Virus record (IMG/VR): IMGVR_UViG_3300037067_002514
Coordinates: 26,044 to 90,043 of that record
DNA from: a virus
Taxonomy: Duplodnaviria > Caudoviricetes
Strand: one strand, 5' to 3'
DNA: 64,000 nt
In this document: positions 1 through 64,000 of the stretch, one piece after another
Numbering within the stretch: the stretch's first letter is position 1
Layout: each line of letters opens with the position of its first letter
Position numbers and translations under genes: made by a program
Notes under the pieces: generated by a model
Told to the model about the DNA's origin: nothing
Database searches by the model: none
The model's input: the letters and a program-made list of their open reading frames with translations, nothing else

Positions 1-114
1 TTCTTTAGCCCAACTACATCTTTCTGAAGGTGGACAGGATAAGTCTTTTATTAGTCTACATAACCCCTCTGATGTTTTATATTTGCACCAAAGGGGTGAA
101 TTGCATACTATCAC

Positions 115-2076
115 TTATATACCCATAACTGTTATTGTATAAGTAGCTACCATTCCTGTTGCAGCGGCATCCTTAATACTCATATTTAAGTATCTATTTC
201 CACTCCCGCTTGCCCATAATTGGGGAACTGTCTGCGCTCCAGGTGTTGTAACCGTTGATTTATAGTATCCTGCTGTTTCACCTGGAAGATCGTCAAATAA
301 TGTAGTATAATCTGTAGTTGCACTAGAACCTATACCACAATCAATGTTTGGTTCTGTTGATGTAGCTTTTGTATTTACATTAATTTGTAGATCAAGGACT
401 TTTACTGACTGCCCAAAAGGATTATCTATTGAATTAAAAGCATTTTGTGTGAGAGTTGATATAGTACCACTAAATGTACCTATTTCACCTGGCCCAAACC
501 AACGAACATTATTATAGTAATTTCCCCTATAGGAAAATTTAGTTCCAGACCCTTCATATGTCATAACTGATGACAAATCAGATGTGTGATTGTTTTCTAC
601 CACAAAACCATCAGGTGACCCAGCATTTACACGGAATAATCTGTTACCATACTGCACTGTATTATTAAGGATACGAGTATTATGGACACGATAGTATACA
701 TATAGAAATGCATTATTTGCAGGCCTTCCTATGTAGGAGTTACCTTCAATAGTAACATCATAAATATCCCCTAAAGTTTCTGCTGTAGCTATATATATTT
801 GATTACCATTATATGCTGAATTAATTGTGTTATTGGTAAAATATATACCCCTAACAGTACCACCATCCCTAGTCATAGTAATATATAACGGATAGTACCC
901 ATCTCCCAATAGCTTAACAATATTGTTACAAAAATGTATATCCTTAGCAGTTGGAGCAGTCCATCCACCATCTTCATAACCTATCGTTTCCTCTATATTC
1001 CCATCAACATGAATATTATTGACAGTGCCAGCGACTGTTATCTGCTTACCTGAATTTCCAGATGCGAAACAAGAGGATAGACCAAGCGTTGCTCCATCAA
1101 AGCAAATGTCATCATCTGGATGCTCGTTTTTGTTGAAATAGATGTGATCACCTATCTCCCCTTCAACACCCGATTCTCTAGGTGCCCATCTAGCAGCTTG
1201 CATGGCATGTGTACCATTGTTATCTGAATAGTTATGCTCTACATATATATATGAGTTTGCACCTCTTATACCGATTCCTTCATAGCCACAATAAGTGGTT
1301 TTATTATATTCCACTTTTATATGAGTACAGTTTGAAATCAGGATACCCTGTGCTCTATAGGTAGGATTGTCAAGTAATGAGTACACAACATCAGTCACAT
1401 AGCTTTTTTGCACAGACGATTCTGTGCAATTATCCAACCATATTCCAGCCCAATTTTGAGTAAGACTTTTTGGGAGAGTATCATCCTGGAAGTCGATGTT
1501 TACACCTTTGATTGTAATATTTGTGTTTCCTCCAGAATGATCTGAATTCGTTATCAAAGCTGAACAGTAATATCCAGAAATAGTGTACTGAGCCAGATGA
1601 CTACCATCGTCTGACACATAAACAATATTCCCAGGTTCAAATTCCAACGTTACATTTGATGGAACTAGTATACTTTCAATACAATAATATGTCCCCTTGG
1701 CAGCCCATACTAAACCACCACCACCTGAGGACACTACTGTCAATGCTTGATTAATCGTTGTACTATCTATTGGATTACCAGAAATTCCTGAACAAACAAA
1801 ATCAGCCTGTTCTTTTTTAGGGGAATTAGATGCAGCAATTACACAAACAGCAGTCCTACCTGTAGCAATACCACTGATTGTAGTAGACCATACTGGGATA
1901 CCCCCTACAGAAGATAGTATTCCAGACCCTATAGGAAGTCTTACTAGAGTAGATGCATCTTTAGCATATATCATATCCCCTATTGCTTGACTATCTAATG
2001 CATGTCCAGTAACTGATTCATATTCATCTTTAGTTAATACTGTTCCAACACTTATATGTTTTAATTCATTACTCAT
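115..2076 (-). CDS. Tail spike/receptor-binding protein with right-handed parallel beta-helix (pectate-lyase-like, putative depolymerase)
   Basis: 653 aa; repeated N/G-rich beta-helix turns (e.g. NIHVDGN, GIYFTNN, DVTIEGN, TRILNN); distal tail position; N-terminal ~60 aa shared with the C-terminus of the neighbouring protein. Confidence 0.7.
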   Translation of the reverse strand: MSNELKHISVGTVLTKDEYESVTGHALDSQAIGDMIYAKDASTLVRLPIGSGILSSVGGIPVWSTTISGIATGRTAVCVIAASNSPKKEQADFVCSGISGNPIDSTTINQALTVVSSGGGGLVWAAKGTYYCIESILVPSNVTLEFEPGNIVYVSDDGSHLAQYTISGYYCSALITNSDHSGGNTNITIKGVNIDFQDDTLPKSLTQNWAGIWLDNCTESSVQKSYVTDVVYSLLDNPTYRAQGILISNCTHIKVEYNKTTYCGYEGIGIRGANSYIYVEHNYSDNNGTHAMQAARWAPRESGVEGEIGDHIYFNKNEHPDDDICFDGATLGLSSCFASGNSGKQITVAGTVNNIHVDGNIEETIGYEDGGWTAPTAKDIHFCNNIVKLLGDGYYPLYITMTRDGGTVRGIYFTNNTINSAYNGNQIYIATAETLGDIYDVTIEGNSYIGRPANNAFLYVYYRVHNTRILNNTVQYGNRLFRVNAGSPDGFVVENNHTSDLSSVMTYEGSGTKFSYRGNYYNNVRWFGPGEIGTFSGTISTLTQNAFNSIDNPFGQSVKVLDLQINVNTKATSTEPNIDCGIGSSATTDYTTLFDDLPGETAGYYKSTVTTPGAQTVPQLWASGSGNRYLNMSIKDAAATGMVATYTITVMGI

Positions 2077-2097
2077 TTATCCCCCTAATACCCCAAT

Positions 2098-3924
2098 TTA
2101 TACTATCCAACCAGATGGAATACTTGTAGACCATACAGGAAATCCACTTATTGAGATTAATACACCACTACCTATTGGTAACCTTGCCAATGTAGTAGAA
2201 TCTAAGGCATATATAATATCCCCTGCTTGTTGACCATTTAAGTGAACTGAATGATGATCACTATTTAGATATTGCTCTTCTGTAGTTCCCTCACCTGTTA
2301 AGTGTGATATTAATAAACCAGAACTTACTGATACTCCTGAAACAGTATTAAATGTAACTACATCACCATATCCTGTTCCTGTACCAGTTCTAACAAATGC
2401 ACGTATAGAATAGGAAGCACCAGATACTAATGATGCTATTGATAAACTATAATTACCAGACTCAACCTCATAATCATGTACTACTATATCAGAAATAGTT
2501 GGTGTACCTACACCAGATACATAACAGAAACCCTTATCTAGTATTCTATTACCCCCATTACTGGATATAACACCAATACCTGATACTGTTGTAGCATTTA
2601 CTGTAGTAGGGGTAGAAGTTGATACACTAGGGTTTGTTGGGGTAGTCCAATATGGGTCTTCCATCTTCAGTATAAACTTAGGTTTATAACCCCCACCACT
2701 ATAAGTAACACCAGCATAAAAGAAGTCTTCATCCTTTACATTTAATTGATATATACCAGCAAGTGAGGATACTGGTGATACTACACCATAGGTATCCAAA
2801 GTATCTGGATTAAGAACGTATATTTTACCTACAGATGCTGTTTGTCCTAAACCAACTAGTAGGTGTTGTCCATTGTACCTTAACGCATTAATAATGGTTG
2901 ACGTTTCCCCAGATGGGGGATACCAAGATTCAATTAAACCTAAATCATGGTCTAGTTTTTGAAGGGTACTATCAGTAGCACACCCTACAAAAAAGTATTT
3001 TCCATCATAGTCTATTACATCATTACCACCTGGTGAATTATTGACACCAATAATTGACATATCTGATGTTTTTACCTTATAAGTACCACCATCATCCATT
3101 GTTGTATAAAGATGACCTTCGTGAAGAAGCATATCCTGAACCATTGATAGTATAGGTAGTTCAACAGAAGATACTGTTGTTAGGTTTGACTTTAATATCT
3201 TGTATATATATCCCGAAGCAACCCCACCAACATTTATACCAGATACACCACCATCACCATCATATATTCCAGCATATACATAGGTGTCATCCATTTCAAA
3301 GCCATAGCATAATTTATTAAGTGCTATAGGACAATCCCATGATGATGCAACTACTAGGGTATCAGTACTAACCTTATAAACCCTTGGACTACTGGATGAT
3401 CTAGTACCAACGTATATATACGTTGGGTCATAATCATCTATCTTTGCTGTTGACATAGAATTTAAAGCAGTATCAATTATTTCAATGTAACCAGATACCT
3501 TCATATCTGACTGACCTACTTTATAAACCCTATAGATATTTGAAGTATTACTGTAAGTCCCAAAATATACAAAATCTCTATCTGCATCACCATAATAAGA
3601 AACATATCCATTAGTATCGTCAACACTAAGTATAATACCACTAGTTAAAGGATAACAAATATTGTTAGTGTATCCACTTGGTTCCACAACACCACTATAA
3701 GCCCAAGCTCTATAAAACCATGCATCCCCATTAGTCAATCCAGAGTGGGTTACACTATTACCTGTACCACTATATACTATAGTATCTGTATTATAGGAAG
3801 CTGGATATTGATTTAACTTAGCATTAACAATGGTACCTTGGGCACCACTTCCAGTTTTCCATTCAAGGTACACTTGTGTATTACTTCCTGTAGAAAAGAA
3901 GTTAGTAGGGGATAAAATAGCCAT
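2098..3924 (-). CDS. Virion tail-tip/fibre protein: FN3-like domain + beta-propeller + FN3-like domain + C-terminal docking-type segment
   Basis: 608 aa; FN3-like signatures (VYLEW...VTHSGLTNGDAWFYRAWAY; SIASLVSGASYSIRAFV); ~40-45-aa repeated blades in the middle; S/T-rich linker TTPTNPSVSTSTPTT. Confidence 0.6.
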   Translation of the reverse strand: MAILSPTNFFSTGSNTQVYLEWKTGSGAQGTIVNAKLNQYPASYNTDTIVYSGTGNSVTHSGLTNGDAWFYRAWAYSGVVEPSGYTNNICYPLTSGIILSVDDTNGYVSYYGDADRDFVYFGTYSNTSNIYRVYKVGQSDMKVSGYIEIIDTALNSMSTAKIDDYDPTYIYVGTRSSSSPRVYKVSTDTLVVASSWDCPIALNKLCYGFEMDDTYVYAGIYDGDGGVSGINVGGVASGYIYKILKSNLTTVSSVELPILSMVQDMLLHEGHLYTTMDDGGTYKVKTSDMSIIGVNNSPGGNDVIDYDGKYFFVGCATDSTLQKLDHDLGLIESWYPPSGETSTIINALRYNGQHLLVGLGQTASVGKIYVLNPDTLDTYGVVSPVSSLAGIYQLNVKDEDFFYAGVTYSGGGYKPKFILKMEDPYWTTPTNPSVSTSTPTTVNATTVSGIGVISSNGGNRILDKGFCYVSGVGTPTISDIVVHDYEVESGNYSLSIASLVSGASYSIRAFVRTGTGTGYGDVVTFNTVSGVSVSSGLLISHLTGEGTTEEQYLNSDHHSVHLNGQQAGDIIYALDSTTLARLPIGSGVLISISGFPVWSTSIPSGWIV

Positions 3925-3933
3925 TAGAACCTC

Positions 3934-4362
3934 CTATGAACCTAGCTTATGCTGTATAGAGAAAGTAGCTACTAGGCTATCACCTTGAGTACCATCTAGT
4001 GGAATACCTGCTGTATATGAGCATAATCCAAAAAGTACATCACCGTCTGTATTAACACCACCATGTCCTGATACTGTAACTGATACACCACTAGCAGGGG
4101 TAAATGTTACTGATACCTTACTAGTGTCACCTGAAACTGTAGTAGTTACTATACTACAAGCACCAGAAGCTACTGCTAAACCAGTTTCTGTACACTTAGT
4201 TACACCAGCATATGTACTAGTTTCTGCTACGGTATTTGATTTTAATAGGACTATCTTAGTCATAGGTGTTGCTGCTATACCAGCTAATAGTTTAGCCATT
4301 TCTACATATCCTTCATTAGTTGTTGATACTGCCATGTAAATACCTCCAAAATCCTTTTTCAA
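3934..4362 (-). CDS. Small virion tail protein (probable start MAVSTT at 4335)
   Basis: G/S/T/V-rich beta protein in the tail-tip cluster; GGAGG RBS upstream of ATG at 4335. Confidence 0.5.
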   Translation of the reverse strand: MKKDFGGIYMAVSTTNEGYVEMAKLLAGIAATPMTKIVLLKSNTVAETSTYAGVTKCTETGLAVASGACSIVTTTVSGDTSKVSVTFTPASGVSVTVSGHGGVNTDGDVLFGLCSYTAGIPLDGTQGDSLVATFSIQHKLGS

Positions 4363-4567
4363 AGGAAAACTTTAAAACTTCTCTATTTATTAAACCCTCT
4401 CTGAAACCACTAGGTGTAGTAGCATTAGGGTGAATAGTACACCACCTTATTCTCCATTGATTATACCTAGATTTCATTAAAGAAAGAGTTGTACTTTCTA
4501 CATAAACTACCTTCCCTCTCCTGTATTTTACTACTTCATATATTGGTATGTCACCACTAGGTATCAT
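4316..4567 (-). CDS. Hypothetical tail-region protein (83 aa from ATG 4567)
   Basis: Start overlaps the upstream stop codon (TAATG at 4565-4569), suggesting translational coupling. Confidence 0.45.
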   Translation of the reverse strand: MIPSGDIPIYEVVKYRRGKVVYVESTTLSLMKSRYNQWRIRWCTIHPNATTPSGFREGLINREVLKFSFEKGFWRYLHGSINN

Positions 4568-4998
4568 TATGAAACCCTCATCATTGTCATTTCTATATCC
4601 CAAGTATCTTCCCCAGTATATGGAAAAGAGTTTGCATTTACAGGATGTGGTGAGGCAGAGAAATCAGTTATAAATACAGAGAACATATCAGTAACCCTAG
4701 TTTCAGTCTCATCAAATGTACCATGTAGATGGTCTCTACAACCATTTATAACTGCCCTTCTCCTATAGAAAGCCTCTAATTTTCTTTTCATTATACCAGA
4801 TACAGCAGTAAACCTTAATGTCCTTATAGCCCCATTGAAACCATCTGAGTGTATGTTGGGAAAGCTACCACCTATAGGATTAAATTGGGAATATCTTAAT
4901 ATATACTTCCATCCAGTATCACCACCATGCCTATCTGGATTTCTCTCAAATATATAAACGTACTCACCACCTTTATCAAACATCCATCTATATATCAT
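4567..4998 (-). CDS. Putative distal tail (Dit-like) protein
   Basis: 143 aa immediately after the tape measure gene, coupled start/stop; position-based call. Confidence 0.4.
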   Translation of the reverse strand: MIYRWMFDKGGEYVYIFERNPDRHGGDTGWKYILRYSQFNPIGGSFPNIHSDGFNGAIRTLRFTAVSGIMKRKLEAFYRRRAVINGCRDHLHGTFDETETRVTDMFSVFITDFSASPHPVNANSFPYTGEDTWDIEMTMMRVS

Positions 4999-7900
4999 TA
5001 TCTTCCACCATTCCTTTCACCATAACCATATGTACCAGATTGTGCCTTTATTACTGTCTGTAGAGAAGACCTTTGTTTATCAGTAACATTTGTACTAAGA
5101 ATAGAATTTAGTAGATTAAGTATATTATCTGATAACTTAATTAAGTTTGTGTTTACTGTTCCTAGTGAATCAGCAGCTTGCTTACTATAAATATCACTAG
5201 AGGTATATGTACCTTCCCTAGGAAATGGGTGTACTGTTGGTATAGATTGATACCAAGAAGGTTTATTATACTCAGCATATATTTCATTTGAAGCAGTATT
5301 TTCTTCTAGTGCTCTTGTAGACATTTCTACAGCTTTAGTATTAAGCCTTTGTTCATACATTAAACCAGTAGTTACATCATAGAACTGGTATAACTGGGTA
5401 TCTTTATACCCTAATCTTTCTGCCTCTTTGGTATACTTATCTATGTTCTCTTTTATAAAAGGAACTACTTTATTATACTCACTTGTTCCCATTATATCTA
5501 GGTTTTTCCTATCATCCTGCATATCCCTTAAACCAATCTCAAGAGCTTTACTAGGCATATTTAAGGTAGTAGTCTCCCCTGTTTTATAGTTAAATAGTGT
5601 TTGTAAGGATGGGTCAGTTTCACCTATTAACCCTGCCTTTTTTATAAAATCATCTTTATTCTTTTGTAAGTGATCAACTATATTCCTATACTCATCATCA
5701 CCATACATTGATATATCACCAAAGGTCTTATAGGTTGATGCCCTCTTTGTTGCTGCATCAGCAGCCTTAGATAAAGACTCAACTTCGTTAGCCTTATTTA
5801 ATATAGTAGACAGTATTTCCAAAAGGTCATTTACAGCGTCTATTGCACCCTTTTTAGTTAAATTTCCTGCTTCTTTTGTTATTTTTTCCATAGCACCATT
5901 CATTTGTTCTATGTAATTCTCATTACCTGCATATTCTGGTATGTCAACTACAATATTTTGTTCCCTTAAACCCTTCTCTACTTCCTTTGCCCTATCTTTA
6001 TCAAACTGATTTAACTCCCTTGTTTTTCCAACTATATCACTAGTTAATGCTACAATCGTAGATATCATACCTGAATTATACTTAGTTAGGTATAACCATT
6101 GTTCTATTTCTATCTCTGAGAAAGCATCAAGCATACCTTTTGTGTTCTCTTTAACCTCTTTAGCTGATACCTTATAGGTAGGATAGCTTTTTGATATACC
6201 CTCATAAGATGATTTAGCTGACTCATATGCAGAATCACTCATACTAAATTGGGTTTCATTTAACCTATCTAAATTAGCTCTTTCCCACTCTACTAGGTTT
6301 AAACTCTTACCTTCAAAATCAACAAGTGTACTCTCAGCTAATTGTTTAACTTCCTTTTGAAAAGTAAACTGTTTAGTTTGTTCCTTTGCTAAATCTTGCC
6401 TTCTCTTTAAAGCATCTGATTCCAGTTTCATGGCATTAGCTAGAGAGGTGGAAGCCTGTTCTTCAGATAACATTCCCCTCGCCCTTAGGTCTAGTATAGG
6501 GAGAAGGGCATTTATACCCTCTGTTAACTCCCCAAAGGCAACACCATTATTCCCTGCTAGTTTAATAAAATCCTCAATTTCTAAGGTTCCATCTAATAAG
6601 GCATCTGCATACTCACTCATACCCCTTCCTAATGCTTTAGCGAATACCTCATCAGTTATTAACCCCTGTTTATTAGCATACTTTAATGCAGTAAGAGCAC
6701 CATATCCCTCTTCCCAATCCTTCTTACTAACCCCCCTATAGTTTTCAAGATTAGTATTAGCACTCTTAAGAACTTCTTCCCCGCTTTTAGAAAATGCCCC
6801 TGCCCCCATTCCACCAAAGGTAATATATGACCCACTTCTACTAACAATATTCTCTATATTGCTCCACTGTTTAGAATAAACATCAGCAGGAGTTTCTTCA
6901 GGTGCAGACTTAATCATTCTCTTTCTATATTCTGCATCTGTTTCATCTTCCATAGGTGCTGTCTTCTTACCCGTTACTATCTCTTTTAAATCAAGAGAGA
7001 AAGCATCAGCTACACCAGAGAACATTTTCTTTATTCTATCCTCTTTTGAAATAAATGCGTCTGCTGCTAAATCACCAATCAACTTACCAGCTACACCACC
7101 TATTGCCATTCCTATAATACCACCAGCACTACCAGCCATAGTACCCATAGCAGACATTATAGAACCAGCCATACTAGAACCCATAGCCTGATTAGCAGCA
7201 AAGGATACCATTCCACCCATCATAGAAGTACCACTATACATAGCCTTTAATCTACTATCTGAACCAACAGGATTGGTCATAAAAGTACCAAACTTTCTAG
7301 ACCTATCAGCTACGTATGCTCTAAAACCTTTACCATAGGTCGTATCTACACCCTGTCTTCCAGATAAAGGTGAATCTGCTGATTGAGGATTACTCCACTC
7401 TTCTATAGGTGACATAGCTAAAGGCATATTAGTTTTCATACTAAACGGAATACTGCCTACAGTTTTAACATTTCTCCAAGGGTCATACTTTATTGTTTCT
7501 TTGTAGGACTTCTGTATCTCTCTAATACGATCATCACCAATCTTTATAACCTCATCTACTGACTTTGGTATAGTAGTAGTGGCTATCCTAATACTATTTG
7601 AGTATGTTCTTGATGATTCCCCCCAAGCTTTTGATACCTCATTTTGATACTTTTTTATATCATTTTCACCAATTCTACCAAGTTCCTCAAATTGAGCAAT
7701 TGCACTAGGCTTGAATCCTACTTTAATTTTACTAATCTTATTTAAGTATGCCTGTCCCTCTTTAGTTTGCATACCTATATCTGCAAGATTCTTAGCACTT
7801 CTCTGAGTAGGGTCAACATATGGTGAACCAACAAAGGATATACCACCTTTAGAACCCTGTATTATATTAGGAAGATACTGTACTTTTTGATTTAATCCTA

Positions 7901-9677
7901 TAGATTGAGTACCCATGCCATATGCTAATGGACTAGCTTGAGCTTTTTCTAATTCACTAGCAGATAAGCCAGCTACATTCAACAGTGGTACATAAGGATT
8001 TCTAGCAAAGGTTATACCTCTTTTGCTTGATGGGAGGGTCTTTTCAGTAAAACCTTTATATAAAGCACCCCTCTTAGATTCTTCTTCTAGTACATCTGTA
8101 CCAGCTTTAGTTGCATAACTCTTCCACTGTCCACCATTACCTGTTTCAAATACAACTAAACCTTGATCTGGTTTTACTAATGATTTAGCATAGTTAGGGC
8201 TTACTGCTGCCCTTAATGCACTAACCTCATTTCTTATACCCGATGTTATACCACCTAGCATACCTTTTTCACCAGTAATACCCAACCACATAGGTACCTT
8301 AGAGGCAAGCTTTAAGGCACCTAAAGAAGCTACAATTACCATTATTGTTTTAGCTAATCTAAATAAACTAGTATCAGCATTTGATACCCAGTCAAATATC
8401 TTTGCTAGATTTTTTAAGGCATTACTTAAATCATTGATTATACCTGTTTCAGAACCTAAAGCCATAGAAAGTTTATCCTGTGATGCAGTAAACTTATCCC
8501 AGCTATTAGCTAGTGTATCAACAATCTTTTCATTAGCAGTAATAGCATCATTTTGTGCTTCTTGACTAATCGTAGCTGTTCTCACTGCTGTAGGAATGTT
8601 ACCCAATAAAGCAAGGAACTTAGCATAATTTCTTTGACCAGCACCAGCAGCTTTAGCTATTTCCAACCATTGGGCATCATTTAGGACATTCAACTCCTTT
8701 AATGCTGATAAATCAAGCATAACATCCCAGAAACCTCTTAAGTCACCTGTTGATGTTTTTGCAGCTACACCATATTTTTCAAGAAGTTTAATAGAACCCT
8801 CATTATATAAGGTAGACATTAAACCTCTTATTGTATTACCTAGTTCAGTAGGTGACTGTGTAACTGTTTCAGATAAGGCAGCTACTATACCATTCATTTG
8901 ATCAATAGTCATACCAGCAGCTTTTCCAGCTTCTGCCATAATAGCAAAGGTTTGTGATAGATCATTAACATTAACAGCAGCATTCTTTGATACAGCAGTC
9001 CATTTATTTAGTAGAGTTAAACCACTATCTAAATCTAATCCAGTTTGTCTCAAAGAACCTACTAGGATGTCAATAGATTGGCTATACTGCATTCCAGTTA
9101 GGTTAGCAAGTATAGATGCATCTTTAAGTAATCTTACAGATACAGCAGCCCTTTCTGCACTTTCACCATACTTTGCCGTAGCTCTTAGTGCTAAATCCAT
9201 TCCATTTAATGTTTGGTTAATCGGCATACCAAATTCAATAGCTACTGCTGCAACATCCTTAAAGTATTTATAAAGAGAATCACCTACAGCAGAAGTTGTA
9301 ATACTGATACGAGATAAAGTAGTCTCTAATTCCTTCCATGTTACTATTGTTTCAGAAACTTTATGCATTACACCATATACAGCAGCTATAGCTATCTGCC
9401 ATACAGCAACCTTTTTAGCAGCCTCACCAGCTATCCTACCAAAGTTATCCATAGTAATAGTACCCTTTGATACAGCGTCACTAGAAAAGGATACATCCAT
9501 AGAATTACCCATAGCATCTATGTTTTTAGTAGCATTCTGTATATTTTGGCGAAAATCATACATTAAGGAATTATACTTCTGTATATCCCTCATGTTGTTA
9601 GGATTTAAACCCATATTAGCCATTGTAGGGTAAAATCCTGTTTCCATTATCTGCTTAGATACTTTATCTAAAGGCAT
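4998..9677 (-). CDS. Tail tape measure protein
   Basis: 1559 aa; TP901-type core (AIEFGMPINQTLNG...VSKNAAVNVNDLSQTF...GNTIRGLMS); G/A/M-rich hydrophobic patch; directly downstream of the frameshifted chaperone. Confidence 0.9.
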   Translation of the reverse strand: MPLDKVSKQIMETGFYPTMANMGLNPNNMRDIQKYNSLMYDFRQNIQNATKNIDAMGNSMDVSFSSDAVSKGTITMDNFGRIAGEAAKKVAVWQIAIAAVYGVMHKVSETIVTWKELETTLSRISITTSAVGDSLYKYFKDVAAVAIEFGMPINQTLNGMDLALRATAKYGESAERAAVSVRLLKDASILANLTGMQYSQSIDILVGSLRQTGLDLDSGLTLLNKWTAVSKNAAVNVNDLSQTFAIMAEAGKAAGMTIDQMNGIVAALSETVTQSPTELGNTIRGLMSTLYNEGSIKLLEKYGVAAKTSTGDLRGFWDVMLDLSALKELNVLNDAQWLEIAKAAGAGQRNYAKFLALLGNIPTAVRTATISQEAQNDAITANEKIVDTLANSWDKFTASQDKLSMALGSETGIINDLSNALKNLAKIFDWVSNADTSLFRLAKTIMVIVASLGALKLASKVPMWLGITGEKGMLGGITSGIRNEVSALRAAVSPNYAKSLVKPDQGLVVFETGNGGQWKSYATKAGTDVLEEESKRGALYKGFTEKTLPSSKRGITFARNPYVPLLNVAGLSASELEKAQASPLAYGMGTQSIGLNQKVQYLPNIIQGSKGGISFVGSPYVDPTQRSAKNLADIGMQTKEGQAYLNKISKIKVGFKPSAIAQFEELGRIGENDIKKYQNEVSKAWGESSRTYSNSIRIATTTIPKSVDEVIKIGDDRIREIQKSYKETIKYDPWRNVKTVGSIPFSMKTNMPLAMSPIEEWSNPQSADSPLSGRQGVDTTYGKGFRAYVADRSRKFGTFMTNPVGSDSRLKAMYSGTSMMGGMVSFAANQAMGSSMAGSIMSAMGTMAGSAGGIIGMAIGGVAGKLIGDLAADAFISKEDRIKKMFSGVADAFSLDLKEIVTGKKTAPMEDETDAEYRKRMIKSAPEETPADVYSKQWSNIENIVSRSGSYITFGGMGAGAFSKSGEEVLKSANTNLENYRGVSKKDWEEGYGALTALKYANKQGLITDEVFAKALGRGMSEYADALLDGTLEIEDFIKLAGNNGVAFGELTEGINALLPILDLRARGMLSEEQASTSLANAMKLESDALKRRQDLAKEQTKQFTFQKEVKQLAESTLVDFEGKSLNLVEWERANLDRLNETQFSMSDSAYESAKSSYEGISKSYPTYKVSAKEVKENTKGMLDAFSEIEIEQWLYLTKYNSGMISTIVALTSDIVGKTRELNQFDKDRAKEVEKGLREQNIVVDIPEYAGNENYIEQMNGAMEKITKEAGNLTKKGAIDAVNDLLEILSTILNKANEVESLSKAADAATKRASTYKTFGDISMYGDDEYRNIVDHLQKNKDDFIKKAGLIGETDPSLQTLFNYKTGETTTLNMPSKALEIGLRDMQDDRKNLDIMGTSEYNKVVPFIKENIDKYTKEAERLGYKDTQLYQFYDVTTGLMYEQRLNTKAVEMSTRALEENTASNEIYAEYNKPSWYQSIPTVHPFPREGTYTSSDIYSKQAADSLGTVNTNLIKLSDNILNLLNSILSTNVTDKQRSSLQTVIKAQSGTYGYGERNGGR

Positions 9678-9684
9678 TGTTCTC

Positions 9685-9991
9685 CTAAGTGTCCTCTATC
9701 TCTGAATCTTCTAATGGAAGATTGAATTCAGTTTGCTTTTCACCATTAGAGTATATCCTATCAAACCAGTCCTCAAGTTCTTCATTCTTGAACCACAATT
9801 CCTTCGGAGGTTGTTTATCTTTAGGTAACTCCATAAAGGAGTCTATTTGTGTTCTCTTTCTTACTAGGAAGGATATTGTATACGGATAATCTGATGATGC
9901 TATACCTATTAAACTACTATGTAGTGGTATGTTATTTATTCTAGCAATGCGCCATACCCCTAAAAAAGCATTGCTATCTATCAGTTTTTTA
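9685..9991 (-). other. Programmed -1 frameshift extension of the tail assembly chaperone (G-T type)
   Basis: Slippery heptamer A AAA AAC (9990-9984) just before TGA 9983-9981; the -1 frame is open for 99 codons (LIDSNAFLGVWRIARINN...ELPKDKQPPKELWF...EIEDT*, stop 9687-9685) with no start codon near its 5' end. Confidence 0.85.
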
Positions 9992-10718
9992 GTTCTTCCC
10001 CGTTTATCTCAAGGTTATTGTAAGCAGATATTATCTGATTTAATAAGAGGGTACTGCTGCTCTCAAACTCCTCAAATGAACTAAAGGCTAGTGTTGAATA
10101 CTTACTATCTAAATATGTTCCCTTATACACACAGTAGTTCCTAAATGTCTTTTGAAATACTTCTGAGCATTTCATATTTACAACAGAAGATATATACTGT
10201 TCCTTTAATTTTCCTATATCTTCTACCTTACCTAGTTCTACTTTCCTTTCCTCACTTCTTTTTGTCATAAAGTTAGATATTTCTTCTACTCTATTCTTTG
10301 ATGCCTCTTCAACCTTACTTTCATAGTCCTCTTGTTGTTCAAGGGTAGGATTTTCAGGTAGTTCTGGTACTTCTTTAAAAGAAAGTTTTGAAATCGCTTC
10401 ATCCCTATAATCAACTAGCTCTGATGATACTATGGACTCTATGAGTTCATCCTTAGTAAGATTATCTACATCCATAAAGTTTATATTATACTCATCACTC
10501 TCTTTATTCCTCAACTTTAACCTTAACTGCTTACTTCTCTTCAAAGAGAAATTCCTTGCATCCGAGTAATCAATATCACCAACTAGTTTAAGATATAGTT
10601 TAGCTAAAACCTTATCCCCATCCTTAATTTCAACACTTCTCTTCCACCTAAAAATATCCTTTATTAACATAACTCCACTCCTTATAAATATTAAGGGGGT
10701 AGTGTACCATAAAGGCAA
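9981..10718 (-). CDS. Tail assembly chaperone (probable start MLIKD at 10670)
   Basis: Acidic helical protein between tail tube and tape measure genes; ends in a slippery site. Confidence 0.8.
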   Translation of the reverse strand: MPLWYTTPLIFIRSGVMLIKDIFRWKRSVEIKDGDKVLAKLYLKLVGDIDYSDARNFSLKRSKQLRLKLRNKESDEYNINFMDVDNLTKDELIESIVSSELVDYRDEAISKLSFKEVPELPENPTLEQQEDYESKVEEASKNRVEEISNFMTKRSEERKVELGKVEDIGKLKEQYISSVVNMKCSEVFQKTFRNYCVYKGTYLDSKYSTLAFSSFEEFESSSTLLLNQIISAYNNLEINGEELKN

Positions 10719-10782
10719 CTACCCCCTATTGATACAATGTACCAACCTTCTGTATTAAGTTTTATACTAATTACTGGGTAAC

Positions 10783-11469
10783 TTATGCATGTGACCCAGA
10801 ATACCTTATATAATCACATAATGGTTTTAAATCTAAAATATATCCAAGATCAATACTCTTTAATCTAATTAGATTAAATCCACTTTCTTTTATAGTTGAA
10901 TCAATCCTACTATCCCTATCAGCAACCTCTGGTTTTTCATGATAATACCTACCATCAGCATAAATAACCAGATTAAGGCTGGGGATAAAGGCATCTGGAA
11001 TTGTATAACTAAACTGTTTCTGCTTTATGTATTCAAAACCATGTAACTCAAGAAATTGATATAATTGTCTTTCTAAACAAGTATATTTACCACTATTAAA
11101 ATGTTTAGCCATTGATTCTATTCTTTTTTCTTTTTCTCCTATAGACTGTATTCTACCAATATTATGATTAGTCCCGCCTTTATTAACATGCCCTGGAATA
11201 AAGTTCCTATATCTATAATGTGTATCTGGGTTCATTATAAACCCACCACAACCACATTTACAAGGTGTTTGTACAGAATAGAATGGTTCTCTAATCTTTA
11301 CGTGGGTATGATAGCATTTACTAGAACAGTATTTTTCAGCTCTTCTTGGTTTATTATATGTTGAATAGAATTCTTTACCACAATGAATACACACTCTTTT
11401 ATTCATATCTATCCTCAGTAATAGATTCTCAGATATAGTTAAAGATGGGGAATGAGTCTGAGTTCTCAC
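10783..11469 (-). mobile_element. Free-standing homing-endonuclease-like gene (Zn-finger/NUMOD-like N-terminus + DUF559/Vsr-like PD-(D/E)XK domain); probable start MNKRVC at 11406
   Basis: CIHCGKEF...YCSSKC, CKCGCG, LERQLYQFL...IPDAFIPSLNLVIYADGRYYH...RDSRID...GFNLIRL. Confidence 0.7.
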
Positions 11470-11511
11470 TTTCGGTAGCTAACCTACCCCATCTTTATAC
11501 TTATTTAAACC

Positions 11512-12687
11512 CTATGAATGATTTCCTGAATACACTACCATCGTACCTTTATCACTTGAGAAGTTAAAGGTGTAAGTAGCAGCATTACCTACAGATGAAG
11601 AGTAACCATCTGATGTTATTCTCATGTAAGGTATTTGAACCTGTTTCTTCACTGTAGTATTGTCAGCAGGGTCTTTTAACTTTATATCAAGCTGTAATGT
11701 ATTTTCTGAGAACTCATCAACCCCAAACTCTTTCTCAGTACCACCAGTAGTTGTACCCTGAGCTAATAGTGCTATAATTTCATTATCAACATCTAATACT
11801 GATATATCACCAGTAATGTTAGGATTCTCAGTAATATAACCAACTACATTTACATTACCCATTTCCTTTACAACTGTATTAGGGAATGTACCTCTTATAT
11901 TAACTGACTGTACCCTGTATAGGTTATTAGCAGATATGGTAACTGGAATATTCTTACCCCTTATAGCAGCAGGAACAGTAGAATCTGATATATTAGTCCA
12001 TGTTAGAGGATGTGCTGTATTAGTATGGTAAACAGCTATAGCTGTTGTAGAAGTAGCACCACCACTATAAGTAACAACACCAGAGGCAGTACAGCTATAA
12101 TCTGTACCCTCAGTCTTCCATACACCATCTACTATAAAGCTTAGTAGTTTATTGCCATTTTTTAGTGTTAGAGGTACTTGTGACAAAGTGAAAGCAGATG
12201 CAGCAATAGCACCACTATCAACTACTACATCATTAGCAAGATACCTTTTCTCAGAACCAGCACAAGTGTACTCTTCTGTAGATTCCCCATTTACTGAATA
12301 TGAGAATGAGAAATCAGTAACCCTCATGTACCTAGCATGTATACATTTTAAATGTTGTGTTGTACCAGCATCTTTTATGTATGCTACTAGGTCACAATAA
12401 CCCAGTAGGGAAACATCTACACCAGATGCTGGGTATGTTGTTGGTGAGTAACCAGCTAATACACCCCAGATAGACGGTGACACATCAAAAGCTTGGAATG
12501 TAGCTGATATTTCAGGAACATCAGTAACATTACCTACGTTATTAGGATTACCAAGTTCATTTATGGCTGTTACAGGAATGTTAGCTGATAAATCTAATCT
12601 CTGTATTCTATATGCCCAAAATGTAGCCTTTGCCCCAACAACCCTTAATTTAACCTCTTTATATGGGATTGCAACTTTCCTAGTCAT
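11512..12687 (-). CDS. Major tail (tube) protein with probable inserted Ig-like domain
   Basis: 391 aa, T/S/G/V-rich; upstream of chaperone and tape measure; INELGN/VKEMGN tube-type motifs. Confidence 0.75.
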   Translation of the reverse strand: MTRKVAIPYKEVKLRVVGAKATFWAYRIQRLDLSANIPVTAINELGNPNNVGNVTDVPEISATFQAFDVSPSIWGVLAGYSPTTYPASGVDVSLLGYCDLVAYIKDAGTTQHLKCIHARYMRVTDFSFSYSVNGESTEEYTCAGSEKRYLANDVVVDSGAIAASAFTLSQVPLTLKNGNKLLSFIVDGVWKTEGTDYSCTASGVVTYSGGATSTTAIAVYHTNTAHPLTWTNISDSTVPAAIRGKNIPVTISANNLYRVQSVNIRGTFPNTVVKEMGNVNVVGYITENPNITGDISVLDVDNEIIALLAQGTTTGGTEKEFGVDEFSENTLQLDIKLKDPADNTTVKKQVQIPYMRITSDGYSSSVGNAATYTFNFSSDKGTMVVYSGNHS

Positions 12688-12797
12688 TATTTCTCCACTT
12701 CCCTAGAATAATCCTGTTCATCCTATAATAACTGTTTCCTTACCCTTTATTGAACCCGATGTATATAACTCCCCTAGGGATTATTTTTATTCCCTTT

Positions 12798-13283
12798 CTA
12801 AACCGCACCTGTAGAGTATGTAATAAATGATATACTTGATCTCCAGTACTTCTTCTTCTGATATGTATTAAAATTATAAGCTTGTTTCATTATCCTATCC
12901 TGTGGAGATACATACTCTATTATTCTTAGATCAGCCCCTAAAGGGCTTTTACCCGTATCCTTATTATACCCATTAGAGTAATCCCTGATGGGTATTGCTA
13001 AATCTAAACCATTATACACTAATTCAGATATATCATCCCTTTGTGTATCAGTTAATCCGAAAACATCTATAGACCAATTCTTTTTAAACCAACTAGCACC
13101 TAATTCACCACTACCATCTGATACATAGTTTAATTCTATAGATACACAAGGTATTATCAACGATTCATTCTCTATATCATTATAAGGATAACTATCCAAT
13201 ATTCTTGATACTTTTCCATTCAGTATACCCTTTATATAAAAGTAAATAGATAAATCCTCATTCCTAAACTTTCCACTTGTCAT
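12798..13283 (-). CDS. Tail terminator/completion protein
   Basis: 161 aa directly upstream of the tube gene; WSIDVFG...RDDISELV motif typical of terminators. Confidence 0.55.
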   Translation of the reverse strand: MTSGKFRNEDLSIYFYIKGILNGKVSRILDSYPYNDIENESLIIPCVSIELNYVSDGSGELGASWFKKNWSIDVFGLTDTQRDDISELVYNGLDLAIPIRDYSNGYNKDTGKSPLGADLRIIEYVSPQDRIMKQAYNFNTYQKKKYWRSSISFITYSTGAV

Positions 13284-13284
13284 A

Positions 13285-13617
13285 TTACCTCATTAGTGCT
13301 ATAGCCACTATGGTAGCTACTAGGCTTGATACACATATGCCTGTTACTGCCCAGAATATACTCCATACGAAGTCTTTGATTTTCTTTAATTTTTCATTCT
13401 GTTCACATACAAGGCTCTTTAATTCTTCTTTAATTAAATCCCCAGACTTTAATATCTCTGTTTTTACCTCAGACCTGAACCCATTATAAAACTTAGCTAA
13501 TATCTTATCAACTGTACTTTCTATTCTATCTAATTCTTCCTTTTCTATATCTTGGTTTCCTGCAATTATTATTAGCATTTCTGCTAATTTGTAGTATGGA
13601 TTTTCTCTGTCAGTCAT
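13285..13617 (-). CDS. Coiled-coil protein with C-terminal transmembrane helix
   Basis: Hydrophobic C-terminus FVWSIFWAVTGICVSSLVATIVAIALMR. Confidence 0.55.
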   Translation of the reverse strand: MTDRENPYYKLAEMLIIIAGNQDIEKEELDRIESTVDKILAKFYNGFRSEVKTEILKSGDLIKEELKSLVCEQNEKLKKIKDFVWSIFWAVTGICVSSLVATIVAIALMR

Positions 13618-13625
13618 AACTTATC

Positions 13626-14012
13626 CTAGATCAGTATTGATAGAAATTTTGCGTCTTTTTTAACTGGATTTATACTTCTCTTAATTCCTCCCCTTATCCT
13701 CATATTATCCCCAGCAACAAGCTTATTTTCTGTACCATCAGTACATACTATCAATTCACCAGATAATACAGTTAAATACTCTTCTTTATCCCTTATATAT
13801 TCACCACTACTCTCTAGTGTTGATTTAGCTTCACAATAGGTTATTACCCAGGATGGGTCACTTGATACTAGCTTTTGGCAATCCCAACCGCCTACTTTAT
13901 ATATCCCATAAGGCACTCTGTCTGTTCCCCTAGATATATACTTATCTAGTCTATCCATAATATCAACGCTTTGCTGAACCATAATACCTCTAAAACCTAG
14001 GAATTCTACCAA
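13626..14012 (-). CDS. Cupin-fold protein (probable start MVQQSV at 13982)
   Basis: EEYLTVLSGELIV...LVAGDNMRIRGG cupin-like pattern. Confidence 0.55.
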   Translation of the reverse strand: MVEFLGFRGIMVQQSVDIMDRLDKYISRGTDRVPYGIYKVGGWDCQKLVSSDPSWVITYCEAKSTLESSGEYIRDKEEYLTVLSGELIVCTDGTENKLVAGDNMRIRGGIKRSINPVKKDAKFLSILI

Positions 14013-14856
14013 AAAACTTTCTTACTACACTTCCTTGTGATGTAACAAACCCATAACCCTGTAAACCTATTTTAGTGTTAACTGTATTTATAATAAATAC
14101 TTCTTTTCCAGATTTAGATATAAAGGTATGTCCACGATATTTAGTTTTATTATACTCTATTGTAGTAAAGTTATCCCTTAATATAGTACTTCCAGCATTA
14201 ATCTTTGCTACCATTTGACTTATACTAGTAAAACATTTATTATAAGCACTATGCATTTCTCTAGTATAGTTATCCTTAAAGTTATTTAATATCTTAAATC
14301 CGTGATTTTCAGGATAAGCCCCCATTCCTATATTTCCATTTTCTATTATAACCCAAAATGGGGCTATACCCATTAATTCCATCATATCTAGACGACTATT
14401 AACAGTATCAGCATATTTTGTGCTTTCACCTAGGTACCATGAGTTATATAATTTCTTCCAACCATCTAAGGTACCCCTAAGAGGATAGGCCTCATACTGT
14501 ATTTCTTGTAACTCTTTCCATCCACCAAGTATATCTGTGTTAATAAACATTGCTTGTACTACCCCAGAATGATTATAATAAACACCAACATGGTGAGGTC
14601 TAGACAGTGCGTCTACTAGGACTGATTTGTACCTTGGAAAGTTCTTAAACTCCCTTATAGAGTCCATAGCACTAATAAATTCATCCTGTATTTGCTTATT
14701 AAGCTCTTTAGCTGTATTTAATACAACAGAATCTACAATAGCTTTAGAATCTAAATACAATGTTGGATACATTAAGTTGTTAAATTCCGTTACCCCAAGG
14801 GAAAGAAGTATACCTTGTGGGCTAAAATTACCAATATCATGGAAGAACTCTTCCAT
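13990..14856 (-). CDS. Putative neck/tail-completion virion protein
   Basis: 288 aa in the head-tail joining region; position-based only. Confidence 0.35.
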   Translation of the reverse strand: MEEFFHDIGNFSPQGILLSLGVTEFNNLMYPTLYLDSKAIVDSVVLNTAKELNKQIQDEFISAMDSIREFKNFPRYKSVLVDALSRPHHVGVYYNHSGVVQAMFINTDILGGWKELQEIQYEAYPLRGTLDGWKKLYNSWYLGESTKYADTVNSRLDMMELMGIAPFWVIIENGNIGMGAYPENHGFKILNNFKDNYTREMHSAYNKCFTSISQMVAKINAGSTILRDNFTTIEYNKTKYRGHTFISKSGKEVFIINTVNTKIGLQGYGFVTSQGSVVRKFFGRIPRF

Positions 14857-15074
14857 TAGGTACTAGCACCCTCTATTTCAATACCAGCTAAAACTAGCAT
14901 AGCTCTAGCAAAATTATTGTAGTTGTCTAAAATAACCTTTCTAACCCTTATGTATGATTCCTTATCTTTAACTATCTCCTCTAGTTCATTAAGAGTTATA
15001 GCGCAATACCTTGCTTTCTTCTTATCTACTAACTTTACTATCTCTAGAGGTGAAAGTGCCTCAAACTTATCCAT
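14856..15074 (-). CDS. Hypothetical protein
   Basis: 72 aa, translationally coupled to its neighbours. Confidence 0.5.
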   Translation of the reverse strand: MDKFEALSPLEIVKLVDKKKARYCAITLNELEEIVKDKESYIRVRKVILDNYNNFARAMLVLAGIEIEGAST

Positions 15075-15075
15075 A

Positions 15076-16641
15076 CTACTCCTTACTACCCTCTTTAGCT
15101 ACTATTCTTAACCTATCAACATTAGGTATGCCCTTTTTGGTTATTCTTTGAGGGTATAGTATTCTATCATCTACGTGTATTTCTTTTATTATATCTAGTT
15201 GTTCCTCTGTCAAGTCATCGTTTGATATTGTTATTATACAGTCACCAGCTAATGTGCTTCCAGCAATTCCATGTTCTAAAATATCACCAGATAACCATCT
15301 TACATGAGATTTTATAGTTACTGTAGAATTACTAGAAGGAAGGTAATAAAGACCACTACAGTTATTAACTCCAAACAAATTTGCAGTATATGTATGACTT
15401 CCTTCTACCTCAATGTTATATACCTTTAATGTCCTACTTGTACTACTAACTGCCTTAACAACCATCATATAGTATCCATTGTATATACCAGAACCCCGTG
15501 AATATGTACTGTTAATCCTATACCCTACATGGTAAGACTTTAAATGATGTATACCCTTAGCATCTGTTCTGCTCTCACTAGAAAATATATATGGTTTATA
15601 ACCACATCTTACTAATAGATCAAAAAGTTGGTATGATAATATTTTTGATACTGTAGTAAATGTATATTCATTTCCATCTTTATGACCATCACCATCTACT
15701 AGAGCCTTTACTAGAACATCATTAAAGTCAGTATTAATAAATTCTTTAGGTATAATCTTATTTTCTGCTAAATTCCCACATTTTTTTAATAATAGGCATA
15801 ATTTACTTGAGTGTACCTCTAAACATATACTGTTCTCTGTTCTACTAGTTAGTCTTGAATTTGCGTTAAATAACTCTTTACATATCTTAGATATTCTATC
15901 TGCTACATCCTTTTCATCCTTGTTTAAAGCAAACTGTACTGTTCTTGGATATTCATCATTACTAACACAACCCTCAGCAATAAACCACCCAATAAGATAA
16001 ACTAAATCTTCTGTTATGGCATAAGAATATTCTTTTTCGTGGTATTTATATGGGTTACTAAAGCATATTTCACTATATTTTTTTACATCACATATAGGGT
16101 ATAACAGGGTATCTCCAACTTCTATGTCTATTGCTGCTTTATCAACTATTTTAAACCTACCATCTTTAGGTTGTCTTGAGTAATAACACCCCCTTCTTGG
16201 GGTACAGGTTGGTAAACACTGTATATTTCTGCAACTATGGGGGTATTTATACTTCTCTAGGACTTTAAAAGTATGATTACCCGTACACTCTACACCCTCT
16301 ATATTTTTGTAGGTCTCTATAGATACCATAATACCAGTATAATCTCTACTAAATGTATTAATAACTTTATACTTATTACCAGAACTAGAGTAAACAGTGT
16401 CACCAAGGATTATATCTTGTATATTTTTAAACCCTTCAGTAGTATTTACTAGTGTATCTTCCTTGAAACAGACTTCGCAGAAACTATCTAGACTTGTTTG
16501 ATTAACTTCATCAAATAAACCACCAGAAGAGCATACTGGACATACATTACCAGAACCTACTAGGATAAAGTCTACATTTCTTCCTATAGCCTCTCTTATC
16601 TCTTCCTTTATAGTTTTTGTTTCTGGAAATGTTATTGACAT
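15076..16641 (-). CDS. Putative head-closure (stopper-like) protein with 2x CxxC, interrupted by an intein (151 aa after splicing)
   Basis: Exteins join as ...CPVC...SFCEV/CSGLYY...HVRWLSG...GDCIITI...IHVDDRILY; neck-module position. Confidence 0.6.
   Translation of the reverse strand: MSITFPETKTIKEEIREAIGRNVDFILVGSGNVCPVCSSGGLFDEVNQTSLDSFCEVCFKEDTLVNTTEGFKNIQDIILGDTVYSSSGNKYKVINTFSRDYTGIMVSIETYKNIEGVECTGNHTFKVLEKYKYPHSCRNIQCLPTCTPRRGCYYSRQPKDGRFKIVDKAAIDIEVGDTLLYPICDVKKYSEICFSNPYKYHEKEYSYAITEDLVYLIGWFIAEGCVSNDEYPRTVQFALNKDEKDVADRISKICKELFNANSRLTSRTENSICLEVHSSKLCLLLKKCGNLAENKIIPKEFINTDFNDVLVKALVDGDGHKDGNEYTFTTVSKILSYQLFDLLVRCGYKPYIFSSESRTDAKGIHHLKSYHVGYRINSTYSRGSGIYNGYYMMVVKAVSSTSRTLKVYNIEVEGSHTYTANLFGVNNCSGLYYLPSSNSTVTIKSHVRWLSGDILEHGIAGSTLAGDCIITISNDDLTEEQLDIIKEIHVDDRILYPQRITKKGIPNVDRLRIVAKEGSKE
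15361..16470 (-). mobile_element. Intein with LAGLIDADG endonuclease (370 aa) in the putative head-closure protein
   Basis: Starts CFKEDTLV; block B CTGNHTF; LIGWFIAEG and LVDGDG; ends YNIEVEGSHTYTANLFGVNN/C (penultimate Asn, not His). Confidence 0.92.
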
Positions 16642-18971
16642 ACCTTCTTACTCACCCTGTTAGAATTTACCTCTTCTAGAATAATCTTATCAAATTTACC
16701 AGCCAGGTACTTCCAACTAAATCTTTCTTGCTGTACTAGATCATATGCCTTTTTACCATATTCCTTTACCTTTTCTCTATTGACATACAAGTCATCTAGT
16801 ATTCTAGCCATATCCTCTGTATCCACTACAGCACCTTCAGTATTAATCCCACCAGTTAGAACTTCCCAATCCTTTATCTTAATCAGAGGGGCAGTTCCTG
16901 TCCATATTTCCTTTAATGCACTATTATCTGCTACCACTTGTGTAATTCCACAAGCTGCACTTTCACACGGTGAAAGACCCCATCCCTCTCCAGCAGAAGC
17001 CATCACATTTACATCAGCTATGTTATATATCTTGCATAACCCATCTAAAGGTAAGCCTTTATCTGGTCTTATTATGTTCTGATCAGTATACGTTACTCTA
17101 TCTTGTATACCCCATCTTTTAGCTAGATCAACAAGATTCCACCCTAAATCATTTAGACAGTTGTGAACACATAGGAACTCTGTGTTATATGTATGAGTTG
17201 GGTCTGTCTCAAGATTATATACTATTCCAGTATATTTTTCTACACTAGTACTAATAACAGGAACATAGAAGTAGTTATCATCACTCCAGATACGAGAAAA
17301 ACTCTTTGACTTAAACCCTATATTTTCCTCTAGTATAAAGGACATTTCTCTCTTCTGTAACCCACCAGCATAAAGGGTGTACCCGTAAAATCCATCTGTG
17401 TCAGGACAAGTTTTTCTTAAGGATGCTACTATTCCTAATCTTAAAAGAACATACTTTAATTGGTAAATAAGGTTAATTGATACTGAATAATAACCAAAGC
17501 TCAAACCAGTAAAACACCCATCACCATCATATAATCCCTTAACAAAAGACCTTAATAATGAAGTATCACTATAAAGTATAAAATCTGGTATAAATTTATT
17601 ATGTGCCCCTGCCCCAAAAGTTGTTCTAAACCACTCAGAGATACTCTTTGAACAAAAAACTAAATTACCACCATTTTTACTAGTACTATACCATTTTCCT
17701 TTCTTACTAAAGTACTTATTCATAGCATAGTCAATAAAAGATATTAAATCCCTTTCCTTTATATTGAGGCTAAAAGAAATATTATTCCCACTGGAACTAC
17801 CCTCTGCAACATACAACCCGAATAACCTTGATAAATCAGCGTTAAGTGAGAGACTATTAAATTTTATGTCAGTAGATATGGGTTCTACCTTTGGCTTAGG
17901 TATTGCTACAAAGTCTGTGTCTGATAGATCAGAAGCATTTATAAACTCTGTTTTATACCTCTCATAAAACCTTTTACCACAATTTGTAGTAATAATCCCA
18001 GATTTAAGAGTTTTAAACCTTGCCTTACAAGCTTTGGAACAAATAGTCTTTTTACCATTATAGCATTTCTTACCTTTTACACCTAATACTGGATGTTCTG
18101 GGGTAACTAAAATATCTTCTGAACCTTGACATTTTAGCCTTATTACGTCACCTGTGTACGGTCTACTAATAGTATCAATAACATTACTAGCATTACCACT
18201 GGAGTCTAAAACTTTATCCCCTATAATAACATCCTGTATGCTCTTGGGAATCCCATTAGATGTTACCACTTTAGTACCTGGAATAAAACAAGTATGTAGG
18301 TATACCTGTATATTGTTCCTATCAGCACTGGGCTTACTATTCAACCATGTAGCACAACCTTTTAAAAACAAGTCAAGTCTCTTTCTAGGCTGGTTCCTGT
18401 TTAAGTTCATCACTACAAATGCTTCACTAGGTATGCCATTTATAAATTTCCTAGCATCTAGCATAGGATAAAAAGAATCAGTATCAACCCCATGACCTAT
18501 AATATCAACCTTATCTACCTCTTGAGTGGCTAGTATTCCATCCCTAGCATAAGTAGTATAAGTAACCATTCTAGTACCAGAATCGTTTATTATCTTAACC
18601 CATTGTGGTGCTACTGGAAGAGCGTCAACTGGTGAGTAAGAGATCACTCTATTTCCCTCTGGAATTTGCTTTACTATTTCAGATACAATCCATAGATCAT
18701 TATTTATAACTATAATATCAGGTTTCTCTTTTGATATGACTTCAGCTACACGGTCTATACCAAATACATTACCCCTTGCTTTAGCTGGGTATATTCTGAA
18801 TATACCTTCATAACAATGAGGGTCTCCTATTTGTTGATTAACACCTAGTACTGATATATCATATCTACCTAAAGAATATAAATTCTCTAGTATAGCTTGA
18901 GAAACTCTTCCGAACCCTGTACTAGCTGCTGGACTATCACCACACCATAATAACTTAATCTTACCTTCCAT
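16632..18971 (-). CDS. GT-B (family 4-like) glycosyltransferase with intein (402 aa spliced)
   Basis: LLWCGDSP..STGFGRV, NRNQPRKRLD, ASAGEGWGLSPCESAACG. Confidence 0.85.
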   Translation of the reverse strand: MEGKIKLLWCGDSPAASTGFGRVSQAILENLYSLGRYDISVLGVNQQIGDPHCYEGIFRIYPAKARGNVFGIDRVAEVISKEKPDIIVINNDLWIVSEIVKQIPEGNRVISYSPVDALPVAPQWVKIINDSGTRMVTYTTYARDGILATQEVDKVDIIGHGVDTDSFYPMLDARKFINGIPSEAFVVMNLNRNQPRKRLDLFLKGCATWLNSKPSADRNNIQVYLHTCFIPGTKVVTSNGIPKSIQDVIIGDKVLDSSGNASNVIDTISRPYTGDVIRLKCQGSEDILVTPEHPVLGVKGKKCYNGKKTICSKACKARFKTLKSGIITTNCGKRFYERYKTEFINASDLSDTDFVAIPKPKVEPISTDIKFNSLSLNADLSRLFGLYVAEGSSSGNNISFSLNIKERDLISFIDYAMNKYFSKKGKWYSTSKNGGNLVFCSKSISEWFRTTFGAGAHNKFIPDFILYSDTSLLRSFVKGLYDGDGCFTGLSFGYYSVSINLIYQLKYVLLRLGIVASLRKTCPDTDGFYGYTLYAGGLQKREMSFILEENIGFKSKSFSRIWSDDNYFYVPVISTSVEKYTGIVYNLETDPTHTYNTEFLCVHNCLNDLGWNLVDLAKRWGIQDRVTYTDQNIIRPDKGLPLDGLCKIYNIADVNVMASAGEGWGLSPCESAACGITQVVADNSALKEIWTGTAPLIKIKDWEVLTGGINTEGAVVDTEDMARILDDLYVNREKVKEYGKKAYDLVQQERFSWKYLAGKFDKIILEEVNSNRVSKKVCQ
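17160..18290 (-). mobile_element. Intein with LAGLIDADG endonuclease (377 aa) in glycosyltransferase
   Basis: YLHT/CFIPGTKV...VTPEHPV...LFGLYVAEG...LYDGDG...YNLETDPTHTYNTEFLCVHN/C. Confidence 0.93.
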
Positions 18972-18980
18972 TCCTCTCCT

Positions 18981-19661
18981 TTACCAGACTTTAATCTTGT
19001 TTTTGACAATTCTAGGTATAGTAAATACCTCGTCAGCACTATTAACAACTATTATGGCATACCCTATAGTTCCATGAAAGTCCATTGGTACAGTTGAAAA
19101 GCAACTCTTAAACTTACTAGGGTTACTATAGTTATATTGATATCTTAGTGGGGTATGTAAATGACCAGAATAAAATGCCCTTACTTTATCAGTAAGAAAC
19201 TCATTAGCAACACCAGATGGGAATACCTCAAATGGGTGATGGGAAAATACTATATGATAGTCCTGACCAGATAAGCTTTTCATAAGCCAATCATACTGTT
19301 CTGTATCATTTTTTAAAGAACTATACCACCCTTCTGCGTGTCTATGACCTATATATGATGTATCAAGAAAATCAAGGGTATAACCATTAATACTTAAATT
19401 TTTAAACCTTGAACCAAAGTCATCAACACTATATTTACCAAAATCACCAGGCATAACAATAACCCTGTGATTTATTTTACTAATTGATTCCTTTGCAATG
19501 TTAAATGATTCTTCTGAATCATCATGGGTAATGTCACCAGTTATAACAACTACATCAACCTTTTCATGATTAATATTGTCTATCATTGGTTCCAGTATAT
19601 TCTCAAAAGGTCTAATATGTAAATCTGATAACTGTAGTGCTACAAGTTTTAATTTATCCAT
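18981..19661 (-). CDS. Calcineurin-like metallophosphoesterase (GNH motif altered to GDF)
   Basis: QLSDLH, TGDITHD, MPGDFG, FSHHP, SGHLH. Confidence 0.75.
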   Translation of the reverse strand: MDKLKLVALQLSDLHIRPFENILEPMIDNINHEKVDVVVITGDITHDDSEESFNIAKESISKINHRVIVMPGDFGKYSVDDFGSRFKNLSINGYTLDFLDTSYIGHRHAEGWYSSLKNDTEQYDWLMKSLSGQDYHIVFSHHPFEVFPSGVANEFLTDKVRAFYSGHLHTPLRYQYNYSNPSKFKSCFSTVPMDFHGTIGYAIIVVNSADEVFTIPRIVKNKIKVW

Positions 19662-19679
19662 TCCTCTCCTATTTATATA

Positions 19680-20159
19680 CTACCTATCAAAGTCCTGAAC
19701 CCAACCATAGTTTCTATGTACCTTAGCTTGGGCTAATTTTATCGGAAGCATCCTATTTAGTTCATTAATATCCTCAGTAAGACTAGATGATAACTGCTTA
19801 GACCCCTCTATATTAGAGTAGCTAACTTCATCATCCTTCCAAGATGCAGTACTACTAGATTGAGTATTCTTCTTACCTGACTTTAATATAATTGATGCCA
19901 TTAATACTATGGCTCTTTTATCCTTACTTTGTATAACTGGTGGTGTACTAAACTCAAACGTACAATTAGGATTTCTGGTAACTACACCATCTGCTGAAAT
20001 GTAATACCTGTTACTCCACCTAGTCATTAAGGCTTCAACAGAATCCATAAGAAGACTATGTAATACCTCATCAGAGTATGTCTTTGTGCTAGTATTATCA
20101 CCTATATGATTTCTTAATGGAAGTATAAGAGTTTCTAAATTTGATACAGTATATGCCAC
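19680..20159 (-). CDS. Putative head-tail adaptor protein
   Basis: LRNHIGD...YSDEVLHSLL helical adaptor-like N-terminus; downstream of the capsid gene; TGTGGTATAAT extended -10 at 20178-20188. Confidence 0.55.
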   Translation of the reverse strand: MAYTVSNLETLILPLRNHIGDNTSTKTYSDEVLHSLLMDSVEALMTRWSNRYYISADGVVTRNPNCTFEFSTPPVIQSKDKRAIVLMASIILKSGKKNTQSSSTASWKDDEVSYSNIEGSKQLSSSLTEDINELNRMLPIKLAQAKVHRNYGWVQDFDR

Positions 20160-20210
20160 TATTACCCCCTTATACTAATTATACCACATGATACGCTATA
20201 TGTCAATAGA

Positions 20211-20474
20211 TTACATTGAATTACTAACGTTTATTACCTGCCTATCTATATGCATACCATCATCAACATTAAATTTAATCTCTACTAGATATGTACCAGA
20301 TTCTGATGGGGTAAACATTTCATCATTTAATCCAGAGCATGTTGTAAACTCACCACTAGCAACTACTGTGGTATCAAGACAGTTAAATATATTATATATA
20401 CCAGATGTAATGGTATATTCACCATCTAAGGTAGTTTCTGTATAAAATGGTTTTGACTCACCAACATACCACAT
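20211..20474 (-). CDS. Small beta-rich (Ig-like?) virion protein
   Basis: 87 aa; SGTYLVEIKFNV motif; head module. Confidence 0.4.
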   Translation of the reverse strand: MWYVGESKPFYTETTLDGEYTITSGIYNIFNCLDTTVVASGEFTTCSGLNDEMFTPSESGTYLVEIKFNVDDGMHIDRQVINVSNSM

Positions 20475-20489
20475 AAATCCCCTAAATAA

Positions 20490-20526
20490 AAATATAGAAC
20501 AGGTACTTACTATCTGTTCTATATTT
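20490..20526 (-). terminator. Intrinsic terminator-like hairpin
   Basis: 13-bp inverted repeat AAATATAGAACAG-N11-CTGTTCTATATTT followed by a T-rich run on the minus strand. Confidence 0.55.
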
Positions 20527-20543
20527 AATACTGCATTAATCTC

Positions 20544-20978
20544 CTACTTATCTAGTTCTTTTAATCTTTCCTCTATTATCCCTATAGTCTTAACTGGTTT
20601 ATTTCCAGCCTTAGCAAAGGTAAGGATTCTTTTAATAGGGACTATTGAAGTGAAATCCTTTAGCTTAGTTTTTAATTTAAGGGGTGACATCTTTAAAATA
20701 TCAAGTAGATCACCATCAGATATAGAGTTTGTAGTGTCTACATTTATTGAGTAATCAGATATTGCTATAAGATACCCGTTCTCTACAGTTTTACTATTAT
20801 ACTTTAAAAAGAACTTCTCCGCCTCCTTATTAGGTATTTCTATCATGGTAGAATCTGCACCACTATTAGGGTCACCATATAAAAGAAACTCTTCCTTCTC
20901 GTTGCGGGAATTTAATAGTACCCCTCCAACTTTTCCCTTTATTGCTTTTTTAAAAAACTTTGGATATACTCCTTCCAT
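20544..20978 (-). CDS. Hypothetical head-module protein
   Basis: 144 aa directly after the capsid gene, with RBS. Confidence 0.5.
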   Translation of the reverse strand: MEGVYPKFFKKAIKGKVGGVLLNSRNEKEEFLLYGDPNSGADSTMIEIPNKEAEKFFLKYNSKTVENGYLIAISDYSINVDTTNSISDGDLLDILKMSPLKLKTKLKDFTSIVPIKRILTFAKAGNKPVKTIGIIEERLKELDK

Positions 20979-21047
20979 TTAAACTCCTTTATTTTTATTT
21001 AAAGTCGTAATTTTGAACCTCTCTCCCTTACGACTATTATCCAAATA

Positions 21048-21068
21048 AGGGGGGTATAATACCCCCCT
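21048..21068 (-). terminator. Terminator after the major capsid gene
   Basis: AGGGGGGTA-TTA-TACCCCCCT then TATTT on the minus strand. Confidence 0.6.
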
Positions 21069-21073
21069 AAAAA

Positions 21074-22039
21074 CTAGGTATGATCTAATCTAATTATTAC
21101 AGCATTTTCTAGGGCATCCAGTATCATACCATGCTGTACATATGTCCTTATGTACCAGGTAGGAGGTGCTGTAGACATTTCAGTCCACTGATCTTCTTTA
21201 GGCTCACCGTAGGTAATAAACTCACCAAGTTTGTCACCAACTACAACTACTAGATCATCCCTGATCAGTTCATTCCTATCGTAAGGATTATCGTAGATTT
21301 GAGGTAAAGCCATAAAGGTAGTACCGTAGTAAGTACCTACCCAACCAGTTCTTTGAATCTCTTCTAGAACTGAGTTTACTGCTACCATAGGTGCTGTAGA
21401 TTCAGTAGAACCAACTGCTTGTCTATATCCAGCGAACTTAGTTACAGGTGCTAGGGCAGTCCTTCTTCCTACTACTGCTTTAACACCACCAGCTTCGTCA
21501 TTGATCTTATCAATAGCTGATTCTAGTACTGTTCTAGTAATAGGGGCAGTCATGTAATAGAAGTTAGTGTCATCATCAATAGAGGCTAAGGTGTATAAGG
21601 CTGTCATAATTCTTGTCTGGAAGAAATCATTCAGTTTTGCTTTCATTTCAGCCCTGATTGATTCAACTGAACCAATTTCACCTGATTCAATTTCCCACAG
21701 ATTATGGGATACCTGTACGTAATGCTGATCTATGTTGTAATTTACAACATCTTTTAAGGTTATCTGACTAGACAAAGTTGTCTGACCTGGCACAAACTGT
21801 CTTACTTCAATACCCCTTCTAACCTTTTTAACTATAGCATCACCAGGTTTTAATGCCCTAGTATTAAGGAACATACCAGCAATATCCAATGTTATATGCT
21901 TTGGGTCTACATAGCTTACTATTAATTCAGCTAAGGCTTTCTTATCTGTTTTTGCAACAGAAGACATAGCTACTTTAAGCTCTTCTCTAGAAATTGTCAT
22001 TGTAATCTCCTGCTTGCCTATAATGATATAAAACCACAT
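21074..22039 (-). CDS. Major capsid protein (HK97 fold; probable start MTISRE at 22000)
   Basis: ~308 aa after protease, scaffold and decoration genes; bracketed by hairpins; GGAG RBS upstream of 22000. Confidence 0.8.
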   Translation of the reverse strand: MWFYIIIGKQEITMTISREELKVAMSSVAKTDKKALAELIVSYVDPKHITLDIAGMFLNTRALKPGDAIVKKVRRGIEVRQFVPGQTTLSSQITLKDVVNYNIDQHYVQVSHNLWEIESGEIGSVESIRAEMKAKLNDFFQTRIMTALYTLASIDDDTNFYYMTAPITRTVLESAIDKINDEAGGVKAVVGRRTALAPVTKFAGYRQAVGSTESTAPMVAVNSVLEEIQRTGWVGTYYGTTFMALPQIYDNPYDRNELIRDDLVVVVGDKLGEFITYGEPKEDQWTEMSTAPPTWYIRTYVQHGMILDALENAVIIRLDHT

Positions 22040-22059
22040 GCAAGCGTTTAATTTATATT

Positions 22060-22083
22060 TGGGCAGGAATGGTTACCTGCCCA
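22060..22083 (-). terminator. Hairpin between decoration and capsid genes
   Basis: TGGGCAGG-N8-CCTGCCCA. Confidence 0.5.
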
Positions 22084-22089
22084 TATCTT

Positions 22090-22650
22090 TTAGTTCTCTA
22101 TTTTTATAGTTAGTTTCTGGTTAGTTGAATCATACTCTAATACCTTGGCTACTTTACCAGCAGCACTATACTTCTGCCATAGACCAGTACCTGAAGCTAC
22201 TGATATCTTATCACCAACTACAAATGAATTAGCTGTGTAGCATCCAGACTCAACAGTATAAATACCCTCGTCATAAGCCAACATAAGGGCACCACTAAGG
22301 ATTGTTTGAGCTTCTTGGAATCTAGGGTGAGTAAGTCTCATTGTAAGACTGGAAATAGGTGAATCACTGTCACCAGCTACCCAACCCCTTAAAGTATAAG
22401 GCTGTGATGTAGTATTACTTGATTCATCCTGAGTAGGTAGTGTTTCATAAATAGGTGTTTTCTCGTTATACACCCTAAAGTTTGCAATATACCTTGCTTC
22501 TGGGTCTTCATCAGAAGTAGGATATTTAGCACCGATTACAACATCTGGGCTTGACTTTCCAGTTGCAGCACAAAGAACAACAGCCCTACCAGCAACTATG
22601 TCCTGTTGGGCTACGCAAGGAATCGCTGTACCCATTAATTTGATTTCCAT
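22090..22650 (-). CDS. Putative capsid decoration/cement protein
   Basis: 186 aa between scaffold and capsid genes; IVAGRAVV...FVVGDKISV pattern; position-based. Confidence 0.55.
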   Translation of the reverse strand: MEIKLMGTAIPCVAQQDIVAGRAVVLCAATGKSSPDVVIGAKYPTSDEDPEARYIANFRVYNEKTPIYETLPTQDESSNTTSQPYTLRGWVAGDSDSPISSLTMRLTHPRFQEAQTILSGALMLAYDEGIYTVESGCYTANSFVVGDKISVASGTGLWQKYSAAGKVAKVLEYDSTNQKLTIKIEN

Positions 22651-22674
22651 CTATTTCACCTCATTAGCGTTTAT

Positions 22675-23286
22675 TTACTTTAATTCTGATAATCCTTTCT
22701 TAAGGATTTCTATGGCCTGAATGTTCTCTGTGTTATACATTGGAGGAACCTTGTCTTCTTTTTCTGAACTAGAAACTTTGCTACTTTTCTTTAAAGAAGA
22801 CATCTGAGATACTGTGAATTCAAAAACTTCCTCGGACATAGCTAACCATTTGTCTGTATCTTTTTCAATACTGAAATCTAGCCCAGCTTCTGTAACCTTA
22901 GCCTGTCTTGTACTAATTAACTTAGCTGTAGCCTGTGTCTTTTCAGTTTCTGCTTTAAAAACTCTTAAAGTTTCAACTTCTGCTAATACCTCGGTTAAAC
23001 TATTACTAGACTTTTCTAGTTCACTTTTTGATTCTTCCAGAGATTTAGTAAGAGTTTCAATCTGTGTACTCTTACCTGCTAGTTCTGTTGATAACTCTTC
23101 TATCTTCTTTTCTGATATAGAAAGCTTATCAGAGGTTTCCTTTAACAGTTTTTCTAACTCTGTTACTTTATCTGTAAGTTCCATTTTCACCTCTTTATTT
23201 TCACTTATACTTAATATACCAACCTCTAGTACTTTTTTTATTTCTCTAAGTTGCTCTGTTGGTATTGTTGATAAATCTATTAGCAT
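22675..23286 (-). CDS. Capsid scaffolding protein
   Basis: Long E/K/S/L coiled coil between protease and capsid genes; possible internal start MELTDK at 23181. Confidence 0.7.
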   Translation of the reverse strand: MLIDLSTIPTEQLREIKKVLEVGILSISENKEVKMELTDKVTELEKLLKETSDKLSISEKKIEELSTELAGKSTQIETLTKSLEESKSELEKSSNSLTEVLAEVETLRVFKAETEKTQATAKLISTRQAKVTEAGLDFSIEKDTDKWLAMSEEVFEFTVSQMSSLKKSSKVSSSEKEDKVPPMYNTENIQAIEILKKGLSELK

Positions 23287-23843
23287 TATAATCCTCTATT
23301 CTTTAACTCATTGTTTATCTGGTCTAGTAAATCCTTTGAACTTATTGAAAGTAGATTTGTTCTTCCTTCATACGCTGGATTTGACACAGCAGTTATAGCT
23401 TTTGTTACTACTCCAGTAAGCCAACTAACCCCATCTTCTAGTACTGAATCCTTGTACCTTAATTCCCAAGAAAAATTTATATCTTTACCTGCTGAACTCT
23501 CATGCTTAAGAAATTCAACTAATTCTGGAAACTCATCATTGTATAAGGCACCATGAGCTATGATTTTGTCATTATCTTCCTTTCCTTCTATAATTATACC
23601 TACTGGTAATGAATTTGCATGTCCATAAATCATACCGTTAAAGTTAGCCTTTATAGGCATATAACTCATAGACTTTATTATATTAGGAAACTCAGATTTC
23701 TTTATACCTTGCTTGTTAGCATTTGGTTTATCGTCAGTAAATACTAATTCTATAGGGGTTAAAAGAGGATTTGAATACTCTGCAAGGCATATACTACTAT
23801 CTATTTTAGCTTTTATATTTAGGGTTAAGTTTGACACAAGCAT
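23286..23843 (-). CDS. Prohead maturation protease (HK97/herpes-like)
   Basis: YGHANSLPVG (His) and INFSWE (Ser) motifs; DDKPNANKQG N-terminal motif. Confidence 0.75.
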   Translation of the reverse strand: MLVSNLTLNIKAKIDSSICLAEYSNPLLTPIELVFTDDKPNANKQGIKKSEFPNIIKSMSYMPIKANFNGMIYGHANSLPVGIIIEGKEDNDKIIAHGALYNDEFPELVEFLKHESSAGKDINFSWELRYKDSVLEDGVSWLTGVVTKAITAVSNPAYEGRTNLLSISSKDLLDQINNELKNRGL

Positions 23844-23888
23844 ACCTCACTAATAGTACTCTATTATATATAAGCATATATTAGTTAA

Positions 23889-24980
23889 TTACTCACATAT
23901 AGTTAATAAAACCTTATTAGTTACTGTACCCCATAAAAACTTTTCATTTTGTGAGTTCTTCTTTACTAGAGTAGATTTATGTAGTCTATATTCCCTGTCT
24001 CTATATAACTTTTCTAGTTTATTAACCATATCCTCTAATACTATCCTATCCCCAAAGTACTTAGAATTAGGTATACACTCTTTAGTTGATTTAATATAAT
24101 CTACTGAATCCCCCCAAATATCTTTTAGATTCCCACAGTCAGTACAAAGGATGGGAACACCACTTACAGAACTCTCTAAAAGAGGAAGTGCAAAGCCCTC
24201 ACCCATAGTTGTACTACAATGTACATCAAAAGCGTTGTACATAACATTAAGGGTATAAAAATCTACATCCTCATGATTTATAAGAAGCTTATCACTTATA
24301 TTATAATACTCTGCTAAATAGTTTAGGTCATAGCACGATTCATTGCCAGCAGTATGTATTATTCCTAGTACATCATTTTTACCCATACTGAACTTTGAGA
24401 ATGCTTCTATAAATAAATCAAATCTCTTTCTATAGGTGTTAGTACCAGTTATTCCAACAACAAATGAACCAGATAGATTCATTTTATCCTTAGCATTTAT
24501 ATCCTTTTTAAACACCTCTGTATCTACCCCATGATACACTGGGGTAACCTTTCCACTATATAGTTTACCTATCTCATTAGTTGAATAGTTTGTATAGGAT
24601 AATATTGACTTTATACCTATAGTATTGAGTCTAGAAACGTCTTTATTAATTGGGGTAAAGTTAACTGGAAAGAAAGGTATAATATTTCCCCTATACTCAG
24701 TATGATCAAGATATTTTAGTATAATTCTGTCATCATTAAAAACAATTAAACAATCTGGTTCTTCTTCATCTATAACAGCCTGTAGACCACTAAAAGAGTA
24801 CAGATCACCACCATTTTTAGCTGGATAAATGTAATAAGGGTATGGGTTCCTTTTCATACCATCATACCCTATACCATAAACCACTACTATATTATCCTTT
24901 GAAAGAATATTACATATATTATGAGTAACTATAGAAAATCCACTCAAAATACATGCATCACCAACAAATAGTATTTTCAA
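23889..24980 (-). CDS. GT-B (family 4-like) glycosyltransferase, paralogue of 16632-18971
   Basis: MKILFVGD...SGFSIV, NTYRKRFD, TTMGEGFALPLLESSVSG. Confidence 0.85.
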   Translation of the reverse strand: MKILFVGDACILSGFSIVTHNICNILSKDNIVVVYGIGYDGMKRNPYPYYIYPAKNGGDLYSFSGLQAVIDEEEPDCLIVFNDDRIILKYLDHTEYRGNIIPFFPVNFTPINKDVSRLNTIGIKSILSYTNYSTNEIGKLYSGKVTPVYHGVDTEVFKKDINAKDKMNLSGSFVVGITGTNTYRKRFDLFIEAFSKFSMGKNDVLGIIHTAGNESCYDLNYLAEYYNISDKLLINHEDVDFYTLNVMYNAFDVHCSTTMGEGFALPLLESSVSGVPILCTDCGNLKDIWGDSVDYIKSTKECIPNSKYFGDRIVLEDMVNKLEKLYRDREYRLHKSTLVKKNSQNEKFLWGTVTNKVLLTICE

Positions 24981-24989
24981 AATACCCCC

Positions 24990-25472
24990 TTACACTATAA
25001 TTGACCCATAGGCTTGTCTATTATCCTTTTTTGCTTCAGATAAGGAAGCTACTGGGATATACTCTATTTTCCTCTCTACTATAACTGGATTACTAAACAA
25101 GATTTCACCACTGTCTGATATAGTATAATCTAGCTTGCATAGAAAACTTGTATTGTTAAGATACACTTCTGCTACAATGTACGTATCAAATGTGTCCATA
25201 ATCCATACCCTCTGTGTTGGTACTGGTTGATTATCAAGGTTGTCAGGAAAAAGTCTATTTAACGCTTTCTGTATTTTATTTTCTGTTTCTCTTAGACTTT
25301 CTTCACTAAACTCTGTAACCCCAGCACTAGATTCCTTCTTACTCTTTTCATACTGAACCTTACAAATAGCAATAGCACTACTCTTATTCTTACCAGTTTT
25401 CATTACAGAATCTACACAACTCTCCATGAATTTTATTGTGTTCTCGTTCTCATTTTTTATACCATATGGCAT
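24990..25472 (-). CDS. Hypothetical phage protein
   Basis: 160 aa; N-terminal MPY...MESCVDSVMKTGKNKSSAIAICK motif. Confidence 0.5.
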   Translation of the reverse strand: MPYGIKNENENTIKFMESCVDSVMKTGKNKSSAIAICKVQYEKSKKESSAGVTEFSEESLRETENKIQKALNRLFPDNLDNQPVPTQRVWIMDTFDTYIVAEVYLNNTSFLCKLDYTISDSGEILFSNPVIVERKIEYIPVASLSEAKKDNRQAYGSIIV

Positions 25473-25482
25473 TTTAAACCCC

Positions 25483-25953
25483 CTATAGTTTATTACCTAA
25501 TAATTTTGCAATAACATGACACACTTTAAGGTGCATATCCTCTGCGTATTCATACATTCCAACTTTAGTAGGAGTTAGCATAGACACATCACACATATCC
25601 ATTAACTTACCCCCATCAAATCCAACTATGGATATTGTGTATCCTATAGAACTAGCATAATTTACTGCATTGATAAGATTGGTAGAATTTCCACTAGCTG
25701 ATATAACAATTAGTACATCACCCTCTTCAAATAGTACTTTCAGTTGATCTGAGAAGATATAATCATATCCACGATCATTCCCTATCCTAGTTATATTTGA
25801 TGTACTATCACAGAGGGATATTGCCTTATACCCCCTGCTCATTAAATCATTAGCTAGGTGGGAAGCCGTTGAAGCACTACCACCATTACCTGCTATATAT
25901 ATGAACCTATCCTTTTTTAATAGCTTAACAGCATCATATACAGTTCCTAGCAA
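25483..25953 (-). CDS. gmhA: Phosphoheptose isomerase (SIS domain)
   Basis: GNGGSASTASH, RIGNDRGYDYIFSDQL, ISASGNSTN, EDMH. Confidence 0.85.
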   Translation of the reverse strand: MLGTVYDAVKLLKKDRFIYIAGNGGSASTASHLANDLMSRGYKAISLCDSTSNITRIGNDRGYDYIFSDQLKVLFEEGDVLIVISASGNSTNLINAVNYASSIGYTISIVGFDGGKLMDMCDVSMLTPTKVGMYEYAEDMHLKVCHVIAKLLGNKL

Positions 25954-26909
25954 CTAAATACCTCCTTTATTCTTGGGATATTTCTGTATATATTTCCCTC
26001 ATAGTACAAGATTATCCCTTTATAGTACGCATCTGCTATACTTCTTATACCATCCTCAACAGTATACCTACACTCAAACCCCAATACTTTTTTTATCTTA
26101 TCAGCATTAACATGATAAGACCTTAAATCATCTGATTCAACCTTGTTAATAATTATGTCATTTCCAATAACACCTCTTACTAGTTGTGCTAACTCATCTA
26201 TAGTATAGTTACTATAAAGGACATTAAAAGCCTCTGAATCAACTAAGTTCCTAGGTGCTGTAAGCATCATCTTATATACCCTAACCATATCAAGCACATT
26301 AAGAGTAGGTCTCATCTGTGAACCCCCAAATACAGTCATTTTACCCGTTGTTAGGGCACTTATAGTAAGAGCATTAACAGCTAAATCTAACCTTAACCTT
26401 GGGGAATAACCACATAAAGTTGATGGTCTAACAAATACATATTCTGTATTATTTAATTCTGCCCTAATATACTCTTCATTCATTATTTTATGAAGACCAT
26501 AAGTATCTACTGGGTCAGCTTTCTCTTCCTCTGTTACACTAACGGTTAATGGTTTAATTCCATATTGACTTGTTGAACTTGCCACTATTAATCTCTTAAT
26601 ACTGTTTATATTACAAGCTTTAACAATATTGTAAGTAGATGAATAATCTATTGACTTAGCTAAGTCAATATCTATATCACCTGGGGCACCAGTAGAAGCA
26701 AGATGTATAATAGCATCGCAACCTTCACTGTACTTAACAACTTTATCAGTATCCCTAATATCACCAATTATTTGGGTTAACCTATGATTATAAGGAAGTA
26801 TATGCCTATATATGTACATGTCATATGTAATTACATCATGCTCTTTAAGTAGCTCAGGTACTAGTATACTCCCAACATACCCTGCTCCCCCAGTAACAAA
26901 TACCCTCAT
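25947..26909 (-). CDS. NAD-dependent nucleotide-sugar epimerase/dehydratase (extended SDR)
   Basis: TGGAGYVG, SSTSQYG, YGLHK (YxxxK). Confidence 0.88.
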   Translation of the reverse strand: MRVFVTGGAGYVGSILVPELLKEHDVITYDMYIYRHILPYNHRLTQIIGDIRDTDKVVKYSEGCDAIIHLASTGAPGDIDIDLAKSIDYSSTYNIVKACNINSIKRLIVASSTSQYGIKPLTVSVTEEEKADPVDTYGLHKIMNEEYIRAELNNTEYVFVRPSTLCGYSPRLRLDLAVNALTISALTTGKMTVFGGSQMRPTLNVLDMVRVYKMMLTAPRNLVDSEAFNVLYSNYTIDELAQLVRGVIGNDIIINKVESDDLRSYHVNADKIKKVLGFECRYTVEDGIRSIADAYYKGIILYYEGNIYRNIPRIKEVFSC

Positions 26910-27877
26910 TAAATATCACCCACCTTAACTAATACTTTACCACAAAATCCACTTCTAAATGAATCTATTGCCTTATTTATACTATTAAACTCAAATAATT
27001 TAAGCTTAATTTTAGATACATCTATTATTCTAAATAAGTTATAAATATCATAGTCAGACTGTATACCACCACCCCAAGAACCTATTATTCTCTTACCTTT
27101 TATAAAATCAAATGGTTTAACATTAAAAGAATCCGATGGTGGTGGATTACCTACTAGGATGAGAGTACCATTATCTACTAATGAGTTAAATGCTTGCTCT
27201 ATTGACTTTACACTCCCTGTAGTATCTATAGCACAGTCTACTTTATCATATATATCTGTACTATCTGCCCCCAAGGTAATACCATATTTTTCCCTATCTT
27301 TATTAGTATCAGTAACATAAGTTTTAAATCCCCGATACTTTGCACCTAGGACACAGGCAGAGCCTATATTTCCCACACCATGTATCCTTATTGTTAAACC
27401 TGACGCATAGTTAAATACTGTTCCAGCACCTGTTGGTATCATACACCCAAATAGGGGTAGACTATAAAGCATTTTTTTTGGCATCTTACTTTTACCAAAG
27501 AACTTAACTAGTCTATTCTCTGGAACTATAGTATACTCTTGAAAGGTAGTTACTGCACCTGCATTATATCCCTTATATACTGGTGCATCGGCATTTAATC
27601 CATCTACCTTAATCCAAGTAATTACAACTAAATCATTATCTTTTACCTTTGATACATCCTCCCCTACCCCAATAACCTCACCAACTGCCTCATGACCAAG
27701 TAGGTGAGGTATATACTCTGAAAATTTATTACCAGATATCTCGTTTATTTGAGAACCACAAATACCTGTACATAGTACTTTTACGAGTACTTGACCTCTT
27801 TTCAATTCTGGAAGTTCAATAGAAACTATCTCTAATGGCTTATTTATCTCTGTTAATACGGCAGCTTTAGTGTACAT
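26909..27877 (-). CDS. Zn-dependent alcohol dehydrogenase (MDR family)
   Basis: CTGICGSQ, LLGHEAVGEV, GVGNIG. Confidence 0.85.
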   Translation of the reverse strand: MYTKAAVLTEINKPLEIVSIELPELKRGQVLVKVLCTGICGSQINEISGNKFSEYIPHLLGHEAVGEVIGVGEDVSKVKDNDLVVITWIKVDGLNADAPVYKGYNAGAVTTFQEYTIVPENRLVKFFGKSKMPKKMLYSLPLFGCMIPTGAGTVFNYASGLTIRIHGVGNIGSACVLGAKYRGFKTYVTDTNKDREKYGITLGADSTDIYDKVDCAIDTTGSVKSIEQAFNSLVDNGTLILVGNPPPSDSFNVKPFDFIKGKRIIGSWGGGIQSDYDIYNLFRIIDVSKIKLKLFEFNSINKAIDSFRSGFCGKVLVKVGDI

Positions 27878-27883
27878 TATATT

Positions 27884-28528
27884 TTAGGGAATAAACCAAT
27901 AAAAATCCCCTGTATAACCCTCCTCTTTAAATAATTGTTTCCACTCTTCTACACTATGAATAGTTTCAGCAGTTATGTTCCACTCTAGCATCCTTTTCTT
28001 CTCTTCTTCATTACTGTATGCATCTACAGTAATAAATGTCTTTTTTCCTATCCTCTGTATTTCCCTTACTGCCCTCCTGCATTCATCTTCTTTTAAGTTA
28101 TGAATAGTGTTAATACATATTACTAGGTCAAATGATTTATCCGAATATGGTATATTATTAACATTTGCCTGTATTGCAACTATTCCCTCTGGACAACAAT
28201 TAACTGCATACTCTGAAATATCCATACCATATAGTTTAAGGTTATTATTATGCTGTTTAAAATCATATAGCATATAACCTTTAGCCATACCACAATCAAG
28301 TATTTTATCCCCATCACCTAGATTATAGTATTCTATAAATCTTTTAGTAACAGGAATCCATCTTCCATCATAAATATATCCTCCATAGCAAATACGAGGT
28401 ACTTTCATGTCAAAGTATCTCCAATCATATAGTCTTGCTATAGCTCTCTGTTCCTCACTCTTCTCTTGTGCCCTAGTACTCGTATCCCTCTTTATCTTAG
28501 GATAATCTACTAGTAAATCTACTTCCAT
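27884..28528 (-). CDS. Class I SAM-dependent methyltransferase
   Basis: ILDCGMAKG, YGMDISEYA, SFDLVICINTIHNL. Confidence 0.85.
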   Translation of the reverse strand: MEVDLLVDYPKIKRDTSTRAQEKSEEQRAIARLYDWRYFDMKVPRICYGGYIYDGRWIPVTKRFIEYYNLGDGDKILDCGMAKGYMLYDFKQHNNNLKLYGMDISEYAVNCCPEGIVAIQANVNNIPYSDKSFDLVICINTIHNLKEDECRRAVREIQRIGKKTFITVDAYSNEEEKKRMLEWNITAETIHSVEEWKQLFKEEGYTGDFYWFIP

Positions 28529-28529
28529 T

Positions 28530-29339
28530 CTAACCTTCCTTTTTCATTTTATAACAATACTCTGCTGTAGGAAATACACCACTTCTTACCTCACTAGCAT
28601 ATTCCATAAAAGCCTTCTTTATTTGTTCAGATATGTTTACATATCTCTTTGCAAACTTAGGTTTGAATCCTTCAAAGGTACCTAATAGATCACTAGATAG
28701 TAATAATTGACCATCAACATATTGACCAGCACCAATACCATATACTGGAATACTTAATCTTTCTGTTATTATCTTTCCAGTTTCTGCTGGAACCCCCTCT
28801 ACTAATAATATTGAAGCCCCTGCCCTCTCTACTGCCTTAGCATCATCAACAAGAATCTCTGCTGACTCTTGAGTATTCCCTTGTACTTTAAATCCACCCA
28901 TCTGGGATGAACTTTGAGGTGTAAGACCAATATGACCTATAACTACCATACCAGAATCCACTATACCCTCTATTTGAGGTGCTACTCTTTTACCCCCTTC
29001 TAGTTTAATAGCATCAACCCCCAATCTATAGAATTTACCAGCATTCTCTATTGCTGATTCTACAGATTTTTGATATGACATAAAAGGCATATCCCCTACT
29101 ACAAAGGTGTTAGGGGCAGCCCTTCTTACTGCTTCTGTATGATACAACATTTGTTCCATAGTTACAGGCATTGTACTTGGGTACCCATATATTATCATAC
29201 CTACTGAATCACCTACTAGAATCATATCTAATCCTGCTTGTTCTGCTAGGCTGGCTGTAGAATAATCATAAGCTACTACCCATGTAACCTTTTCCTTAAC
29301 TTCCTTCATTTTTACTAGGTCTAGTATACTTTTCTTCAT
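28530..29339 (-). CDS. panB: 3-methyl-2-oxobutanoate hydroxymethyltransferase (PanB family)
   Basis: AYDY, ILVGDSVG, VVGDMPFMSY, IKLEGG, GHIGLTPQ, GIGAG...DGQLL. Confidence 0.9.
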   Translation of the reverse strand: MKKSILDLVKMKEVKEKVTWVVAYDYSTASLAEQAGLDMILVGDSVGMIIYGYPSTMPVTMEQMLYHTEAVRRAAPNTFVVGDMPFMSYQKSVESAIENAGKFYRLGVDAIKLEGGKRVAPQIEGIVDSGMVVIGHIGLTPQSSSQMGGFKVQGNTQESAEILVDDAKAVERAGASILLVEGVPAETGKIITERLSIPVYGIGAGQYVDGQLLLSSDLLGTFEGFKPKFAKRYVNISEQIKKAFMEYASEVRSGVFPTAEYCYKMKKEG

Positions 29340-31352
29340 TTATAGCCCCCCTTTATTAAATACTTCCCAATTTTCAATTAACCACTTATCAGTCTCTAGT
29401 ATTCCCTCTTCTAGGCTAACTGTAGAATTCCAACCTAATTCACTATTGGCTAAACTAGAATCCATATTGTAGTCTAAGTCCTTACCTCTTCTATCTGGTG
29501 AATTAGTTACTAAATTATTAAAATTATATCCAGTTAAGTAACAAGTAAATTCAACTAATTCCTTTACACTAAGGTATTCAGAACCAGAGAAGTGATATAC
29601 TTTGTCATGCTTACCAGTATTAACCAAGTCTATAATTCCTTTTGCCACATCTTTACGATGAACAAAAGATCTCCTAGTTTCACCATTACCATCTAATCTA
29701 AGTATACCACAATTATGTATTGTTGTCAAAGTTTTTGGGACTATTCTGAATAGTTGTTGGCATGAACCATATATATTAGCAAATCTGGATAGGACATAGG
29801 GGAATCTATATTGTTTGTACATAACTTCTAAGTACATATCAAATGCTGCTTTAGAGTTGTGACTAATAATATCTTGTTCTATAATATAATTATGATTATC
29901 CGCAACTTCTATGTCAATTACATCACCACAATAATTACTTAATAAAGGTTTATCTATTGGTTGCCAAACTATATTACCTTCATTTGTTCTTTGAGATTTA
30001 ATGATAGGACATGGTTTATTATAAAGCTTCAAACTTGGTATAGTATCAAAAAATAATCCTACAGATTTAGAGTCTGTTATTATTACCTTATCACCATTTA
30101 TATATGAATAAATACCCAAACGAGATAGTAAATACTTTATCTGTCTAATTAATACAGGAGAATGAGACCCAAATTCTAGTTTATTATTACAATAGCAACC
30201 ATCTGCATCAAAATATCCCCCTAAAAATTCCTTAATATTATCTATAGAATTATTAATAATTTCTTGTGGTAGTACTTTATTAACCGCTTTCTTATCTAAT
30301 CCTAGACTCTGTATTTGTCTAACTAAAGAAATATCCCCTTTGTAAGCATACCAACAATTTTTACTTTTGTGTTTTAATAAATACCCACCACCTATTAAAT
30401 TTATATAATATTCAACAAAATCTTTTTTTTCGTCTGCTAATGTTATGGTTTGTTGTCTAGTAGTAGTTATGTTTTTACTTCCCTTTTTAATATAACCATC
30501 ACCTACAAAATAACCTAAAAATCTGTTAAAACTAGCATTGAAATAATTAGTAATATCTCCATAATTTTCTCTGGTTGTAGCTACCCAATCTCCCTTCTGC
30601 AACTCCTTAGCAGTAACCCAAGTGGTGTTCAATGCCCCAATATCTTGGCGATAATCTAATTTATTGTTGTATCTTTTAGGTCTTTTGACTAAAAATTTAT
30701 GGTTGGGGGTACACCTTATTTTTCTATTTCTTATGTTGACTTCTAATAATTCTTTACAATTATACTTAAAAACATTGGTTACATTTTTTGATTCTACCTT
30801 ATTAGTAAGAGTATTTATACTTTGAACTAAGTCTCCAATAACAATATCTTTTATTGCTTTTTCTGTTCCATTTGACAGTAAAACTAAAGTATCTGGATGT
30901 AGACATGCAGCATAAGGAGTAGTAGGGTTATATATTTTTGACTCTTTGAACAGTTTAGGTTTGTTTCCATAAACTTCTGGAGTTGATGAGTGAATAAACT
31001 TCTGTAAATAAGTTTGAGTATTGAGATATTGTACTATTCTAACTAATGCTGAACAATTAACATCAAAGTAATCACTAGGATAATCCCAACTATCATCAAC
31101 TATACCTAATGCTATAAAGTTTAGAACAATAGTGGGTCTTATTCTATCTATAAGGTCTTTAATAGCCTCAAAATCTTCCACTATGTCATAGTGGTACTCT
31201 TTGAAGTTATCTAACTTAGGGTTAGCACTATAGGGTTTAAACATATTATGATTTACTGTTCTCCCTATACCTACAACTTGATATCCTTCGGTTAAAAGGG
31301 CATCAACAGCTATACCACCCATATAAGAGCTACTACCTAATACTAATATCAT
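29340..31352 (-). CDS. NDP-sugar 4,6-dehydratase-like extended SDR with intein (320 aa spliced)
   Basis: HSSTPEVYG; spliced catalytic motif TPYAA/SK; SRFANIYG; RRSFVH. Confidence 0.85.
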   Translation of the reverse strand: MILVLGSSSYMGGIAVDALLTEGYQVVGIGRTVNHNMFKPYSANPKLDNFKEYHYDIVEDFEAIKDLIDRIRPTIVLNFIALGIVDDSWDYPSDYFDVNCSALVRIVQYLNTQTYLQKFIHSSTPEVYGNKPKLFKESKIYNPTTPYAACLHPDTLVLLSNGTEKAIKDIVIGDLVQSINTLTNKVESKNVTNVFKYNCKELLEVNIRNRKIRCTPNHKFLVKRPKRYNNKLDYRQDIGALNTTWVTAKELQKGDWVATTRENYGDITNYFNASFNRFLGYFVGDGYIKKGSKNITTTRQQTITLADEKKDFVEYYINLIGGGYLLKHKSKNCWYAYKGDISLVRQIQSLGLDKKAVNKVLPQEIINNSIDNIKEFLGGYFDADGCYCNNKLEFGSHSPVLIRQIKYLLSRLGIYSYINGDKVIITDSKSVGLFFDTIPSLKLYNKPCPIIKSQRTNEGNIVWQPIDKPLLSNYCGDVIDIEVADNHNYIIEQDIISHNSKAAFDMYLEVMYKQYRFPYVLSRFANIYGSCQQLFRIVPKTLTTIHNCGILRLDGNGETRRSFVHRKDVAKGIIDLVNTGKHDKVYHFSGSEYLSVKELVEFTCYLTGYNFNNLVTNSPDRRGKDLDYNMDSSLANSELGWNSTVSLEEGILETDKWLIENWEVFNKGGL
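29856..30905 (-). mobile_element. Intein with LAGLIDADG endonuclease (350 aa) in the SDR YxxxK motif
   Basis: PYAA/CLHPDTLV...CTPNHKF...FLGYFVGDG...FLGGYFDADG...DIEVADNHNYIIEQDIISHN/S. Confidence 0.93.
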
Positions 31353-31353
31353 T

Positions 31354-32733
31354 TTACCTCTTTAGTAGTGTCTTAGAGTATTCTAATAAATCCTTCTTAG
31401 ACACACTCCTCTTATTTCCAGAATAGGATACCTTTATAGCACCAGCTACACAACCTATAAAACCTACAAGTTCAATGGGGGCATCTACACACATTAATGG
31501 GGACGTTATAGAAAAGAAAGCATCTCCAGCACCAACTGTATCAATAACATTACTAGTCAAAGATGGAATAGTATTATTATAAGCTATACATCCCCTTTCT
31601 CCAGTAGTTATTATTGAAGTTTTTGGTAACTCATTTTGTATAATAATTGATAAGTTATCATCTCTCTCATACTTCTCATGCACTGCTAATCTTAATTCAT
31701 CCTCATCTATACAAATGTATATATTATCTTTCCTATCCCAATATTTTCTAATAGTATTATGCCCCATATTACCAGCATTTCTTTGTGTTGCTACTGCTAA
31801 ATATTTAGCCTTATTCTTTATTAAGTCCCTAACATTCCTAGTTAATAATCCATGTCCAAAATCTGCTACTATTACTAGGTCATAGTCTCTAATGCACTTA
31901 TCTAATGAGTTATGTATAAAAGGCTGGTGTTCACTATATTCATAGGTCTCAAATAATTTTTGATTACCTTCAATATACCTCTTTTTTGTAATAGTACTGG
32001 AATCTACTATATTAACGGTATTAACAAAGGAAGATAGGTGATTTCGTATTGCCCATGAACCCCCTAGATATTCCTCTTTGTTACCCAATTCAAAGGCAAC
32101 TATTGGTGATTTACCCGACTTACCTATTGAATGCCCATATTGGTATATATCTAAAATACTTTCACTAACTACTAGTACTTTTAATTCCTCTATTCTCTTT
32201 ATCCAATCATAAATATCAATATAAGAATATGGAAACTTATTTAAGTACTCTACTGTGTTTTCAGGAAGGCTCATACTATTTATAATCTTAGAAGAACTAA
32301 ATACTTCACCACCAGTAAATACTATTTTACCCCCAACTGAATGTATTGCCTCTTCTTCCTTTGTTATTGCATCATTATCTAGACCTTTATACTCTATACC
32401 CTTAACGTATATGTTTGGTTTAACTAATCTTATTGTTTCAACAGCAGTCTCATATTCATTTACAGCTACATAATCAACTATAGATAGATTTGATAGTAAT
32501 CTTGCTCTTATACTATCTGTAAACATAGGTCTATTAAAGCCTTTATTAACAAACTTATCCTGAGTAACAGTTACTACTAGAATATCCCCTTTTGATTTTG
32601 CCTCCTCAAAGTGTTTTAAATGCCCCATATGTAGTATATCAAATACACCATGACATAATACTACAGTCATTCCTTTACTCTTTAATTCTTCTACTTTATC
32701 AGAGAGTTCACTTAAACTCAATACCTCACTCAT
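31354..32733 (-). CDS. Bifunctional nucleotidyltransferase (N-terminal) + PfkB-family sugar kinase (C-terminal), HldE/RfaE-like with reversed domain order
   Basis: HGVFDILHMGH (HxGH), YVKGIEY, FSSSKII; DFGHG; DTVGAGDAFF. Confidence 0.85.
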   Translation of the reverse strand: MSEVLSLSELSDKVEELKSKGMTVVLCHGVFDILHMGHLKHFEEAKSKGDILVVTVTQDKFVNKGFNRPMFTDSIRARLLSNLSIVDYVAVNEYETAVETIRLVKPNIYVKGIEYKGLDNDAITKEEEAIHSVGGKIVFTGGEVFSSSKIINSMSLPENTVEYLNKFPYSYIDIYDWIKRIEELKVLVVSESILDIYQYGHSIGKSGKSPIVAFELGNKEEYLGGSWAIRNHLSSFVNTVNIVDSSTITKKRYIEGNQKLFETYEYSEHQPFIHNSLDKCIRDYDLVIVADFGHGLLTRNVRDLIKNKAKYLAVATQRNAGNMGHNTIRKYWDRKDNIYICIDEDELRLAVHEKYERDDNLSIIIQNELPKTSIITTGERGCIAYNNTIPSLTSNVIDTVGAGDAFFSITSPLMCVDAPIELVGFIGCVAGAIKVSYSGNKRSVSKKDLLEYSKTLLKR

Positions 32734-34388
32734 GCTAGTTTTTCTCCAAACTTTACTACTTGTGATATCCTATGGGTATCTGGTATTATAACATTACAAA
32801 ATACTGGGTCATTTCCCTTTAATACTCTTTTAATGGTATCTTTTATATCCTTATTGAGTATAACTTCTTCTGTTCTTATCCCATAAGCCTTAGATACCTC
32901 AGTAAAATTAGGAAAACCAATATCATTATAAGCTGAGGCTGTATACCTAGAACCTAACCAATCATCTTGAGTCTGTTTCATCATTGAGTACCCATTATTA
33001 TTAATATTAAATACCTTAATAGGAATATTTAGTAACCTTATTGTGGATAGCTCTTGAATGTTCATTTGTAAAGCACCATCCCCCATTGTAGCTATAATCT
33101 TTTTCCCACTAGCGTAATGTGCCCCTATAGCTGCTGGTAAACACCAACCCATTGATGTATTATTAAAATCTGAGTAAATCCTTTGCTTTTTAAACATGAA
33201 TGATTGCATTAACCATACTAAAGAACTTCCAGTATCACCAAGTATTAAATCATCATCATTAACAAACTTAGATAGGTTATAGAAGAATATACTAGGGTCA
33301 ATGGTGTATGTATAACCATATATATTAGCATAAGCTTGTTTCCAAGAATTAATAGTACAATGCCACTCTAGTATATTATTTAGTTTAAACTTATATGCAT
33401 TTAGCCCAATAGTAAATAATTTCAAATCACAGGATATACCTATAGTTGGATTACTTTTATCAGCCTCACATGAGTCTATATCCACTATAATCTTTTTAGC
33501 CTTTGGTGCAAAATCAGAAGGTCTACTCCCTATCATATGACTATCTAGCCTACTACCTAGCACAAGTAATAAATCAGCATTTTGTACTGTAAGATTTCCT
33601 ACTTTTGAGCCATGTTGCCCAAAATATCCAGCATTTAAAGGATGATTGTAAGGTAGTAATCCTGTAGCCCCCCAAGTCTGTAATACAGGTATTTGTAGTT
33701 TATCTACTAAGGTAAGTACCTCTTTCTCTGCTTTAGATAAAAATACCCCACTACCTAGAATTAAAGCTGGTCTCTTAGCCCTAGTTAACTCATAAATAAC
33801 ATTGTTAATATTGGGGATAGAAAGATCAAGGTATACTTCTGGTACATAGCACTCTAATTTTGAAACATCTACATCCATTCTTTGTATATCATCTGGTATA
33901 TCCACTAGTACAGAACCTTTTCTTCCTTCTTGTGCAATATATACTGCTTTTTGAAGTTCATATTTGATCTTATAAGGGTCTATAACAGTAACTGCATACT
34001 TAGTTACTGGTTTAAAAATACTAACAACATCAGTCTCTTGAAAACCAAGTTGTCTAACTCCACTAGTACCCTTCATCCTTGAAGTAGTAACTTGCCCAGT
34101 TATTGCTAGTAAGGGAATAGAGTCATAATATGCCCCTGCTACCCCAGTTAGCAAGTTAGTAGCACCTGCCCCACTTGTAGCTATACATACCCCTATATTA
34201 CCAGATACTCTAGAATAACCATCGGCAGCCATAGCAGAAGCCTGTTCATGATTATTACAAACATAACTTAATTTTTTACTCTTTGATATAGAGTCTACTA
34301 GGTGTAATACTGCCCCACCATTAACTAGGAACACTTTAGTTACTCCTAAGTTCTCTATAAATTTAACAACAAAGTCAGATACTTTCAT
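32730..34388 (-). CDS. ThDP-dependent enzyme (acetolactate synthase/YerE-like), copy 2
   Basis: HEQASAMAADGY, TSGAGATN, GDGALQMNIQEL...NNNGY. Confidence 0.88.
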   Translation of the reverse strand: MKVSDFVVKFIENLGVTKVFLVNGGAVLHLVDSISKSKKLSYVCNNHEQASAMAADGYSRVSGNIGVCIATSGAGATNLLTGVAGAYYDSIPLLAITGQVTTSRMKGTSGVRQLGFQETDVVSIFKPVTKYAVTVIDPYKIKYELQKAVYIAQEGRKGSVLVDIPDDIQRMDVDVSKLECYVPEVYLDLSIPNINNVIYELTRAKRPALILGSGVFLSKAEKEVLTLVDKLQIPVLQTWGATGLLPYNHPLNAGYFGQHGSKVGNLTVQNADLLLVLGSRLDSHMIGSRPSDFAPKAKKIIVDIDSCEADKSNPTIGISCDLKLFTIGLNAYKFKLNNILEWHCTINSWKQAYANIYGYTYTIDPSIFFYNLSKFVNDDDLILGDTGSSLVWLMQSFMFKKQRIYSDFNNTSMGWCLPAAIGAHYASGKKIIATMGDGALQMNIQELSTIRLLNIPIKVFNINNNGYSMMKQTQDDWLGSRYTASAYNDIGFPNFTEVSKAYGIRTEEVILNKDIKDTIKRVLKGNDPVFCNVIIPDTHRISQVVKFGEKLA

Positions 34389-35252
34389 TTACCAACCTTT
34401 CCTTTTATTAGGGTATGATCTACACCTACATTTACAAGTATTACACTCTTGGGTATTTAATAAGGATAAACCCTCATCTATCAGGTAATCTATACTATTG
34501 AAATCATTGTTATTTATACAGTCTATAACCTTTACATAATTACTCTTTAGAATGTACCCCCACCATACAGTTATAAAATGTTCAACGTTATACCCCATTA
34601 GCTTAAAAAACTGGTCATAATCCTCTCTTAAATACCTTGAAAAGTGATCTCCCCCTAATAAAGGTGTATCAGTATTACATTTATGTGATATAGGGCGAAC
34701 ATTAGCCCACACACTCCACATGTGATTTAGCATAGTTTCATATGACATTAGAAGTTCTAGATTGTAGTATGTATCACCCCCATACTTTTCTACTGTATCC
34801 TTATAAGCCTTATATAAAAATGAATTACAGGGGGATAGTCTTGAAAAGTACCCACTATTGTAAATATCCATTCCAAAACCAAATTTCTGAGCACTATTAT
34901 TTGTGATTATGTTTCCCCAAGGTATTGATATACCCCAAATCCTAGACTTATCTACACTATCCCAAGATTTAACAAGGTAATCATACCACTCTCTGTAGAA
35001 TACAACATCACTATGAGCATAAGCTATTATGTCATACTCTCTAGTAAATGCTTTAAACCCCTTATATATCAGGGTATCAGTAGGACTAATATTGTCAATC
35101 TTTACAAAGTTTATCCTATCACTGATGTTGCACTCTTTATTGTGGGATACTACATAAATATCTTGATCATAACTACTATCTAGAAGTGTCCTGATACACT
35201 CTTTATATGTTTCAGTAGGTGCAACTACAGGTATTATTAAAGCAGTATTCAT
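34389..35252 (-). CDS. GT-A (family 2-like) glycosyltransferase
   Basis: ALIIPVV, YDIIAYAHSDVVF; glycan-cluster context. Confidence 0.55.
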   Translation of the reverse strand: MNTALIIPVVAPTETYKECIRTLLDSSYDQDIYVVSHNKECNISDRINFVKIDNISPTDTLIYKGFKAFTREYDIIAYAHSDVVFYREWYDYLVKSWDSVDKSRIWGISIPWGNIITNNSAQKFGFGMDIYNSGYFSRLSPCNSFLYKAYKDTVEKYGGDTYYNLELLMSYETMLNHMWSVWANVRPISHKCNTDTPLLGGDHFSRYLREDYDQFFKLMGYNVEHFITVWWGYILKSNYVKVIDCINNNDFNSIDYLIDEGLSLLNTQECNTCKCRCRSYPNKRKGW

Positions 35253-35929
35253 TATTTAACACCTACCCCAACTGCAAATAGATAGTGAGCCATATTTGAA
35301 TAACCAGTATGGACAACTTCATCATTCATTGAAAACATAAGTACATTCTCATAGAATCTACTCATCAGATTCTTAAGTGATTTATAATCCTTTAGGTTTA
35401 TATGCTGAACCTCACTTACTTTAGAGGCATACATACTAGCTGACAAGTTAGGTGTACCCATTACATATATACCATTATACTTCAAACTATTTGCTATATT
35501 ATACATAAATTTATCTTCTTTAGACTTATCAAGATGTTCAATAACGTCTATAGAATAAGCACCATCAAACTTTGTGTAACCAGTATCAACGTATAAAGAT
35601 GAGGTACTCATATCATGTACTTTGAACTCAATATTACCTATTGCTTTAAGCCTTTCTTTATTACTCTCTATTAGCCTTCTTTCAGGGTCTATTGCAAGTA
35701 TATACTTAGCTTCTTTAGCTACTATAGGTACCCCAAAACCATCCCCTGCACCTACTTCTAGGATATCCCTCTTTCCTTCCAACATCCTAGATACAAACTT
35801 ATATCTAGATAGTACAAAGCACATATGCTTAGGGTCATTTAACAGGCTATAGGAAGTCCATGAGCCTAGTTTTATCCCCTCTACAAATTGATCTTTGGTA
35901 CCCTCTTTATATGCTTCTTCCTGATTCAT
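35252..35929 (-). CDS. Class I SAM-dependent methyltransferase
   Basis: ILEVGAGDGFG, FDGAYSIDVIEHL, GTPN. Confidence 0.85.
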   Translation of the reverse strand: MNQEEAYKEGTKDQFVEGIKLGSWTSYSLLNDPKHMCFVLSRYKFVSRMLEGKRDILEVGAGDGFGVPIVAKEAKYILAIDPERRLIESNKERLKAIGNIEFKVHDMSTSSLYVDTGYTKFDGAYSIDVIEHLDKSKEDKFMYNIANSLKYNGIYVMGTPNLSASMYASKVSEVQHINLKDYKSLKNLMSRFYENVLMFSMNDEVVHTGYSNMAHYLFAVGVGVK

Positions 35930-37671
35930 TATTCTCCTACCATAAGTCTTTTTAACTCTTCCCTGTCAAGATATGGACACATATCCTCTAAAGGTCTATG
36001 AGAAAAGGTACCATTACCATTATCTATGAAACCCATTGATGGTGTAACCTTTTGTTCTGGTGATACCATTATCTCACAAATACAAGGGTTATTATCTGAC
36101 ATCATTTCTCTTATAGCGTCTATTGACTCAGCATCATTATTAACTCGTATTACTCTAATTCCATACGCTTTACCAACTTTTCTATAGTCTGGAAGAGATA
36201 ACCTCCCTTCAACAGAAGAACCTATATATCTCTTATCTAAGAAAGATTCTTGGGTATGCCTTATAGCTAAATAACCTTCATTATTAAACACCACTATTTT
36301 AATAGGTAAACAATGCTCTACTATAGTTTGTAATTCTTGTATGTTGAATTGAAAACTACCATCACCAACCATGCAGACTATTCTATACCCATTTGAAGCA
36401 AAGCAAGCCCCTATACTTTCAGGTAATCCAGTACCCATTGGTGCTTGGGAAGCTGAAACAATAAGTCTACTACCTTGTCTTAGGTTAATAGCTTGATTAG
36501 ATATGTACAAGGCAGTACCACCACCATCAACAGCATATGAAGATTTATACTTTGATAACTCTTCTATAAAATTGTAAGGATTAACCCAAGTATAATCAAT
36601 AGTGTTACTACTTACCTTATTATATCCTTTATAGGTATTACATTGGGAACGCCAAACTGAATTATCCTTACTAGGTAGAGATATACAATTAAGAAAATAG
36701 TTAGCATCACTAAGAACTTTAAGATCAACCTTTAGATAGTTGTAGTTTAATTCCACTTGATCAATATCAACTACTACTTTTTTAGCTTTAGGTGCAAATC
36801 CCTCTATATTTGTAGATGTTATATTAACCCCTAGATGAGAGCCTATTGATATTAATAAGTCACAATTCTGTATAGCTAAATTAGCTCCCCTGTTACCAGC
36901 TATACCAATTAATCCGATATTTAGGGGATGATAATCATATACTAAATCATGAGAATTCCAAGAGTACACAAAGGGTATCTTATTATCCTCTATAAAATTC
37001 CTAAAACTATCGGCAGCACCAGAAAGTCTTATTCCAGCACCAGCTAGAATTAAAGGTCTCTTTGCTTCACTATATAACTTGCTTAAAGCATCTGACGGAA
37101 TGGTATACATTTTTAAAGATGGCTTAACATATTGTTCTAGTGAATCTACATTTATATCCATCATTTGAAAGTCTAATGGGATATCTACCCAAACAGGACT
37201 TTTCCTACCATTAGTAGCTAGATAAAGTGCTTTGTCTAGGTAATACTTTATCTTTTTAGGATTATCAACTGTCACTGCATACTTAGTAATTTTACTTACT
37301 AGGGAAGTGATATCAAATTCCTGACTACCTAGTTGTCTAATGCCCTTACCTTGGGAAGTGAAGGAATATCTGGATTGTCCAGATATTACTAGAAGTGGAA
37401 TTGAATCAGTCCATGCGGATAATACCCCTGTTAGTGCATTTGTACCACCTGGGCCAGTTGTGACAATACAAACCCCAATATTGTTATTTATCCTTGCATA
37501 TCCACCAGCAGCTAAAGATGCGGCTTGTTCATGGTGCATAAATACTGGCTTTATATCAACCTTACTAATTGAATCAAATATATGTACTGCACCACCACCA
37601 GTAACACCAAATACAGTGTTAACTTTACATTCTTCTTTTATATACTTAGCAACAAAATCAGTTAGTTTCAT
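35929..37671 (-). CDS. ThDP-dependent enzyme (acetolactate synthase/YerE-like), copy 1
   Basis: HHEQAASLAAGGY, TTGPGGTN, GDGSFQFNIQEL...FNNEGY. Confidence 0.88.
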   Translation of the reverse strand: MKLTDFVAKYIKEECKVNTVFGVTGGGAVHIFDSISKVDIKPVFMHHEQAASLAAGGYARINNNIGVCIVTTGPGGTNALTGVLSAWTDSIPLLVISGQSRYSFTSQGKGIRQLGSQEFDITSLVSKITKYAVTVDNPKKIKYYLDKALYLATNGRKSPVWVDIPLDFQMMDINVDSLEQYVKPSLKMYTIPSDALSKLYSEAKRPLILAGAGIRLSGAADSFRNFIEDNKIPFVYSWNSHDLVYDYHPLNIGLIGIAGNRGANLAIQNCDLLISIGSHLGVNITSTNIEGFAPKAKKVVVDIDQVELNYNYLKVDLKVLSDANYFLNCISLPSKDNSVWRSQCNTYKGYNKVSSNTIDYTWVNPYNFIEELSKYKSSYAVDGGGTALYISNQAINLRQGSRLIVSASQAPMGTGLPESIGACFASNGYRIVCMVGDGSFQFNIQELQTIVEHCLPIKIVVFNNEGYLAIRHTQESFLDKRYIGSSVEGRLSLPDYRKVGKAYGIRVIRVNNDAESIDAIREMMSDNNPCICEIMVSPEQKVTPSMGFIDNGNGTFSHRPLEDMCPYLDREELKRLMVGE

Positions 37672-38473
37672 CCCTCACCTTCCAGTTATTAAAACTTCTC
37701 CTTAATTTATACATATCTGGTTCTTCTAGTAGCTTATCCCTAAGTAATCCATATCCCCAACAGTCATTCACTACAGAAAAATTCCTTCCACCAGATACTG
37801 TTTTCCCTTCTTTACAAAGCCAAGTAATACATTTATATATATTATCAAAGCTAGTTCCAGTACCTTTTTCTAAGAACTTTTGGGTCTCTATATGCTTTTC
37901 TGAATTTACTGGTGTATTTTCTAATATAAGGTTATGAGTTTTAGTCTTAGTCCATCCTACACCAACTGTAAAAAAGTTGGTATTAGTATCTTCATTGTCT
38001 AGAAACTCACACATTTTAATAAGCATCAACTTAGAGATAGTATACGCAGAGAAGTCTTTTACTGCATTATTAACACCACCGCCAGAGAAAAATACTACAT
38101 TTGGTCTTGATGATCTCAATGGGTATAATCTATGAAGGAGTCTAAGTTGGTTTATAGCATTTGTATTTACTGACTCTTCCCAAGCATTAAAATCCGATTT
38201 AAAGAAAGGTTCTATAGGAAGAGGATTACAAGGACATAGTATCAAGGTATCCCACCTATAATAAGGTATTAACTTAAGAGAGTTTATAAACCCATCTACA
38301 CTATCCTTAGAATTTATATCACATGGTAATACCATAAATGGCATCCTTACCTTAGACCTAGATGTCCCTATAACTGAATCACCATTGTTTGTAAACCTTA
38401 ATGATAACTCCCTTCCTATATCACTAGATACAGATATAATTAGTATATTACTCAAATGAATAATTCTCCTCAT
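37658..38473 (-). CDS. Short-chain dehydrogenase/reductase
   Basis: IISVSSDIG (degenerate Gly-rich loop), FSGGG, SAYTISK (YxxxK). Confidence 0.75.
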   Translation of the reverse strand: MRRIIHLSNILIISVSSDIGRELSLRFTNNGDSVIGTSRSKVRMPFMVLPCDINSKDSVDGFINSLKLIPYYRWDTLILCPCNPLPIEPFFKSDFNAWEESVNTNAINQLRLLHRLYPLRSSRPNVVFFSGGGVNNAVKDFSAYTISKLMLIKMCEFLDNEDTNTNFFTVGVGWTKTKTHNLILENTPVNSEKHIETQKFLEKGTGTSFDNIYKCITWLCKEGKTVSGGRNFSVVNDCWGYGLLRDKLLEEPDMYKLRRSFNNWKVRDETN

Positions 38474-39482
38474 TTTTACCTGATATTACTGGTCTTATAC
38501 CTAAGTTAATATCAGAACCACCTAACTGCTTTATCCTTTCCTTTTCCCCAACTCTGGATAGTATACTAACACTAGAGGTATCATACCCCTCATATTTTTT
38601 AGGTAACCCTAAATTATTAAATGGGACATTAAACTTATGGTTAACATAATTATCACCACCCCATTTATCTATTAAGTAGTCATTCCTTCTTCTATCAATT
38701 ACTGGAACTACACCCTCATATAATGTTCTACTCCAGAATTCAAATACAACAGAGGAAGGTAGCATATAGCATTTCTGATTCATGATCTTAGCTCTTACAG
38801 CATGATCAAAGTCAACAGCATATATAGGATAAAAATTAACATCCCAATATCCTACTGTTTCAAAGTACTTATACTTATATATTCTATGACCTGGAACAAA
38901 CCAACAGTTATCTCCCATTGATAGGACTTCATGCTTTGGTAAGTCTTTAGAAAGGTCTTTAATAAGAATGTCAACAAATTCCTGTCCTGTGGATTCTATA
39001 AGAGAGTAGTAATCACCTGGAGACCATGTAGCCATAGTACTTGCATTAAGGGATATCCTATTACCACCTTTAAAGTACTTTCTTAAATCTGGGTTAACTG
39101 CAAGATAATAGGGACTCCACCTAGAATCACCAGAAATAACAGAATATGGTGTCTCTTCTGCACCCTTTACTAGCTCATCTATTGTATTAGGAAGAAAGAT
39201 CATATCATTAGCAAAAGCTACTAGGTAGTTGTCCTTATTGTTCTTCCAAGCATAGTCATACATTATATTACAGCAATAAGGAACACCCATATTTTGACCA
39301 TTCTCAATAAGGGTTACATTCTGTGTTTTTAGCCACTCTTGAGTTCCGTCAATAGAACCATTATCTATAACAAGTATCTCATAAGGATATGAGCACTTTA
39401 TAGAATTAAGACACAGTTTAGTATACTTTAAATTGTTAAATGTTACAAAAGATATTATTACTTTCAAGTACCTTACCCCCAA
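38448..39482 (-). CDS. GT-A (family 2) glycosyltransferase (probable TTG start at 39467)
   Basis: ISFVTFNN...EILVIDNGSIDGT...FANDMIF...GYWDVNF...DFDHAVRA. Confidence 0.85.
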   Translation of the reverse strand: MGVRYLKVIISFVTFNNLKYTKLCLNSIKCSYPYEILVIDNGSIDGTQEWLKTQNVTLIENGQNMGVPYCCNIMYDYAWKNNKDNYLVAFANDMIFLPNTIDELVKGAEETPYSVISGDSRWSPYYLAVNPDLRKYFKGGNRISLNASTMATWSPGDYYSLIESTGQEFVDILIKDLSKDLPKHEVLSMGDNCWFVPGHRIYKYKYFETVGYWDVNFYPIYAVDFDHAVRAKIMNQKCYMLPSSVVFEFWSRTLYEGVVPVIDRRRNDYLIDKWGGDNYVNHKFNVPFNNLGLPKKYEGYDTSSVSILSRVGEKERIKQLGGSDINLGIRPVISGKNEENYSFE

Positions 39483-39515
39483 GTTTATGTATGTTTTAAT
39501 TCCTACTCTATATTA

Positions 39516-39543
39516 ATTATACCACACTTTTTGTATTTTGCAA
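39516..39543 (-). promoter_or_regulatory. Sigma70-type promoter at the head of the glycan cluster
   Basis: TTGCAA (39543-39538)-16 bp-TATAAT (39521-39516) with TGTGG extension. Confidence 0.6.
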
Positions 39544-39546
39544 TAG

Positions 39547-39577
39547 TATAGGGTAAGTTTACTAGACTTACCCTATA
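39547..39577. terminator. 12-bp hairpin immediately after the portal stop
   Basis: TATAGGGTAAGT-N7-ACTTACCCTATA; no clear U-tract on the minus strand. Confidence 0.45.
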
Positions 39578-39579
39578 TT

Positions 39580-42108
39580 TTACTTTACTTCCTCTTTTGC
39601 CTTTGGTGTTGTTTCCTTATTCTGTAAATTTGGGGATGAATAAGGAACCACTGGAGATTCATCAACACCATACTTTACATACATTTCCTTCTCTTCTGCC
39701 TTCCTCTCTAGTTCTGATTGTAAATCAAGACCTTGCATCTCCAGTCTAGTAGTTCTAGAAAGAGAACCCTCTAAGTATAGTTTCTCACCTATTGTATTCA
39801 AATCAAGAAGCTTATATAGCTTCATAGGTTCAAAAGTAGGTTCAGCTACACCTTTAAAGTCATTCTTTTCTTGTATCTCCTTAAACAAATCAACTGCCCA
39901 CTGTACAAATTTATCTCTTATTGCATCCATAGTAGCAATAGGACTAAATGTAGCTAGATCAGAACCTCCTGTTACATTAGATTTAGATGTTTCACCTGTA
40001 ATTAAAGTTCTAGGGAATCCAAATCCAGCTATAATATCCTCATCTACTGACTTGTACTTTTCCTGATTCAACATAGCCTCTGTATTAGGGTATATCCACT
40101 CTATAGTAAGAGTGTGGTTAGCAAATAGTTGGTATACCCTCTCACTTATACCATCAGGTGTCCAGAAGTTCATTTGAGATTTAATTGAGTCAAAATCACT
40201 ATTATCTGTTACTGGAAAATCCTTATCACCTAGCTTTATCATCTGGATAGCAGCAGTAACCCTAGAGGCTATACTATAATCCATCTTTCTAAGATTTCTT
40301 TTATGAGATAGTGCTTCCAATGCATTAGTCATATATGGAATAGGGTATGGGTCTTCTGGTAATGTTCTAGCCAATATAGGTCTTATATCCTCTAATGGAA
40401 TAGATATAGTAATGCCCTTAGAATCTCTTATTCTTTTTACAAAACTAGGATAATTCTTCTCTAGTAATGACCTAGCCTCAATATCCTCTGGTGATAGGCT
40501 TGATACTGGTTCTTTAATTATACGTAGTATTTCTGGGGATACCTTAACTAAGTATAATCTATTATTTGGTATTGGGGTAAACTTTACACTAATAGATGCT
40601 GGGTCTCTAAACCAGAAATTACTAGGAAGGATATATCTAGTTCTTGAATCAAGATTATGTGATAGGTCACTACCTTTAACTCTAACCCACTCATAATGTG
40701 GTATTACTAACCCAGAAAGAAGGTATTCAAGACAAGCGTTTCTAAAGAACTCCTTTAGTGTGGGATTTAATGCCCCGTAAACACTAATCTCTTTATCAGT
40801 ACACTTATTTCTCTTAACATTAATAGCTGAAATGCAACAATCGACCATCTTGTTTAGGATAGTATTTCCACACCAACAAGGTTTTCCATTTCTTCTAACA
40901 TACATTATATGATTAGGTACTTCTACGCAGTGAATAGTTCCATCATAATCAATTACTGATACATCTTTAGGACTAAGCCTTGACCCACTCGTTCTTTTTA
41001 AGAAAGATAGCGTATACCCATCATAGTTAGCTGTTATAAATCTATTCTGACTCTTAAAGTAAGAAGGTACACCAGCTTTATGGGATAAACGATATACTGC
41101 ACCATTATACCTTGATTTAATAGCTAACTCCATTAAATCATCCCTTAATTTTACTGAACTAGTCCAACAAACCATACCGTTATTCTTAGACTTCTCACTA
41201 TGGTTTCCATCCCCTTTTCTGTAGTAATCCAAGAGAATCCTTATCTGTCTAGTAGATAAATTCTTATATAATTCAGGAATAAATTTATTATGAGCACCAG
41301 TAATCTCCCTTAGATACTCATGTATATGCCTGTTTGAAAATTGTATATAATTTTTGTTCTTTAAGTTATGAATATTGATATACCAGGATTCAAGGATACC
41401 TTTTATTTCATTTAAAGTATCGTGGTTTGAATTAGTTAGGTTAATACTGTGTTGACCTTCTACCTTACTAACACATCCCTCTGCAACCCAAAATCCAAAA
41501 AATTTTAACCAATCATCCATCTTAACGTGTATAGTTTTATAGTCAAAAAATTCCTCTTCTTTACCTAACCATATTGCATCTCTCTTTATCTTTATTTGTT
41601 TACCAATAGTACTCTCAGCAGATGCTAGTTCATAAGACCAATCTTCAATAGGTTTATTATAGTTCTTATCATGTGTTCTAAAAGACACAAACATATTATG
41701 GTTTGGGGTAACAACAAGATTTATACCACTTTTTTTATTATAAAAGGTAACCATTTTACCTTTATAAGCCTTATTTACAAAACCTGTTGGTTTTTGATAC
41801 TCTATAGTGCCTGTCTCTTTATCTAGTGTCATTATTTCATCATCACTAGTTACTTCCTTAAAAAACTTCCACCCATTTCTAGTTAATACCTCTGTCTCAG
41901 AGTCATAGCACCCACTTATACTATCGAACTTATAGAAGAACCTGCACATCTTTACAATATCGTGGTAATTCCTTTTACTAATGTTAAGGTCATCCTTATA
42001 GTTATACATATATGCACTCTGACCTGGGCTATCCATTATGTTAGAACGCCACTCAGCTTGTGCTAGGTTACTATATTTGTTATCCATTTTACCTCTTATT
42101 CCAACCAC
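39580..42108 (-). CDS. Portal protein with intein (~493 aa spliced)
   Basis: Directly after the terminase; CRFFYKFD.., IPYMTNALEAL.HKRNLRKMDYSIA, IIAGFGFPRTLITG. Confidence 0.8.
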   Translation of the reverse strand: MVGIRGKMDNKYSNLAQAEWRSNIMDSPGQSAYMYNYKDDLNISKRNYHDIVKMCRFFYKFDSISGCYDSETEVLTRNGWKFFKEVTSDDEIMTLDKETGTIEYQKPTGFVNKAYKGKMVTFYNKKSGINLVVTPNHNMFVSFRTHDKNYNKPIEDWSYELASAESTIGKQIKIKRDAIWLGKEEEFFDYKTIHVKMDDWLKFFGFWVAEGCVSKVEGQHSINLTNSNHDTLNEIKGILESWYINIHNLKNKNYIQFSNRHIHEYLREITGAHNKFIPELYKNLSTRQIRILLDYYRKGDGNHSEKSKNNGMVCWTSSVKLRDDLMELAIKSRYNGAVYRLSHKAGVPSYFKSQNRFITANYDGYTLSFLKRTSGSRLSPKDVSVIDYDGTIHCVEVPNHIMYVRRNGKPCWCGNTILNKMVDCCISAINVKRNKCTDKEISVYGALNPTLKEFFRNACLEYLLSGLVIPHYEWVRVKGSDLSHNLDSRTRYILPSNFWFRDPASISVKFTPIPNNRLYLVKVSPEILRIIKEPVSSLSPEDIEARSLLEKNYPSFVKRIRDSKGITISIPLEDIRPILARTLPEDPYPIPYMTNALEALSHKRNLRKMDYSIASRVTAAIQMIKLGDKDFPVTDNSDFDSIKSQMNFWTPDGISERVYQLFANHTLTIEWIYPNTEAMLNQEKYKSVDEDIIAGFGFPRTLITGETSKSNVTGGSDLATFSPIATMDAIRDKFVQWAVDLFKEIQEKNDFKGVAEPTFEPMKLYKLLDLNTIGEKLYLEGSLSRTTRLEMQGLDLQSELERKAEEKEMYVKYGVDESPVVPYSSPNLQNKETTPKAKEEVK
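40864..41910 (-). mobile_element. Intein with LAGLIDADG endonuclease (349 aa) in the portal
   Basis: SISG/CYDSETEVLTRNGW...VTPNHNM...FGFWVAEG...YRKGDG...CVEVPNHIMYVRRNGKPCWCGN/T. Confidence 0.93.
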
Positions 42109-45100
42109 CAGAAGCTAGGTCACTGTACTTACCTGTTATACCTTTTGGTTGTGTTGGTGAATACATTTTATTATATATACCATATACCCAAGTCAATAAT
42201 GATGCAAGGATATGATCATCCCCTTTCTGACCACCATTAGGGGAATATACAAAATACTTTGGAACACCTAGCATATCTCTTGTAAAACCAACCCTCTCTA
42301 ACTCAGATATTACATCATCATCTTGTCTTGATAAAGCTATTATCTGATCATTTTGAGTCCACTTTTGTAGAGTTTGTATAGTGAACTTTCTTACTCTATC
42401 CTTAATTTCAGTACCATCTTCCTCATACCCAGTTACCACGTTACCTTGAAAATCAACTGGTACTAGTCTATCTAGGTTTGCTTTATCCTTAAATTGGGGT
42501 AAATCTGCTAGTATTTGAAGTAAGGCTAATCCGCTTGAACCATTATCAACGGTTATCATATTAAACCTATATATTGAATCAAGGAATCCAATTATATTAG
42601 CTTGTATAGGGTACTTTATTCTCCTTAGTTCAAACCTAGCTAACTCTCTCCATATACCCTTAGATAGATATAAAATAGTAAATATAGATGGGTCATTAGA
42701 GAAACCACAATCACAATTTCCACACCACACTGGTTTTCCACACCTTCTTACATAAAGAATATGATTAGGAACCTCTGCACAATACACCATATCATCATAC
42801 GTACTAGTAGAAACATGTTGTACCCCTCTGGTATTTAAAACTGGGTTCAAGTACTTAGTTTGAAAGTTAATGTGGTAGAAAACCCTTCTTGTAAAACCAT
42901 TAGGTGCTTTTCTCCCTATATCATCTGTAACCTTTATTATTCCAGAATACCCAAGCCTAAAAACTAGTTCTTGGAAATCATCAGCTAACTGTTTAGAGGA
43001 AGTACCATAATGGTTATAACCCTTTGTACCATCCCCTAACATTAGAGCTTTAAATAGGTATAGTAAGTACTTTTTATCTAAATTAAGAAATTCTCTAGGG
43101 ATGTACTTTAAGTAAGATTTAGTCATACTAAATCCACCTAGATAATTACTTAATTGAGTATCATAGAGGGTAAAACCACCATCATTACTAGTATAGTTAA
43201 ACCCATTATCCTTAAGAAAGTTATCTATAACCACAAAATTTTCATAATTTGTTTTTTTACTTTGACTAATACAAACTCTTCCATAACCAGTAAACCCCTC
43301 TGATATAAAATATCCAAGAAGTTCCATAAATACTTCAGTTTTTAATTCTAGGGGTTTTTCCTTACCTTTGTATACCCTAATACCACCTCGTTTACCTATA
43401 ACCTCTTTAGTATACCCTGGAATACTTATAGTATCCCTTGTCTCCCCTTTATAATTACAAGTATTCATGAATTTCATTGAATCATTAGATACATCCTCAA
43501 TATTTACTAGTTCAAATTTATTATTGATGTAACCACCACGTTTCTTATGAGAAACATATACTTTATGATTAGGTGTTACTTTTAGATCAATAAACCTACT
43601 ACCAATATTATACATATCACCAGTATATTTATAGGATATAAGCTTTCTTGGAAATTGATACTCTATATTCCTATCAACCCCAAGAGTAGCTAACTTATCT
43701 ATATAAGTTACATCTTTAAATAACTTCCAACCACTATTTGTTAATACCTCTGTATCTTTATCATAACACGCCAAACAAATTAAGTCATGAGTCAATGGTT
43801 CAGGACAATCTAACAAGGAACTAAAATTACCTTGATTTTGTTCTAGACTTATATTGTTAATACTGCTTCTTGCTACTGGATAGTCCTCTATTAGCATCAA
43901 TTTTCTATCAAATACACTAAAGGCTGGACTACCATGTTCCCCACAATTATGTACTATGTATGATGGTAAACAATATGTTCCACTTTCAGTAGTTAAGTTA
44001 TATACCTTACCTGAAAAAGGTAATTTATTTAATTCTTTAACTCTAACTGTATAAAGACCATCATTGATATACCTACGTTTACTGTCCTCTGTAAGACTAA
44101 GTACATAAGAATCTCTAGTAGTATTTTTACTTTTATTATCTAATATTTGTACTAGTCTTCCACCAGGATTTTTAGATATAGTAGAGAACACCCCCAATCT
44201 AAATAGAAGCAATCTTATGCTATTTATTAAATTTATAGAAACAGATACACAAGATTTCTCATTATATCTATCCCCTTTTCTCACTGTTCCATCACCCTCA
44301 AAATAAGCATCCACCATAGGTTTAATTTTATCAATATTAAGGTTTAGTATAATTGGATTAATACTTTTACCCCAAGAGTACTTCCCACACAAGGATACAA
44401 AAAGTCTACATAATAAAGTACTATACACTTTAACATAAAGGCTATTACCTCTACCTTTACTAATAGTTGCAGTTAAGTTAAATTTATCCTTTAAAATTCT
44501 AGATAGATTATTGGCAACATTGGTTTCATCACCACTCAAACAAAACTGTAAACACTGTTCTCTTATAGATGAACCTTCTGCTAAATACCAACCTAGTAGC
44601 GTCATAAAATCATAATCCAAATCTACTTTGTTTTGTAGGTCTCCTTTTATAGTTTTATTATTAATATACTTTCCACTTTTAATTCTATTACTAGATACCC
44701 TAACTCTATCACCAACTAGTATTACATCACTAACTAAATCACTTATGTTTATGCTACTAATATTATTAGAATAGCTGGATAATGGATAATGTAACCTGTG
44801 TTCTTTAGTTATTTCTTTAGCCTTAATAAACTCCCTGTTATAATTAATATACTCTTGTTTATTACATTTATTACACCCATACCAGCATTTCCAATCAAAC
44901 TTTCCACAGGATGTACACTTACTTGTTTTAGTGGATAGAATTGGGTGTTCTGGGGTAGAATAATAAGTTCTATAGTCACCAAAAGTTTTTATCCCTACTA
45001 AATCACCAGTATATTCCCTGTTCTGTATTTCAGTTACTTTAGTATACAAACCATTAGCAGAAAGAACATAATCACCTACTTTTATACTAGTTATATCTTT

Positions 45101-46345
45101 TATACCTTCACTAGTAACAATAGGTGTACCCTCTGGAAAGCATACTAGGTGCACAAAATCATCAGAATCTTCACCACCATATTGCTTAAGGTCATTTTTA
45201 TACTGTTCTTTTGTATAACGTGGACTCATTAAACGAGATAGATTATGCCTAGAAAACTTTTCATCTTGTTGATCACATACGAATAGTACGTTTCTTTCTC
45301 TTAAACCATTAGGTACACCTGAAACCCAAACACCAAAGTTATCTTCCCACCCATTTAATGTTTGAAGCAGGGAGTTCCATGCTAACCAATTTATTAATTG
45401 TGATTCATCGACATAAATTTGGGGAACGTGCATACCCACGACATTACTATCTCCAGCTTGACCTACAATTCTACAACGTATCATAGAACCATTTAATAAT
45501 TTTATTTCATGGCTTGATACATTAATAGAATTCTTATCAATAAAATGTTTTAAAAGTGGATGTTTTCTAAATAATTGAATAAATCTAAGAAATATAGGGT
45601 CAAGTTGTGCACGATTAGGTGTAACTAATAAAACTTCATTTGCACTACCAGTCTTGAACTTATTTGATATTACATCATGTAATATACGTAATTGTAACAC
45701 CTCAGTATTATGTACTAATATATTATCCTGTATGTAATTATGATATTTTTCTACATATATAGAATATGTTTGTTCTATAATAGTAGGTACTATATTTTTT
45801 ACTCTAACCCATCTTAAGTCTGACTCTACTGGTTTATAGCCAAATTCACTTAAATTAGTAGGAATAGCTACATAGTCACCTACTTTTAAATTCTTTAATT
45901 CTACCCAACCATTAATAGTAAAGAAAGGATGATTATCTGTACATTCAGTTTCTCTTCCAGATTCAAGTGAGATTTTATATACTTGTTTTATTTCATCAGG
46001 AACACATCTAGCCTTAGATATTACAGGTTTAAGGTCTTCATTATAAGAGATAGCCTCAAACTCTTTATTGGATAATAGTCCTATCCTTACTTGAGAACCA
46101 TCACCTAAAGTTATAAGGGTATTATACGGACTACACTTCCCTGAAGCACGACCTGTACATACATCAATATAATGTGACTCATCAAGAATCATCCTCTTTT
46201 GGTAATTATCTAGGTGAAACTGTTTTGTCTCACCTTCTTCAAATACCTCAGTGGTGTTCTTTATGAATTCAGCAAATAGGTACTTGTCTTCTATTATTTC
46301 AAGTACATCTAAATCTACACTTTTAAGTTCTTGCTTTTGTTTCAT
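42089..46345 (-). CDS. Terminase large subunit with three inteins (525 aa spliced)
   Basis: Walker A TGRASGK/T, Walker B IYVDESQ, VSGVPNG coupling motif, nuclease LA/CDCGFSNDPS and KGDDHILAS. Confidence 0.92.
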   Translation of the reverse strand: MKQKQELKSVDLDVLEIIEDKYLFAEFIKNTTEVFEEGETKQFHLDNYQKRMILDESHYIDVCTGRASGKCSPYNTLITLGDGSQVRIGLLSNKEFEAISYNEDLKPVISKARCVPDEIKQVYKISLESGRETECTDNHPFFTINGWVELKNLKVGDYVAIPTNLSEFGYKPVESDLRWVRVKNIVPTIIEQTYSIYVEKYHNYIQDNILVHNTEVLQLRILHDVISNKFKTGSANEVLLVTPNRAQLDPIFLRFIQLFRKHPLLKHFIDKNSINVSSHEIKLLNGSMIRCRIVGQAGDSNVVGMHVPQIYVDESQLINWLAWNSLLQTLNGWEDNFGVWVSGVPNGLRERNVLFVCDQQDEKFSRHNLSRLMSPRYTKEQYKNDLKQYGGEDSDDFVHLVCFPEGTPIVTSEGIKDITSIKVGDYVLSANGLYTKVTEIQNREYTGDLVGIKTFGDYRTYYSTPEHPILSTKTSKCTSCGKFDWKCWYGCNKCNKQEYINYNREFIKAKEITKEHRLHYPLSSYSNNISSINISDLVSDVILVGDRVRVSSNRIKSGKYINNKTIKGDLQNKVDLDYDFMTLLGWYLAEGSSIREQCLQFCLSGDETNVANNLSRILKDKFNLTATISKGRGNSLYVKVYSTLLCRLFVSLCGKYSWGKSINPIILNLNIDKIKPMVDAYFEGDGTVRKGDRYNEKSCVSVSINLINSIRLLLFRLGVFSTISKNPGGRLVQILDNKSKNTTRDSYVLSLTEDSKRRYINDGLYTVRVKELNKLPFSGKVYNLTTESGTYCLPSYIVHNCGEHGSPAFSVFDRKLMLIEDYPVARSSINNISLEQNQGNFSSLLDCPEPLTHDLICLACYDKDTEVLTNSGWKLFKDVTYIDKLATLGVDRNIEYQFPRKLISYKYTGDMYNIGSRFIDLKVTPNHKVYVSHKKRGGYINNKFELVNIEDVSNDSMKFMNTCNYKGETRDTISIPGYTKEVIGKRGGIRVYKGKEKPLELKTEVFMELLGYFISEGFTGYGRVCISQSKKTNYENFVVIDNFLKDNGFNYTSNDGGFTLYDTQLSNYLGGFSMTKSYLKYIPREFLNLDKKYLLYLFKALMLGDGTKGYNHYGTSSKQLADDFQELVFRLGYSGIIKVTDDIGRKAPNGFTRRVFYHINFQTKYLNPVLNTRGVQHVSTSTYDDMVYCAEVPNHILYVRRCGKPVWCGNCDCGFSNDPSIFTILYLSKGIWRELARFELRRIKYPIQANIIGFLDSIYRFNMITVDNGSSGLALLQILADLPQFKDKANLDRLVPVDFQGNVVTGYEEDGTEIKDRVRKFTIQTLQKWTQNDQIIALSRQDDDVISELERVGFTRDMLGVPKYFVYSPNGGQKGDDHILASLLTWVYGIYNKMYSPTQPKGITGKYSDLASGGWNKR
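42716..43768 (-). mobile_element. TerL intein c, LAGLIDADG (351 aa), at the nuclease active-site strand
   Basis: ICLA/CYDKDTEVLTNSGW...LLGYFISEG...LMLGDG...CAEVPNHILYVRRCGKPVWCGN/C. Confidence 0.93.
43946..45142 (-). mobile_element. TerL intein b, LAGLIDADG (399 aa)
   Basis: VHLV/CFPEGTPI...STPEHPI...LLGWYLAEG...YFEGDG...YNLTTESGTYCLPSYIVHN/C. Confidence 0.93.
45707..46135 (-). mobile_element. TerL intein a, mini-intein (143 aa) in Walker A
   Basis: ASGK/CSPYNTLI...CTDNHPF...YSIYVEKYHNYIQDNILVHN/T; no endonuclease motifs. Confidence 0.93.
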
Positions 46346-46895
46346 TGTTAACCGTACAAATATTATGGCATTTTGAACACTCTACCGAGAAGGTAAAAGA
46401 TACTGGTTTTATTTCCTTACCTTCATAGGCTATGGCACCCTTTTCACCGTCTTCTGTTACATAGACCAAATACTTTGCTAGTAATATGTTACATTGAGGA
46501 CACTTCAATACTTTTAACCTTTTTTGCATATACTCTTTAGCTTGAGATTGTAATCTAAAAATATATGCTTGAGGGGATTCCTCTGATTCTGATTGTCTTC
46601 TCTGTCTATCAATACCCAAGCTTTTTTCAACATCAAGCCTAGCTTGAGTTGTTGTTTGAAGGGCTTGTGTTAAATTCTTTATTTCACTAGTCTGAGAAGT
46701 AGGATTTAAAGAGTCTATCCTCTCTTGTAGTTTCCTAGCATTTATCTCATACTGACACAATTGCCTTAAAGATTCAAGGTCATTAGCAGAATTTAATTCA
46801 TCTAGTTCATATATCTCAAGGTATTTCTTTAATCTATCCTCTAGCTCAGAACCTTTTTTCTTTCTACCCATCCTCTCTCCTGAATATAATGCCAT
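46323..46895 (-). CDS. Putative terminase small subunit with C-terminal Zn ribbon (probable start MGRKK at 46871)
   Basis: Directly upstream of TerL; helical core with EKSLGID; CPQC...CSKC. Confidence 0.55.
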   Translation of the reverse strand: MALYSGERMGRKKKGSELEDRLKKYLEIYELDELNSANDLESLRQLCQYEINARKLQERIDSLNPTSQTSEIKNLTQALQTTTQARLDVEKSLGIDRQRRQSESEESPQAYIFRLQSQAKEYMQKRLKVLKCPQCNILLAKYLVYVTEDGEKGAIAYEGKEIKPVSFTFSVECSKCHNICTVNNETKART

Positions 46896-47094
46896 CCTGA
46901 CTTATATCTAGGTTAGTTCCTAAGTATACAAATACAGGTAATTTCTCTCTCCTCCTGTTAATTTCTAGATTACGAAGATAAACAACCCAAGGTTCTTTTG
47001 AGAATATACTTTCTTTCCAGACTGTGTAGCAATTATTACAGTATAGGTTTGAACCAATTACCTCTTTTCCACAAATAGAGCATTCATATTTCAT
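46864..47094 (-). CDS. Small Zn-finger protein
   Basis: CSICG...YCNNC. Confidence 0.5.
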   Translation of the reverse strand: MKYECSICGKEVIGSNLYCNNCYTVWKESIFSKEPWVVYLRNLEINRRREKLPVFVYLGTNLDISQDGIIFRREDG

Positions 47095-47095
47095 A

Positions 47096-50000
47096 TTAAT
47101 CCACAGGTGTAAACGACCTCTTAGGAAATTCCCATTCCCTTCTTGTTTTATTCCAAGAAGACACTGGGGTAAAGAACCCTATAACTCTAGTATACTTTTC
47201 AATTATATGGTTACCACATTCTGGGCATACCTCTAAATTACCAAAATTTACATGGGCATTATCACACTCACTGTATACTGAATTTAAAGCAAAATGCTCA
47301 CATCCAGATTCCGCTGCATAGTTTATTAGCCTCATATTCTGAGTTGATGTAGTCTTTTCACCAAGATTAAAGTGAACTATACCGCCACCAGTTATCAACT
47401 TATTATACTTACCATCCGTATCCATTCTATCCCATATAGATGCATTCTCCCATAAAGGAATAAACTGATTAGAGTATAACTCAAAAGGCACTGACTCTGT
47501 ACCATATATCATTTTGTCAACATTACAAAGACGAACAGCCATTGTCTCACCTGGAATCTGCTCTATATTAAATGGTTTTGAGGTAGCTGTAGTAGCCTCT
47601 TTTGCCTTCTTATCTAATAGAGATAGCATATCAGCCATTATATCACCATCATAATGTACAAATCTTTTTTCTAGGGTTAGTTTAGCCTCTGTATTCCCTA
47701 TTATTCCTATAGTACTAAACATCCTATCTAGTCTAAGCCAGTGATTAGATATAAACGGTTGTAATCCAGATTTTACTGTATCCTGTATTAGTGACCTATG
47801 AGCTACCAATATTTTAGCGGTATCATCAACTCTTTTCTCTAACCTAGTAAGAAAGTCTGAATAACTAGAACACTCTAATGCTATTCTATTAAAATTAATA
47901 ACTACTACCCTATGTGAACCTAATGATAACCCTGAACCACCAAAGGAATTAGATTGTCCACCAAGTTCAAACATCTCTGAATTTGAGACCAAACGACAAC
48001 AACTCGCAACCTTACTACCCTCACTTACTAGGATATTATATCTGAAAATATCATGCTTAGATATCATCTTAACAAACTCTAAATCCTGTAACTTTATATC
48101 CCCATTAGTCTTTTTTGAACAGTTTATGGTACAGTTAGAGGTTTTTACTCCACAAGGTAATGTGTATATATGATCTTCTGACTCTACTTCCATATTATAT
48201 ACATCCTCTTGCTTATCCAAAACTATAGGAATTATACCCGTAATTTTAAATACTTCTCTAAGTTTAAGTTCCTTATCACTATAGTACTTAAGAAATTCAC
48301 CATTCTTAAACTTACCACTACAAACTTCAAACCTACTTAATAATGATAGAGTAAGTGGTTTATTAAAACTAATGTAATAAGACTCACTACATTTCTTAAA
48401 AAATGGGTGTTTTCTAGGGGGGATAACCCGTATTTTAGAAGATATCCCTATACTGTTTACTAGATACTGTATTGACTCAGCACCCCTTTTGCTTACTGTT
48501 GTAAAATGAATATATCTATTAACATGGCCATCTCCTTCTATGAGACCACAGTATATACCCCACTTAAATACGTCTGGGGTATATACTAGGTCTAGATTAA
48601 ATTCCTTATTTTCACACCCATTACCAACTATGGTATCTAATAAGTTTCCAAGTGTTCTTGAATAAAAACATAGTTGAGTTCCATTAGAAATGAGAGATGG
48701 TCTCTCCTGTGTATGATGTATACCTATGGAATCTAGAAAATTTTTTGAGAAAGTAATTAAATCTGTCTCCTTTTTATTAAAGGATAGACCCAACTCACCA
48801 TTAGAATTATGCCCCTCTGAATAGTAAAGTCCAAGAAAATAACCAAAAGAGAAATCAAAGGGTATGATGTTATTAATAGCCCCCTTCTGTTTTGATTCTC
48901 TGGTCTTAACTAATTCTTCATCTGGTTTACACAATATGTCATTATCAGTAAGTTCTTTAAGTAAGTTATATGGCATACTCCTTTTGTGATTAAATGGAAT
49001 AGTATTGTTGCATAAAGTGTAACCAAGAGTATTTAATAAGTTCTCAGTGTGTTTATTATAACGTAATTTATATCCTAATACAGATAGATCATTTACATAG
49101 TCTGATACTACTAATTCTTCTTTAACTGGAATAGAACAAGATAAAGATAGTGGTATTTCATCACCTTTAACTAGGTCTTTAGCGCATTTAAACAGACCAT
49201 TAGATAGTGGGAATTTATGTTCTGGAGTTACTCTAATAACCTTTCCAGATAGCCCTACTATATCTATGAACTCCTTTGATGTACCTCTATACACAGACGT
49301 AATTTTAACTTCATTAAAATCTTTAGTAGTATACATGCCATTTATACCTCTTGTCCAACCATAACTAAATGATGAAAAGGCACCCTTAAATGTAGTTAAT
49401 TTATTATTTATTATTACAGATTCGTTACCTGGAAAACAAACAGGAAAGCGAAATGGCTTTCCACCAGAAAGAGCATCCCCTTTATCAAAGAAATCCATAA
49501 ATATTTTCTGTAATTCCATTATATATTCAACAACATACTCTAATTCTACATCTTGGAAATACCATCCCATATTCTCACTAGAAAGGAGTGTACGTAGCTT
49601 TACACTATCAAATATTGATATATTTGAAAATGGTGAATTTCCAGATATAAATACCCTTCCACTCTTTCTATAAACTACAATGCCATCCTCTGTAGTTGGA
49701 CACCAAACTACACCAGTATAATTAACTACTTTCCCAGACCCATTCTTGTCTGATCTTGTATAAAGTTTTACATACAAAGTGGGATTTTTATTACTAAGGC
49801 ACTCATATCTTTTATGACTACTGAACCCTGCTATAAACGCAATATGTTGAACTTGGTCTGCAATAATATCATTATCTACTTGAAGACAAGTTTTATTGTA
49901 GTTATTCCCCTCTACTTGACCATCAAAATGTGACCAAGTATCAATAAATAACTTAGCTTGTCTCCTGCTTAACTCAGACAAAAAGCTTGGTAACTCTTCT

Positions 50001-52492
50001 TTTGTATTGTTAAAAATATTAAGTAATTCCTTCTTACCCTCACCTAGAATACTAAAGACACTGACTGTATACTTCTTGTTAATAAACCTATCTTCAGCAC
50101 AACCAAAAGATCGTTCTATACTAGAAACTGAAAACTCAATATTATTCTCTTCAAGTAACTTCTTTACATATGTATCATTATATTCCCTATTTGGGGATTT
50201 AGTAATACTTATTTTGTTACCAGAAAGACACCCATCACAAGCAATAACTGCAATCAGCTTCAACTTTGAATCTAAAATTGGGTAGTCTTCCTTACTATAT
50301 CTATTACAAGCTACTGGAAAAGTTATTGAGGTTTTATCTTTAATAATCTTTGATGATTCAATAAGTTCATATTCTTTTTTATTAAATTTCTTTCTTAGTA
50401 CACGATGATTTGGGGTAACCTGTTGTGAATAATCTCTCCCCTCATATAGGTGCATATCACCACTATATTTGGATACATTTACCCTATGAACTTTCTGTAC
50501 CCTCAACTCTGAATCTTTCCACGTGTATATATCATCACCCACAAATAGTTCATTATACTTTTTAAACCCCTGTGGTGTAAGGACTTCTGTATCCTCTGTA
50601 ACACACTCCACAGCATTCCTACTAAGGTGATTTACAGAATGAACAAAGTTCTGGAAGCAATTTTCTATATACTTCCTAGTTTTTTCATTAGTCTTTAGGT
50701 CTTCCAAAGTAATCTTTTCTCTGAATATACCCACATGAGCTACATCCAAAAAGAAAGAACCAATAGCACAATTATGAGTTAATATACCACCAGCAGAGTA
50801 CCAGTGTGACTCTGTTTCAAGTTCATAAACATAATCATCATCATTTGGGAGTATATCTACAGATACAATAACGTCTGTGTTACTACTAGGATAGAGTAAT
50901 CTTTCTCTTTCCTTATATGTTTTTATAGGGTTACTACACCTTATACCTTGTGAATGACTAAAGGCATACTTTCCAAAATAGGATACTTCTTCGTCTTGTA
51001 TACCTACCCATTTTGTTTTTCTTGATAAATTAGTTTGGTATATTTTAGTATTCATTAGAGATAAGTACTTCCTAGTAAATAAAGGAATGGATAATCTATA
51101 TAGAATAGACTTATTATCTTTATTATCCATATATTCTGAGTATGTATAGTTATAAATACCTACCATTTCAAGTATACTTTTTATAGAATCAATTAATCCC
51201 TTATTGCATAGGCTTATCCCTATAGAGTTATTGAAGAAACCGTCTGTTACTAATATCCCATCTAAAAATCCCAATAAGAAATCTAATGAATAACTTTTAA
51301 CATTAATATTTTTAGTATATAATGTATTCCCAATAAATTTCTCTTTAACTTTGTCTATAAAATCCTTGTTGTATATCTTATAATCATAGCAACCATGACC
51401 GTCATTTAGAGTACCCTTGTTTACACCAAGATAGGAATCTAAAAAGTCTGAAATAAAGGTTTGTTTATAGTTTATTGCTACTCTTATCTGATACTTCTCT
51501 GTAATGTTTCCATCACCAGAGAGTATGCCAATGAATTGACCATCCTTATACTCTTGTGATTCTATATTAACTATCTTAGTCCCTATTTGTGTATTATATA
51601 CAGTATCATATTGTTTTATATCCTTTGCTTTTACTTCTATATCCCTACCTTTATATAAAACCTTAAAGATATGGTCACTACTAGTACACACTACTTTTCC
51701 AGATTTTGTAGTAATCTTATAGATACTACCAGTATATTTCCTTCTCATTACTTTATTGATTGGGGTAAAATTACCCCTATTCTCAAGGACACTAAAAGAA
51801 GATACTGGTTCATACTCCCACAAACCACCACAATCAAACTTGTTGGTTAAGGTAAAAGTATCAATAAAGGATTTTATAGGTAAGGAATAGATATTACCAG
51901 TTTTATCATTTCTTATAATAATCTTTTGATCCTTGTATAAACAAGCACCTGCAAGGTGATTTGAAAGTTGGTGTATAGTCTCATTAAGAGAAGCGATATA
52001 GGATGAAATTCTTTTTGGTGGGGCAGAGTGTAGTTGACCAAAGGGTCTACCATCTAGTACCAATTTAGAAGCATCAACTGAAAAGCAGTAAGCTAAAAGG
52101 ATTTTTGAACTATCAGATATAGCTAGACTATAGTCATATAATTCACCTAGAAGTCTATTAGCTTCTTCTTTCCCATACATGTCCTTTAATTTTCTATATA
52201 AATAACGATACCCCACCAATTTATTTACTGGTGAGGTTGTTTCCACTAGCATTCCTGTCATGGTTTGTTCATTCTTATTGGCATTGGTATCAATGCCAGC
52301 ATCTGATAGATTTGAAGATATTAATTTCTCAAGATTATTAATAAAATCAAAATCATCTTTATGTAATCCATGAACTTTCAATATATTATCAACTAATTGC
52401 TGATCTTCTTTACCATAGTTATTCTTAAGGGAACTCTCTAGAGTTCCTCTAACCCTATTTAAACTGGATGTTAATCCAGAATTTTCAAACAT
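47096..52492 (-). CDS. nrdD: Anaerobic (class III) ribonucleotide reductase with three inteins (649 aa spliced)
   Basis: AYCFS and ASCCRL catalytic Cys, EQIPGE, CPECG Zn site, YTRVIGF glycyl-radical loop; no N-terminal ATP-cone evident. Confidence 0.95.
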   Translation of the reverse strand: MFENSGLTSSLNRVRGTLESSLKNNYGKEDQQLVDNILKVHGLHKDDFDFINNLEKLISSNLSDAGIDTNANKNEQTMTGMLVETTSPVNKLVGYRYLYRKLKDMYGKEEANRLLGELYDYSLAISDSSKILLAYCFSVDASKLVLDGRPFGQLHSAPPKRISSYIASLNETIHQLSNHLAGACLYKDQKIIIRNDKTGNIYSLPIKSFIDTFTLTNKFDCGGLWEYEPVSSFSVLENRGNFTPINKVMRRKYTGSIYKITTKSGKVVCTSSDHIFKVLYKGRDIEVKAKDIKQYDTVYNTQIGTKIVNIESQEYKDGQFIGILSGDGNITEKYQIRVAINYKQTFISDFLDSYLGVNKGTLNDGHGCYDYKIYNKDFIDKVKEKFIGNTLYTKNINVKSYSLDFLLGFLDGILVTDGFFNNSIGISLCNKGLIDSIKSILEMVGIYNYTYSEYMDNKDNKSILYRLSIPLFTRKYLSLMNTKIYQTNLSRKTKWVGIQDEEVSYFGKYAFSHSQGIRCSNPIKTYKERERLLYPSSNTDVIVSVDILPNDDDYVYELETESHWYSAGGILTHNCAIGSFFLDVAHVGIFREKITLEDLKTNEKTRKYIENCFQNFVHSVNHLSRNAVECVTEDTEVLTPQGFKKYNELFVGDDIYTWKDSELRVQKVHRVNVSKYSGDMHLYEGRDYSQQVTPNHRVLRKKFNKKEYELIESSKIIKDKTSITFPVACNRYSKEDYPILDSKLKLIAVIACDGCLSGNKISITKSPNREYNDTYVKKLLEENNIEFSVSSIERSFGCAEDRFINKKYTVSVFSILGEGKKELLNIFNNTKEELPSFLSELSRRQAKLFIDTWSHFDGQVEGNNYNKTCLQVDNDIIADQVQHIAFIAGFSSHKRYECLSNKNPTLYVKLYTRSDKNGSGKVVNYTGVVWCPTTEDGIVVYRKSGRVFISGNSPFSNISIFDSVKLRTLLSSENMGWYFQDVELEYVVEYIMELQKIFMDFFDKGDALSGGKPFRFPVCFPGNESVIINNKLTTFKGAFSSFSYGWTRGINGMYTTKDFNEVKITSVYRGTSKEFIDIVGLSGKVIRVTPEHKFPLSNGLFKCAKDLVKGDEIPLSLSCSIPVKEELVVSDYVNDLSVLGYKLRYNKHTENLLNTLGYTLCNNTIPFNHKRSMPYNLLKELTDNDILCKPDEELVKTRESKQKGAINNIIPFDFSFGYFLGLYYSEGHNSNGELGLSFNKKETDLITFSKNFLDSIGIHHTQERPSLISNGTQLCFYSRTLGNLLDTIVGNGCENKEFNLDLVYTPDVFKWGIYCGLIEGDGHVNRYIHFTTVSKRGAESIQYLVNSIGISSKIRVIPPRKHPFFKKCSESYYISFNKPLTLSLLSRFEVCSGKFKNGEFLKYYSDKELKLREVFKITGIIPIVLDKQEDVYNMEVESEDHIYTLPCGVKTSNCTINCSKKTNGDIKLQDLEFVKMISKHDIFRYNILVSEGSKVASCCRLVSNSEMFELGGQSNSFGGSGLSLGSHRVVVINFNRIALECSSYSDFLTRLEKRVDDTAKILVAHRSLIQDTVKSGLQPFISNHWLRLDRMFSTIGIIGNTEAKLTLEKRFVHYDGDIMADMLSLLDKKAKEATTATSKPFNIEQIPGETMAVRLCNVDKMIYGTESVPFELYSNQFIPLWENASIWDRMDTDGKYNKLITGGGIVHFNLGEKTTSTQNMRLINYAAESGCEHFALNSVYSECDNAHVNFGNLEVCPECGNHIIEKYTRVIGFFTPVSSWNKTRREWEFPKRSFTPVD
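48134..49438 (-). mobile_element. NrdD intein c, LAGLIDADG (435 aa)
   Basis: RFPV/CFPGNES...VTPEHKF...LGLYYSEG...CGLIEGDG...YNMEVESEDHIYTLPCGVKTSN/C (penultimate Ser). Confidence 0.92.
49637..50605 (-). mobile_element. NrdD intein b, LAGLIDADG (323 aa)
   Basis: NAVE/CVTEDTEVLTPQG...VTPNHRV...IAVIACDG...WSHFDG...WCPTTEDGIVVYRKSGRVFISGN/S. Confidence 0.92.
50771..51943 (-). mobile_element. NrdD intein a, LAGLIDADG (391 aa)
   Basis: LAGA/CLYKDQKI...TSSDHIF...IGILSGDG...LDGILVTDG...YELETESHWYSAGGILTHN/C. Confidence 0.92.
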
Positions 52493-52532
52493 ATCTAACC
52501 CTCTTTAAAATAATAAGCATTATCAACTGAAA

Positions 52533-53006
52533 TTAACTCATACTTTTCGTTATATAACTTTTGGTTACTAGATGAAAGTATGAGTCTTTCATCATCCTTG
52601 GATACCTTGTATCCTTCAATTCCCCTATATATGCACCACATTTATAGAACTTTGCACCACTTATCCCATTTCTAATAACATAATCTATACTATATCCAGT
52701 ATATACACAAAAATCAAAATCTGGAATAAGAAGAAACTCTCTAACACAATCTATGTTATACTTACTTAATGGTTCACCACCCTCTAGTACTACCTTATTA
52801 GACCTAGTTGCATTAGTGTAAGCCTTAAGGGTATTATATAGGCTATCCACAGTAACTTCTGGATACTTTGGGTTATCATAGGATTGAAACTCTTGGTTTT
52901 GACATCCTTTACACTTTATATCACAACCAACAGTATACAATATAGTTGCTAGATTATAATTATCTGGGTAGTCTAGCCATGTACTTGATATACTACTAAC
53001 CCTCAT
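52533..53006 (-). CDS. nrdG: Anaerobic RNR activase (radical SAM); true C-terminus appears to lie in the -1 frame ending at 52495
   Basis: GCDIKCKGC, EGGEPL, VYTGY; SSSNQK motif only in the -1 frame. Confidence 0.85.
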   Translation of the reverse strand: MRVSSISSTWLDYPDNYNLATILYTVGCDIKCKGCQNQEFQSYDNPKYPEVTVDSLYNTLKAYTNATRSNKVVLEGGEPLSKYNIDCVREFLLIPDFDFCVYTGYSIDYVIRNGISGAKFYKCGAYIGELKDTRYPRMMKDSYFHLVTKSYITKSMS

Positions 53007-53035
53007 GTTTCAACCACAAATGTATAAGGAAATAT

Positions 53036-53185
53036 TCAGCCACCAGATACTACCATCTTACCATCAGAATCAACCTGAACTATCTCATATTCATCATCTG
53101 ATGTTTTACCTACTAGGATACAAATCTTTCCATTATCATCTAGACCAAGGGTGTCAAGTAACTCTCTAAGTTCAACTAAGTTCAT
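53036..53185 (-). CDS. Hypothetical protein (49 aa, not in ORF track)
   Basis: AAGGAGG RBS; MNLVELRELLDTLGLDDNGKICILVGKTSDDEYEIVQVDSDGKMVVSGG. Confidence 0.5.
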   Translation of the reverse strand: MNLVELRELLDTLGLDDNGKICILVGKTSDDEYEIVQVDSDGKMVVSGG

Positions 53186-53195
53186 TTAATCCTCC

Positions 53196-53621
53196 TTATA
53201 TCCCTGTACTACCAAACCCACCCTCACCTCTATCTGTAACAGAAAGTTCTTCAACTTCCCCAAATGTTAAAGGAATAACTTCTTTAAGTTCACACTGAGC
53301 TACTCTATCCCCAATATTTATGTGGGCTATATCAATACCTATATTACGAAGTATTATCTTTACCTCCCCACGAAAATTAGCATCTATAGTGCCTGGGCTA
53401 TTAAGGATTATAATATTCTTTGAGGATAGACCACTTCTAGGTATAACCTTCAAGCAGTACCCTTTAGGAATCTCTACAGCTAATCCAGTACCTACTTTAA
53501 TGGTATCACTAGGGAATAGCATGTGATACTCTGATGCATATAGATCAAAACAGGCATCATCTTCATGTGATTTTGTAGGTTCCTTGGCATTTTCATTAAT
53601 CTTCTTATATTTTACTAGCAT
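53196..53621 (-). CDS. dut: Trimeric dUTPase
   Basis: ACFDLYA, PRSGLS, GTIDANFRGEV, RGEGGFGSTG. Confidence 0.95.
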   Translation of the reverse strand: MLVKYKKINENAKEPTKSHEDDACFDLYASEYHMLFPSDTIKVGTGLAVEIPKGYCLKVIPRSGLSSKNIIILNSPGTIDANFRGEVKIILRNIGIDIAHINIGDRVAQCELKEVIPLTFGEVEELSVTDRGEGGFGSTGI

Positions 53622-54193
53622 ATAATTCTATCCACTAGGTTTAGGTCTAGTGCCTCCTTTCCTGTTAGGTATAATGGATTAACATCCTTCATTAAATCTT
53701 TCCAGAATTTGGGTTTTTTCTTTGGTGACTTATTAATTAAAATGGAAGATAATTGGTCTCTCCAATAGGATAAAAGTTTATCCTCTGATTCCCTTTGCCT
53801 ACTATCACCACCACCCTCAGCATAGATACCATGAATCATTAAAATAGAGGTGGGGCTAACTACTCTCTCATCACAGCATTGTAGAATAAAGAAAGCTATA
53901 GAGCAAGACTCACCGCATACTTCACCTATAACTTTTATTCCTCTTCTCTTCATATCATTTATAAGATGCATTATGGTCATACCTAGATGAACCTCACCAC
54001 CACTAGATGATATTAAGACTCTAACAGGGTCTGTACCTTTAATAAGAATAGAATCAACTGTAAAATTCATTACTTGTTCCTCAGTTAATTCCCCAAATAG
54101 AACTAGGGTTCTCTCGCTACGCAGGTTTTCTCTGTTATATTCCAATAATCCACTCCGTCTTGTGTAGTATATTTTTTGCAGTATTCCTATCAA
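53615..54193 (-). CDS. ClpP-like serine protease (start possibly TTG near 54145)
   Basis: ISSSGGEV, SCSIA (Ser), LMIHG (His), YLTGKEALDLNLVD. Confidence 0.8.
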   Translation of the reverse strand: MIGILQKIYYTRRSGLLEYNRENLRSERTLVLFGELTEEQVMNFTVDSILIKGTDPVRVLISSSGGEVHLGMTIMHLINDMKRRGIKVIGEVCGESCSIAFFILQCCDERVVSPTSILMIHGIYAEGGGDSRQRESEDKLLSYWRDQLSSILINKSPKKKPKFWKDLMKDVNPLYLTGKEALDLNLVDRIIC

Positions 54194-54314
54194 TAGTACT
54201 GCTTATCTGGTTATATATAGAGATAAATACTCTTCTTATCAATTCCTGCTCATCATAAGTAAAAACAGAAGGAAGATTATTTAACTCGGATAAAAGATTA
54301 TCAACCTTACTCAT
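54135..54314 (-). CDS. Possible hypothetical protein (59 aa)
   Basis: MSKVDNLLSELNNLPSVFTYDEQELIRRVF...; fills the gap, but its ATG is only 2 nt from a -10 box. Confidence 0.35.
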   Translation of the reverse strand: MSKVDNLLSELNNLPSVFTYDEQELIRRVFISIYNQISSTIDRNTAKNILHKTEWIIGI

Positions 54315-54316
54315 TT

Positions 54317-54344
54317 ATTATACCACATAAAATGGAAAAGTCAA
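54317..54344 (-). promoter_or_regulatory. Sigma70-type promoter
   Basis: TTGACT-16-TATAAT with TGTGG extension. Confidence 0.6.
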
Positions 54345-54608
54345 CTACCTCTGTGAGCAACCTACACACACCTTTCTAATATCATCCCAAGGCATCTTTA
54401 AATCTTCTGGAACGCTAATAAAGTCTGGGTTGCTATCCAATCTTTCTTGCCTTTTACTGGGGTCTGATATATCAGCAATATGGAGGCAGCACCATAAACA
54501 AATATCCTTACCACCTATCAAAGGACAATGGCAAGCTATATTTTCATATTTTTTATTTATTTTATTATGTTTTCCTATCCTGCAATTCATTAATGCTCCT
54601 TTAACCAA
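54345..54608 (-). CDS. Cys-rich hypothetical protein (probable start MNCRIG at 54590)
   Basis: CHC...CLWCC...CVGC; TAATG coupling at 54588-54592. Confidence 0.55.
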   Translation of the reverse strand: MVKGALMNCRIGKHNKINKKYENIACHCPLIGGKDICLWCCLHIADISDPSKRQERLDSNPDFISVPEDLKMPWDDIRKVCVGCSQR

Positions 54609-54760
54609 TAATACAACTCTTCTTCAGTTTTTGCTATTGAATCCATAAATTCAAACATATTCTTTATTATTTGAATTTTCTTATCTGGATTATACGTTTT
54701 AAAGTCTGTATAAATTTTTTTTAATTTTTTTATCTCTAAGTCTAAATCCTTTTCTATCAA
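54590..54760 (-). CDS. Hypothetical protein (56 aa, TTG start, not in ORF track)
   Basis: GAGG RBS; (M)IEKDLDLEIKKLKKIYTDF...YYWLKEH*; stop overlaps the next start. Confidence 0.5.
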   Translation of the reverse strand: MIEKDLDLEIKKLKKIYTDFKTYNPDKKIQIIKNMFEFMDSIAKTEEELYYWLKEH

Positions 54761-54844
54761 AAGAACCTCAAAAGGGGGACTATAGGGGGTATTTAGGAGA
54801 TATTAATCTTTTAATACTAGGTTAGTTATATATTAAGTACTCTT

Positions 54845-54903
54845 AGAAATTAAGATATAATATCTTAATTTCTTACTAAGTAGGTATTAAATACCTACTT
54901 AGT
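54845..54903. repeat. Two adjacent 13-bp-arm palindromes
   Basis: AGAAATTAAGATA-TAA-TATCTTAATTTCT (54845-54873) and ACTAAGTAGGTAT-TAA-ATACCTACTTAGT (54875-54903). Confidence 0.9.
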
Positions 54904-55443
54904 TATATTATTTATTATATTATATATATATAATATATTACTAGGAGTATAAAGTATAAAATAACCTACCCTCTTACCCTCTGAAAGGTTAAGAGGTAAA
55001 TCCAAATGAATCCCCTGAAAGTTATGCCTTCTTTCCTTAACTGCCCGCCACTTGTTTCCCCTTCTAGTATCCACAAAAGCGTGGATGTTGTATACTTTAT
55101 TATTATGTAAAATAACGTAATCTACACCATTAATATCTTTTTCTAGGTCGTAGATAACATTATCAAAGTTTTCTTTTAATAAAAATCCAAGGTGGTATTC
55201 TCTAACAAAAGAGAGATAAGCTCTAGTTAATCTACCTATACTGCCTTGAATTATGTATTCTGGAAATTTTTCTTTATAATTTTTAAGGAATGTATCTAAA
55301 CTAGGTGGAAGATCATTATGTATTAACCCTCTAAATACATTAATCATTCCAGGCATTTTAGTATATTCAGCTTTATTATTAATCTCATGGGGGATTACTA
55401 CTTTATACTTTTCTAATTCCCTTTCTAGTAATAATCTATCCAT
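54895..55443 (-). CDS. Putative PD-(D/E)XK nuclease, TaqI-like
   Basis: GRLTRAYLSFVREYH...F..V...EKDINGVDYVI...YNIH pattern, recalled from memory only. Confidence 0.4.
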   Translation of the reverse strand: MDRLLLERELEKYKVVIPHEINNKAEYTKMPGMINVFRGLIHNDLPPSLDTFLKNYKEKFPEYIIQGSIGRLTRAYLSFVREYHLGFLLKENFDNVIYDLEKDINGVDYVILHNNKVYNIHAFVDTRRGNKWRAVKERRHNFQGIHLDLPLNLSEGKRVGYFILYTPSNILYIYNIINNITK

Positions 55444-55446
55444 ACT

Positions 55447-55617
55447 TTAAGTATACCGCACAAATCTCATCTTGTCAATATCTTTAATATCTAAATGAAT
55501 ATAATCTATTTCCCCCTCAGTTTCTATCCAACAAATAAACTTAACGGGGCATTGTCTACATATACCATTACACTCACCTAGTAACATATTCTTCTTTCTA
55601 TTCTTACTGACTATCAA
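55447..55617 (-). CDS. Small 4-Cys protein, paralogue of 55604-55825 (not in ORF track; alternative ATG at 55587)
   Basis: ...GECNGICRQCPVKFICWIE...DKMRFVRYT*. Confidence 0.65.
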   Translation of the reverse strand: MIVSKNRKKNMLLGECNGICRQCPVKFICWIETEGEIDYIHLDIKDIDKMRFVRYT

Positions 55618-55825
55618 TCTCTTCAAGGTATAACTCCTTAATCCATTTAACTTTATCTAATCTAAGGTATTTCATCTTACTTAATTCCTCTCTAGTAACT
55701 ATAATCCTCTTATCCCCATTAATATAACACTTAAATTTAACATAGCATTTATCACATAAACCATTACACTGTTCCTTAAGAGATAATATAACATCACCCT
55801 CTAGTAAGTCAATATTCTTCCTCAT
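55604..55825 (-). CDS. Small 4-Cys protein, possibly leaderless
   Basis: CNGLCDKCYVKFKC; ATG 5 nt after a TATAAT box. Confidence 0.65.
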   Translation of the reverse strand: MRKNIDLLEGDVILSLKEQCNGLCDKCYVKFKCYINGDKRIIVTREELSKMKYLRLDKVKWIKELYLEEIDSQ

Positions 55826-55830
55826 AATAT

Positions 55831-55859
55831 ATTATACAATAATATATTATAAAAGTCAA
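55831..55859 (-). promoter_or_regulatory. Sigma70-type promoter
   Basis: TTGACT-17-TATAAT. Confidence 0.65.
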
Positions 55860-55881
55860 CAATATTAGAATAGTCTATAGG

Positions 55882-55918
55882 TGTACATACCTGTCCAGTG
55901 GTTGTATATACCTGTCCA
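55882..55918. repeat. Iteron-like 16-bp direct repeat, 21-bp period
   Basis: TGTACATACCTGTCCA (55882-55897) and TGTATATACCTGTCCA (55903-55918). Confidence 0.8.
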
Positions 55919-56089
55919 TAGGTTACTAATAACATAACTAATTTATATTATGTAAACTAAGTTTGTATTTTTCTTTAATATCAAGTTTGGGTAACACAAC
56001 CCCCAGGCACCTGACATAGACCGTATCAAAGTTATTGATACCCTGGGGGGAGTACTATTGATATAAGTCATATCAATACTTTAGATAAA

Positions 56090-56116
56090 ACAGGCCGTGG
56101 GTTTAACACGGCCTGT
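56090..56116 (-). terminator. Intrinsic terminator
   Basis: ACAGGCCGTG-N7-CACGGCCTGT followed by TTT on the minus strand. Confidence 0.75.
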
Positions 56117-56126
56117 ATCAACTATA

Positions 56127-56372
56127 TTACAATTTCATATGAAGAGGCTTAACTGGAAACCTCCAGACTTCTCTCTCCTCATCGCAGGCTCTCTGCAAAT
56201 CCTCTTCAATAGGTTTAACATAGTTTATGCGATTATAACAGGTCTCACATATACCATCTATTGACATCTCCTCAATATATCCATTACCTATTCCTATTCC
56301 ACATCTTGAACACTTCATATCAACTATTCTCCTATATTTATTACCAGTTCTAAGCAGGAACTGGCAAGGCAC
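56127..56372 (-). CDS. Small Zn-finger protein (probable start MKCSRC)
   Basis: CSRCG...CETC. Confidence 0.5.
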   Translation of the reverse strand: MPCQFLLRTGNKYRRIVDMKCSRCGIGIGNGYIEEMSIDGICETCYNRINYVKPIEEDLQRACDEEREVWRFPVKPLHMKL

Positions 56373-56387
56373 TTGATATACTTTGTG

Positions 56388-57137
56388 TTAATCTACTGAA
56401 TGGTCTTCCTGAATTATTATACCATTCAAATAGACTTTACCGCTTTTGGTAGGTTGTGGAATTATGCCGCTTTTATAAAAGTGATTACCTATTGGGACAG
56501 CATAAGTAATAGACTTGCCTATATCATCTGGACTATGGCCACCTTGCGATGCTATACGGCATGAACTAACACGTTCTCTTCCCTCGAAGTCATATCTAAA
56601 TAGACGGAATGTACCTCTTATAAATGTTATAGGGTGAATAAGCGCATGAAGTGACTTTTTACTTTTAGTCAAGTCAATTCTACACTCATTAACTACTGTT
56701 TGCGAGTCCATCGTATATGATAGTCTTTCTATTGACTTCTTAATGTTCACAACTAAGTTTACTAGTTTAGTCTTATTCATTTTATCAATTGTAGTAATAG
56801 ATAATTGATTAAGATTATTCAGAGTAGTTAATAAATTAAGCATTTCAGCCTGACTTCTTAATATATGCTCATTTTCTAACTGGTGGCTGGATTTACCTTG
56901 ACTACCTTTGAAGGTATTCAAATTTATTAGAATAGCTTCAAAGTATGCTTCTTTGAAGTTATCATAAGACAATGATTCGTTATATTTATCATTGTATAAG
57001 ATGTGACTAGCGGATAATTGACTATCTGCTAGTATACGAGACTTTTTCAGTAATATCTCGTATTCTGCATTTCTCTGCTGAATAAAGCGTACTTTATCCG
57101 CATTGTGTATTACTGTGTTAACTAATTCGTTTTCCAT
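56388..57137 (-). CDS. Hypothetical protein (candidate regulator)
   Basis: 249 aa with its own promoter TTGCAA-18-TATAAT (57214-57185), overlapped by two TGGTATT sites. Confidence 0.55.
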   Translation of the reverse strand: MENELVNTVIHNADKVRFIQQRNAEYEILLKKSRILADSQLSASHILYNDKYNESLSYDNFKEAYFEAILINLNTFKGSQGKSSHQLENEHILRSQAEMLNLLTTLNNLNQLSITTIDKMNKTKLVNLVVNIKKSIERLSYTMDSQTVVNECRIDLTKSKKSLHALIHPITFIRGTFRLFRYDFEGRERVSSCRIASQGGHSPDDIGKSITYAVPIGNHFYKSGIIPQPTKSGKVYLNGIIIQEDHSVD

Positions 57138-57551
57138 TTTAGATACCGCCTATTTATTTATTTCTGTTTATCTCAGATAATTTTATTATATCATAAAATA
57201 ATACCAAATTGCAATAAATAATACCATATTTAAGGACAAATTTTAAAAGTTGTCCTCTTACAATTCATTATTAAGTTTAGTGACCAGTTTATATCAATAT
57301 GTTGTTTTTCATGTTTTGGTAATAGTCCGCTAATTTTAATGGTCTAATACTGTGTTTTTATGTAGCTAAAATTGATCTAGTGACTACTTTATTACCTAGG
57401 TATAGTATTACTATGGTTTACTACCAATAATGGCGTGTTATCAATTCTAGCGTGTTTAGCGATTAATCGTATTGTGGATATTATAATCCTGGCTAAAAAG
57501 TAAAGAGTATTGATATATTCTAGTAAATAGCACATATGTTCTAATATGCTG

Positions 57552-57579
57552 CTTAAATTGGTATTAATACCAATTTAAG
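57552..57579. repeat. 28-bp perfect palindrome containing the recurrent operator-like motif
   Basis: CTTAAATTGGTATT/AATACCAATTTAAG. Confidence 0.9.
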
Positions 57580-57686
57580 GATACCATCAAGAAAAAATAC
57601 CAATCCAAATATTGTAGAACAGCCAGTACCATTTATATTTTTATAGAATAGATTAATACCAATTTAAAAAATATAGAACAGCCGTT

Positions 57687-57818
57687 CTACTTTATATTTT
57701 TATAAGCAATCTCAATTAGTTTAAGGTATGTCTTATTAGCTACTCTTTTAAGGTATCCCTTAGGGCAATAAAAACAACCACTTCTACTTTTACCACCATG
57801 ACAATAATAATCCTTCAT
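57687..57818 (-). CDS. Small Cys-containing protein (43 aa, not in ORF track)
   Basis: AAGGAG RBS; MKDYYCHGGKSRSGCFYCPKGYLKRVANKTYLKLIEIAYKNIK; followed by hairpin TAGAAC-GGCT-GTTCTA plus T-run. Confidence 0.6.
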   Translation of the reverse strand: MKDYYCHGGKSRSGCFYCPKGYLKRVANKTYLKLIEIAYKNIK

Positions 57819-57830
57819 ATATCTCCTTAC

Positions 57831-57859
57831 ATAGGATAGGGTATTATACCCTATCCTAT
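57831..57859. terminator. 13-bp hairpin after gene 57870-58235
   Basis: ATAGGATAGGGTA-TTA-TACCCTATCCTAT. Confidence 0.6.
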
Positions 57860-57869
57860 AGTCATTCTG

Positions 57870-58235
57870 CTATCTCTCATCGCTATAGACATACTCGTCA
57901 AATAACCTGTCTATGCAATAAGAGAAACGATCATCAGCCTGTTTTTTAGCTTGTAGGAATTCAGTTTCTGCCATCTCTATTTCACGTGCTTTTATATCAC
58001 ATATAGAGTAATAAAAGGTTACCATACCCCTTAAATCCTCAACATAGGTCACAGGCTTAAAGATACTCTTATACCAATATTCATATCTTCCGCATGGGTC
58101 TACATAGGCTATTTTACTTACTTTGTCAATGTTAGTCTCATTGTCTTCCCATTGCCACTCTTTAATAAGGCAGTCCAGTATACCATCAATATCCTGGGCA
58201 CGATAATTGTTACCATCAATAACTAATTCAAACAT
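57870..58235 (-). CDS. Hypothetical protein
   Basis: 121 aa; AAGGAG RBS; own promoter module. Confidence 0.65.
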   Translation of the reverse strand: MFELVIDGNNYRAQDIDGILDCLIKEWQWEDNETNIDKVSKIAYVDPCGRYEYWYKSIFKPVTYVEDLRGMVTFYYSICDIKAREIEMAETEFLQAKKQADDRFSYCIDRLFDEYVYSDER

Positions 58236-58265
58236 CTCATATACTCCTTATTTCATTATAGTGTA

Positions 58266-58345
58266 ATTCTATCATAACCTAATAAGTATGTCTAATTAAT
58301 ATAATACCAGTTTAGGTCATCTATTCCTGGTTGGTATTAATACCA
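58266..58345 (-). promoter_or_regulatory. Stereotyped promoter module 1
   Basis: Palindrome 58332-58345; TGGTATT 58309-58303; TAGACA-17-TAGAAT. Confidence 0.75.
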
Positions 58346-58412
58346 TATTAATAAAATACTTTAGAGAAAATACCAATCTCTAAAGTATAGAACAGCATTA
58401 ACAGTTTATATT

Positions 58413-58568
58413 TTAACAGTGCCTAACAGAGAATTGCCTAGATTTTATAATATCCACGATTACCCAATTCATGTAGTCCATAGATAGCATATTCAATTCA
58501 TGATACCTATTTCGTACAATGTGCATTTCCTTGAATGATAGGTTATTAATAAGTGATCTAAATGCCAT
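58413..58568 (-). CDS. Hypothetical protein (51 aa, not in ORF track)
   Basis: AGGAGG RBS; MAFRSLINNLSFKEMHIVRNRYHELNMLSMDYMNWVIVDIIKSRQFSVRHC. Confidence 0.65.
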   Translation of the reverse strand: MAFRSLINNLSFKEMHIVRNRYHELNMLSMDYMNWVIVDIIKSRQFSVRHC

Positions 58569-58594
58569 AACTAACCTCCTTAAACTATAATATC

Positions 58595-58675
58595 AGTATA
58601 CCATGGATCTACTAGGATGTAAAATATATTTAATACCATTTTATTACTTATACAACTTTTAAGGTATTAATACCA
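58595..58675 (-). promoter_or_regulatory. Stereotyped promoter module 2
   Basis: Palindrome 58662-58675 (1 mismatch); half-site 58638-58632; TTTACA-17-TATACT. Confidence 0.75.
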
Positions 58676-58693
58676 TATATATTTAATAAGATA

Positions 58694-58754
58694 ATACCAC
58701 TAGCACTGATAGCCTAACGCTTATAATAAACGCCGCAACTTGTGCTAGTGGTAT
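58694..58754. terminator. 13-bp inverted repeat with 35-nt loop after gene 58761
   Basis: ATACCACTAGCAC...GTGCTAGTGGTAT. Confidence 0.45.
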
Positions 58755-58760
58755 ACTAAC

Positions 58761-59009
58761 CTATTGCTTTATCTGGGATAGTTCGCTTTCAGTAAATACA
58801 CAATAGTCTCTTAGACCATGCTTTACATGTACTTCTACTCTATCAGGACTACGTTTCCAAGTCTTAATGGATGTCACCCTTGCCCTCATAGGTGTCTTTT
58901 TATCCACATTGAATTTTATGGTAGAATAAATCCACTGGCCTTGCTTTAATTGTTTAGCTTCTGTAAGTGTCATTGCATCCTCCTTAATCCTTATACTTAA
59001 GTATAGCAT
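58761..59009 (-). CDS. Hypothetical protein (probable start MTLTEAK at 58973)
   Basis: AAGGAGG RBS upstream of 58973. Confidence 0.6.
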   Translation of the reverse strand: MLYLSIRIKEDAMTLTEAKQLKQGQWIYSTIKFNVDKKTPMRARVTSIKTWKRSPDRVEVHVKHGLRDYCVFTESELSQIKQ

Positions 59010-59080
59010 ATAATATAGTATAGTTCAAATCAATATAATACCAAATTTTATCCCATCCTAGTAAGCTGGTATTTATACCA
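59000..59080 (-). promoter_or_regulatory. Stereotyped promoter module 3
   Basis: Palindrome 59067-59080; half-site 59043-59037; TTGAAC-17-TATACT with TG extension; GAAA-tetraloop hairpin at 59089-59102. Confidence 0.75.
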
Positions 59081-59106
59081 TATTATATAGGGCTTTCGCC
59101 CTTTAC

Positions 59107-59400
59107 CTATGCTATTCTATCAAAGCCTATTGAACAACATTCATATAGCTTATCCTCTATCATTAGTAAATCACCCACTGACATAGAAGTATGTAAACTA
59201 TGATCTCTTATAAACCATTGAGTTACTGTCAAATACTTATCAGGGACAGTATTTAGTATATCAAAGATCTTCCCCTTAGTCACCTCACTACAAAAGAATG
59301 AGTCCATTACTTTTTCATACTTTAATAGCACGTCTTTTAATGTTGGAAAGCAAGCCTTAAAATCTGAATCAACTTTGTAGAATACCCTTACTCTATTCAT
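59107..59400 (-). CDS. YodL-like domain protein
   Basis: HTSMSVGDLLMI...YECCSIGF resembles the YodL HSLSVSDVV..GF signature. Confidence 0.5.
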   Translation of the reverse strand: MNRVRVFYKVDSDFKACFPTLKDVLLKYEKVMDSFFCSEVTKGKIFDILNTVPDKYLTVTQWFIRDHSLHTSMSVGDLLMIEDKLYECCSIGFDRIA

Positions 59401-59427
59401 TTAATTCCCCCTTACTACTATATTATA

Positions 59428-59507
59428 ATTATATAATATCTAATTAAGAATGTAAAATTAATAAAGTACCATTTATTATAAGGGATTTAGTTATGGTATT
59501 AATACCA
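59428..59507 (-). promoter_or_regulatory. Stereotyped promoter module 4
   Basis: Palindrome 59494-59507; TGGTACT 59471-59465; TTTACA-17-TATAAT. Confidence 0.75.
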
Positions 59508-59559
59508 TCTTACTTACACTGGTACAAAATAGTACCAGGTTTATTTTATAGAACAGCAA

Positions 59560-60231
59560 TTATTTATTATAACTTAACAGTTTATCAATACTTAACTCAT
59601 TAACATTACATACCTTATGCTTTTTCTGGTTAACATAACTCCAATCACACCCCGATATAATTTCACCTAGTGCATTAAGGTATAATAAACCATCATTTAC
59701 ATAATCGTCTTCTTCAACTTCAAATCCTGAATCGTAAGGCTTCCTATTATTATTATGTTTACTTCTACCCTCTGATATTGGGTCATAAAATTCACCATCT
59801 TTGTATTTAGTACTAGCAAAAGATAGTGTTAGTAGTTTATTATAGTTAGGTTTATTATCCAATGTACTTATGTGATAGCCATCATTTGAAATATGTACCT
59901 GTGATATCTCATTATCTTGGCATAGAGAATACAGGTTAATACAAGATAATATAAACTTATCACTAGGATTAATCCCATTAGTAGCTATATAGAAGTTACC
60001 TATATAAATCTTTTTCTTTTTAGCTACCTTTATGAAATGATCTATAGCTTCACAGTTTAAGCTAGGTTCACCCCCAGTAAAGGTTATATCATCTATAGAG
60101 TCAACTTTAGATAATAGGGTATCAATATACCTATTATCTATATTGATAGATTGCTTACCACCTCTTAAGCAGTGGCTACAAGATAACTGACATCTTCTAG
60201 TTACTTCAATCAATAAATTACTTACTTTCAT
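59560..60231 (-). CDS. Radical SAM protein
   Basis: VTRRCQLSCSHC (CxxxCxxC), ITFTGGEPSL, IATNG. Confidence 0.85.
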   Translation of the reverse strand: MKVSNLLIEVTRRCQLSCSHCLRGGKQSINIDNRYIDTLLSKVDSIDDITFTGGEPSLNCEAIDHFIKVAKKKKIYIGNFYIATNGINPSDKFILSCINLYSLCQDNEISQVHISNDGYHISTLDNKPNYNKLLTLSFASTKYKDGEFYDPISEGRSKHNNNRKPYDSGFEVEEDDYVNDGLLYLNALGEIISGCDWSYVNQKKHKVCNVNELSIDKLLSYNK

Positions 60232-60248
60232 TTCACCCTCCTATATAT

Positions 60249-60328
60249 AGTATATAGTATCTTATTTAATCTATCAAGTAATAATAATACCAATTTTACT
60301 AGGTTGAGACTATATAGTATTAATACCA
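60249..60328 (-). promoter_or_regulatory. Stereotyped promoter module 5
   Basis: Palindrome 60315-60328 (1 mismatch); half-site 60292-60286; TTGATA-17-TATACT. Confidence 0.75.
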
Positions 60329-60337
60329 TCTTAATGA

Positions 60338-60366
60338 GATAGGATAGCTTTTTGGGCTATCCTATC
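60338..60366. terminator. 11-bp hairpin terminator
   Basis: GATAGGATAGC-N7-GCTATCCTATC. Confidence 0.65.
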
Positions 60367-60370
60367 AATA

Positions 60371-60523
60371 TCAGTTTATTCTGGGGTCTTCAATGATGTT
60401 AATGTTTTTTCTTGAAGCAGCTTTTTGTAACCTTAGTATTCTATACCTTATTACCTTATTGTCGCTAATCTCATCCATTTTAGCTTTTAATTTCATCCTG
60501 TGAATTCTGTTAGCACCTTTCAT
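60371..60523 (-). CDS. Small basic protein (50 aa, not in ORF track)
   Basis: AAGGAG RBS; MKGANRIHRMKLKAKMDEISDNKVIRYRILRLQKAASRKNINIIEDPRIN. Confidence 0.6.
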   Translation of the reverse strand: MKGANRIHRMKLKAKMDEISDNKVIRYRILRLQKAASRKNINIIEDPRIN

Positions 60524-60560
60524 TGACTTCTCCTTATTTATTACTTACTTATACTATATA

Positions 60561-60860
60561 CTATTTTATATTATTATGCAACTTATTTACTATCTTAGTA
60601 TATCTTCTTGATCTCATACCTAAGATGGTATCCAGTGATTCGCATAGTAATCTTAGTTCCCTTGTATCCCCTGCTATCCTTTCAGCAGTAAGGCCATAAT
60701 GGGTATGTTCCCCGCATTCCATAAGATCATTAAGCAGTGTACTATTAAGCTTGTTAATGTCTTCTCTTAGTAACCTTATGCCTATTTGAAGACTGCTTAC
60801 AAGTGCATTGTGATCAATTTCAACCTTGTTAAAAGATAGGTCATTCTTAGTTAATTTCAT
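60561..60860 (-). CDS. Hypothetical helical protein
   Basis: 99 aa; AAGGGGG RBS; own promoter module. Confidence 0.6.
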   Translation of the reverse strand: MKLTKNDLSFNKVEIDHNALVSSLQIGIRLLREDINKLNSTLLNDLMECGEHTHYGLTAERIAGDTRELRLLCESLDTILGMRSRRYTKIVNKLHNNIK

Positions 60861-60885
60861 TTCATACCCCCTTATATTATACTTA

Positions 60886-60965
60886 ATCTTAGCATGTTTT
60901 CAGGATATACTCAAATAAAATTAATACCAGTTTATCCTTGGCATTGTTTTATGGTACTTATACCA
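60886..60965 (-). promoter_or_regulatory. Stereotyped promoter module 6
   Basis: TGGTACTTATACCA 60952-60965; half-site 60929-60923; TTGAGT-17-TAAGAT with TG extension. Confidence 0.7.
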
Positions 60966-61032
60966 ACTTAAGTAATCTATCCTAGTAGAGTACCATATTT
61001 ACCCTACTAGAACAGAACAGGTATTGAATACT

Positions 61033-61380
61033 TTATCTGTTTCTTAACCACTTCCTTATCTTTTTAAGTACTCTTAACTTAGTCCTTAAACAAATGCTAT
61101 CCCACCATTTAGAATCATCATTGGAATATACAGTATATAATACCTCCTCATATAGGGCACTCTCATCTTGATAAATTATTTTGTGATCTACGGTAATATT
61201 CTTATACTTATTATTATCTGAGTCCCATTCAGGTGCAAAGCAATGTATAGGGCATAGGCAGTCATAACCATTATAAGCGTTAATATATACCCTAGGTTCT
61301 GTTAATAACTGTCCCCCTGTCTTCCCTTCCAGTTCCAATAGGTGCTCTATTATTTTCTGATACCTTTTCTCACTGATCAT
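61033..61380 (-). CDS. Hypothetical protein, single copy of a CPI/DSxWW domain
   Basis: Aligns by eye to both halves of 61776-62384. Confidence 0.7.
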   Translation of the reverse strand: MISEKRYQKIIEHLLELEGKTGGQLLTEPRVYINAYNGYDCLCPIHCFAPEWDSDNNKYKNITVDHKIIYQDESALYEEVLYTVYSNDDSKWWDSICLRTKLRVLKKIRKWLRNR

Positions 61381-61410
61381 TTAATTCCCCCTGTCCTTCA
61401 TTCTATTATA

Positions 61411-61490
61411 AGTATAAAGCATTGTAGCCTAGTTGTAAAATGATAAAAATACCAGACTAGAAATATTAAATATTTATGGTATTAATACCA
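61411..61490 (-). promoter_or_regulatory. Stereotyped promoter module 7
   Basis: Palindrome 61477-61490; half-site 61454-61448; TTTACA-17-TATACT. Confidence 0.75.
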
Positions 61491-61565
61491 TGTTATATAG
61501 TACTATTAAAATAATACCAATTCTAGCTTACTAGAACAGAACCTAATTATAATATTTTTAAGGTG

Positions 61566-61727
61566 CTAGATATTACTTACCCAGTAGTTGTTTATCTTAC
61601 AAGCTACAAAGTACAGCATATTATCCTGTTTTATTATTATCCTGTTCCTAGTTGCATTTACATTATAACCTCCTTTTCTACACTCTTTTAGTATCCCTGA
61701 AATGTCTTGGTTAGAATATAGTTTCAT
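61566..61727 (-). CDS. Hypothetical protein (53 aa, not in ORF track)
   Basis: AAGGGGG RBS; MKLYSNQDISGILKECRKGGYNVNATRNRIIIKQDNMLYFVACKINNYWVSNI. Confidence 0.6.
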   Translation of the reverse strand: MKLYSNQDISGILKECRKGGYNVNATRNRIIIKQDNMLYFVACKINNYWVSNI

Positions 61728-61775
61728 ATACCCCCTTAATACTTTGTCCCATAGGCAACCCTCCTTATTATAATA

Positions 61776-62384
61776 TTATTTATATTTTAGCCATAATGTC
61801 ATTCTATATATATATTTGTCAGTTTCCTCTTTGGATAACCTATTCCACCAACTAGAATCCGATAACTTGTATACTTCGTATATAGTACCCCCAAATGATA
61901 ATTGACCCATGCCATAGTAGTCTATTTTATTACCCTCTGCGTCTTCGTCTGGGGTACATGAGAGTATAGGGCATATTATAGGGGTATGTTCTAATTTAAG
62001 GGGTTTACCTGTATGCTTTTCAAGGGTAAGCAGATTAGATATCAGGGTATCATACCTATCTATATCTATATCCCCGTATTTTATTATATCCTTTTTTAAC
62101 TTAGATAGTACGCCCTTTTTTGTTGAGCTATATAGCGACTTCCACCATTTAGAATCTTTGGGGGTATATGCTTTGATTGGGGGCGTTCTGTCATAGTGTA
62201 TATTACCATAATTATCACAGAATGAATAGTCCTCATTATTAAAGTAATTAGGGGCATGGTTAGCTATGGGACAATCACAATTATAGAAACTATACCTTGC
62301 AATCCCCCTTAATGGATACTTGCCTTGTCTCTCTAGCTCAAATAGGTGAAATAGAATCTTCTCATAATTAACCTTTGTTATCAT
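61776..62384 (-). CDS. Hypothetical protein, tandem duplicate of the CPI/DSxWW domain
   Basis: Two ~100-aa repeats (CDCPI..DSKWW; IICPI..DSSWW). Confidence 0.7.
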   Translation of the reverse strand: MITKVNYEKILFHLFELERQGKYPLRGIARYSFYNCDCPIANHAPNYFNNEDYSFCDNYGNIHYDRTPPIKAYTPKDSKWWKSLYSSTKKGVLSKLKKDIIKYGDIDIDRYDTLISNLLTLEKHTGKPLKLEHTPIICPILSCTPDEDAEGNKIDYYGMGQLSFGGTIYEVYKLSDSSWWNRLSKEETDKYIYRMTLWLKYK

Positions 62385-62415
62385 CTTAATCCCCCTTAAT
62401 CTATATTCTTATATT

Positions 62416-62497
62416 ATTATATGGTATCTGTAATAAAAAGTAAAGATAAAATAATACCAATTTTAAATTACTAGGAAGGATTTTGGTATTAATACTA
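62416..62497 (-). promoter_or_regulatory. Stereotyped promoter module 8
   Basis: Palindrome 62484-62497 (1 mismatch); half-site 62459-62453; TTTACT-17-TATAAT. Confidence 0.75.
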
Positions 62498-62570
62498 TAT
62501 ATCACACTTTAAAAATAAAAAATACCAGGTTACCATATTTCAGGCAATCTGGTATTAAATTAACTTGACA

Positions 62571-62593
62571 GGGGGAAGGTTTTATGCTTCCCC
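62571..62593. terminator. Terminator-like hairpin after the DUF932 gene
   Basis: GGGGGAAG-N7-CTTCCCCC. Confidence 0.6.
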
Positions 62594-62601
62594 CATTTGA
62601 T

Positions 62602-63597
62602 CTAGTCTTTTAACAGATAGCTGAAGGCACGTTCTTTTATAGCGTTACCACTTCCGAATAATACAGCATTCATTCTCTTAGAATCAGATAGGTCTGACTT
62701 ACCTATCCTATAGGTCTTATAATGATCTGTATACTCAGTTATAGCATTATACCAATCGTACTTAGTGCCTTGTCCTGATATTCCCTTGCCTTGTCCATGA
62801 GCAAGTTCTGAGATAAATTCCATATCTTCCTTAACTGGTTTGTATAGCTCTTCCATTTTTAATCCTTGCTCTTTTAATCCAAAGGACTCAGCAAGTAACA
62901 AAGGTGCCTGCGCTGGGGGTAGCATATGAGTAGCTAAGTACTTTACTTGCTCTTCAAAGGCTAAGAAAAACTTATTAGTTATTCCTAGTATATCCTGTGC
63001 ATCCCGTACCTTAGACATTATATTAGTAGTATGCTTTGCGTAGAATCTGTTAGCGTTACCACTAGCACAAGCTGATCTCAGGGTGTTATTGCATACTACT
63101 CTTACGGGGGTGAAAAACATACTTAAGGCATCGCTGCCGTCATGGGAATTGATAAGTAATAAGTACTTCTCAATATCAGAATCAGGCATATGGATAACGT
63201 CATTTATCTTAGCTAGTATCCATATCCTTGCACCGTTGAATAGACTGCCAACTGTGTGATACATTGCAAAGTTACCACCAACTACGCTATCGAACAACTT
63301 GAATGCTTCAACGTTCTGGATAGGGACATATCTTGACGATACACAATTATATACTGCATTATCCCTTACCCGCCTTACTAGGTACTTATCTGGTACGCTA
63401 AGGTATTTACCTGAATCCCCCTCAGGTACATATTGATAGCAGTCAGTTACTTCAACCTCATCATCTAACTGCGCTGCTATAATAGCTTCCTGTGAGGTCA
63501 TAGGATGATCTACCTTAATACCTAACTTATGCCATGGTAAATCCCCAAAGTAAGCCATCTGTGCGCTACCATTCTTAAAACTTAACTCGTGAGCCAT
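62602..63597 (-). CDS. DUF932 / phage-plasmid TIGR03299-family protein
   Basis: MAHEL...PWHKLG, YVPIQNVEAF, GSLFNGARIW, LLLINSHDGS, TPVRVVCNNTL. Confidence 0.88.
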   Translation of the reverse strand: MAHELSFKNGSAQMAYFGDLPWHKLGIKVDHPMTSQEAIIAAQLDDEVEVTDCYQYVPEGDSGKYLSVPDKYLVRRVRDNAVYNCVSSRYVPIQNVEAFKLFDSVVGGNFAMYHTVGSLFNGARIWILAKINDVIHMPDSDIEKYLLLINSHDGSDALSMFFTPVRVVCNNTLRSACASGNANRFYAKHTTNIMSKVRDAQDILGITNKFFLAFEEQVKYLATHMLPPAQAPLLLAESFGLKEQGLKMEELYKPVKEDMEFISELAHGQGKGISGQGTKYDWYNAITEYTDHYKTYRIGKSDLSDSKRMNAVLFGSGNAIKERAFSYLLKD

Positions 63598-63634
63598 TTC
63601 ATTATTCCCCCTTACTATTTATTTATCTATTCTA

Positions 63635-63733
63635 ATAATAGCTTATCTGAATAAGGATGTCAATAGTAAAAAATACCAGTTTAAAATAAAAATACCAAAA
63701 TTCCTGGCTGGGATTGTACTGGTATAAATACCA
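63635..63733 (-). promoter_or_regulatory. Stereotyped promoter module 9 (with an extra half-site)
   Basis: TGGTATAAATACCA 63720-63733; half-sites 63697-63691 and 63678-63672; TTGACA-17-TATTAT. Confidence 0.8.
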
Positions 63734-63828
63734 TATAACCTATCCTAGTAGAAAGTCTACCATAAAGATAGAACAGACTACTAGAACAGGATTAGAACAG
63801 GATACCTTTACAGTATCCTAAAGGGGGA

Positions 63829-63999
63829 CTACTCAATTTCACGATAATTATCAACTATTAATTCTACGATATCCTTACATTCTCTAAGGCTAAAGCCGTC
63901 TGGGATAACATTTTTAGAATGCTCCCTTACTGCCTTTATTAAGTTAATCTTATTATACTCCTTATCCTCTTTGTGCAAGATAACCCATAAATCAGCAAG
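63829..63999 (-). CDS. 3' end of a protein with ribosomal bL12 (L7/L12) C-terminal-domain-like motif (truncated by window edge)
   Basis: ...KINLIKAVREHSKNVIPDGFSLRECKDIVE... matches the K-I-x-x-I-K-x-V-R-E...G-L-x-E-A-K-D-x-V-E pattern. Confidence 0.6.
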   Translation of the reverse strand, partial: LADLWVILHKEDKEYNKINLIKAVREHSKNVIPDGFSLRECKDIVELIVDNYREIE

Positions 64000-64000
64000 G

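Follow-up and report, generated by a model that had tools for sequence, protein, structure and literature searches.

The reading frame at positions 15076-16641 (minus strand) is most likely the stopper gene of a large, uncultured, intein-saturated tailed phage, with a selfish class-1 intein of the ordinary kind inserted at a new site. It lies in a window of 64 kb, by which we mean the whole stretch of DNA analysed, taken from a 90-kb viral record. We propose that a stopper gene with an extra C4 zinc ribbon was invaded by a selfish LAGLIDADG intein, the last zinc-ligand Cys of the ribbon acting as the +1 nucleophile. The precursor would then splice constitutively in a reducing cytoplasm, which would free the 370-aa endonuclease and rebuild the zinc ribbon, and the resulting 151-aa protein would join the neck only once spliced.

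The frame is uninterrupted (521 codons plus stop) and encodes a 521-aa precursor composed of a 57-aa N-extein, a 370-aa intein, and a 94-aa C-extein, all on the minus strand; its first 10 bases are shared with the end of the upstream GT4 gene. The N-extein (aa 1-57, 16471-16641) contains three putative zinc-ribbon ligands, C34 and C37 of a first CxxC (C34-P-V-C37, 16531-16542) and C55, and is 52% identical to residues 1-57 of the intein-free homologue P0135. At the upstream splice junction, C55-E-V/C58 (16468-16479; codons TGC GAA GTC / TGT TTC, TGT being Cys58), Cys(-3) of the extein is separated by two residues from Cys1 of the intein. The intein itself (aa 58-427, 15361-16470) runs from Cys1 to Asn-Asn and gives way, at codons GTT AAT AAC / TGT AGT GGT, to the C-extein (aa 428-521, 15079-15360), which begins with Cys-Ser-Gly. 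Its Cys+1 is the fourth putative zinc-ribbon ligand, followed by Ser and then by a Gly that is invariant in the family. The codons and the translation confirm the original prediction, made from the DNA letters, of a 370-aa LAGLIDADG intein that ends in Asn-Asn and splits C55-E-V/C. As it had also claimed, the precursor contains a Cys(-3)-x-x-Cys1 arrangement, C55-E-V-C58, and the second CxxC exists as extein sequence only after splicing, in a product of 151 aa.

Several features identify the insert. It matches the Pfam family LAGLIDADG_3 (E 4.9e-8; 33.6 bits against a cut-off of 22.5), and it matches three Hint/intein splicing families of Pfam at scores under their own cut-offs. Modelled with AlphaFold2 (AF2; pLDDT 82.7, pTM 0.83), the intein resembles the TliVMA intein 7qsu in Foldseek (E 4e-20, TM 0.69) as well as PI-SceI (1vde) and PI-PfuI (1dq3), with E values between 4e-20 and 4e-12 for the three. 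Together, the model and the Pfam match indicate a HINT fold with an inserted double-LAGLIDADG domain. The class-1 residues are all found, namely Cys1, the block B motif T-x-x-H (T-G-N-H, intein positions 63-66, 16273-16284), and a terminal Asn followed by Cys+1. Both LAGLIDADG motifs can be located, the first with Glu-Gly at its end (15970-15996) and the second with Asp-Gly-Asp-Gly (15685-15702), and the columns for C1, the block B His, the LAGLIDADG Gly, Asp-Gly, and Lys are kept in 12 of 12 aligned inteins. Motifs and predicted fold thus confirm the insert as a genuine class-1 intein with a LAGLIDADG homing-endonuclease domain, for which splicing is predicted.

The stopper intein shares with TliVMA, PI-SceI, and PI-PfuI the HINT fold and the double LAGLIDADG domain (predicted here), Cys1, T-x-x-H, the terminal Asn, and Cys+1. 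It differs from the solved LAGLIDADG inteins by a penultimate Asn, a block F Asn, and an extra Cys-rich insert, and it has no match at the sequence level to any solved chain; a phmmer search with the intein against PDB sequences detected no solved intein. The Cys-rich insert (4 Cys per 18 aa, 16186-16239, a segment of low model confidence) follows block B and is also present in the allele P0002 and in the GT4 and TerL-2 inteins of the record. The unusual Asn residues lie in blocks F and G (15361-15423), where Asn stands for the usual Asp of block F and for the penultimate His of block G, a residue which is common but not obligatory. Because this His is missing and the block F Asp is replaced, splicing may be slow or conditional. 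Nevertheless, the Asn-Asn end is found in all three intein alleles (the precursor, P0002, and P0008), and its retention when the two full inteins among them are 45% identical argues for constraint.

The search for intein-free homologues suggested with the original prediction found such forms, of about 150 aa, one of them in a syntenic relative phage. A HMMER search with the C-extein gave 23 matches, some of which are intein-free proteins of about 150 aa that are continuous through C-x-x-C-S-G. P0135 aligns to precursor residues 1-58 and 428-521 and to none between them, so that Cys58 and Cys428 of the precursor both map to its single Cys58. Both P0135 and a second homologue, P0003, are uninterrupted at the insertion site, which indicates an in-frame insertion absent from the homologues. 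The family has 171 matches and corresponds to no Pfam or PHROG family. All four Cys are kept in 126 of 129 intein-free members and each of the last two in 128, whereas a single member (P0016) has none of the four; the Gly after the last Cys is present in 129 of 129. Since the two CxxC knuckles are conserved throughout the family, we infer from the motif that the four Cys form a C4 zinc ribbon which would bind zinc. In the alignment, the intein is located directly before the last of these Cys, within the motif C-P-[V/T]-C-S-G, where conservation in the family is highest. In a tree of 131 sequences, the three intein alleles fall within a nine-member subclade (support 1.0) together with six intein-free alleles. 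A search for longer, intein-bearing alleles returned P0002 only, absence from a search of this kind being weak evidence. A word-index search for short homologues of the C-extein found none, a tblastn search of 50,697 phage records with it was also negative, and scans of viral contigs with the C-extein, P0003, and P0002 gave nothing beyond one chance match. This was a 20-residue match on the high-GC contig L001, discarded on inspection of the open reading frames of that contig.

For the identity of the host protein, the extein fold was modelled on P0003 (48% identical in the C-extein) in place of the spliced product, with a pLDDT of 78.8 for the AF2 model. In an unbiased VIA search of 48,161 representatives, eight matches reached a Z of at least 8, a level to be read with caution as best Z values of 7-8 also arise for models that have no true relatives. 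Seven of the eight come from phage or SaPI1 necks, and the last is SF1141, a Shigella protein from structural genomics with no function given in its title. Examples are the neck chains of Pam3 (Z 9.1, rmsd 7.8, 110 aligned residues) and Chi (Z 9.0, rmsd 5.4, 108 aligned) and the R4C stopper (Z 8.7, rmsd 4.1, 96 aligned); the top 25 of this search are mostly neck or head-tail joining chains, with nearly the whole target covered. Nearly all of the top 31 PDB matches in Foldseek are also neck entries, and rescoring gave Z 9.1-9.4 for the lambda neck and 8.4 for the SPP1 connector chain 7z4w_1. The matches in BFVD (27 with E at most 1e-3) include, where named, a head-tail adaptor, a head closure knob, and a head-tail joining protein. 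The stopper fold is therefore seen in the homologue model, albeit with Z values of only 8-9.4 and a high rmsd for several matches.

At the sequence level, neither the exteins nor the homologues belong to a curated head-tail joining family. Searches of the exteins against Pfam and PHROG (E up to 0.001) found no family, only zinc-finger noise, and the same searches with 14 homologues found no neck family, the best match being a PHROG of unknown function at E 0.0011. The genes support the fold by their order. From a capsid-like gene, the order leads through GT4, the stopper gene, products of 72 and 288 aa and, further on, 391 aa, to the tape measure, and it is the same in L084, a complete 138.6-kb relative whose GT4 and stopper genes are intein-free. 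Thus, in both the window and L084, the gene is found after the capsid-like gene and before the tail-tube/tape-measure genes. The PHROG matches of its neighbours in L084 name no neck protein. GT4, metallophosphoesterase, and cupin genes are scattered through the structural module. We observe no Rfam match between positions 13000 and 19500 and no tRNA in the 64-kb window. On account of fold and gene position, the host protein is supported as a stopper (head-tail joining protein) similar to SPP1 gp16 and lambda gpFII, with a predicted six-stranded barrel; the claim that the intein interrupts a virion neck protein has therefore held up.

The predicted fold (Z 8.1-9.4) and the gene position are shared with SPP1 gp16 (7z4w chain 1), the lambda neck protein (8k37_M / 8xow_f, which from its length we take to be gpFII), and the R4C and T1 stoppers. 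In contrast to these solved proteins of 100-125 aa, the family members have about 150 aa, the extra segment being the putative C4 zinc ribbon. To our knowledge, no such ribbon occurs in the solved SPP1, lambda, R4C, and T1 stoppers.

The record is rich in inteins, with 13 in 8 genes, among them those for the stopper, GT4, the terminase (TerL), the portal, the DnaB helicase, and NrdD, compared to a single LAGLIDADG-bearing reading frame in L084. All 13 begin with Cys, six use Cys+1, and six lack the penultimate His, including inteins of the portal and the terminase, both encoded by essential genes. The closest paralogues of the stopper intein are the GT4 intein (28% identity, E 8e-24) and the TerL intein, and it belongs to a subfamily also present in the neighbouring GT4 gene and in the terminase gene. 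Cys is found at position -3 for 2 of the 13 inteins, compared to a Cys frequency of 1.66% in the proteome (binomial P = 0.019), which weakly suggests that these sites are other than random. The phage encodes the anaerobic NrdD, and the nearest genome matches of its PanB (60-61% identity) are in Dehalococcoidia and Syntrophaceae metagenome-assembled genomes, in which no stopper homologue was found. Both are mostly anaerobic lineages. For a phage with NrdD, the cytoplasm in which it replicates is probably reducing, which would disfavour a Cys(-3)-Cys1 disulfide. In practice, work on this system is limited by the phage being uncultured.

The Cys(-3)-x-x-Cys1 spacing could also mean that the precursor is a conditional zymogen, in which a disulfide between Cys55(-3) and Cys1, or zinc, would hold the nucleophile and thereby time head closure. 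In the zinc version, the three N-extein ligands and Cys1 (or Cys+1) would bind the metal. In either version, stopper maturation would wait for a reducing cell or for limiting zinc. We consider this unlikely, even if the spacing recurs in the orthologous allele P0002, the precursor C-E-V-Cys1 mimics the mature C-E-V-Cys(+1) knuckle, and the excess of Cys at -3 in the record points the same way. A "redox trap" was reportedly engineered in the Ssp DnaE intein by Callahan and colleagues in 2011. According to PMC3922620 and PMC10663303, the same arrangement of Cys(-3), two residues, and Cys1 traps splicing in this engineered intein, whereas in Pyrococcus abyssi MoaA the intein is controlled by a native disulfide. 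Here, however, Cys(-3) belongs to a structural protein, as a putative zinc-ribbon ligand, and not to an oxygen-labile enzyme; it occurs equally in intein-free alleles, and the trap is a candidate read from the sequence. In the Mycobacterium smegmatis intein DnaBi1, zinc inhibits reversibly by binding the catalytic Cys (PMC7360933), a residue that the metal could occupy here as well, but that zinc site is part of the intein and its inhibitory effect comes from measurements, whereas the pre-formed three-Cys site considered here, next to Cys1, is a candidate in the extein. Cys(-3), a putative zinc-ribbon ligand, occurs in 128 of the 129 members that lack an intein; it would therefore be inherited by any intein that lands before the last Cys, and it goes with extein function and not with the intein. 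Furthermore, as all 13 inteins start with Cys1, a thiol-directed or zinc block would first affect DnaB, NrdD, the terminase, and the portal, stopping replication and packaging and not head closure specifically. The reducing host cytoplasm suggested by NrdD and the PanB affinities also speaks against such a block, and the sporadic presence of the intein in its subclade (three of nine members) is what is expected of a parasite, not of a fixed regulator. That C34, C37, C55, and Cys1 would form a decoy C4 site, or Cys55 and Cys1 a disulfide, latching a stopper zymogen, appears quite unlikely. The original proposal that head closure may be gated by redox state or metal availability is therefore not borne out, the geometry showing no sign of selection; Cys(-3) and the split CxxC are explained by the landing site of the intein and do not point to an evolved switch.

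Two further readings concern the state of the intein and the role of the extein. A decaying intein, with poor or no splicing, in a dying gene copy or in a stopper tolerated with a 370-aa bulge, would account for the unusual Asn residues at the penultimate position and in block F and for the failure of sequence searches to find a solved intein. It is nevertheless very improbable, as neither the 521-codon frame nor the two LAGLIDADG motifs show damage, the residues Cys1, T-x-x-H, the terminal Asn, and Cys+1 are still in place, and the Asn-Asn end is kept in every allele in spite of the divergence of the inteins. Absence of the penultimate His in 6 of the 13 record inteins, essential portal and terminase genes included, makes the same point, and inteins reportedly can splice without this residue (papers cited in PMC4031507). 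Alternatively, the extein could be another small beta-barrel protein with a zinc ribbon, for instance a tail-completion, tube-like, or decoration protein. The middling Z values, the related barrels (Hcp, tail tube, tail knob) at Z 5.7-6.6, the lack of a sequence-family match for the extein, and the GT4, metallophosphoesterase, and cupin genes interspersed in the module would fit with this, but neck chains make up seven of the eight VIA matches at a Z of at least 8 and most of the top 25, the named BFVD matches agree with a neck role, and in two related phages the gene is downstream of a capsid-like gene and upstream of tail genes. We regard this reading as unlikely, and retain that of a selfish intein in a stopper gene.

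Such an insertion extends the range of known intein hosts. Most inteins occur in nucleic-acid enzymes, terminases, and portals according to two surveys (PMC4760082, PMC5050341), which include phage portal and terminase inteins, and the available text of a study on actinobacteriophages adds the minor capsid protein, the tape measure, and the baseplate wedge (bioRxiv 10.1101/2025.01.02.630785). As in these phages, a mobile intein is found here in a late/virion gene and is sporadic among alleles, but its site is a putative metal-ligand Cys of a non-enzymatic protein. In the portions available, these three sources name no stopper or head-closure protein as an intein host, PMC5259590 reports no intein in the phage that it describes, and within the literature covered, our search for an intein in a neck, stopper, head-closure, or tail-completion protein found no relevant report. 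On this coverage, the stopper is a new intein host protein and site, a non-enzymatic neck protein hit at a putative metal-ligand Cys.

By its predicted fold, a widespread phage family that matches neither Pfam nor PHROG would now be defined as a zinc-ribbon-bearing stopper. The native C-x-x-Cys1 junction also offers a cheap, ready-made case for the idea of a redox or zinc trap with natural exteins. If such a trap were true, completion of a virus particle would be controlled by conditional protein splicing in nature, in a phage whose 13 inteins all share the thiol chemistry concerned. With 13 inteins in 90 kb, the record is a small natural collection in which to examine whether inteins are parasites only or may also act as switches.

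The minus-strand ORF at 15076-16641 has 521 open codons, and its ATG overlaps the stop codon end of the preceding glycosyltransferase gene by 10 bases. Its product, the precursor, consists of an N-extein of 57 residues (16471-16641, minus strand) holding C34-P-V-C37 and C55-E-V, an insert of 370 residues (15361-16470, minus strand) that starts with Cys and ends with Asn-Asn, and a C-extein of 94 residues (15079-15360, minus strand) that starts with Cys-Ser-Gly. Read directly, the junction codons place Cys58 of the insert immediately after C55-E-V and Cys428 as the first residue past the insert. ORF translation and junction codons agree with every sequence statement of the original prediction, including the 151-aa spliced length: the intein ends in Asn-Asn, splits C55-E-V from the next Cys, and in the precursor its first residue (Cys1) forms a CxxC with the Cys three residues before it, Cys(-3).

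The insert is an intein with all nucleophiles intact. It matches Pfam LAGLIDADG_3 (E 4.9e-8, 33.6 bits against a cut-off of 22.5), with further matches to Intein_splicing, PT-HINT and Hint_2 that fall under their Pfam cut-offs. In an alignment with 11 further inteins, that of the orthologue P0002 and ten found elsewhere in this virus record, Cys1, the block B His (within T-G-N-H in the present intein), the Gly of LAGLIDADG motif 1, a Lys, and the Asp-Gly of motif 2 are invariant in 12 of 12. The AF2 model built from this alignment (pLDDT 82.7, pTM 0.83) is matched by Foldseek to solved homing-endonuclease inteins, namely TliVMA (7qsu, E 4e-20, TM 0.69), PI-SceI, and PI-PfuI, while sequence alone detects no match to the solved chains. 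Compared with the textbook pattern, the penultimate His and the usual block F Asp are both replaced by Asn (usual residues as in PMC4031507). The Asn-Asn end is kept in 3 of 3 intein alleles, a conservation which argues that it is functional. Two stretches of the model are of low confidence. One is a Cys-rich insert past block B (16186-16239, four Cys in 18 residues), which has comparable counterparts in the inteins of P0002 and of the glycosyltransferase (GT4) and in the second terminase intein, and which may bind zinc and serve in DNA recognition.

The intein-free homologues to which the original prediction pointed as a check were found. With the C-extein as query, an exhaustive HMMER search returned 23 proteins, including intein-free ones of about 150 aa that read through the insertion site with C-x-x-C-S-G uninterrupted; P0002 (505 aa) carries an intein at the same place, and the fragment P0008 has the same junction. 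A profile search gave 171 hits; the 120 that were listed carry no Pfam domain, and the majority lack a source name or bear the label hypothetical. Of 129 intein-free members between 130 and 170 aa long, 126 retain the complete set of four Cys, the third and the fourth Cys are each found in 128, and the Gly after the last Cys is found in all 129, which makes C-P-[V/T]-C-S-G the best-conserved part of the aligned family, with the intein immediately before the second Cys of this motif. P0016 (148 aa) is the sole one of these 129 to lack all four zinc-ribbon Cys. Another family member, P0005 (322 aa), is enlarged by about 170 aa in its C-terminal half and has a weak DUF4082 match (E 0.0045); the ends of the added segment rule it out as an intein. 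In P0006, P0009, P0010, and P0011 (785-2508 aa), residues 24-77 of the C-extein are matched up to 12 times each; either a beta unit present in repeats or an artefact of composition may account for this.

The exteins and 14 homologues matched no Pfam or PHROG family at E <= 0.001, and the ESM Atlas returned only Uroviricota clusters without a name, each with 65-93 members. As a fold proxy, we used P0003, the closest intein-free homologue, modeled by AF2 with a 13-sequence alignment (pLDDT 78.8, pTM 0.64). Its top Foldseek hits in the PDB are almost all phage neck entries: the NF5 neck (E 1.5e-4), SaPI1, phiCD508, the T1 stopper, the SPP1 connector chain 7z4w_1, and the lambda neck. VIA-align, which searched 48,161 representatives independently of Foldseek, gave eight matches with Z >= 8, seven of them phage or SaPI1 neck chains and the other the Shigella protein SF1141; the values for Pam3 (9.1), Chi (9.0), the R4C stopper (8.7, rmsd 4.1, 96/102 residues), and SaPI1 (8.6) are only moderate, and a best Z of 7-8 is possible without real kinship. 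Connector chains form most of the VIA-align top 25, and re-aligned Foldseek hits reach Z 9.1-9.4 (lambda neck chains) and 8.4 (SPP1). In BFVD, 27 matches have E <= 1e-3, the named ones being head-tail adaptor, head closure knob, or head-tail joining proteins. Because the neck matches are uniform and cover the whole target, and because the gene lies between a capsid-like gene and the tape measure in two phages, the extein is very probably a stopper or head-tail joining neck protein, a model-based assignment that supports the virion neck protein originally predicted. Solved stoppers have 100-125 residues, whereas the present family is 35-45 residues longer; judging from the aligned ranges, the extra residues would be the putative zinc-ribbon segment.

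The second of these phages, L084, comes from IMG/VR, where its 138.6-kb genome is complete and bears terminal repeats; it contains one LAGLIDADG-bearing ORF. It shares with the window the gene order capsid-like, 165 aa, phosphoesterase, GT4, stopper, 74 aa, 288 aa, ..., 161 aa, ..., 389 aa, 254 aa, tape measure (sizes from L084). Its 150-aa intein-free stopper, P0135, aligns with precursor residues 1-58 at 52% identity and 428-521 at 47%, and both Cys58 and Cys428 of the precursor align to its single Cys58. The 288-aa neighbors are 37% identical and the GT4 proteins 63-64%, with a gap exactly at the window GT4's own intein; the L084 GT4 is intein-free and has Ser at the position of the window GT4's +1 Cys (first C-extein residue). 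Both phages have a free-standing endonuclease gene among the tail genes, in slightly different places (window 10783-11469, HNH/Vsr-like; L084 12394-12855, HNH). A cupin-domain ORF lies within the neck-tail block of the window (13626-14012; Cupin_2 27.1 bits, just below the 27.2 cut-off), where L084 has only a 75-aa ORF.

Phage inteins are well known from terminases, portals, and replication enzymes (PMC5050341, PMC4760082, PMC3556154), and a 2025 preprint (10.1101/2025.01.02.630785) extends the range to the minor capsid, tape measure, and baseplate wedge proteins; among the papers searched, none was found that links an intein to a stopper, head-closure, or neck protein. What is new here is the extein family, interrupted by a class-1 LAGLIDADG intein at a putative metal-ligand Cys.

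The most unusual feature nearby is the intein density of the record, which extends to sugar-metabolism enzymes. The window covers the final 64 kb of this 90,043-bp record (CheckV completeness 56%), in which eight ORFs have Pfam intein/LAGLIDADG domains. By reading junctions, we counted 13 inteins, spread over 8 genes at roughly one every 7 kb, several boundaries being set by motifs alone, without comparison to an intein-free homologue: three each in the large terminase and NrdD, two in DnaB, and one each in the metallophosphoesterase, stopper, GT4, sugar epimerase/dehydratase, and portal. For comparison, in a group of crAss-like phages whose genomes hold as many as 3 inteins and 14 introns, the density has been described as unprecedented (PMC7886860). 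Besides that of the stopper, the inteins occupy 17160-18290 (GT4) and 29856-30905 (epimerase/dehydratase), both outside the usual nucleic-acid enzyme set, then 40864-41910, 42716-43768, 43946-45142, 45707-46135, 48134-49438, 49637-50605, and 50771-51943, and, upstream of the window, 4002-4970, 8622-9197, and 9684-10814 of the whole record (G000:C1). All 13 start with Cys1 and six have a +1 Cys; the penultimate residue is His in seven, Gly in four, Ser in one, and Asn in one. Four related inteins (40864-41910, 42716-43768, 49637-50605, and G000:C1 4002-4970) have Gly-Asn as their last two residues and carry a Cys at the block F position, with Trp before it in two of them, a pattern reminiscent of the class-3 'WCT' signature; nevertheless, all four start with Cys1.

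The nearest relatives of the stopper intein are, in order, the P0002 intein (45% identity, 372 columns, E 1e-102), the GT4 intein (28%, E 8e-24), and the second terminase intein, a kinship which suggests that inteins spread between sites within this lineage. In a C-extein tree of 131 sequences and 94 columns (excluding the multi-domain P0005, P0006, and P0009-P0011 and sequences without a recognizable junction motif), whose internal branches are poorly resolved, the three alleles with an intein lie interspersed among six without one in a single subclade of 9 members (support 1.0). The window C-extein is 47-48% identical to intein-free P0003, P0137, and P0135 and 45% to intein-bearing P0002. 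Such a sporadic distribution among the aligned sequences is the pattern expected of a homing element.

The original prediction also proposed that head closure may be gated by redox state or metal availability. The literature basis of this idea is sound: the Ssp DnaE intein is trapped when a Cys(-3) is engineered in, and in the P. abyssi MoaA intein step 1 is blocked by a natural disulfide between Cys(-3) and Cys1 (PMC3922620, PMC10663303). Several inteins are also inhibited by zinc (PMC7765530), in one case through binding to the catalytic Cys (PMC7360933). C-E-V-Cys1 of the precursor mimics the mature knuckle, and the three pre-organized putative ligands beside the nucleophile make a zinc latch chemically plausible. 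Cys(-3) occurs in two of the 13 inteins, the other being the third terminase intein (42716-43768), which splits C-L-A-C just upstream of a nuclease-domain Asp and ends in Gly-Asn; at least two in 13 is a weak signal (P = 0.019 at the proteome Cys frequency of 1.66%).

Nevertheless, such gating appears quite unlikely, and four observations speak against a selected switch specific to head closure. Cys(-3) is owed to the putative zinc ribbon and is equally present in intein-free members, and the Cys1 chemistry is common to all 13 inteins, so that an oxidant or excess zinc would also stop the helicase, reductase, terminase, and portal. Moreover, the phage encodes an anaerobic NrdD (PF13597, E 1.5e-60) and its PanB is closest to MAGs labeled Dehalococcoidia, Syntrophaceae, and Clostridia, which are mostly anaerobic lineages; the host cytoplasm is therefore probably reducing. 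The stopper intein also comes and goes among close alleles of the C-extein tree.

What the gene holds is an intact intein, with all its nucleophiles, at a conserved Cys codon of the putative zinc-ribbon motif of the probable neck protein. The precursor would splice autonomously, Cys428 acting first as the +1 nucleophile and later as the fourth zinc ligand, and the 151-aa product would join beneath the adaptor once the DNA is packaged. The freed intein would then cleave the intein-free alleles of co-infecting relatives.

Follow-up and report, generated by a model that had tools for sequence, protein, structure and literature searches.

The closest described systems to the locus reported here are bacterial clusters for acyl-branched sugars, in which an aldolase-made 2-oxo acid, a YerE-like enzyme, a reductase, a methyltransferase and keto-sugar genes are combined in one scheme (PMC9306805). 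The clusters described there are those for yersiniose A (YerE/YerF), erwiniose (ErwI/J/E/F), caryophyllose (MMAR_2331-2333) and gastriose (MygI/MyGE/MygF), together with an R. palustris cluster that includes a methyltransferase. In phages, glycosyltransferases encoded by the virus can glycosylate capsid and tail-tube subunits, mycobacteriophage virions being the case reported by Freeman et al. 2023, as that work is cited in PMC12619734.

The phage island analysed here has much in common with the YerE/ErwE clusters: a YerE-like carboligase adjoining an NAD(P)H reductase, a possible maker of a functionalised 2-oxo acid, and SAM methyltransferases, keto-deoxysugar genes and glycosyltransferases, all in one cluster. 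It differs from them in being carried by a phage, in having no E1/E3-type genes, in its GmhA/HldE-like genes instead of the CDP-3,6-dideoxyhexose set, in the replacement of the pyruvate aldolase by PanB, in its two carboligases of different clades and in the intein of its dehydratase, and its chemistry is a prediction from the genes. We think it fairly probable that the island constitutes a 13-gene, self-contained route to an NDP-activated, C-branched, methylated deoxy-sugar, with virion proteins as the most likely acceptor.

A variable island among the head genes of a large phage

The window is the whole stretch of 64,000 nucleotides analysed, part of a 90-kb contig. Its tape measure, portal, intein-split terminase-like gene and NrdD/NrdG, together with its IMG/VR record, agree with the phage origin given by the first-pass annotation, and the source is an uncultured, large and probably virulent tailed phage. 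The contig is 56% complete (CheckV), which suggests a genome near 150 kb; related phages measure 134-153 kb, three of them with terminal repeats and one 99% complete. Neither this phage nor four near-complete relatives yielded a tyrosine integrase, which makes classical lysogenic conversion unlikely.

All 15 ORFs that had been placed in one block at 23889-39482 were found there on the minus strand, with overlaps of 1-26 nt or gaps of 0-10 nt between neighbours, in the families originally named (Pfam and NCBIfam matches) and with all catalytic motifs intact (Table 1). The pathway proper, however, is 13 genes (25483-39482) and not 15, because the 160-aa hypothetical protein and the adjoining GT4 belong to the head module. 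Homologues of the former (33-40% identity) immediately precede the head genes in six related phages, and it is not a pathway gene; a HAD phosphatase was ruled out for it, its model having three helices and a beta sheet (pLDDT 66), and the weak leads obtained point only toward prohead-protease-related families. The 'prohead protease' label of a 185-aa ORF was also checked and no verification was obtained. The GT4 occupies the same position in L170, L172, L174, L176 and L178 (39-45% identity) and is absent in G410; being conserved in five of the six relatives that cover its position, it is not island cargo. It is 27% identical, over its full length, to the glycosyltransferase that follows the portal in cyanophage S-CBS4. 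At the other border the portal assignment holds, the C-terminal half sharing 60% identity with the portal of G410, a complete relative in which this protein has no intein. The spacer between portal and GT2 contains a candidate promoter-like site and a hairpin, such sites being, in total, no more numerous than in shuffled sequences.

Table 1. Features of the island, its borders and the associated glycosyltransferases (window coordinates).
Feature	Coordinates	Strand	Evidence
Portal protein with intein, upstream border	39580..42108	-	phrog_2739 1.8e-9 over residues 584-808; Hint/LAGLIDADG matches
Portal-GT2 spacer, candidate promoter-like site and hairpin (16-bp stem)	39483..39579	-	consensus scan only
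GT2 (GT-A) glycosyltransferase, first island gene	38448..39482	-	PF00535 2e-11
Short-chain dehydrogenase (SDR), candidate YerF/ErwF-type branch reductase	37658..38473	-	adh_short just below cut-off; YxxxK
ThDP1, YerE/JanthE-like ThDP carboligase	35929..37671	-	three TPP domains
SAM methyltransferase MT1, ThDP1 partner	35252..35929	-	Methyltransf_25/12/11
GT-A-fold protein, 287 aa, probable glycosyltransferase	34389..35252	-	Atlas model
ThDP2, second YerE/AHAS-like ThDP carboligase	32730..34388	-	three TPP domains, motifs intact
Nucleotidyltransferase (N-terminal) and PfkB sugar kinase (C-terminal) fusion, HldE-like	31354..32733	-	NF008454 HldE 1.9e-35
NDP-sugar 4,6-dehydratase-type SDR, intein-interrupted	29340..31352	-	GDP_Man_Dehyd/Epimerase, Intein_splicing, LAGLIDADG_3
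Intein of dehydratase, residues 150-498, two LAGLIDADG blocks	29859..30905	-	motif boundaries
PanB (ketopantoate hydroxymethyltransferase type), candidate side-chain 2-oxo acid maker	28530..29339	-	TIGR00222
SAM methyltransferase MT2	27884..28528	-	Methyltransf_11 4e-14
Zn-dependent medium-chain dehydrogenase/reductase (Zn-ADH)	26909..27877	-	ADH_N, ADH_zinc_N
SDR sugar epimerase/reductase	25947..26909	-	PF01370 1.4e-34
SIS-domain isomerase, GmhA-like, last island gene	25483..25953	-	SIS_2 8.5e-14
Head-module protein, 160 aa, downstream border	24990..25472	-	conserved in relatives
GT4 (GT-B) glycosyltransferase among head genes	23889..24980	-	PF00534; phrog_2170 3e-31; EX7E motif
Second GT4, intein-bearing, neck region	16632..18971	-	Glycos_transf_1, intein, LAGLIDADG; phrog_2170 1.3e-32

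Portal and head genes keep the same order across the related phages, and the contents of the slot between them vary. G410 carries another sugar cassette there (GMD, C-methyltransferase, B12 radical SAM and GT2), with a weak GT2 homologue (27% identity) at the opposite end of the island, L176 has just 4 kb, and no ThDP enzyme was found in the records of five relatives. Different cargo, or none, occupies this site in related phages, which makes the region a variable glycan island rather than a chimera. The first-pass annotation had proposed a search for the gene set, and most of it was located in bacterial loci (9-10 of the 15 genes in L061 and L011). The set is no one-off, with YerE-like enzymes in at least 110 IMG/VR contigs and a heptose-plus-ThDP cassette in another complete phage.

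Genes of the proposed sugar pathway

The expectation of a coherent nucleotide-sugar pathway with YerE-type C-branching is supported by ThDP1, whose best PDB match is the YerE-like JanthE (8rph, 7.5e-110). Its catalytic Glu and GDG-X-NN motif are intact, and in the tree it falls in an all-bacterial clade as the sister of Spirochaetota locus L011. ThDP2 has the same three-domain structure (about 1e-33 per domain for both enzymes, Pfam), is close to plant AHAS (best PDB match 5ahk, 1.1e-82) and belongs to a clade (support 1.0) in which 12 of the 16 sequences are viral and eight of these 12 PanB-linked. Given two carboligases, a 'doubly branched' product, as originally suggested, is possible. Two class-I SAM methyltransferases and two reductases complete these modules: homologues of MT1 (47-56% identity) adjoin ThDP1 homologues in L002, L007, L011 and L061, those of the SDR (39-48%) adjoin both in L002, L007 and L061, and those of MT2 (44-51%) are paired with Zn-ADH in six bacterial loci (L004, L005, L007, L009, L011 and L061). 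The SDR scores 26.3 in Pfam against a cut-off of 27 and has its YxxxK at residue 144.

Heptose activation is suggested by sub-threshold matches to gmhA and HldE. The HldE-like fusion of a cytidylyltransferase-like domain and a PfkB kinase has its domain order swapped; HldE is its best NCBIfam match (122 bits against a cut-off of 521), rfaE_dom_II (5.8e-31) and rfaE_dom_I (4.9e-14) also match, the HMGH and DTVGAGD motifs are present, and L061 encodes a full-length homologue (36% identity). The GmhA-like protein reaches 108 bits with TIGR00441 (cut-off 209), and its homologues accompany an HldE-like gene and a dehydratase in L011, L061 and the complete phage L083. The epimerase matches galE and heptose_epim below their cut-offs and has the GxxGxxG and YxxxK motifs. 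The 90 kb yielded no GmhB phosphatase, and on this ground the description of the pathway as a 'near-complete route' is not supported.

The dehydratase was correctly assigned to its family in the first-pass annotation, which missed an intein of about 349 aa in the 670-aa ORF. The intein begins with Cys, ends with His-Asn followed by Ser, shares only about 25% identity with the other inteins of the phage and interrupts the catalytic YxxxK motif (Y147-A-A / S-K). Intein-free bacterial homologues align colinearly with the exteins (35-40% identity), and the T-S-E of GDP-mannose dehydratases corresponds to T124-P-E126 here.

The four glycosyltransferases counted at first are all there: GT2, the 287-aa GT-A-like protein and two GT4 enzymes. 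The 287-aa ORF gave no Pfam, NCBIfam, PHROG or PDB sequence match; its Atlas model aligns with GT-A/GT2 folds (TM 0.62-0.72) and its nearest clusters by features are viral, a lead rather than proof that it is probably a glycosyltransferase. The exteins of the second GT4 have intein-free counterparts (52-64% identity) in the nine relatives covering the region. No TM segment was found in any glycosyltransferase, GT2 included.

Proposed pathway and alternative readings

Taking together the substrates, step order, nucleotide carrier, product and acceptor that we infer, the product would most likely, judging from sequence, be a rare, methylated sugar of the heptose type with a carbon branch, made for the phage's own glycosyltransferases. 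The GmhA-like isomerase and the HldE-like kinase/nucleotidyltransferase would activate a heptose from sedoheptulose 7-phosphate, a host phosphatase supplying the missing GmhB step, and the epimerase and the 4,6-dehydratase, the latter active only after the intein has been spliced out of its YxxxK motif, would lead to a 4-keto-6-deoxy intermediate. One or both of the YerE-like carboligases could then put acyl branches on keto carbons, while PanB would supply the donor, most likely that of ThDP2, by making a hydroxymethylated 2-oxo acid identical with or close to ketopantoate. The SDR and Zn-ADH would reduce the resulting ketones, the two SAM methyltransferases would methylate, and the island's two GT-A enzymes, along with the pair of GT4 enzymes from the head/neck module, would attach the sugar to an acceptor in the cytoplasm, for which virion proteins are the most likely candidates.

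The same branched sugar could instead be placed on an LPS, capsule, S-layer or teichoic-acid glycan of the host during infection, so that superinfection would be blocked or progeny would not adsorb to debris. Undecaprenyl-linked acceptors are common substrates of soluble GT2 and GT4 enzymes, and the closest gene sets (L061, L011, L007 and L002) are found in bacterial genomes, where such clusters normally lead to cell-surface glycans. LPS and LOS are known to contain branched sugars of this kind (PMC9306805), and the contig is only about half complete. However, the 90 kb yielded no flippase, polymerase, ligase, polyprenyl-phosphate glycosyltransferase or multi-TM protein, the coding strand offering only a 67-aa two-TM ORF; the island forms part of the late structural operon, conservation of the GT4 genes across the lineage places them within the head/neck module, and an integrase is missing as noted above. 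We therefore regard remodelling of the host surface as rather unlikely and favour virion proteins as the inferred acceptor.

It is improbable that the enzymes serve primary metabolism, with PanB feeding pantothenate/CoA synthesis, the 'acetolactate synthases' making branched-chain amino acids and the sugar genes forming a separate, ordinary set. PanB exceeds its NCBIfam equivalog cut-off (TIGR00222, 313.7 bits against 207.55) and is 63-74% identical to apparently cellular PanBs from metagenomes, some of them named as Chloroflexi MAG. Since it is of cellular type, outside the clade of other viral PanBs in the tree and two genes away from ThDP2 rather than adjacent, it could simply make ketopantoate for CoA. 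Both ThDP enzymes also match acetolactate synthase models (1e-104 to 1e-117), but they stay below every cut-off of these models (348 and 393 bits against 538), and ThDP1 is far nearer to JanthE than to any AHAS. Moreover, neither PanC nor IlvD was found in the contig, all the genes are translationally coupled within one sugar operon, and ThDP1 homologues travel in bacteria with methyltransferase, SDR and heptose genes. In viral contigs PanB likewise accompanies ThDP2-type enzymes and dehydratases, lying within 10 kb of such enzymes in 10 of 80 loci that are viral by IMG/VR classification only; the corresponding figure of 0 of 80 bacterial loci is biased, because that set was chosen by likeness to ThDP1. 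By analogy with the bacterial scheme (PMC9306805), PanB seems better explained as a supplier of the keto-acid donor.

Transfer of the NDP-sugar onto modified bases of the phage DNA, as an evasion of restriction, is very improbable: phage glycosyltransferases that decorate DNA with diverse glycans are known, as cited in PMC12619734, and with NrdD/NrdG and dUTPase this phage makes a heavy investment in nucleotide metabolism, but the 90 kb of this incomplete contig yielded no pyrimidine hydroxymethylase of the ThyA type and the glycosyltransferases are grouped with head and neck genes instead of replication genes. The chance that the block is an assembly chimera or recently captured, decaying host DNA, as the first-pass annotation had considered, is negligible: only the high identity of PanB to cellular PanBs speaks for it, against the GC and GC3 of every island gene (within the range of phage core genes), the intact ORFs and motifs, flanks colinear with complete related phages that have cargo in the same slot, and a dehydratase intein of the kind found in phage core genes.

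Relation to known clusters

The bacterial loci that most resemble the island are uncharacterised MAG clusters (L061 from an uncultured bacterium, L011 from Spirochaetota, and L007, L002, L004, L005 and L009), with 35-56% identical homologues of ThDP1, MT1, SDR, MT2 and Zn-ADH. L061 and L011 further share GmhA, the HldE-like gene, dehydratase and epimerase, and L002 has a second, ThDP2-type carboligase (43% identity). They differ from the phage in having no PanB within 10 kb, no intein and a cellular context. Immediately ahead of its ThDP1 homologue, L061 encodes a BphI/BphJ-type aldolase and acetaldehyde dehydrogenase, an arrangement like that of ErwI/ErwJ in front of ErwE; this locus uses that pair and an E1 alpha/beta ThDP enzyme, whereas the phage has PanB instead.

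A second likeness is with viral cassettes in IMG/VR (L141, L145, L147-L152, L154 and L160) that combine PanB and a 4,6-dehydratase with carboligases of the same clade as ThDP2. In these, unlike in the island, PanB is the carboligase's neighbour and forms part of a distinct, monophyletic clade of viral PanBs, and the ThDP1/MT1/SDR and MT2/Zn-ADH modules are missing. We found no paper that describes such PanB and ThDP cassettes in phages.

Viruses that make their own unusual nucleotide sugars and transferases are known from the Mimivirus fibril and the chlorovirus capsid glycans. These are giant viruses of eukaryotic hosts, their sugars are viosamine, bacillosamine and rhamnose, and we know of no ThDP C-branching in their pathways. 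Among cultured phages, the Synechococcus siphovirus S-CBS4 has the order portal, hypothetical, GT4, galactosyltransferase GalT, methyltransferase and, farther on, protease and MCP, and thus resembles this phage in placing its GT4 and other glycosyltransferase and methyltransferase genes between the portal and the head maturation protease/MCP. S-CBS4 and the mycobacteriophages, however, encode transferases only and use host sugar nucleotides, whereas this phage appears to encode a 13-gene pathway for the donor sugar itself.

The portal-head slot and its glycosyltransferases

The window covers bases 26044-90043 of a linear IMG/VR record of 90,043 bp with a CheckV completeness of 56%, and all real genes of the window lie on the minus strand. 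A block of 15 ORFs, in which neighbours overlap by 1-26 nt or lie 0-10 nt apart, stands in surroundings that include genes for a tape measure protein, an intein-bearing portal, a multi-intein terminase-like protein, NrdD/NrdG and a dUTPase. In order, the block encodes a GT2 glycosyltransferase, a short-chain dehydrogenase (SDR), a three-domain ThDP enzyme (ThDP1), a SAM methyltransferase (MT1), an unmatched 287-aa ORF, a second ThDP enzyme (ThDP2), a nucleotidyltransferase-PfkB kinase fusion, a 4,6-dehydratase-type SDR, PanB, a second methyltransferase (MT2), a Zn-dependent dehydrogenase (Zn-ADH), an SDR epimerase, a GmhA-like SIS protein, an unmatched 160-aa ORF and a GT4 glycosyltransferase. 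A first-pass annotation had read these genes as a 15-gene branched-sugar pathway between portal and prohead protease, and Pfam and NCBIfam scans bore out its family labels. Megablast against cultured phages gave no match to the block. The 97-bp spacer between portal and GT2 carries a hairpin with a 16-bp stem followed, on the coding strand, by a promoter-like TTGCAA-16-TATAAT with TG extension, so the island may have its own promoter; these are consensus matches only, and a promoter/terminator scan found no more sites than in shuffles.

Coordinates of features in the window and in the records compared with it
Feature	Record	Coordinates	Strand
Block of 15 ORFs	window	23889-39482	-
Island between portal and 160-aa gene	window	25483-39482	-
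ThDP1	window	35929-37671	-
ThDP2	window	32730-34388	-
GT4 of the block	window	23889-24980	-
Second GT4	window	16632-18971	
185-aa protein	window	23286-23843	
Portal-GT2 spacer	window	39483-39579	
ClpP/S49-type protease	window	53615-54193	-
Regions with intein-free counterparts in G410	window	15076-18971; 39580-46345	
Slot of relative G410	L167	11605-21260	
E1 alpha/beta ThDP enzyme	L061	3255-5271	
Dehydrogenase-aldolase pair	L061	8084-9993	
GT4, galactosyltransferase and methyltransferase of S-CBS4	L261	9161-12282	

Relatives were found through the C-terminal half of the portal and then with an alignment of the 321-aa head protein (single-sequence scans of IMG/VR with this protein and with ThDP2 gave no match, whereas alignment-based scans did). 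Eleven related IMG/VR contigs, with head proteins 63-69% identical, were recovered; of the near-complete relatives, G410 (149,053 bp), G412 (138,618 bp) and G414 (133,760 bp) have direct terminal repeats and G411 (152,753 bp) is 99% complete. The common gene order runs from terminase and portal through a variable stretch to the 160-aa protein, GT4, head proteins of 185, 203, 186 and 321 aa, a phosphoesterase, a second GT4, neck and tail genes and the tape measure. The 160-aa ORF, previously counted as a pathway member, is therefore a conserved head-module gene. The stretch between it and the portal holds 14 kb and 13 genes in this phage, about 11 kb in G410 and only 4 kb in another relative (L176). 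The G410 slot encodes an asparagine-synthase-like protein/amidotransferase, SDRs, a GDP-mannose 4,6-dehydratase (430 bits), a TylC3-type sugar C-methyltransferase, three further methyltransferases, a B12 radical SAM enzyme and a GT2; none of these has a homologue in the window, and the gene content makes the slot another candidate phage pathway, one for a C-methylated deoxyhexose. A ThDP enzyme occurs in none of five relatives' records, and an SDR epimerase/dehydratase in only two of the five.

The glycosyltransferases are linked to structural genes, in that the head/neck module contains both GT4 genes and relatives have them too: the first is 39-45% identical in five of the six relatives with sequence at its position (G410 lacks it), and the second is kept, intein-free, in all nine that cover the region. 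In G410 (L167 and L169) the terminase-like protein (523 versus 1418 aa), portal, neck GT4 and a 521-aa protein all lack inteins, and the exteins of this phage are 37-70% identical to them; the inteins of this phage therefore sit in alleles that are empty in a relative.

Within the head module, the 185-aa ORF that had been labelled prohead protease has no PHROG or Pfam match, its profile finds nothing in the PDB and its AF2 model has a pLDDT of 31. Nine phages share His75 and Ser125 without exception, at a distance of 50 residues (alignment A3), a pattern compatible with a prohead serine protease of the HK97 type. A ClpP/S49-type protease that matches PHROG head maturation protease families (phrog_94, 1.7e-25) is encoded outside the head module, beside the dUTPase and NrdG genes and some 11.5 kb upstream of the portal; it could be the actual prohead protease or else an unrelated enzyme. 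The 321-aa protein has no match in the PDB or in cultured phages and is, by position, a putative major capsid protein.

What the glycosyltransferases modify has to be judged from the gene content. None of the proteins of the block has a transmembrane segment, and beyond a 67-aa ORF with two such segments no multi-TM protein is encoded on the coding strand of the 90 kb; neither this phage nor four near-complete relatives has a tyrosine integrase, and no ThyA-type hydroxymethylase, which would hint at DNA glycosylation, was found. Together with the position of the GT4 genes in the head/neck module, these absences favour virion proteins as the target. Modification of the host surface by the same enzymes is a serious rival, which gains from the incompleteness of the contig. 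Cytoplasmic glycosylation of virion proteins, the favoured reading by analogy, has been described in mycobacteriophages, as cited in PMC12619734.

Enzymes of the island and a candidate branched-heptose pathway

Every catalytic or cofactor motif inspected is intact: the HEQ glutamate and GDG-X-NN in both ThDP enzymes, HxGH and DTxGAGD in the fusion protein, YxxxK in the SDRs, GxGxxG in Zn-ADH, SAM motif I in MT1 and EX7E in GT4. The Atlas model of the 287-aa ORF has a GT-A fold (TM 0.62-0.72 to GT2 clusters). The closest solved relative of ThDP1, by a wide margin, is JanthE (8rph, 7.5e-110), a YerE-like aldehyde-ketone carboligase, and that of ThDP2 is 5ahk (1.1e-82), about level with plant AHAS; these matches and the intact motifs make both enzymes predicted YerE-like carboligases. 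They score 348 and 393 bits against the NCBIfam equivalog cut-off of 538 for acetolactate synthase (IlvB/I/G) and fall below every other acetolactate synthase cut-off; with no IlvD in the contig and ThDP1 nearer to JanthE than to any AHAS, an identity as biosynthetic acetolactate synthase is not borne out. A tblastn search of cultured phages with ThDP2 returned only ilvB matches of about 30% identity, and organism names and annotation suggest that these are host DNA in phage records.

The SDR gene overlaps the start of ThDP1 by 14 nt, and the same pairing occurs in three bacterial loci (L002, L007 and L061), a context that makes it a candidate NAD(P)H reductase in the role of YerF/ErwF. The PanB protein scores 313.7 bits against the TIGR00222 equivalog cut-off of 207.55, and its Pfam match spans positions 2-258 of 259. 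PanB converts 2-oxoisovalerate and methylene-tetrahydrofolate to ketopantoate, and with no pyruvate aldolase in the cluster it is the only candidate there for making a functionalised 2-oxo acid. Steitz et al. showed that YerE-like enzymes put longer acyl branches on 4-keto-deoxysugars, with functionalised 2-oxo acids from an aldolase of the same cluster as donors and a reductase, sometimes also a SAM methyltransferase, acting later (PMC9306805). All elements of that scheme have a candidate in the phage block, with PanB as the putative maker of the donor. The linkage of PanB to carboligase genes in viral loci and the clade to which ThDP2 belongs speak for this role, and the cellular type of the PanB speaks against it.

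The keto-deoxysugar would come from the 4,6-dehydratase-type SDR. Its ORF of 670 aa contains, at residues 150-498, an intein that the first-pass annotation had overlooked; it begins with Cys, ends in His-Asn, is followed by Ser at +1 and contains two LAGLIDADG blocks. The insertion point lies inside the catalytic Tyr-x-x-x-Lys (Y-A-A/S-K), so that only the spliced protein could be active. The joined exteins (321 aa) are colinear from end to end with intein-free bacterial dehydratases (35-40% identity), and in alignments the residues Thr124-Pro-Glu126 correspond to Thr-Ser-Glu in GDP-mannose 4,6-dehydratases rather than to Ser-Ala-Thr in GalE; the T-x-E and, after splicing, the YxxxK expected of a keto-deoxysugar-forming enzyme in a YerE-type scheme are thus both there. 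Pfam and NCBIfam scans found none of the CDP-3,6-dideoxy (E1/E3) genes of known pathways.

The heptose activation genes were compared with the ADP-heptose pathway (GmhA, HldE, GmhB, HldD). The short GmhA-like protein (156 aa) passes for a SIS_2 domain and scores 108 bits against the TIGR00441 cut-off of 209. The fusion protein has both HldE domains, but not in the HldE order of N-terminal kinase and C-terminal adenylyltransferase, which is reversed here (122 bits against an equivalog cut-off of 521), and is predicted to be HldE-like in function without being an HldE equivalog. The SDR epimerase scores 56.8 bits against the HldD model (TIGR02197, cut-off 274.6) and 76.7 bits against galE. No TIGR00213 match to GmhB was found at E<=0.1 in the 90-kb contig, which is incomplete, and because of this absence we assign the step to the host, an enzyme of which may stand in. 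The 160-aa ORF was considered for GmhB and rejected on the lack of a TIGR00213 match, its non-HAD fold and its conservation with head genes; a BFVD fold search with it gave nothing significant.

From these parts we infer a mechanism in which sedoheptulose 7-phosphate would be isomerised, phosphorylated and nucleotidylated, with the GmhB step left to the host, and the epimerase and spliced dehydratase would yield a 4-keto-6-deoxyheptose nucleotide. ThDP1 and ThDP2 would then add acyl branches, the PanB product serving as donor for one of them, the SDR and Zn-ADH would carry out reduction and MT1 and MT2 methylation, and the GT-A enzymes and conserved GT4 enzymes would transfer the sugar. That the island enzymes instead act in primary metabolism with no glycan product is a weak alternative, against which stand the lack of PanC and IlvD in the contig and the linkage patterns of the ThDP, PanB and sugar genes. 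The fullest form of the branched-sugar reading, which we regard as rather unlikely in its entirety, is that a lineage of 134-153-kb phages keeps a fixed portal-head slot for swapped rare-sugar cassettes, that conserved GT4 enzymes coat virions with strain-specific glycans, and that the sugar of this member, not yet known in nature, is a 6-deoxyheptose with two ThDP-installed C-branches (one from ketopantoate) and methyl groups, its synthesis gated by splicing of the dehydratase.

Counterparts and origin of the island

Homologues of ThDP1 number in the thousands at 50-55% identity, in anaerobic environmental bacteria and in archaea. We searched 80 bacterial or archaeal and 80 viral loci around ThDP1-like genes with the 15 phage proteins; the viral status of most ThDP-bearing IMG/VR contigs is that of the IMG/VR classification. 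The search for the same gene set in bacteria, suggested with the first-pass annotation, found most of it: two MAG loci (L061 and L011, the latter from Spirochaetota) hold 9-10 of the 15 genes, namely the epimerase, GmhA-like, swapped HldE-like fusion, dehydratase, MT2, Zn-ADH, ThDP1, MT1 and SDR. Sub-sets occur in five further loci (L002, L004, L005, L007 and L009), with both carboligase types in L002. Directly before its ThDP1 homologue, L061 encodes an acylating acetaldehyde dehydrogenase and a DmpG/BphI-type 4-hydroxy-2-oxovalerate aldolase (a BphJ/BphI-type pair), and the same pair stands before ErwE in the erwiniose cluster. Between its HldE-like gene and its dehydratase lies a two-subunit E1 alpha/beta ThDP enzyme, at the place held by ThDP2 in the phage. 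The L061 cluster as a whole appears to be uncharacterised.

Among the viral loci a dehydratase is nearby in 53 of 80, PanB in 10 (several adjoining the carboligase) and GmhA-like or HldE-like genes in 5-7. One of them, L083 (IMGVR_UViG_3300020123_000077), belongs to a phage of 62.7 kb that is complete, with repeats at its termini and a match to terminase, and whose cluster comprises a radical SAM (SPASM) protein, an SDR, a nucleotidyltransferase, a PfkB kinase, SIS and DJ-1/PfpI proteins, a ThDP enzyme, an intein-bearing radical SAM protein and a GT2; its ThDP carboligase has a 184-aa N-terminal extension. No Terminase_6C, NCLDV capsid or Gp23 was found in the PanB-linked viral contig fragments, a result that says nothing about the nature of these contigs.

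In trees, ThDP1 falls in an all-bacterial clade of 12 as sister to L011, and ThDP2 in a clade of 16 (support 1.0) of which 12 are viral, eight of these PanB-linked. The other ten viral PanBs form a monophyletic clade that excludes the phage PanB, which is placed (support 0.97) within metagenome PanBs that are 63-74% identical to it and some of which are labelled as Chloroflexi MAGs; a metagenome scan with it found only relatives of at most 64% identity, on contigs of 36-57% GC without sugar genes. Chloroflexota were considered as the host, but the closest PanB in a sample of 401 genomes is 62% identical, so that this is only a weak clue to donor or host. The island is thus a mosaic, composed of a bacterial-type heptose/ThDP1 module, a ThDP2 from a mostly viral clade and a separately acquired, compositionally ameliorated PanB. 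That the block is a chimeric assembly or decaying host DNA is rejected, given the gene order and flanking genes shared with the relatives and island GC and GC3 (0.19-0.29) that all lie inside the core-gene range.

Comparison with known systems

A YerE-type branched-sugar pathway would here be carried by a phage, and a full-text literature search found no paper tying YerE-like enzymes or PanB to phage sugar pathways. Specific to this case are the combination of PanB and ThDP2 with a second, bacterial-type carboligase module and heptose activation genes, the hypervariable head-operon slot in a defined phage lineage whose GT4 genes are conserved, the interruption of the catalytic motif of the dehydratase by an intein and a PanB of separate origin. 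If the proposal is correct, "pantothenate" (PanB) and "acetolactate synthase" auxiliary metabolic genes of viromes would be glycan genes, and viral metabolic potential would be read differently. Tailed phages, like giant viruses, could then encode complete exotic-sugar pathways, and the position of the pathway in a hypervariable island of the head operon would suggest that a glycan of the virion or the surface is under diversifying selection, offering a concrete system for phage glycan shields. It would also provide two new ketone-accepting carboligases for biocatalysis, and the many bacterial loci with the ThDP1, methyltransferase, SDR, Zn-ADH and heptose set are themselves uncharacterised.

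The phage pathway would widen the known YerE-type scheme, with a heptose at the core of the sugar and PanB supplying the donor. We found no precedent for a full donor-sugar pathway at the portal-head junction. A glyco-cassette at this junction does have one in the cultured cyanosiphovirus S-CBS4 of Synechococcus, where a GT4, a galactosyltransferase and a SAM methyltransferase lie between the portal and the head maturation protease/major head protein. The S-CBS4 GT4 is 27% identical over its full length to the GT4 of the block. S-CBS4 is a tractable system in which to test virion glycosylation by the phrog_2170 GT4 family.

What the first reader, a model, noticed from the sequence alone, without database searches (positions are those of the whole stretch)
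58266..63733. Array of nine self-contained expression cassettes with base-exact operator-promoter architecture
Seen: nine intergenic regions share, on the minus strand, a TGGTATTAATACCA-type palindrome, then 22-24 bp, then TGGTA(T/C)T, then exactly 8 bp, then -35, 17 bp, -10 and a strong RBS. Eight modules span 80-82 bp; the ninth has one extra half-site 19 bp further upstream. Flanking sequence is otherwise divergent, extra half-sites lie further upstream, and most cargo genes are unknown small proteins. Established: T4-type phages shuffle accessory genes via repeated promoter cassettes (PeSLs). Inference: this is an undescribed regulon or cassette system in which one DNA-binding protein coordinately switches a battery of early or anti-host genes, and the repeats may also drive cassette gain and loss.
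Basis: partly seen in the sequence, partly recalled or inferred. Interest (0 to 1): 0.85.

Follow-up and report, generated by a model that had tools for sequence, protein, structure and literature searches.

The report
Shared operator at phage early promoters
An uncultured phage fragment has nine host-type promoters in a row, each with the same upstream set of protein-docking motifs at base-exact spacing; this is most likely one still unidentified regulator switching a block of small orphan genes together, a layout already known from other phages.

Summary
In the 90-kb contig, TGGTAYT-8 bp-(-35)-17 bp-(-10) occurs exactly nine times. All nine are on the sense strand and all lie in this 6.5-kb block; random sequence gives 0.07. 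Each is preceded by a TGGTATTAATACCA-type palindrome 22-24 bp upstream. A tenth palindrome, without a promoter, lies at 57559.

All 36 TGGTAYT copies in the block are intergenic, and 21 of 22 solitary copies point along transcription. Each unit also has a predicted stem-loop upstream of the palindrome, so "terminator-operator-promoter-RBS-gene" cassettes is a fair description.

Best reading: a multi-site operator for one unidentified DNA-binding protein that acts on RNA polymerase from a fixed position next to the -35. Because the core promoters are near consensus, it more likely shuts them off than turns them on.

The recombination (PeSL-like shuffling) part is not supported: modules share at most 18 bp, all of it motif, and two near-identical metagenome fragments show the same cassette order.

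No regulator was found. The contig is about 56% complete, and the suggested 249-aa protein has no homologues and no usable fold. This scan has already noted the same kind of phased operator at early promoters in several other uncultured phages, and SPbeta (SPBRE/MrpR) is a characterised precedent. It is a new variant of a known kind.

The parts
63720..63733 (-). M1 palindrome TGGTATTTATACCA (1 mismatch)
63635..63697 (-). M1 half-sites 63691-63697 and 63672-63678 (19 bp apart), -35 TTGACA 63658-63663, -10 TATTAT 63635-63640; drives the DUF932/TIGR03299 gene 62602-63597
62416..62527 (-). M2: upstream half-site 62521-62527 (3' arm of a U-tailed hairpin), palindrome 62484-62497, half-site 62453-62459, -35 TTTACT 62439-62444, -10 TATAAT 62416-62421; drives 61776-62384 (202 aa) and 61566-61727 (53 aa)
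61411..61519 (-). M3: upstream half-site 61513-61519, palindrome 61477-61490, half-site 61448-61454, -35 TTTACA, -10 TATACT; drives 61033-61380 (115 aa, paralogue of the 202-aa protein)
60886..60995 (-). M4: upstream half-site 60989-60995 (in a hairpin), palindrome 60952-60965 (2 mismatches), half-site 60923-60929, -35 TTGAGT, -10 TAAGAT; drives 60561-60860 (99 aa) and 60371-60523 (50 aa)
60249..60328 (-). M5: palindrome 60315-60328, half-site 60286-60292, -35 TTGATA, -10 TATACT; drives the small radical-SAM gene 59560-60231
59428..59537 (-). M6: upstream half-site 59531-59537 (in a hairpin), palindrome 59494-59507, half-site TGGTACT 59465-59471, -35 TTTACA, -10 TATAAT; drives 59107-59400 (97 aa)
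59000..59080 (-). M7: palindrome 59067-59080, half-site 59037-59043 (23-bp spacer), -35 TTGAAC, -10 TATACT; drives 58761-58973 (70 aa; the ATG at 59009 lies upstream of the -10, so it is not the start)
58595..58699 (-). M8: upstream half-site 58693-58699 (3' arm of a long hairpin), palindrome 58662-58675, half-site 58632-58638, -35 TTTACA, -10 TATACT; drives 58413-58568 (51 aa)
58266..58375 (-). M9: upstream half-site 58369-58375 (loop of a hairpin), palindrome 58332-58345, half-site 58303-58309, -35 TAGACA, -10 TAGAAT; drives 57870-58235 (121 aa) and 57687-57818 (43 aa)
57552..57704 (-). M10: perfect 28-bp palindrome 57552-57579 (core 57559-57572) preceded by three sense half-sites 29-30 bp apart inside a 59-bp tandem duplication. 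No promoter follows, only about 430 bp without a credible gene.
57185..57226 (-). Promoter of the 249-aa orphan gene (56388-57137): TTGCAA-18-TATAAT with one TGGTATT 5 bp upstream of the -35 and a second inside the spacer, 20 bp apart

Best explanation
The block is a regulon of nine host-type (sigma-70/sigmaA-like) promoters. Each has the same multi-site operator for one sequence-specific DNA-binding protein that has not been identified.

Inferred mechanism: the protein binds as a dimer to the palindrome centred near -80. It binds as a single oriented subunit to the TGGTAYT half-site at about -50 to -44, and often to a further half-site about 30 bp upstream of the palindrome. Neighbouring sites are about 30 bp apart centre to centre (roughly three helical turns), so the bound proteins can form one complex on roughly one face of the DNA.

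The promoter-proximal subunit sits at a base-exact distance from the -35, where it can touch RNA polymerase (alpha C-terminal domain or sigma region 4). The core promoters are already close to consensus, so the most likely effect is coordinated shut-off of the block after the first minutes of infection, in the manner of phi29 p4 at promoter A2c or MrpR at SPBRE sites. Activation is not excluded. At the next gene's promoter a half-site lies inside the -35/-10 spacer, which would give plain occlusion.

Shown: the motifs, their spacings, their intergenic and orientation bias, the promoter-like hexamers and the predicted stem-loops. Inferred: protein binding, the sign of regulation and the timing.
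For: - Nine composite modules against 0.07 expected; none at any other spacing or on the other strand.
- Only motifs and distances are conserved. The 22-24 bp spacers and flanks differ, and the longest shared string is 18 bp. This is the pattern expected from selection on binding sites, not from recent duplication.
- All 36 half-site copies are intergenic, and 21 of 22 solitary copies point along transcription.
- A palindrome plus half-sites is the usual signature of a dimeric binder with cooperative auxiliary sites. The M10 site extends to a perfect 28-mer whose arms match the extended solo consensus AAAYTGGTATT.
- M1 is a natural spacing experiment: a 19-bp longer region carries two half-sites, so both the 22-bp and the 8-bp rule are kept.
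- Core promoters score 8-11 of 12 (seven of the nine at 10 or 11), all with 17-bp spacers and several with a TGn/TRTG extended -10. They should fire without help.
- Two near-identical environmental variants have 31 differences, all in coding DNA and none in the modules.
- Precedents read: SPBRE/MrpR (PMC10516654); oriented asymmetric stoperators (PMC9283540).
Against: - No binding protein was found. HTH_3, Sigma70_r4, Sigma70_r4_2, GerE, AbrB/MazE and integrase profiles give nothing in six frames. Pfam, PHROGs and NCBIfam find no DNA-binding domain in the neighbouring genes.
- The 249-aa candidate has no homologue among 1.84 billion representatives and folds at pLDDT 34.
- There are no transcript data, so the promoters and their timing are predictions. 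No RNA holder was listed.
- No diverged relative could be fetched, so motif-regulator co-variation could not be tested.
- No operator overlaps the core promoter in the nine modules, which is unusual for simple repressors.
- The variant SNPs are clustered, so their absence from the modules is weak evidence.
Confidence: 0.6

Rival explanations
1. Positive control: the protein (host-encoded, injected with the DNA, or made from a gene upstream in the missing part of the genome) recruits RNA polymerase. The block would then be a delayed-early or boosted class, like class I/II activators or Mu Mor.
For: - The 8-bp distance to the -35 and the single orientation of the proximal half-site are base-exact, which is typical of activators that must touch polymerase.
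- A virtual 14-bp site at the proximal position would be centred near -43.5 (my own arithmetic).
- The contig is only about 56% complete and the array touches its end, so earlier genes may exist.
Against: - The core promoters are near consensus with optimal 17-bp spacers, whereas activator-dependent phage promoters usually lack a good -35 (general knowledge).
- At the 249-aa gene's promoter one site lies inside the spacer, which can only hinder polymerase.
Confidence: 0.2
2. The motifs are sites for a host global regulator. The phage uses them to sense host state and silence its early genes, as phi29 and Nf do with Spo0A boxes next to their early promoters.
For: - Precedent read in PMC2731898.
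- No phage-encoded DNA-binding protein is recognisable in the 90 kb.
Against: - The exact 14-mer occurs in 11 of 401 sampled Clostridia-class genomes, once each, and the reversed control occurs in 9. That is chance level, with no host regulon visible.
- The strict module pattern in 185,579 species genomes gave 9 hits. Those inspected have no promoter-like hexamers after the half-site, and several lie in sequence conserved between related genomes.
- The host is unknown, so the sample may miss it.
Confidence: 0.1
3. PeSL-type mobile regulatory cassettes: the repeated terminator-promoter joints are kept mainly because they serve as recombination points that shuffle orphan genes.
For: - The layout is the same as PeSLs: stem-loop, AT-rich stretch, sigma-70-like promoter, orphan cargo.
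- Neighbouring units M2 and M3 carry paralogous cargo at 28-34% identity, so duplication has occurred.
Against: - Shared identity is at most 18 bp and is confined to the motif.
- The stem-loops differ in sequence between units.
- L023 and L027 have the same unit order and spacing.
- No relative with a different cassette content was found.
- Exact spacing to the -35 is not needed for recombination.
Confidence: 0.07
4. No extra protein is involved. TGGTATTAT-like strings are polymerase-intrinsic elements (extended -10-like TGnTATTAT decoys, tandem promoters or UP-like elements) that raise local polymerase occupancy.
For: Four proximal sites read TGGTATTAT, which is one mismatch from TGnTATAAT.
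Against: - The invariant GG, the upstream AAAY, the perfect dyad symmetry of ten sites and the fixed 22-24 bp palindrome distance are not explained.
- Five proximal sites have poor hexamers (TATTTT, TATTAA, TACTTT).
- A sigma-54 reading fails: the GG to GC/GA spacing is 1 to 4 bp too long (direct reading).
Confidence: 0.03

Closest known systems
SPBRE elements and the master repressor MrpR (YopR) of Bacillus phage SPbeta (PMC10516654)
   Same: - A short repeated element sits in the promoter regions of about ten otherwise unrelated phage genes, many of unknown function.
- It was predicted in silico long before its binder was found.
- One phage protein binds all copies and silences the set.
   Different: - SPbeta is temperate and the element is a single 15-bp motif. 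Here the operator is composite (palindrome plus oriented half-sites) with base-exact distance to the -35.
- No integrase or tyrosine-recombinase-like protein was detected in the fragment.
- The lifestyle of this phage is unknown.
PeSL (promoter-early stem-loop) cassettes of T4-type phages (PMC2839356, PMC4122927)
   Same: - Composite terminator stem-loop plus AT-rich stretch plus sigma-70-like early promoter.
- Repeated between small orphan genes in a plastic region.
   Different: - PeSLs have no separate operator motif, and their conserved part is long enough for homologous exchange; mini-circles and indels were shown.
- Here identity is at most 18 bp, the stem-loops are all different, and no exchange was seen.
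Operators and stoperators of cluster A mycobacteriophages (L5 gp71; TipsytheTRex repressor, PMC9283540)
   Same: - Many copies of an asymmetric site whose orientation follows the direction of transcription.
- The sites lie in short intergenic spaces and are bound by one phage repressor.
   Different: - Stoperators are spread over the whole genome and block elongation.
- Here sites are confined to one 6.6-kb block, sit at fixed positions upstream of promoters, and include true palindromes.
phi29 protein p4 (and host Spo0A) at the early A2c/A2b and late A3 promoters (PMC2731898; the p4 mechanism at A2c is from my own knowledge)
   Same: A regulator bound upstream of the -35 at a fixed distance acts through contact with polymerase. 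It represses strong promoters and activates weak ones. Host-factor boxes next to early promoters are also known.
   Different: - phi29 has only three or four promoters and a different site type.
- No p4-like protein was recognised here.
KorA/KorB global regulon of IncP plasmids, and iteron/inverted-repeat dual binding of plasmid Rep proteins (from my own knowledge, not tested)
   Same: - One palindrome recurs at set distances from many promoters.
- The binder takes a dimer form at the palindrome and a monomer form at direct repeats.
   Different: - These are plasmid systems tied to partition or replication.
- Only the M10 cluster (four phased sites plus a gene-free stretch) hints at such a second role here.

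Membership tests
PeSL cassettes (T4-type phages) | Strong sigma-70-like early promoter with an AT-rich upstream stretch | tested here: met
   Nine promoters score 8-11 of 12 with 17-bp spacers and an AT-rich 8-bp stretch before the -35. This is by consensus only; no transcript data.
PeSL cassettes (T4-type phages) | Adjacent stem-loop acting as terminator for upstream transcription | tested here: met
   Stable predicted hairpins lie upstream of the palindromes: z was -2.2 to -5.9 in nine of the ten folded segments, and M3 was not significant (z -1.2). M2, M8, M9 and M10 have U-rich tails. Function was not assayed.
PeSL cassettes (T4-type phages) | Conserved sequence patches long enough for homologous exchange between copies | tested here: not met
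   The longest exact match between any two modules is 18 bp (median 13), and it is always the motif.
PeSL cassettes (T4-type phages) | Indels or replacements of orphan genes at the elements between related phages | tested here: inconclusive
   Only two 98.9-99.6% identical fragments could be compared, and both have the same order.
Stoperator-type repressor sites (cluster A mycobacteriophages) | Asymmetric sites oriented with transcription | tested here: met
   21 of 22 solitary TGGTAYT sites are sense-oriented.
Stoperator-type repressor sites (cluster A mycobacteriophages) | Sites distributed across the genome, including within operons, to stop elongation | tested here: not met
   Sites are confined to 57.2-63.7 kb of the window. 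The density elsewhere is at background.
SPBRE/MrpR-type master-repressor regulon | One repeated element in the promoter regions of many phage genes | tested here: met
   Ten palindromes and 21 solitary half-sites lie at ten promoter regions plus the promoterless M10.
SPBRE/MrpR-type master-repressor regulon | Cognate phage repressor (tyrosine-recombinase fold in SPbeta) | tested here: inconclusive
   PF00589 gave no match in six frames, but the contig is about 56% complete and MrpR-like proteins may escape that profile.
Sigma-54 promoters | GG and GC elements separated by exactly 10 bp (TGGCAC-N5-TTGC) | tested here: not met
   In the nine modules TTG starts 4 bp too far downstream and reads TTGA/TTTA. 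At the 249-aa gene's promoter the spacing is 1 bp too long (direct reading).

The most novel reading that the evidence does not exclude
A single phage protein has two binding modes: dimer on the palindrome and oriented monomer on half-sites. It builds a phased complex of about 110 bp upstream of every early promoter and touches polymerase from -47, so one factor times the whole orphan-gene block. The same protein also marks the promoterless M10 cluster (a perfect 28-bp palindrome, three phased half-sites and a 430-bp gene-free stretch) as a replication or packaging landmark. If so, this would be one case of a widespread, unnamed class of 'phased early-promoter operators' in large uncultured phages, whose regulators remain unknown.
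Probability: 0.12. Interest if true: 0.65.

Novelty: new variant of a known kind. Interest (0 to 1): 0.4.

Why it matters
Large uncultured phages carry blocks of small orphan genes whose control is unknown. A rigid shared operator gives a direct experimental handle: DNA pull-down with a 14-28 bp probe could identify the regulator of the whole block, in a phage lineage with no cultured relative. The M1 module, and the contrast with the next gene's promoter, offer ready-made spacing variants for dissecting how a factor bound upstream of the -35 controls strong promoters. The practical value is modest: a compact, apparently portable promoter-operator part set. The conceptual value depends on whether the many similar arrays noted by this scan share one mechanism.

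Tried and rejected
1. Relatives
- Megablast and blastn against cultured phages: no match.
- MCP tblastn: none. PolA best hit is 28% identity or less.
- IMG/VR scans with the DUF932 and MCP proteins found no kin.
- A DUF932 alignment fetched 80 loci, but none shares more than 3 genes or the motif.
- The contig end could not be extended.

2. Motif scans
- IMG/VR hits to the module pattern lie inside a conserved coding sequence of marine phages.
- The half-site-promoter pattern gave only single chance hits.
- Metagenome hits were two fragments of the same phage, plus two unrelated repeat families.
- Species-genome hits were at chance level.

3. Closed or failed tools
- Read laying was consumed by a filter error and nothing was laid.
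- No RNA holder was listed.

4. Regulator hunt
- The 249-aa orphan gave no family, no PDB relative, no homologue and a pLDDT of 34.
- My by-eye sigma-region-4 reading of the 51-aa protein was rejected: there were no profile hits, the model is two short helices plus one long one (pLDDT 79), and Foldseek found no match.

5. Other rejected readings
- Rfam: nothing in 55000-64000.
- nut-like RNA role for the palindromes: they lie after, not before, the upstream stem-loops.

Full report
CONTEXT

The window is the right-hand 64 kb of a single 90,043-bp virus contig. IMG/VR classes the contig as linear, and CheckV rates it about 56% complete. All genes run on the minus strand. The block under study therefore lies at the transcriptionally upstream end of the fragment and touches the contig edge, so it may continue into missing sequence.

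The phage has no close cultured or IMG/VR relative:
- megablast and blastn gave nothing;
- the MCP gave nothing;
- the best PolA hit is 28% identity or less.

DNA runs from groundwater, landfill and manure metagenomes hold parts of the stretch. No RNA run was listed. GC content is about 31-36%. The strong AGGAGG/AAGGGGG ribosome sites, TRTG-type extended -10 boxes and an anaerobic NrdD/NrdG pair suggest an anaerobic Firmicutes-like host. That host assignment is an inference.

Reading the minus strand gives nine modules, named M1 to M9 from 63733 down to 58266. Each has this layout:
- a palindrome of the TGGTATTAATACCA type (0-2 mismatches);
- a 22, 23 or 24 bp spacer;
- the half-site TGGTAYT;
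- exactly 8 AT-rich bp;
- a -35 hexamer (TTGACA, TTTACA x3, TTTACT, TTGATA, TTGAGT, TTGAAC, TAGACA);
- exactly 17 bp;
- a -10 hexamer (TATAAT x2, TATACT x4, TATTAT, TAGAAT, TAAGAT);
- about 25-35 nt, then a strong RBS.

The composite half-site/-35/-10 pattern occurs nine times on the sense strand of the whole 90 kb. It never occurs on the other strand. No other half-site-to-(-35) spacing from 0 to 20 bp gives more than one match. Markov-1 randomised genomes give 0.07 on average. The palindrome occurs 11 times in the window against 0.99 expected, and the rest of the contig has only two weak matches.

All 36 TGGTAYT copies between 56388 and 64000 lie in the 30% of that stretch that is intergenic. 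Of 22 solitary copies, 21 point along transcription.

(a) There is a tenth site, M10. It is a perfect 28-bp palindrome at 57552-57579. Three sense half-sites 29-30 bp apart precede it, inside a 59-bp tandem duplication. About 430 bp with no promoter or credible gene follow it.

(b) The next promoter, TTGCAA-18-TATAAT in front of a 249-aa orphan gene, has one half-site 5 bp upstream of the -35 and another inside the spacer.

(c) In M1 the region is 19 bp longer and holds two half-sites. One keeps the 22-bp distance from the palindrome and the other keeps the 8-bp distance to the -35. Both distances therefore appear to matter independently.

(d) Solitary half-sites share an extended consensus, AAA-Y-TGGTATT followed by a T-rich run. 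The arms of the M10 palindrome match it.

(e) Measured centre to centre, the upstream half-site, each arm of the palindrome and the proximal half-site are about 29-31 bp from their neighbours. That is close to three helical turns (my arithmetic).

THE UNITS ARE CASSETTES IN THE LOOSE SENSE

In nine of the ten intergenic regions a stable predicted RNA stem-loop lies between the upstream stop codon and the palindrome (z-scores -2.2 to -5.9). M3 was not significant (z -1.2). Several stem-loops have U-rich tails. The upstream half-sites often form the loop or the 3' arm of these stem-loops (M2, M4, M6, M8, M9).

A second recurring string, CTGTTCTAGTAG paired with CTACTAGGATAG, forms stems with G.U wobbles, so it works at the RNA level on this strand.

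The cargo is:
- a DUF932/TIGR03299 protein;
- a 223-aa radical-SAM protein;
- small proteins with no family hit, of which the 115-aa one was checked and has no homologue at all.

The 202-aa and 115-aa products of neighbouring units are paralogues.

WHAT IT MOST LIKELY IS

Only the motifs and their distances are conserved. The spacers and flanks differ, and no two modules share more than 18 identical bases, always the motif itself. This is the signature of purifying selection on protein-binding sites, not of recent duplication.

Dyad symmetry plus oriented half-sites points to a dimeric sequence-specific binder with cooperative auxiliary sites. The base-exact distance to the -35 points to a direct relation with RNA polymerase.

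The core promoters are near consensus with optimal spacers, so they should fire unaided on entry. I therefore favour coordinated shut-off over activation. Possible routes are holding polymerase or blocking alpha-CTD/UP contacts from about -47, reinforced by the -80 and -110 sites. The sign of regulation is inference.

The half-site inside the spacer of the 249-aa gene's promoter would give simple occlusion there.

Weak support comes from two environmental fragments of the same phage, L023 and L027 (98.9% and 99.6% identical). Their 31 differences all fall in coding DNA, but the differences are clustered.

WHO BINDS IS UNKNOWN

- Six-frame profile searches for HTH_3, sigma-70 region 4 (two models), GerE, AbrB/MazE and tyrosine recombinase found nothing in the 90 kb.
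- Pfam, PHROGs and NCBIfam found no DNA-binding domain near the block.
- The 249-aa protein has one 86% relative and nothing else among 1.84 billion representatives. It has no PDB relative, and its model is unusable at pLDDT 34.
- My own guess that the 51-aa product of M8 resembles sigma region 4 failed. The model, at pLDDT 79, has two short helices and one long helix, and Foldseek found nothing.
- The regulator may be an orphan in the block, may be encoded in the missing 44% of the genome, or may be a host protein.
- A test of the host idea was negative. Among 401 Clostridia-class genomes the exact palindrome is no more frequent than its reversed control (11 against 9 genomes, single copies). 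The host is not known, however.

THE RECOMBINATION IDEA

The layout resembles the PeSLs of T4-type phages: stem-loop, AT-rich stretch, sigma-70-like promoter and orphan cargo (PMC2839356, PMC4122927). The features that make PeSLs recombinogenic are not met here. Shared patches are at most 18 bp and the stem-loops differ. The only comparable variants keep the same order. Paralogous cargo in M2 and M3 shows old duplication, nothing more. I could not test cassette turnover in diverged relatives.

COMPARISON WITH KNOWN SYSTEMS

The closest characterised case is the SPBRE element of Bacillus phage SPbeta. It is a repeated motif in about ten promoter regions, and after 24 years it was shown to be the site of the master repressor MrpR (PMC10516654).

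The oriented asymmetric sites recall the stoperators of cluster A mycobacteriophages (PMC9283540), but those are genome-wide.

Regulation from a fixed upstream position, and host-factor boxes at early promoters, are known from phi29 and Nf (PMC2731898). The p4 mechanism at A2c is from my own knowledge.

This scan's earlier notes describe the same kind of phased palindromic operator upstream of host-type early promoters in several other uncultured large phages. Those are unchecked leads. They show that the kind is recurrent, not that it is explained.

What is particular here is the composite operator (a palindrome at -80 plus an oriented half-site exactly 8 bp from the -35), the M1 spacing variant and the promoterless M10 cluster. 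The exact motif is absent from the literature library.

VERDICT

The regulon reading is plausible and is the best available. The shuffling reading is unsupported. This is a new variant of a known kind, of moderate interest.

Noticed in passing
window 55824-55923 (-): A different operator-like set sits at the strongest promoter outside the block (TTGACT-17-TATAAT, 55831-55859). Two 21-bp direct repeats (TGGACAGGTATRTACA core) lie just upstream, and two copies of the palindrome ATAATATATTAT overlap the spacer and the -10. This looks like a separate regulator's site, in front of two paralogous Cys-rich small genes (55604-55825, 55447-55626).
   Followed up: partly
window 57138-57560 (-): About 430 bp after the perfect 28-bp M10 palindrome have no credible ORF, promoter or Rfam match. 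Together with four phased half-sites and a 59-bp tandem duplication, this could be an origin, a packaging site or an unknown RNA.
   Followed up: partly
window 54883-54895: A one-base-expanded version of the palindrome (GGTATT-A-AATACC) lies at the stop codon of the 182-aa gene, followed by a long AT hairpin. It may be an eleventh, weaker site.
   Followed up: no
L016, L021, L037, L046, L048, L050 (metagenome contigs, GC about 0.47): An unrelated GC-rich coding sequence is interrupted by many short AT-rich inserts. Each insert carries one or two TGGTATNNATACCA palindromes 22 bp apart, with 6-20 near-exact palindrome copies per contig. It looks like a eukaryotic gene with a repeated intron family (introner-like).
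   Followed up: partly
L022, L026, L028, L031, L034, L040-L042, L051, L052 (JAAUYA01* contigs): A self-complementary element of about 315 bp recurs with different flanks in one metagenome (70-96% identity between copies). It has two CTGTGGTATTAATACCACAG palindromes 36 bp apart at its centre. It is a repeated foldback or MITE-like element, unrelated to the phage.
   Followed up: partly
window 56526-56651 vs L023: 24 of the 31 differences between the contig and its environmental variants are packed into about 125 bp of the C-terminal half of the 249-aa orphan gene. An 86%-identical homologue (P0122) also exists. This suggests a mosaic patch or fast-evolving surface in the candidate regulator.
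   Followed up: partly
L262:2997-3464 (-), with L262:6334-6936, L262:1-951 and window 53196-53621: A dATP/dGTP diphosphohydrolase N-terminal domain protein (MazZ/DatZ-like, E 4.5e-17) lies beside ThyX, an HNH-dCMP deaminase fusion and a dUTPase. Whether the DNA carries a modified base was not checked; a modified base would affect operator recognition.
   Followed up: no
window 61033-62384 (-): The 202-aa protein is a tandem duplication of the domain that makes up the neighbouring 115-aa protein (34% and 28% identity). The 115-aa protein has no homologue outside this phage.
   Followed up: yes
window 63734-63828, 60966-61032 (-): CTGTTCTAGTAG and CTACTAGGATAG form 12-13 bp stems with G.U wobbles around an upstream TGGTA half-site. 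CTGTTCTA occurs 9 times in the block, against about 3.5 expected in the whole contig on both strands.
   Followed up: partly
window 63829-63999 (-): The open frame running off the contig end gives only a sub-threshold match to the ribosomal L7/L12 C-terminal domain (E 0.001, 19.8 bits against a cut-off of 25.9). The earlier bL12-like reading remains unproven.
   Followed up: partly
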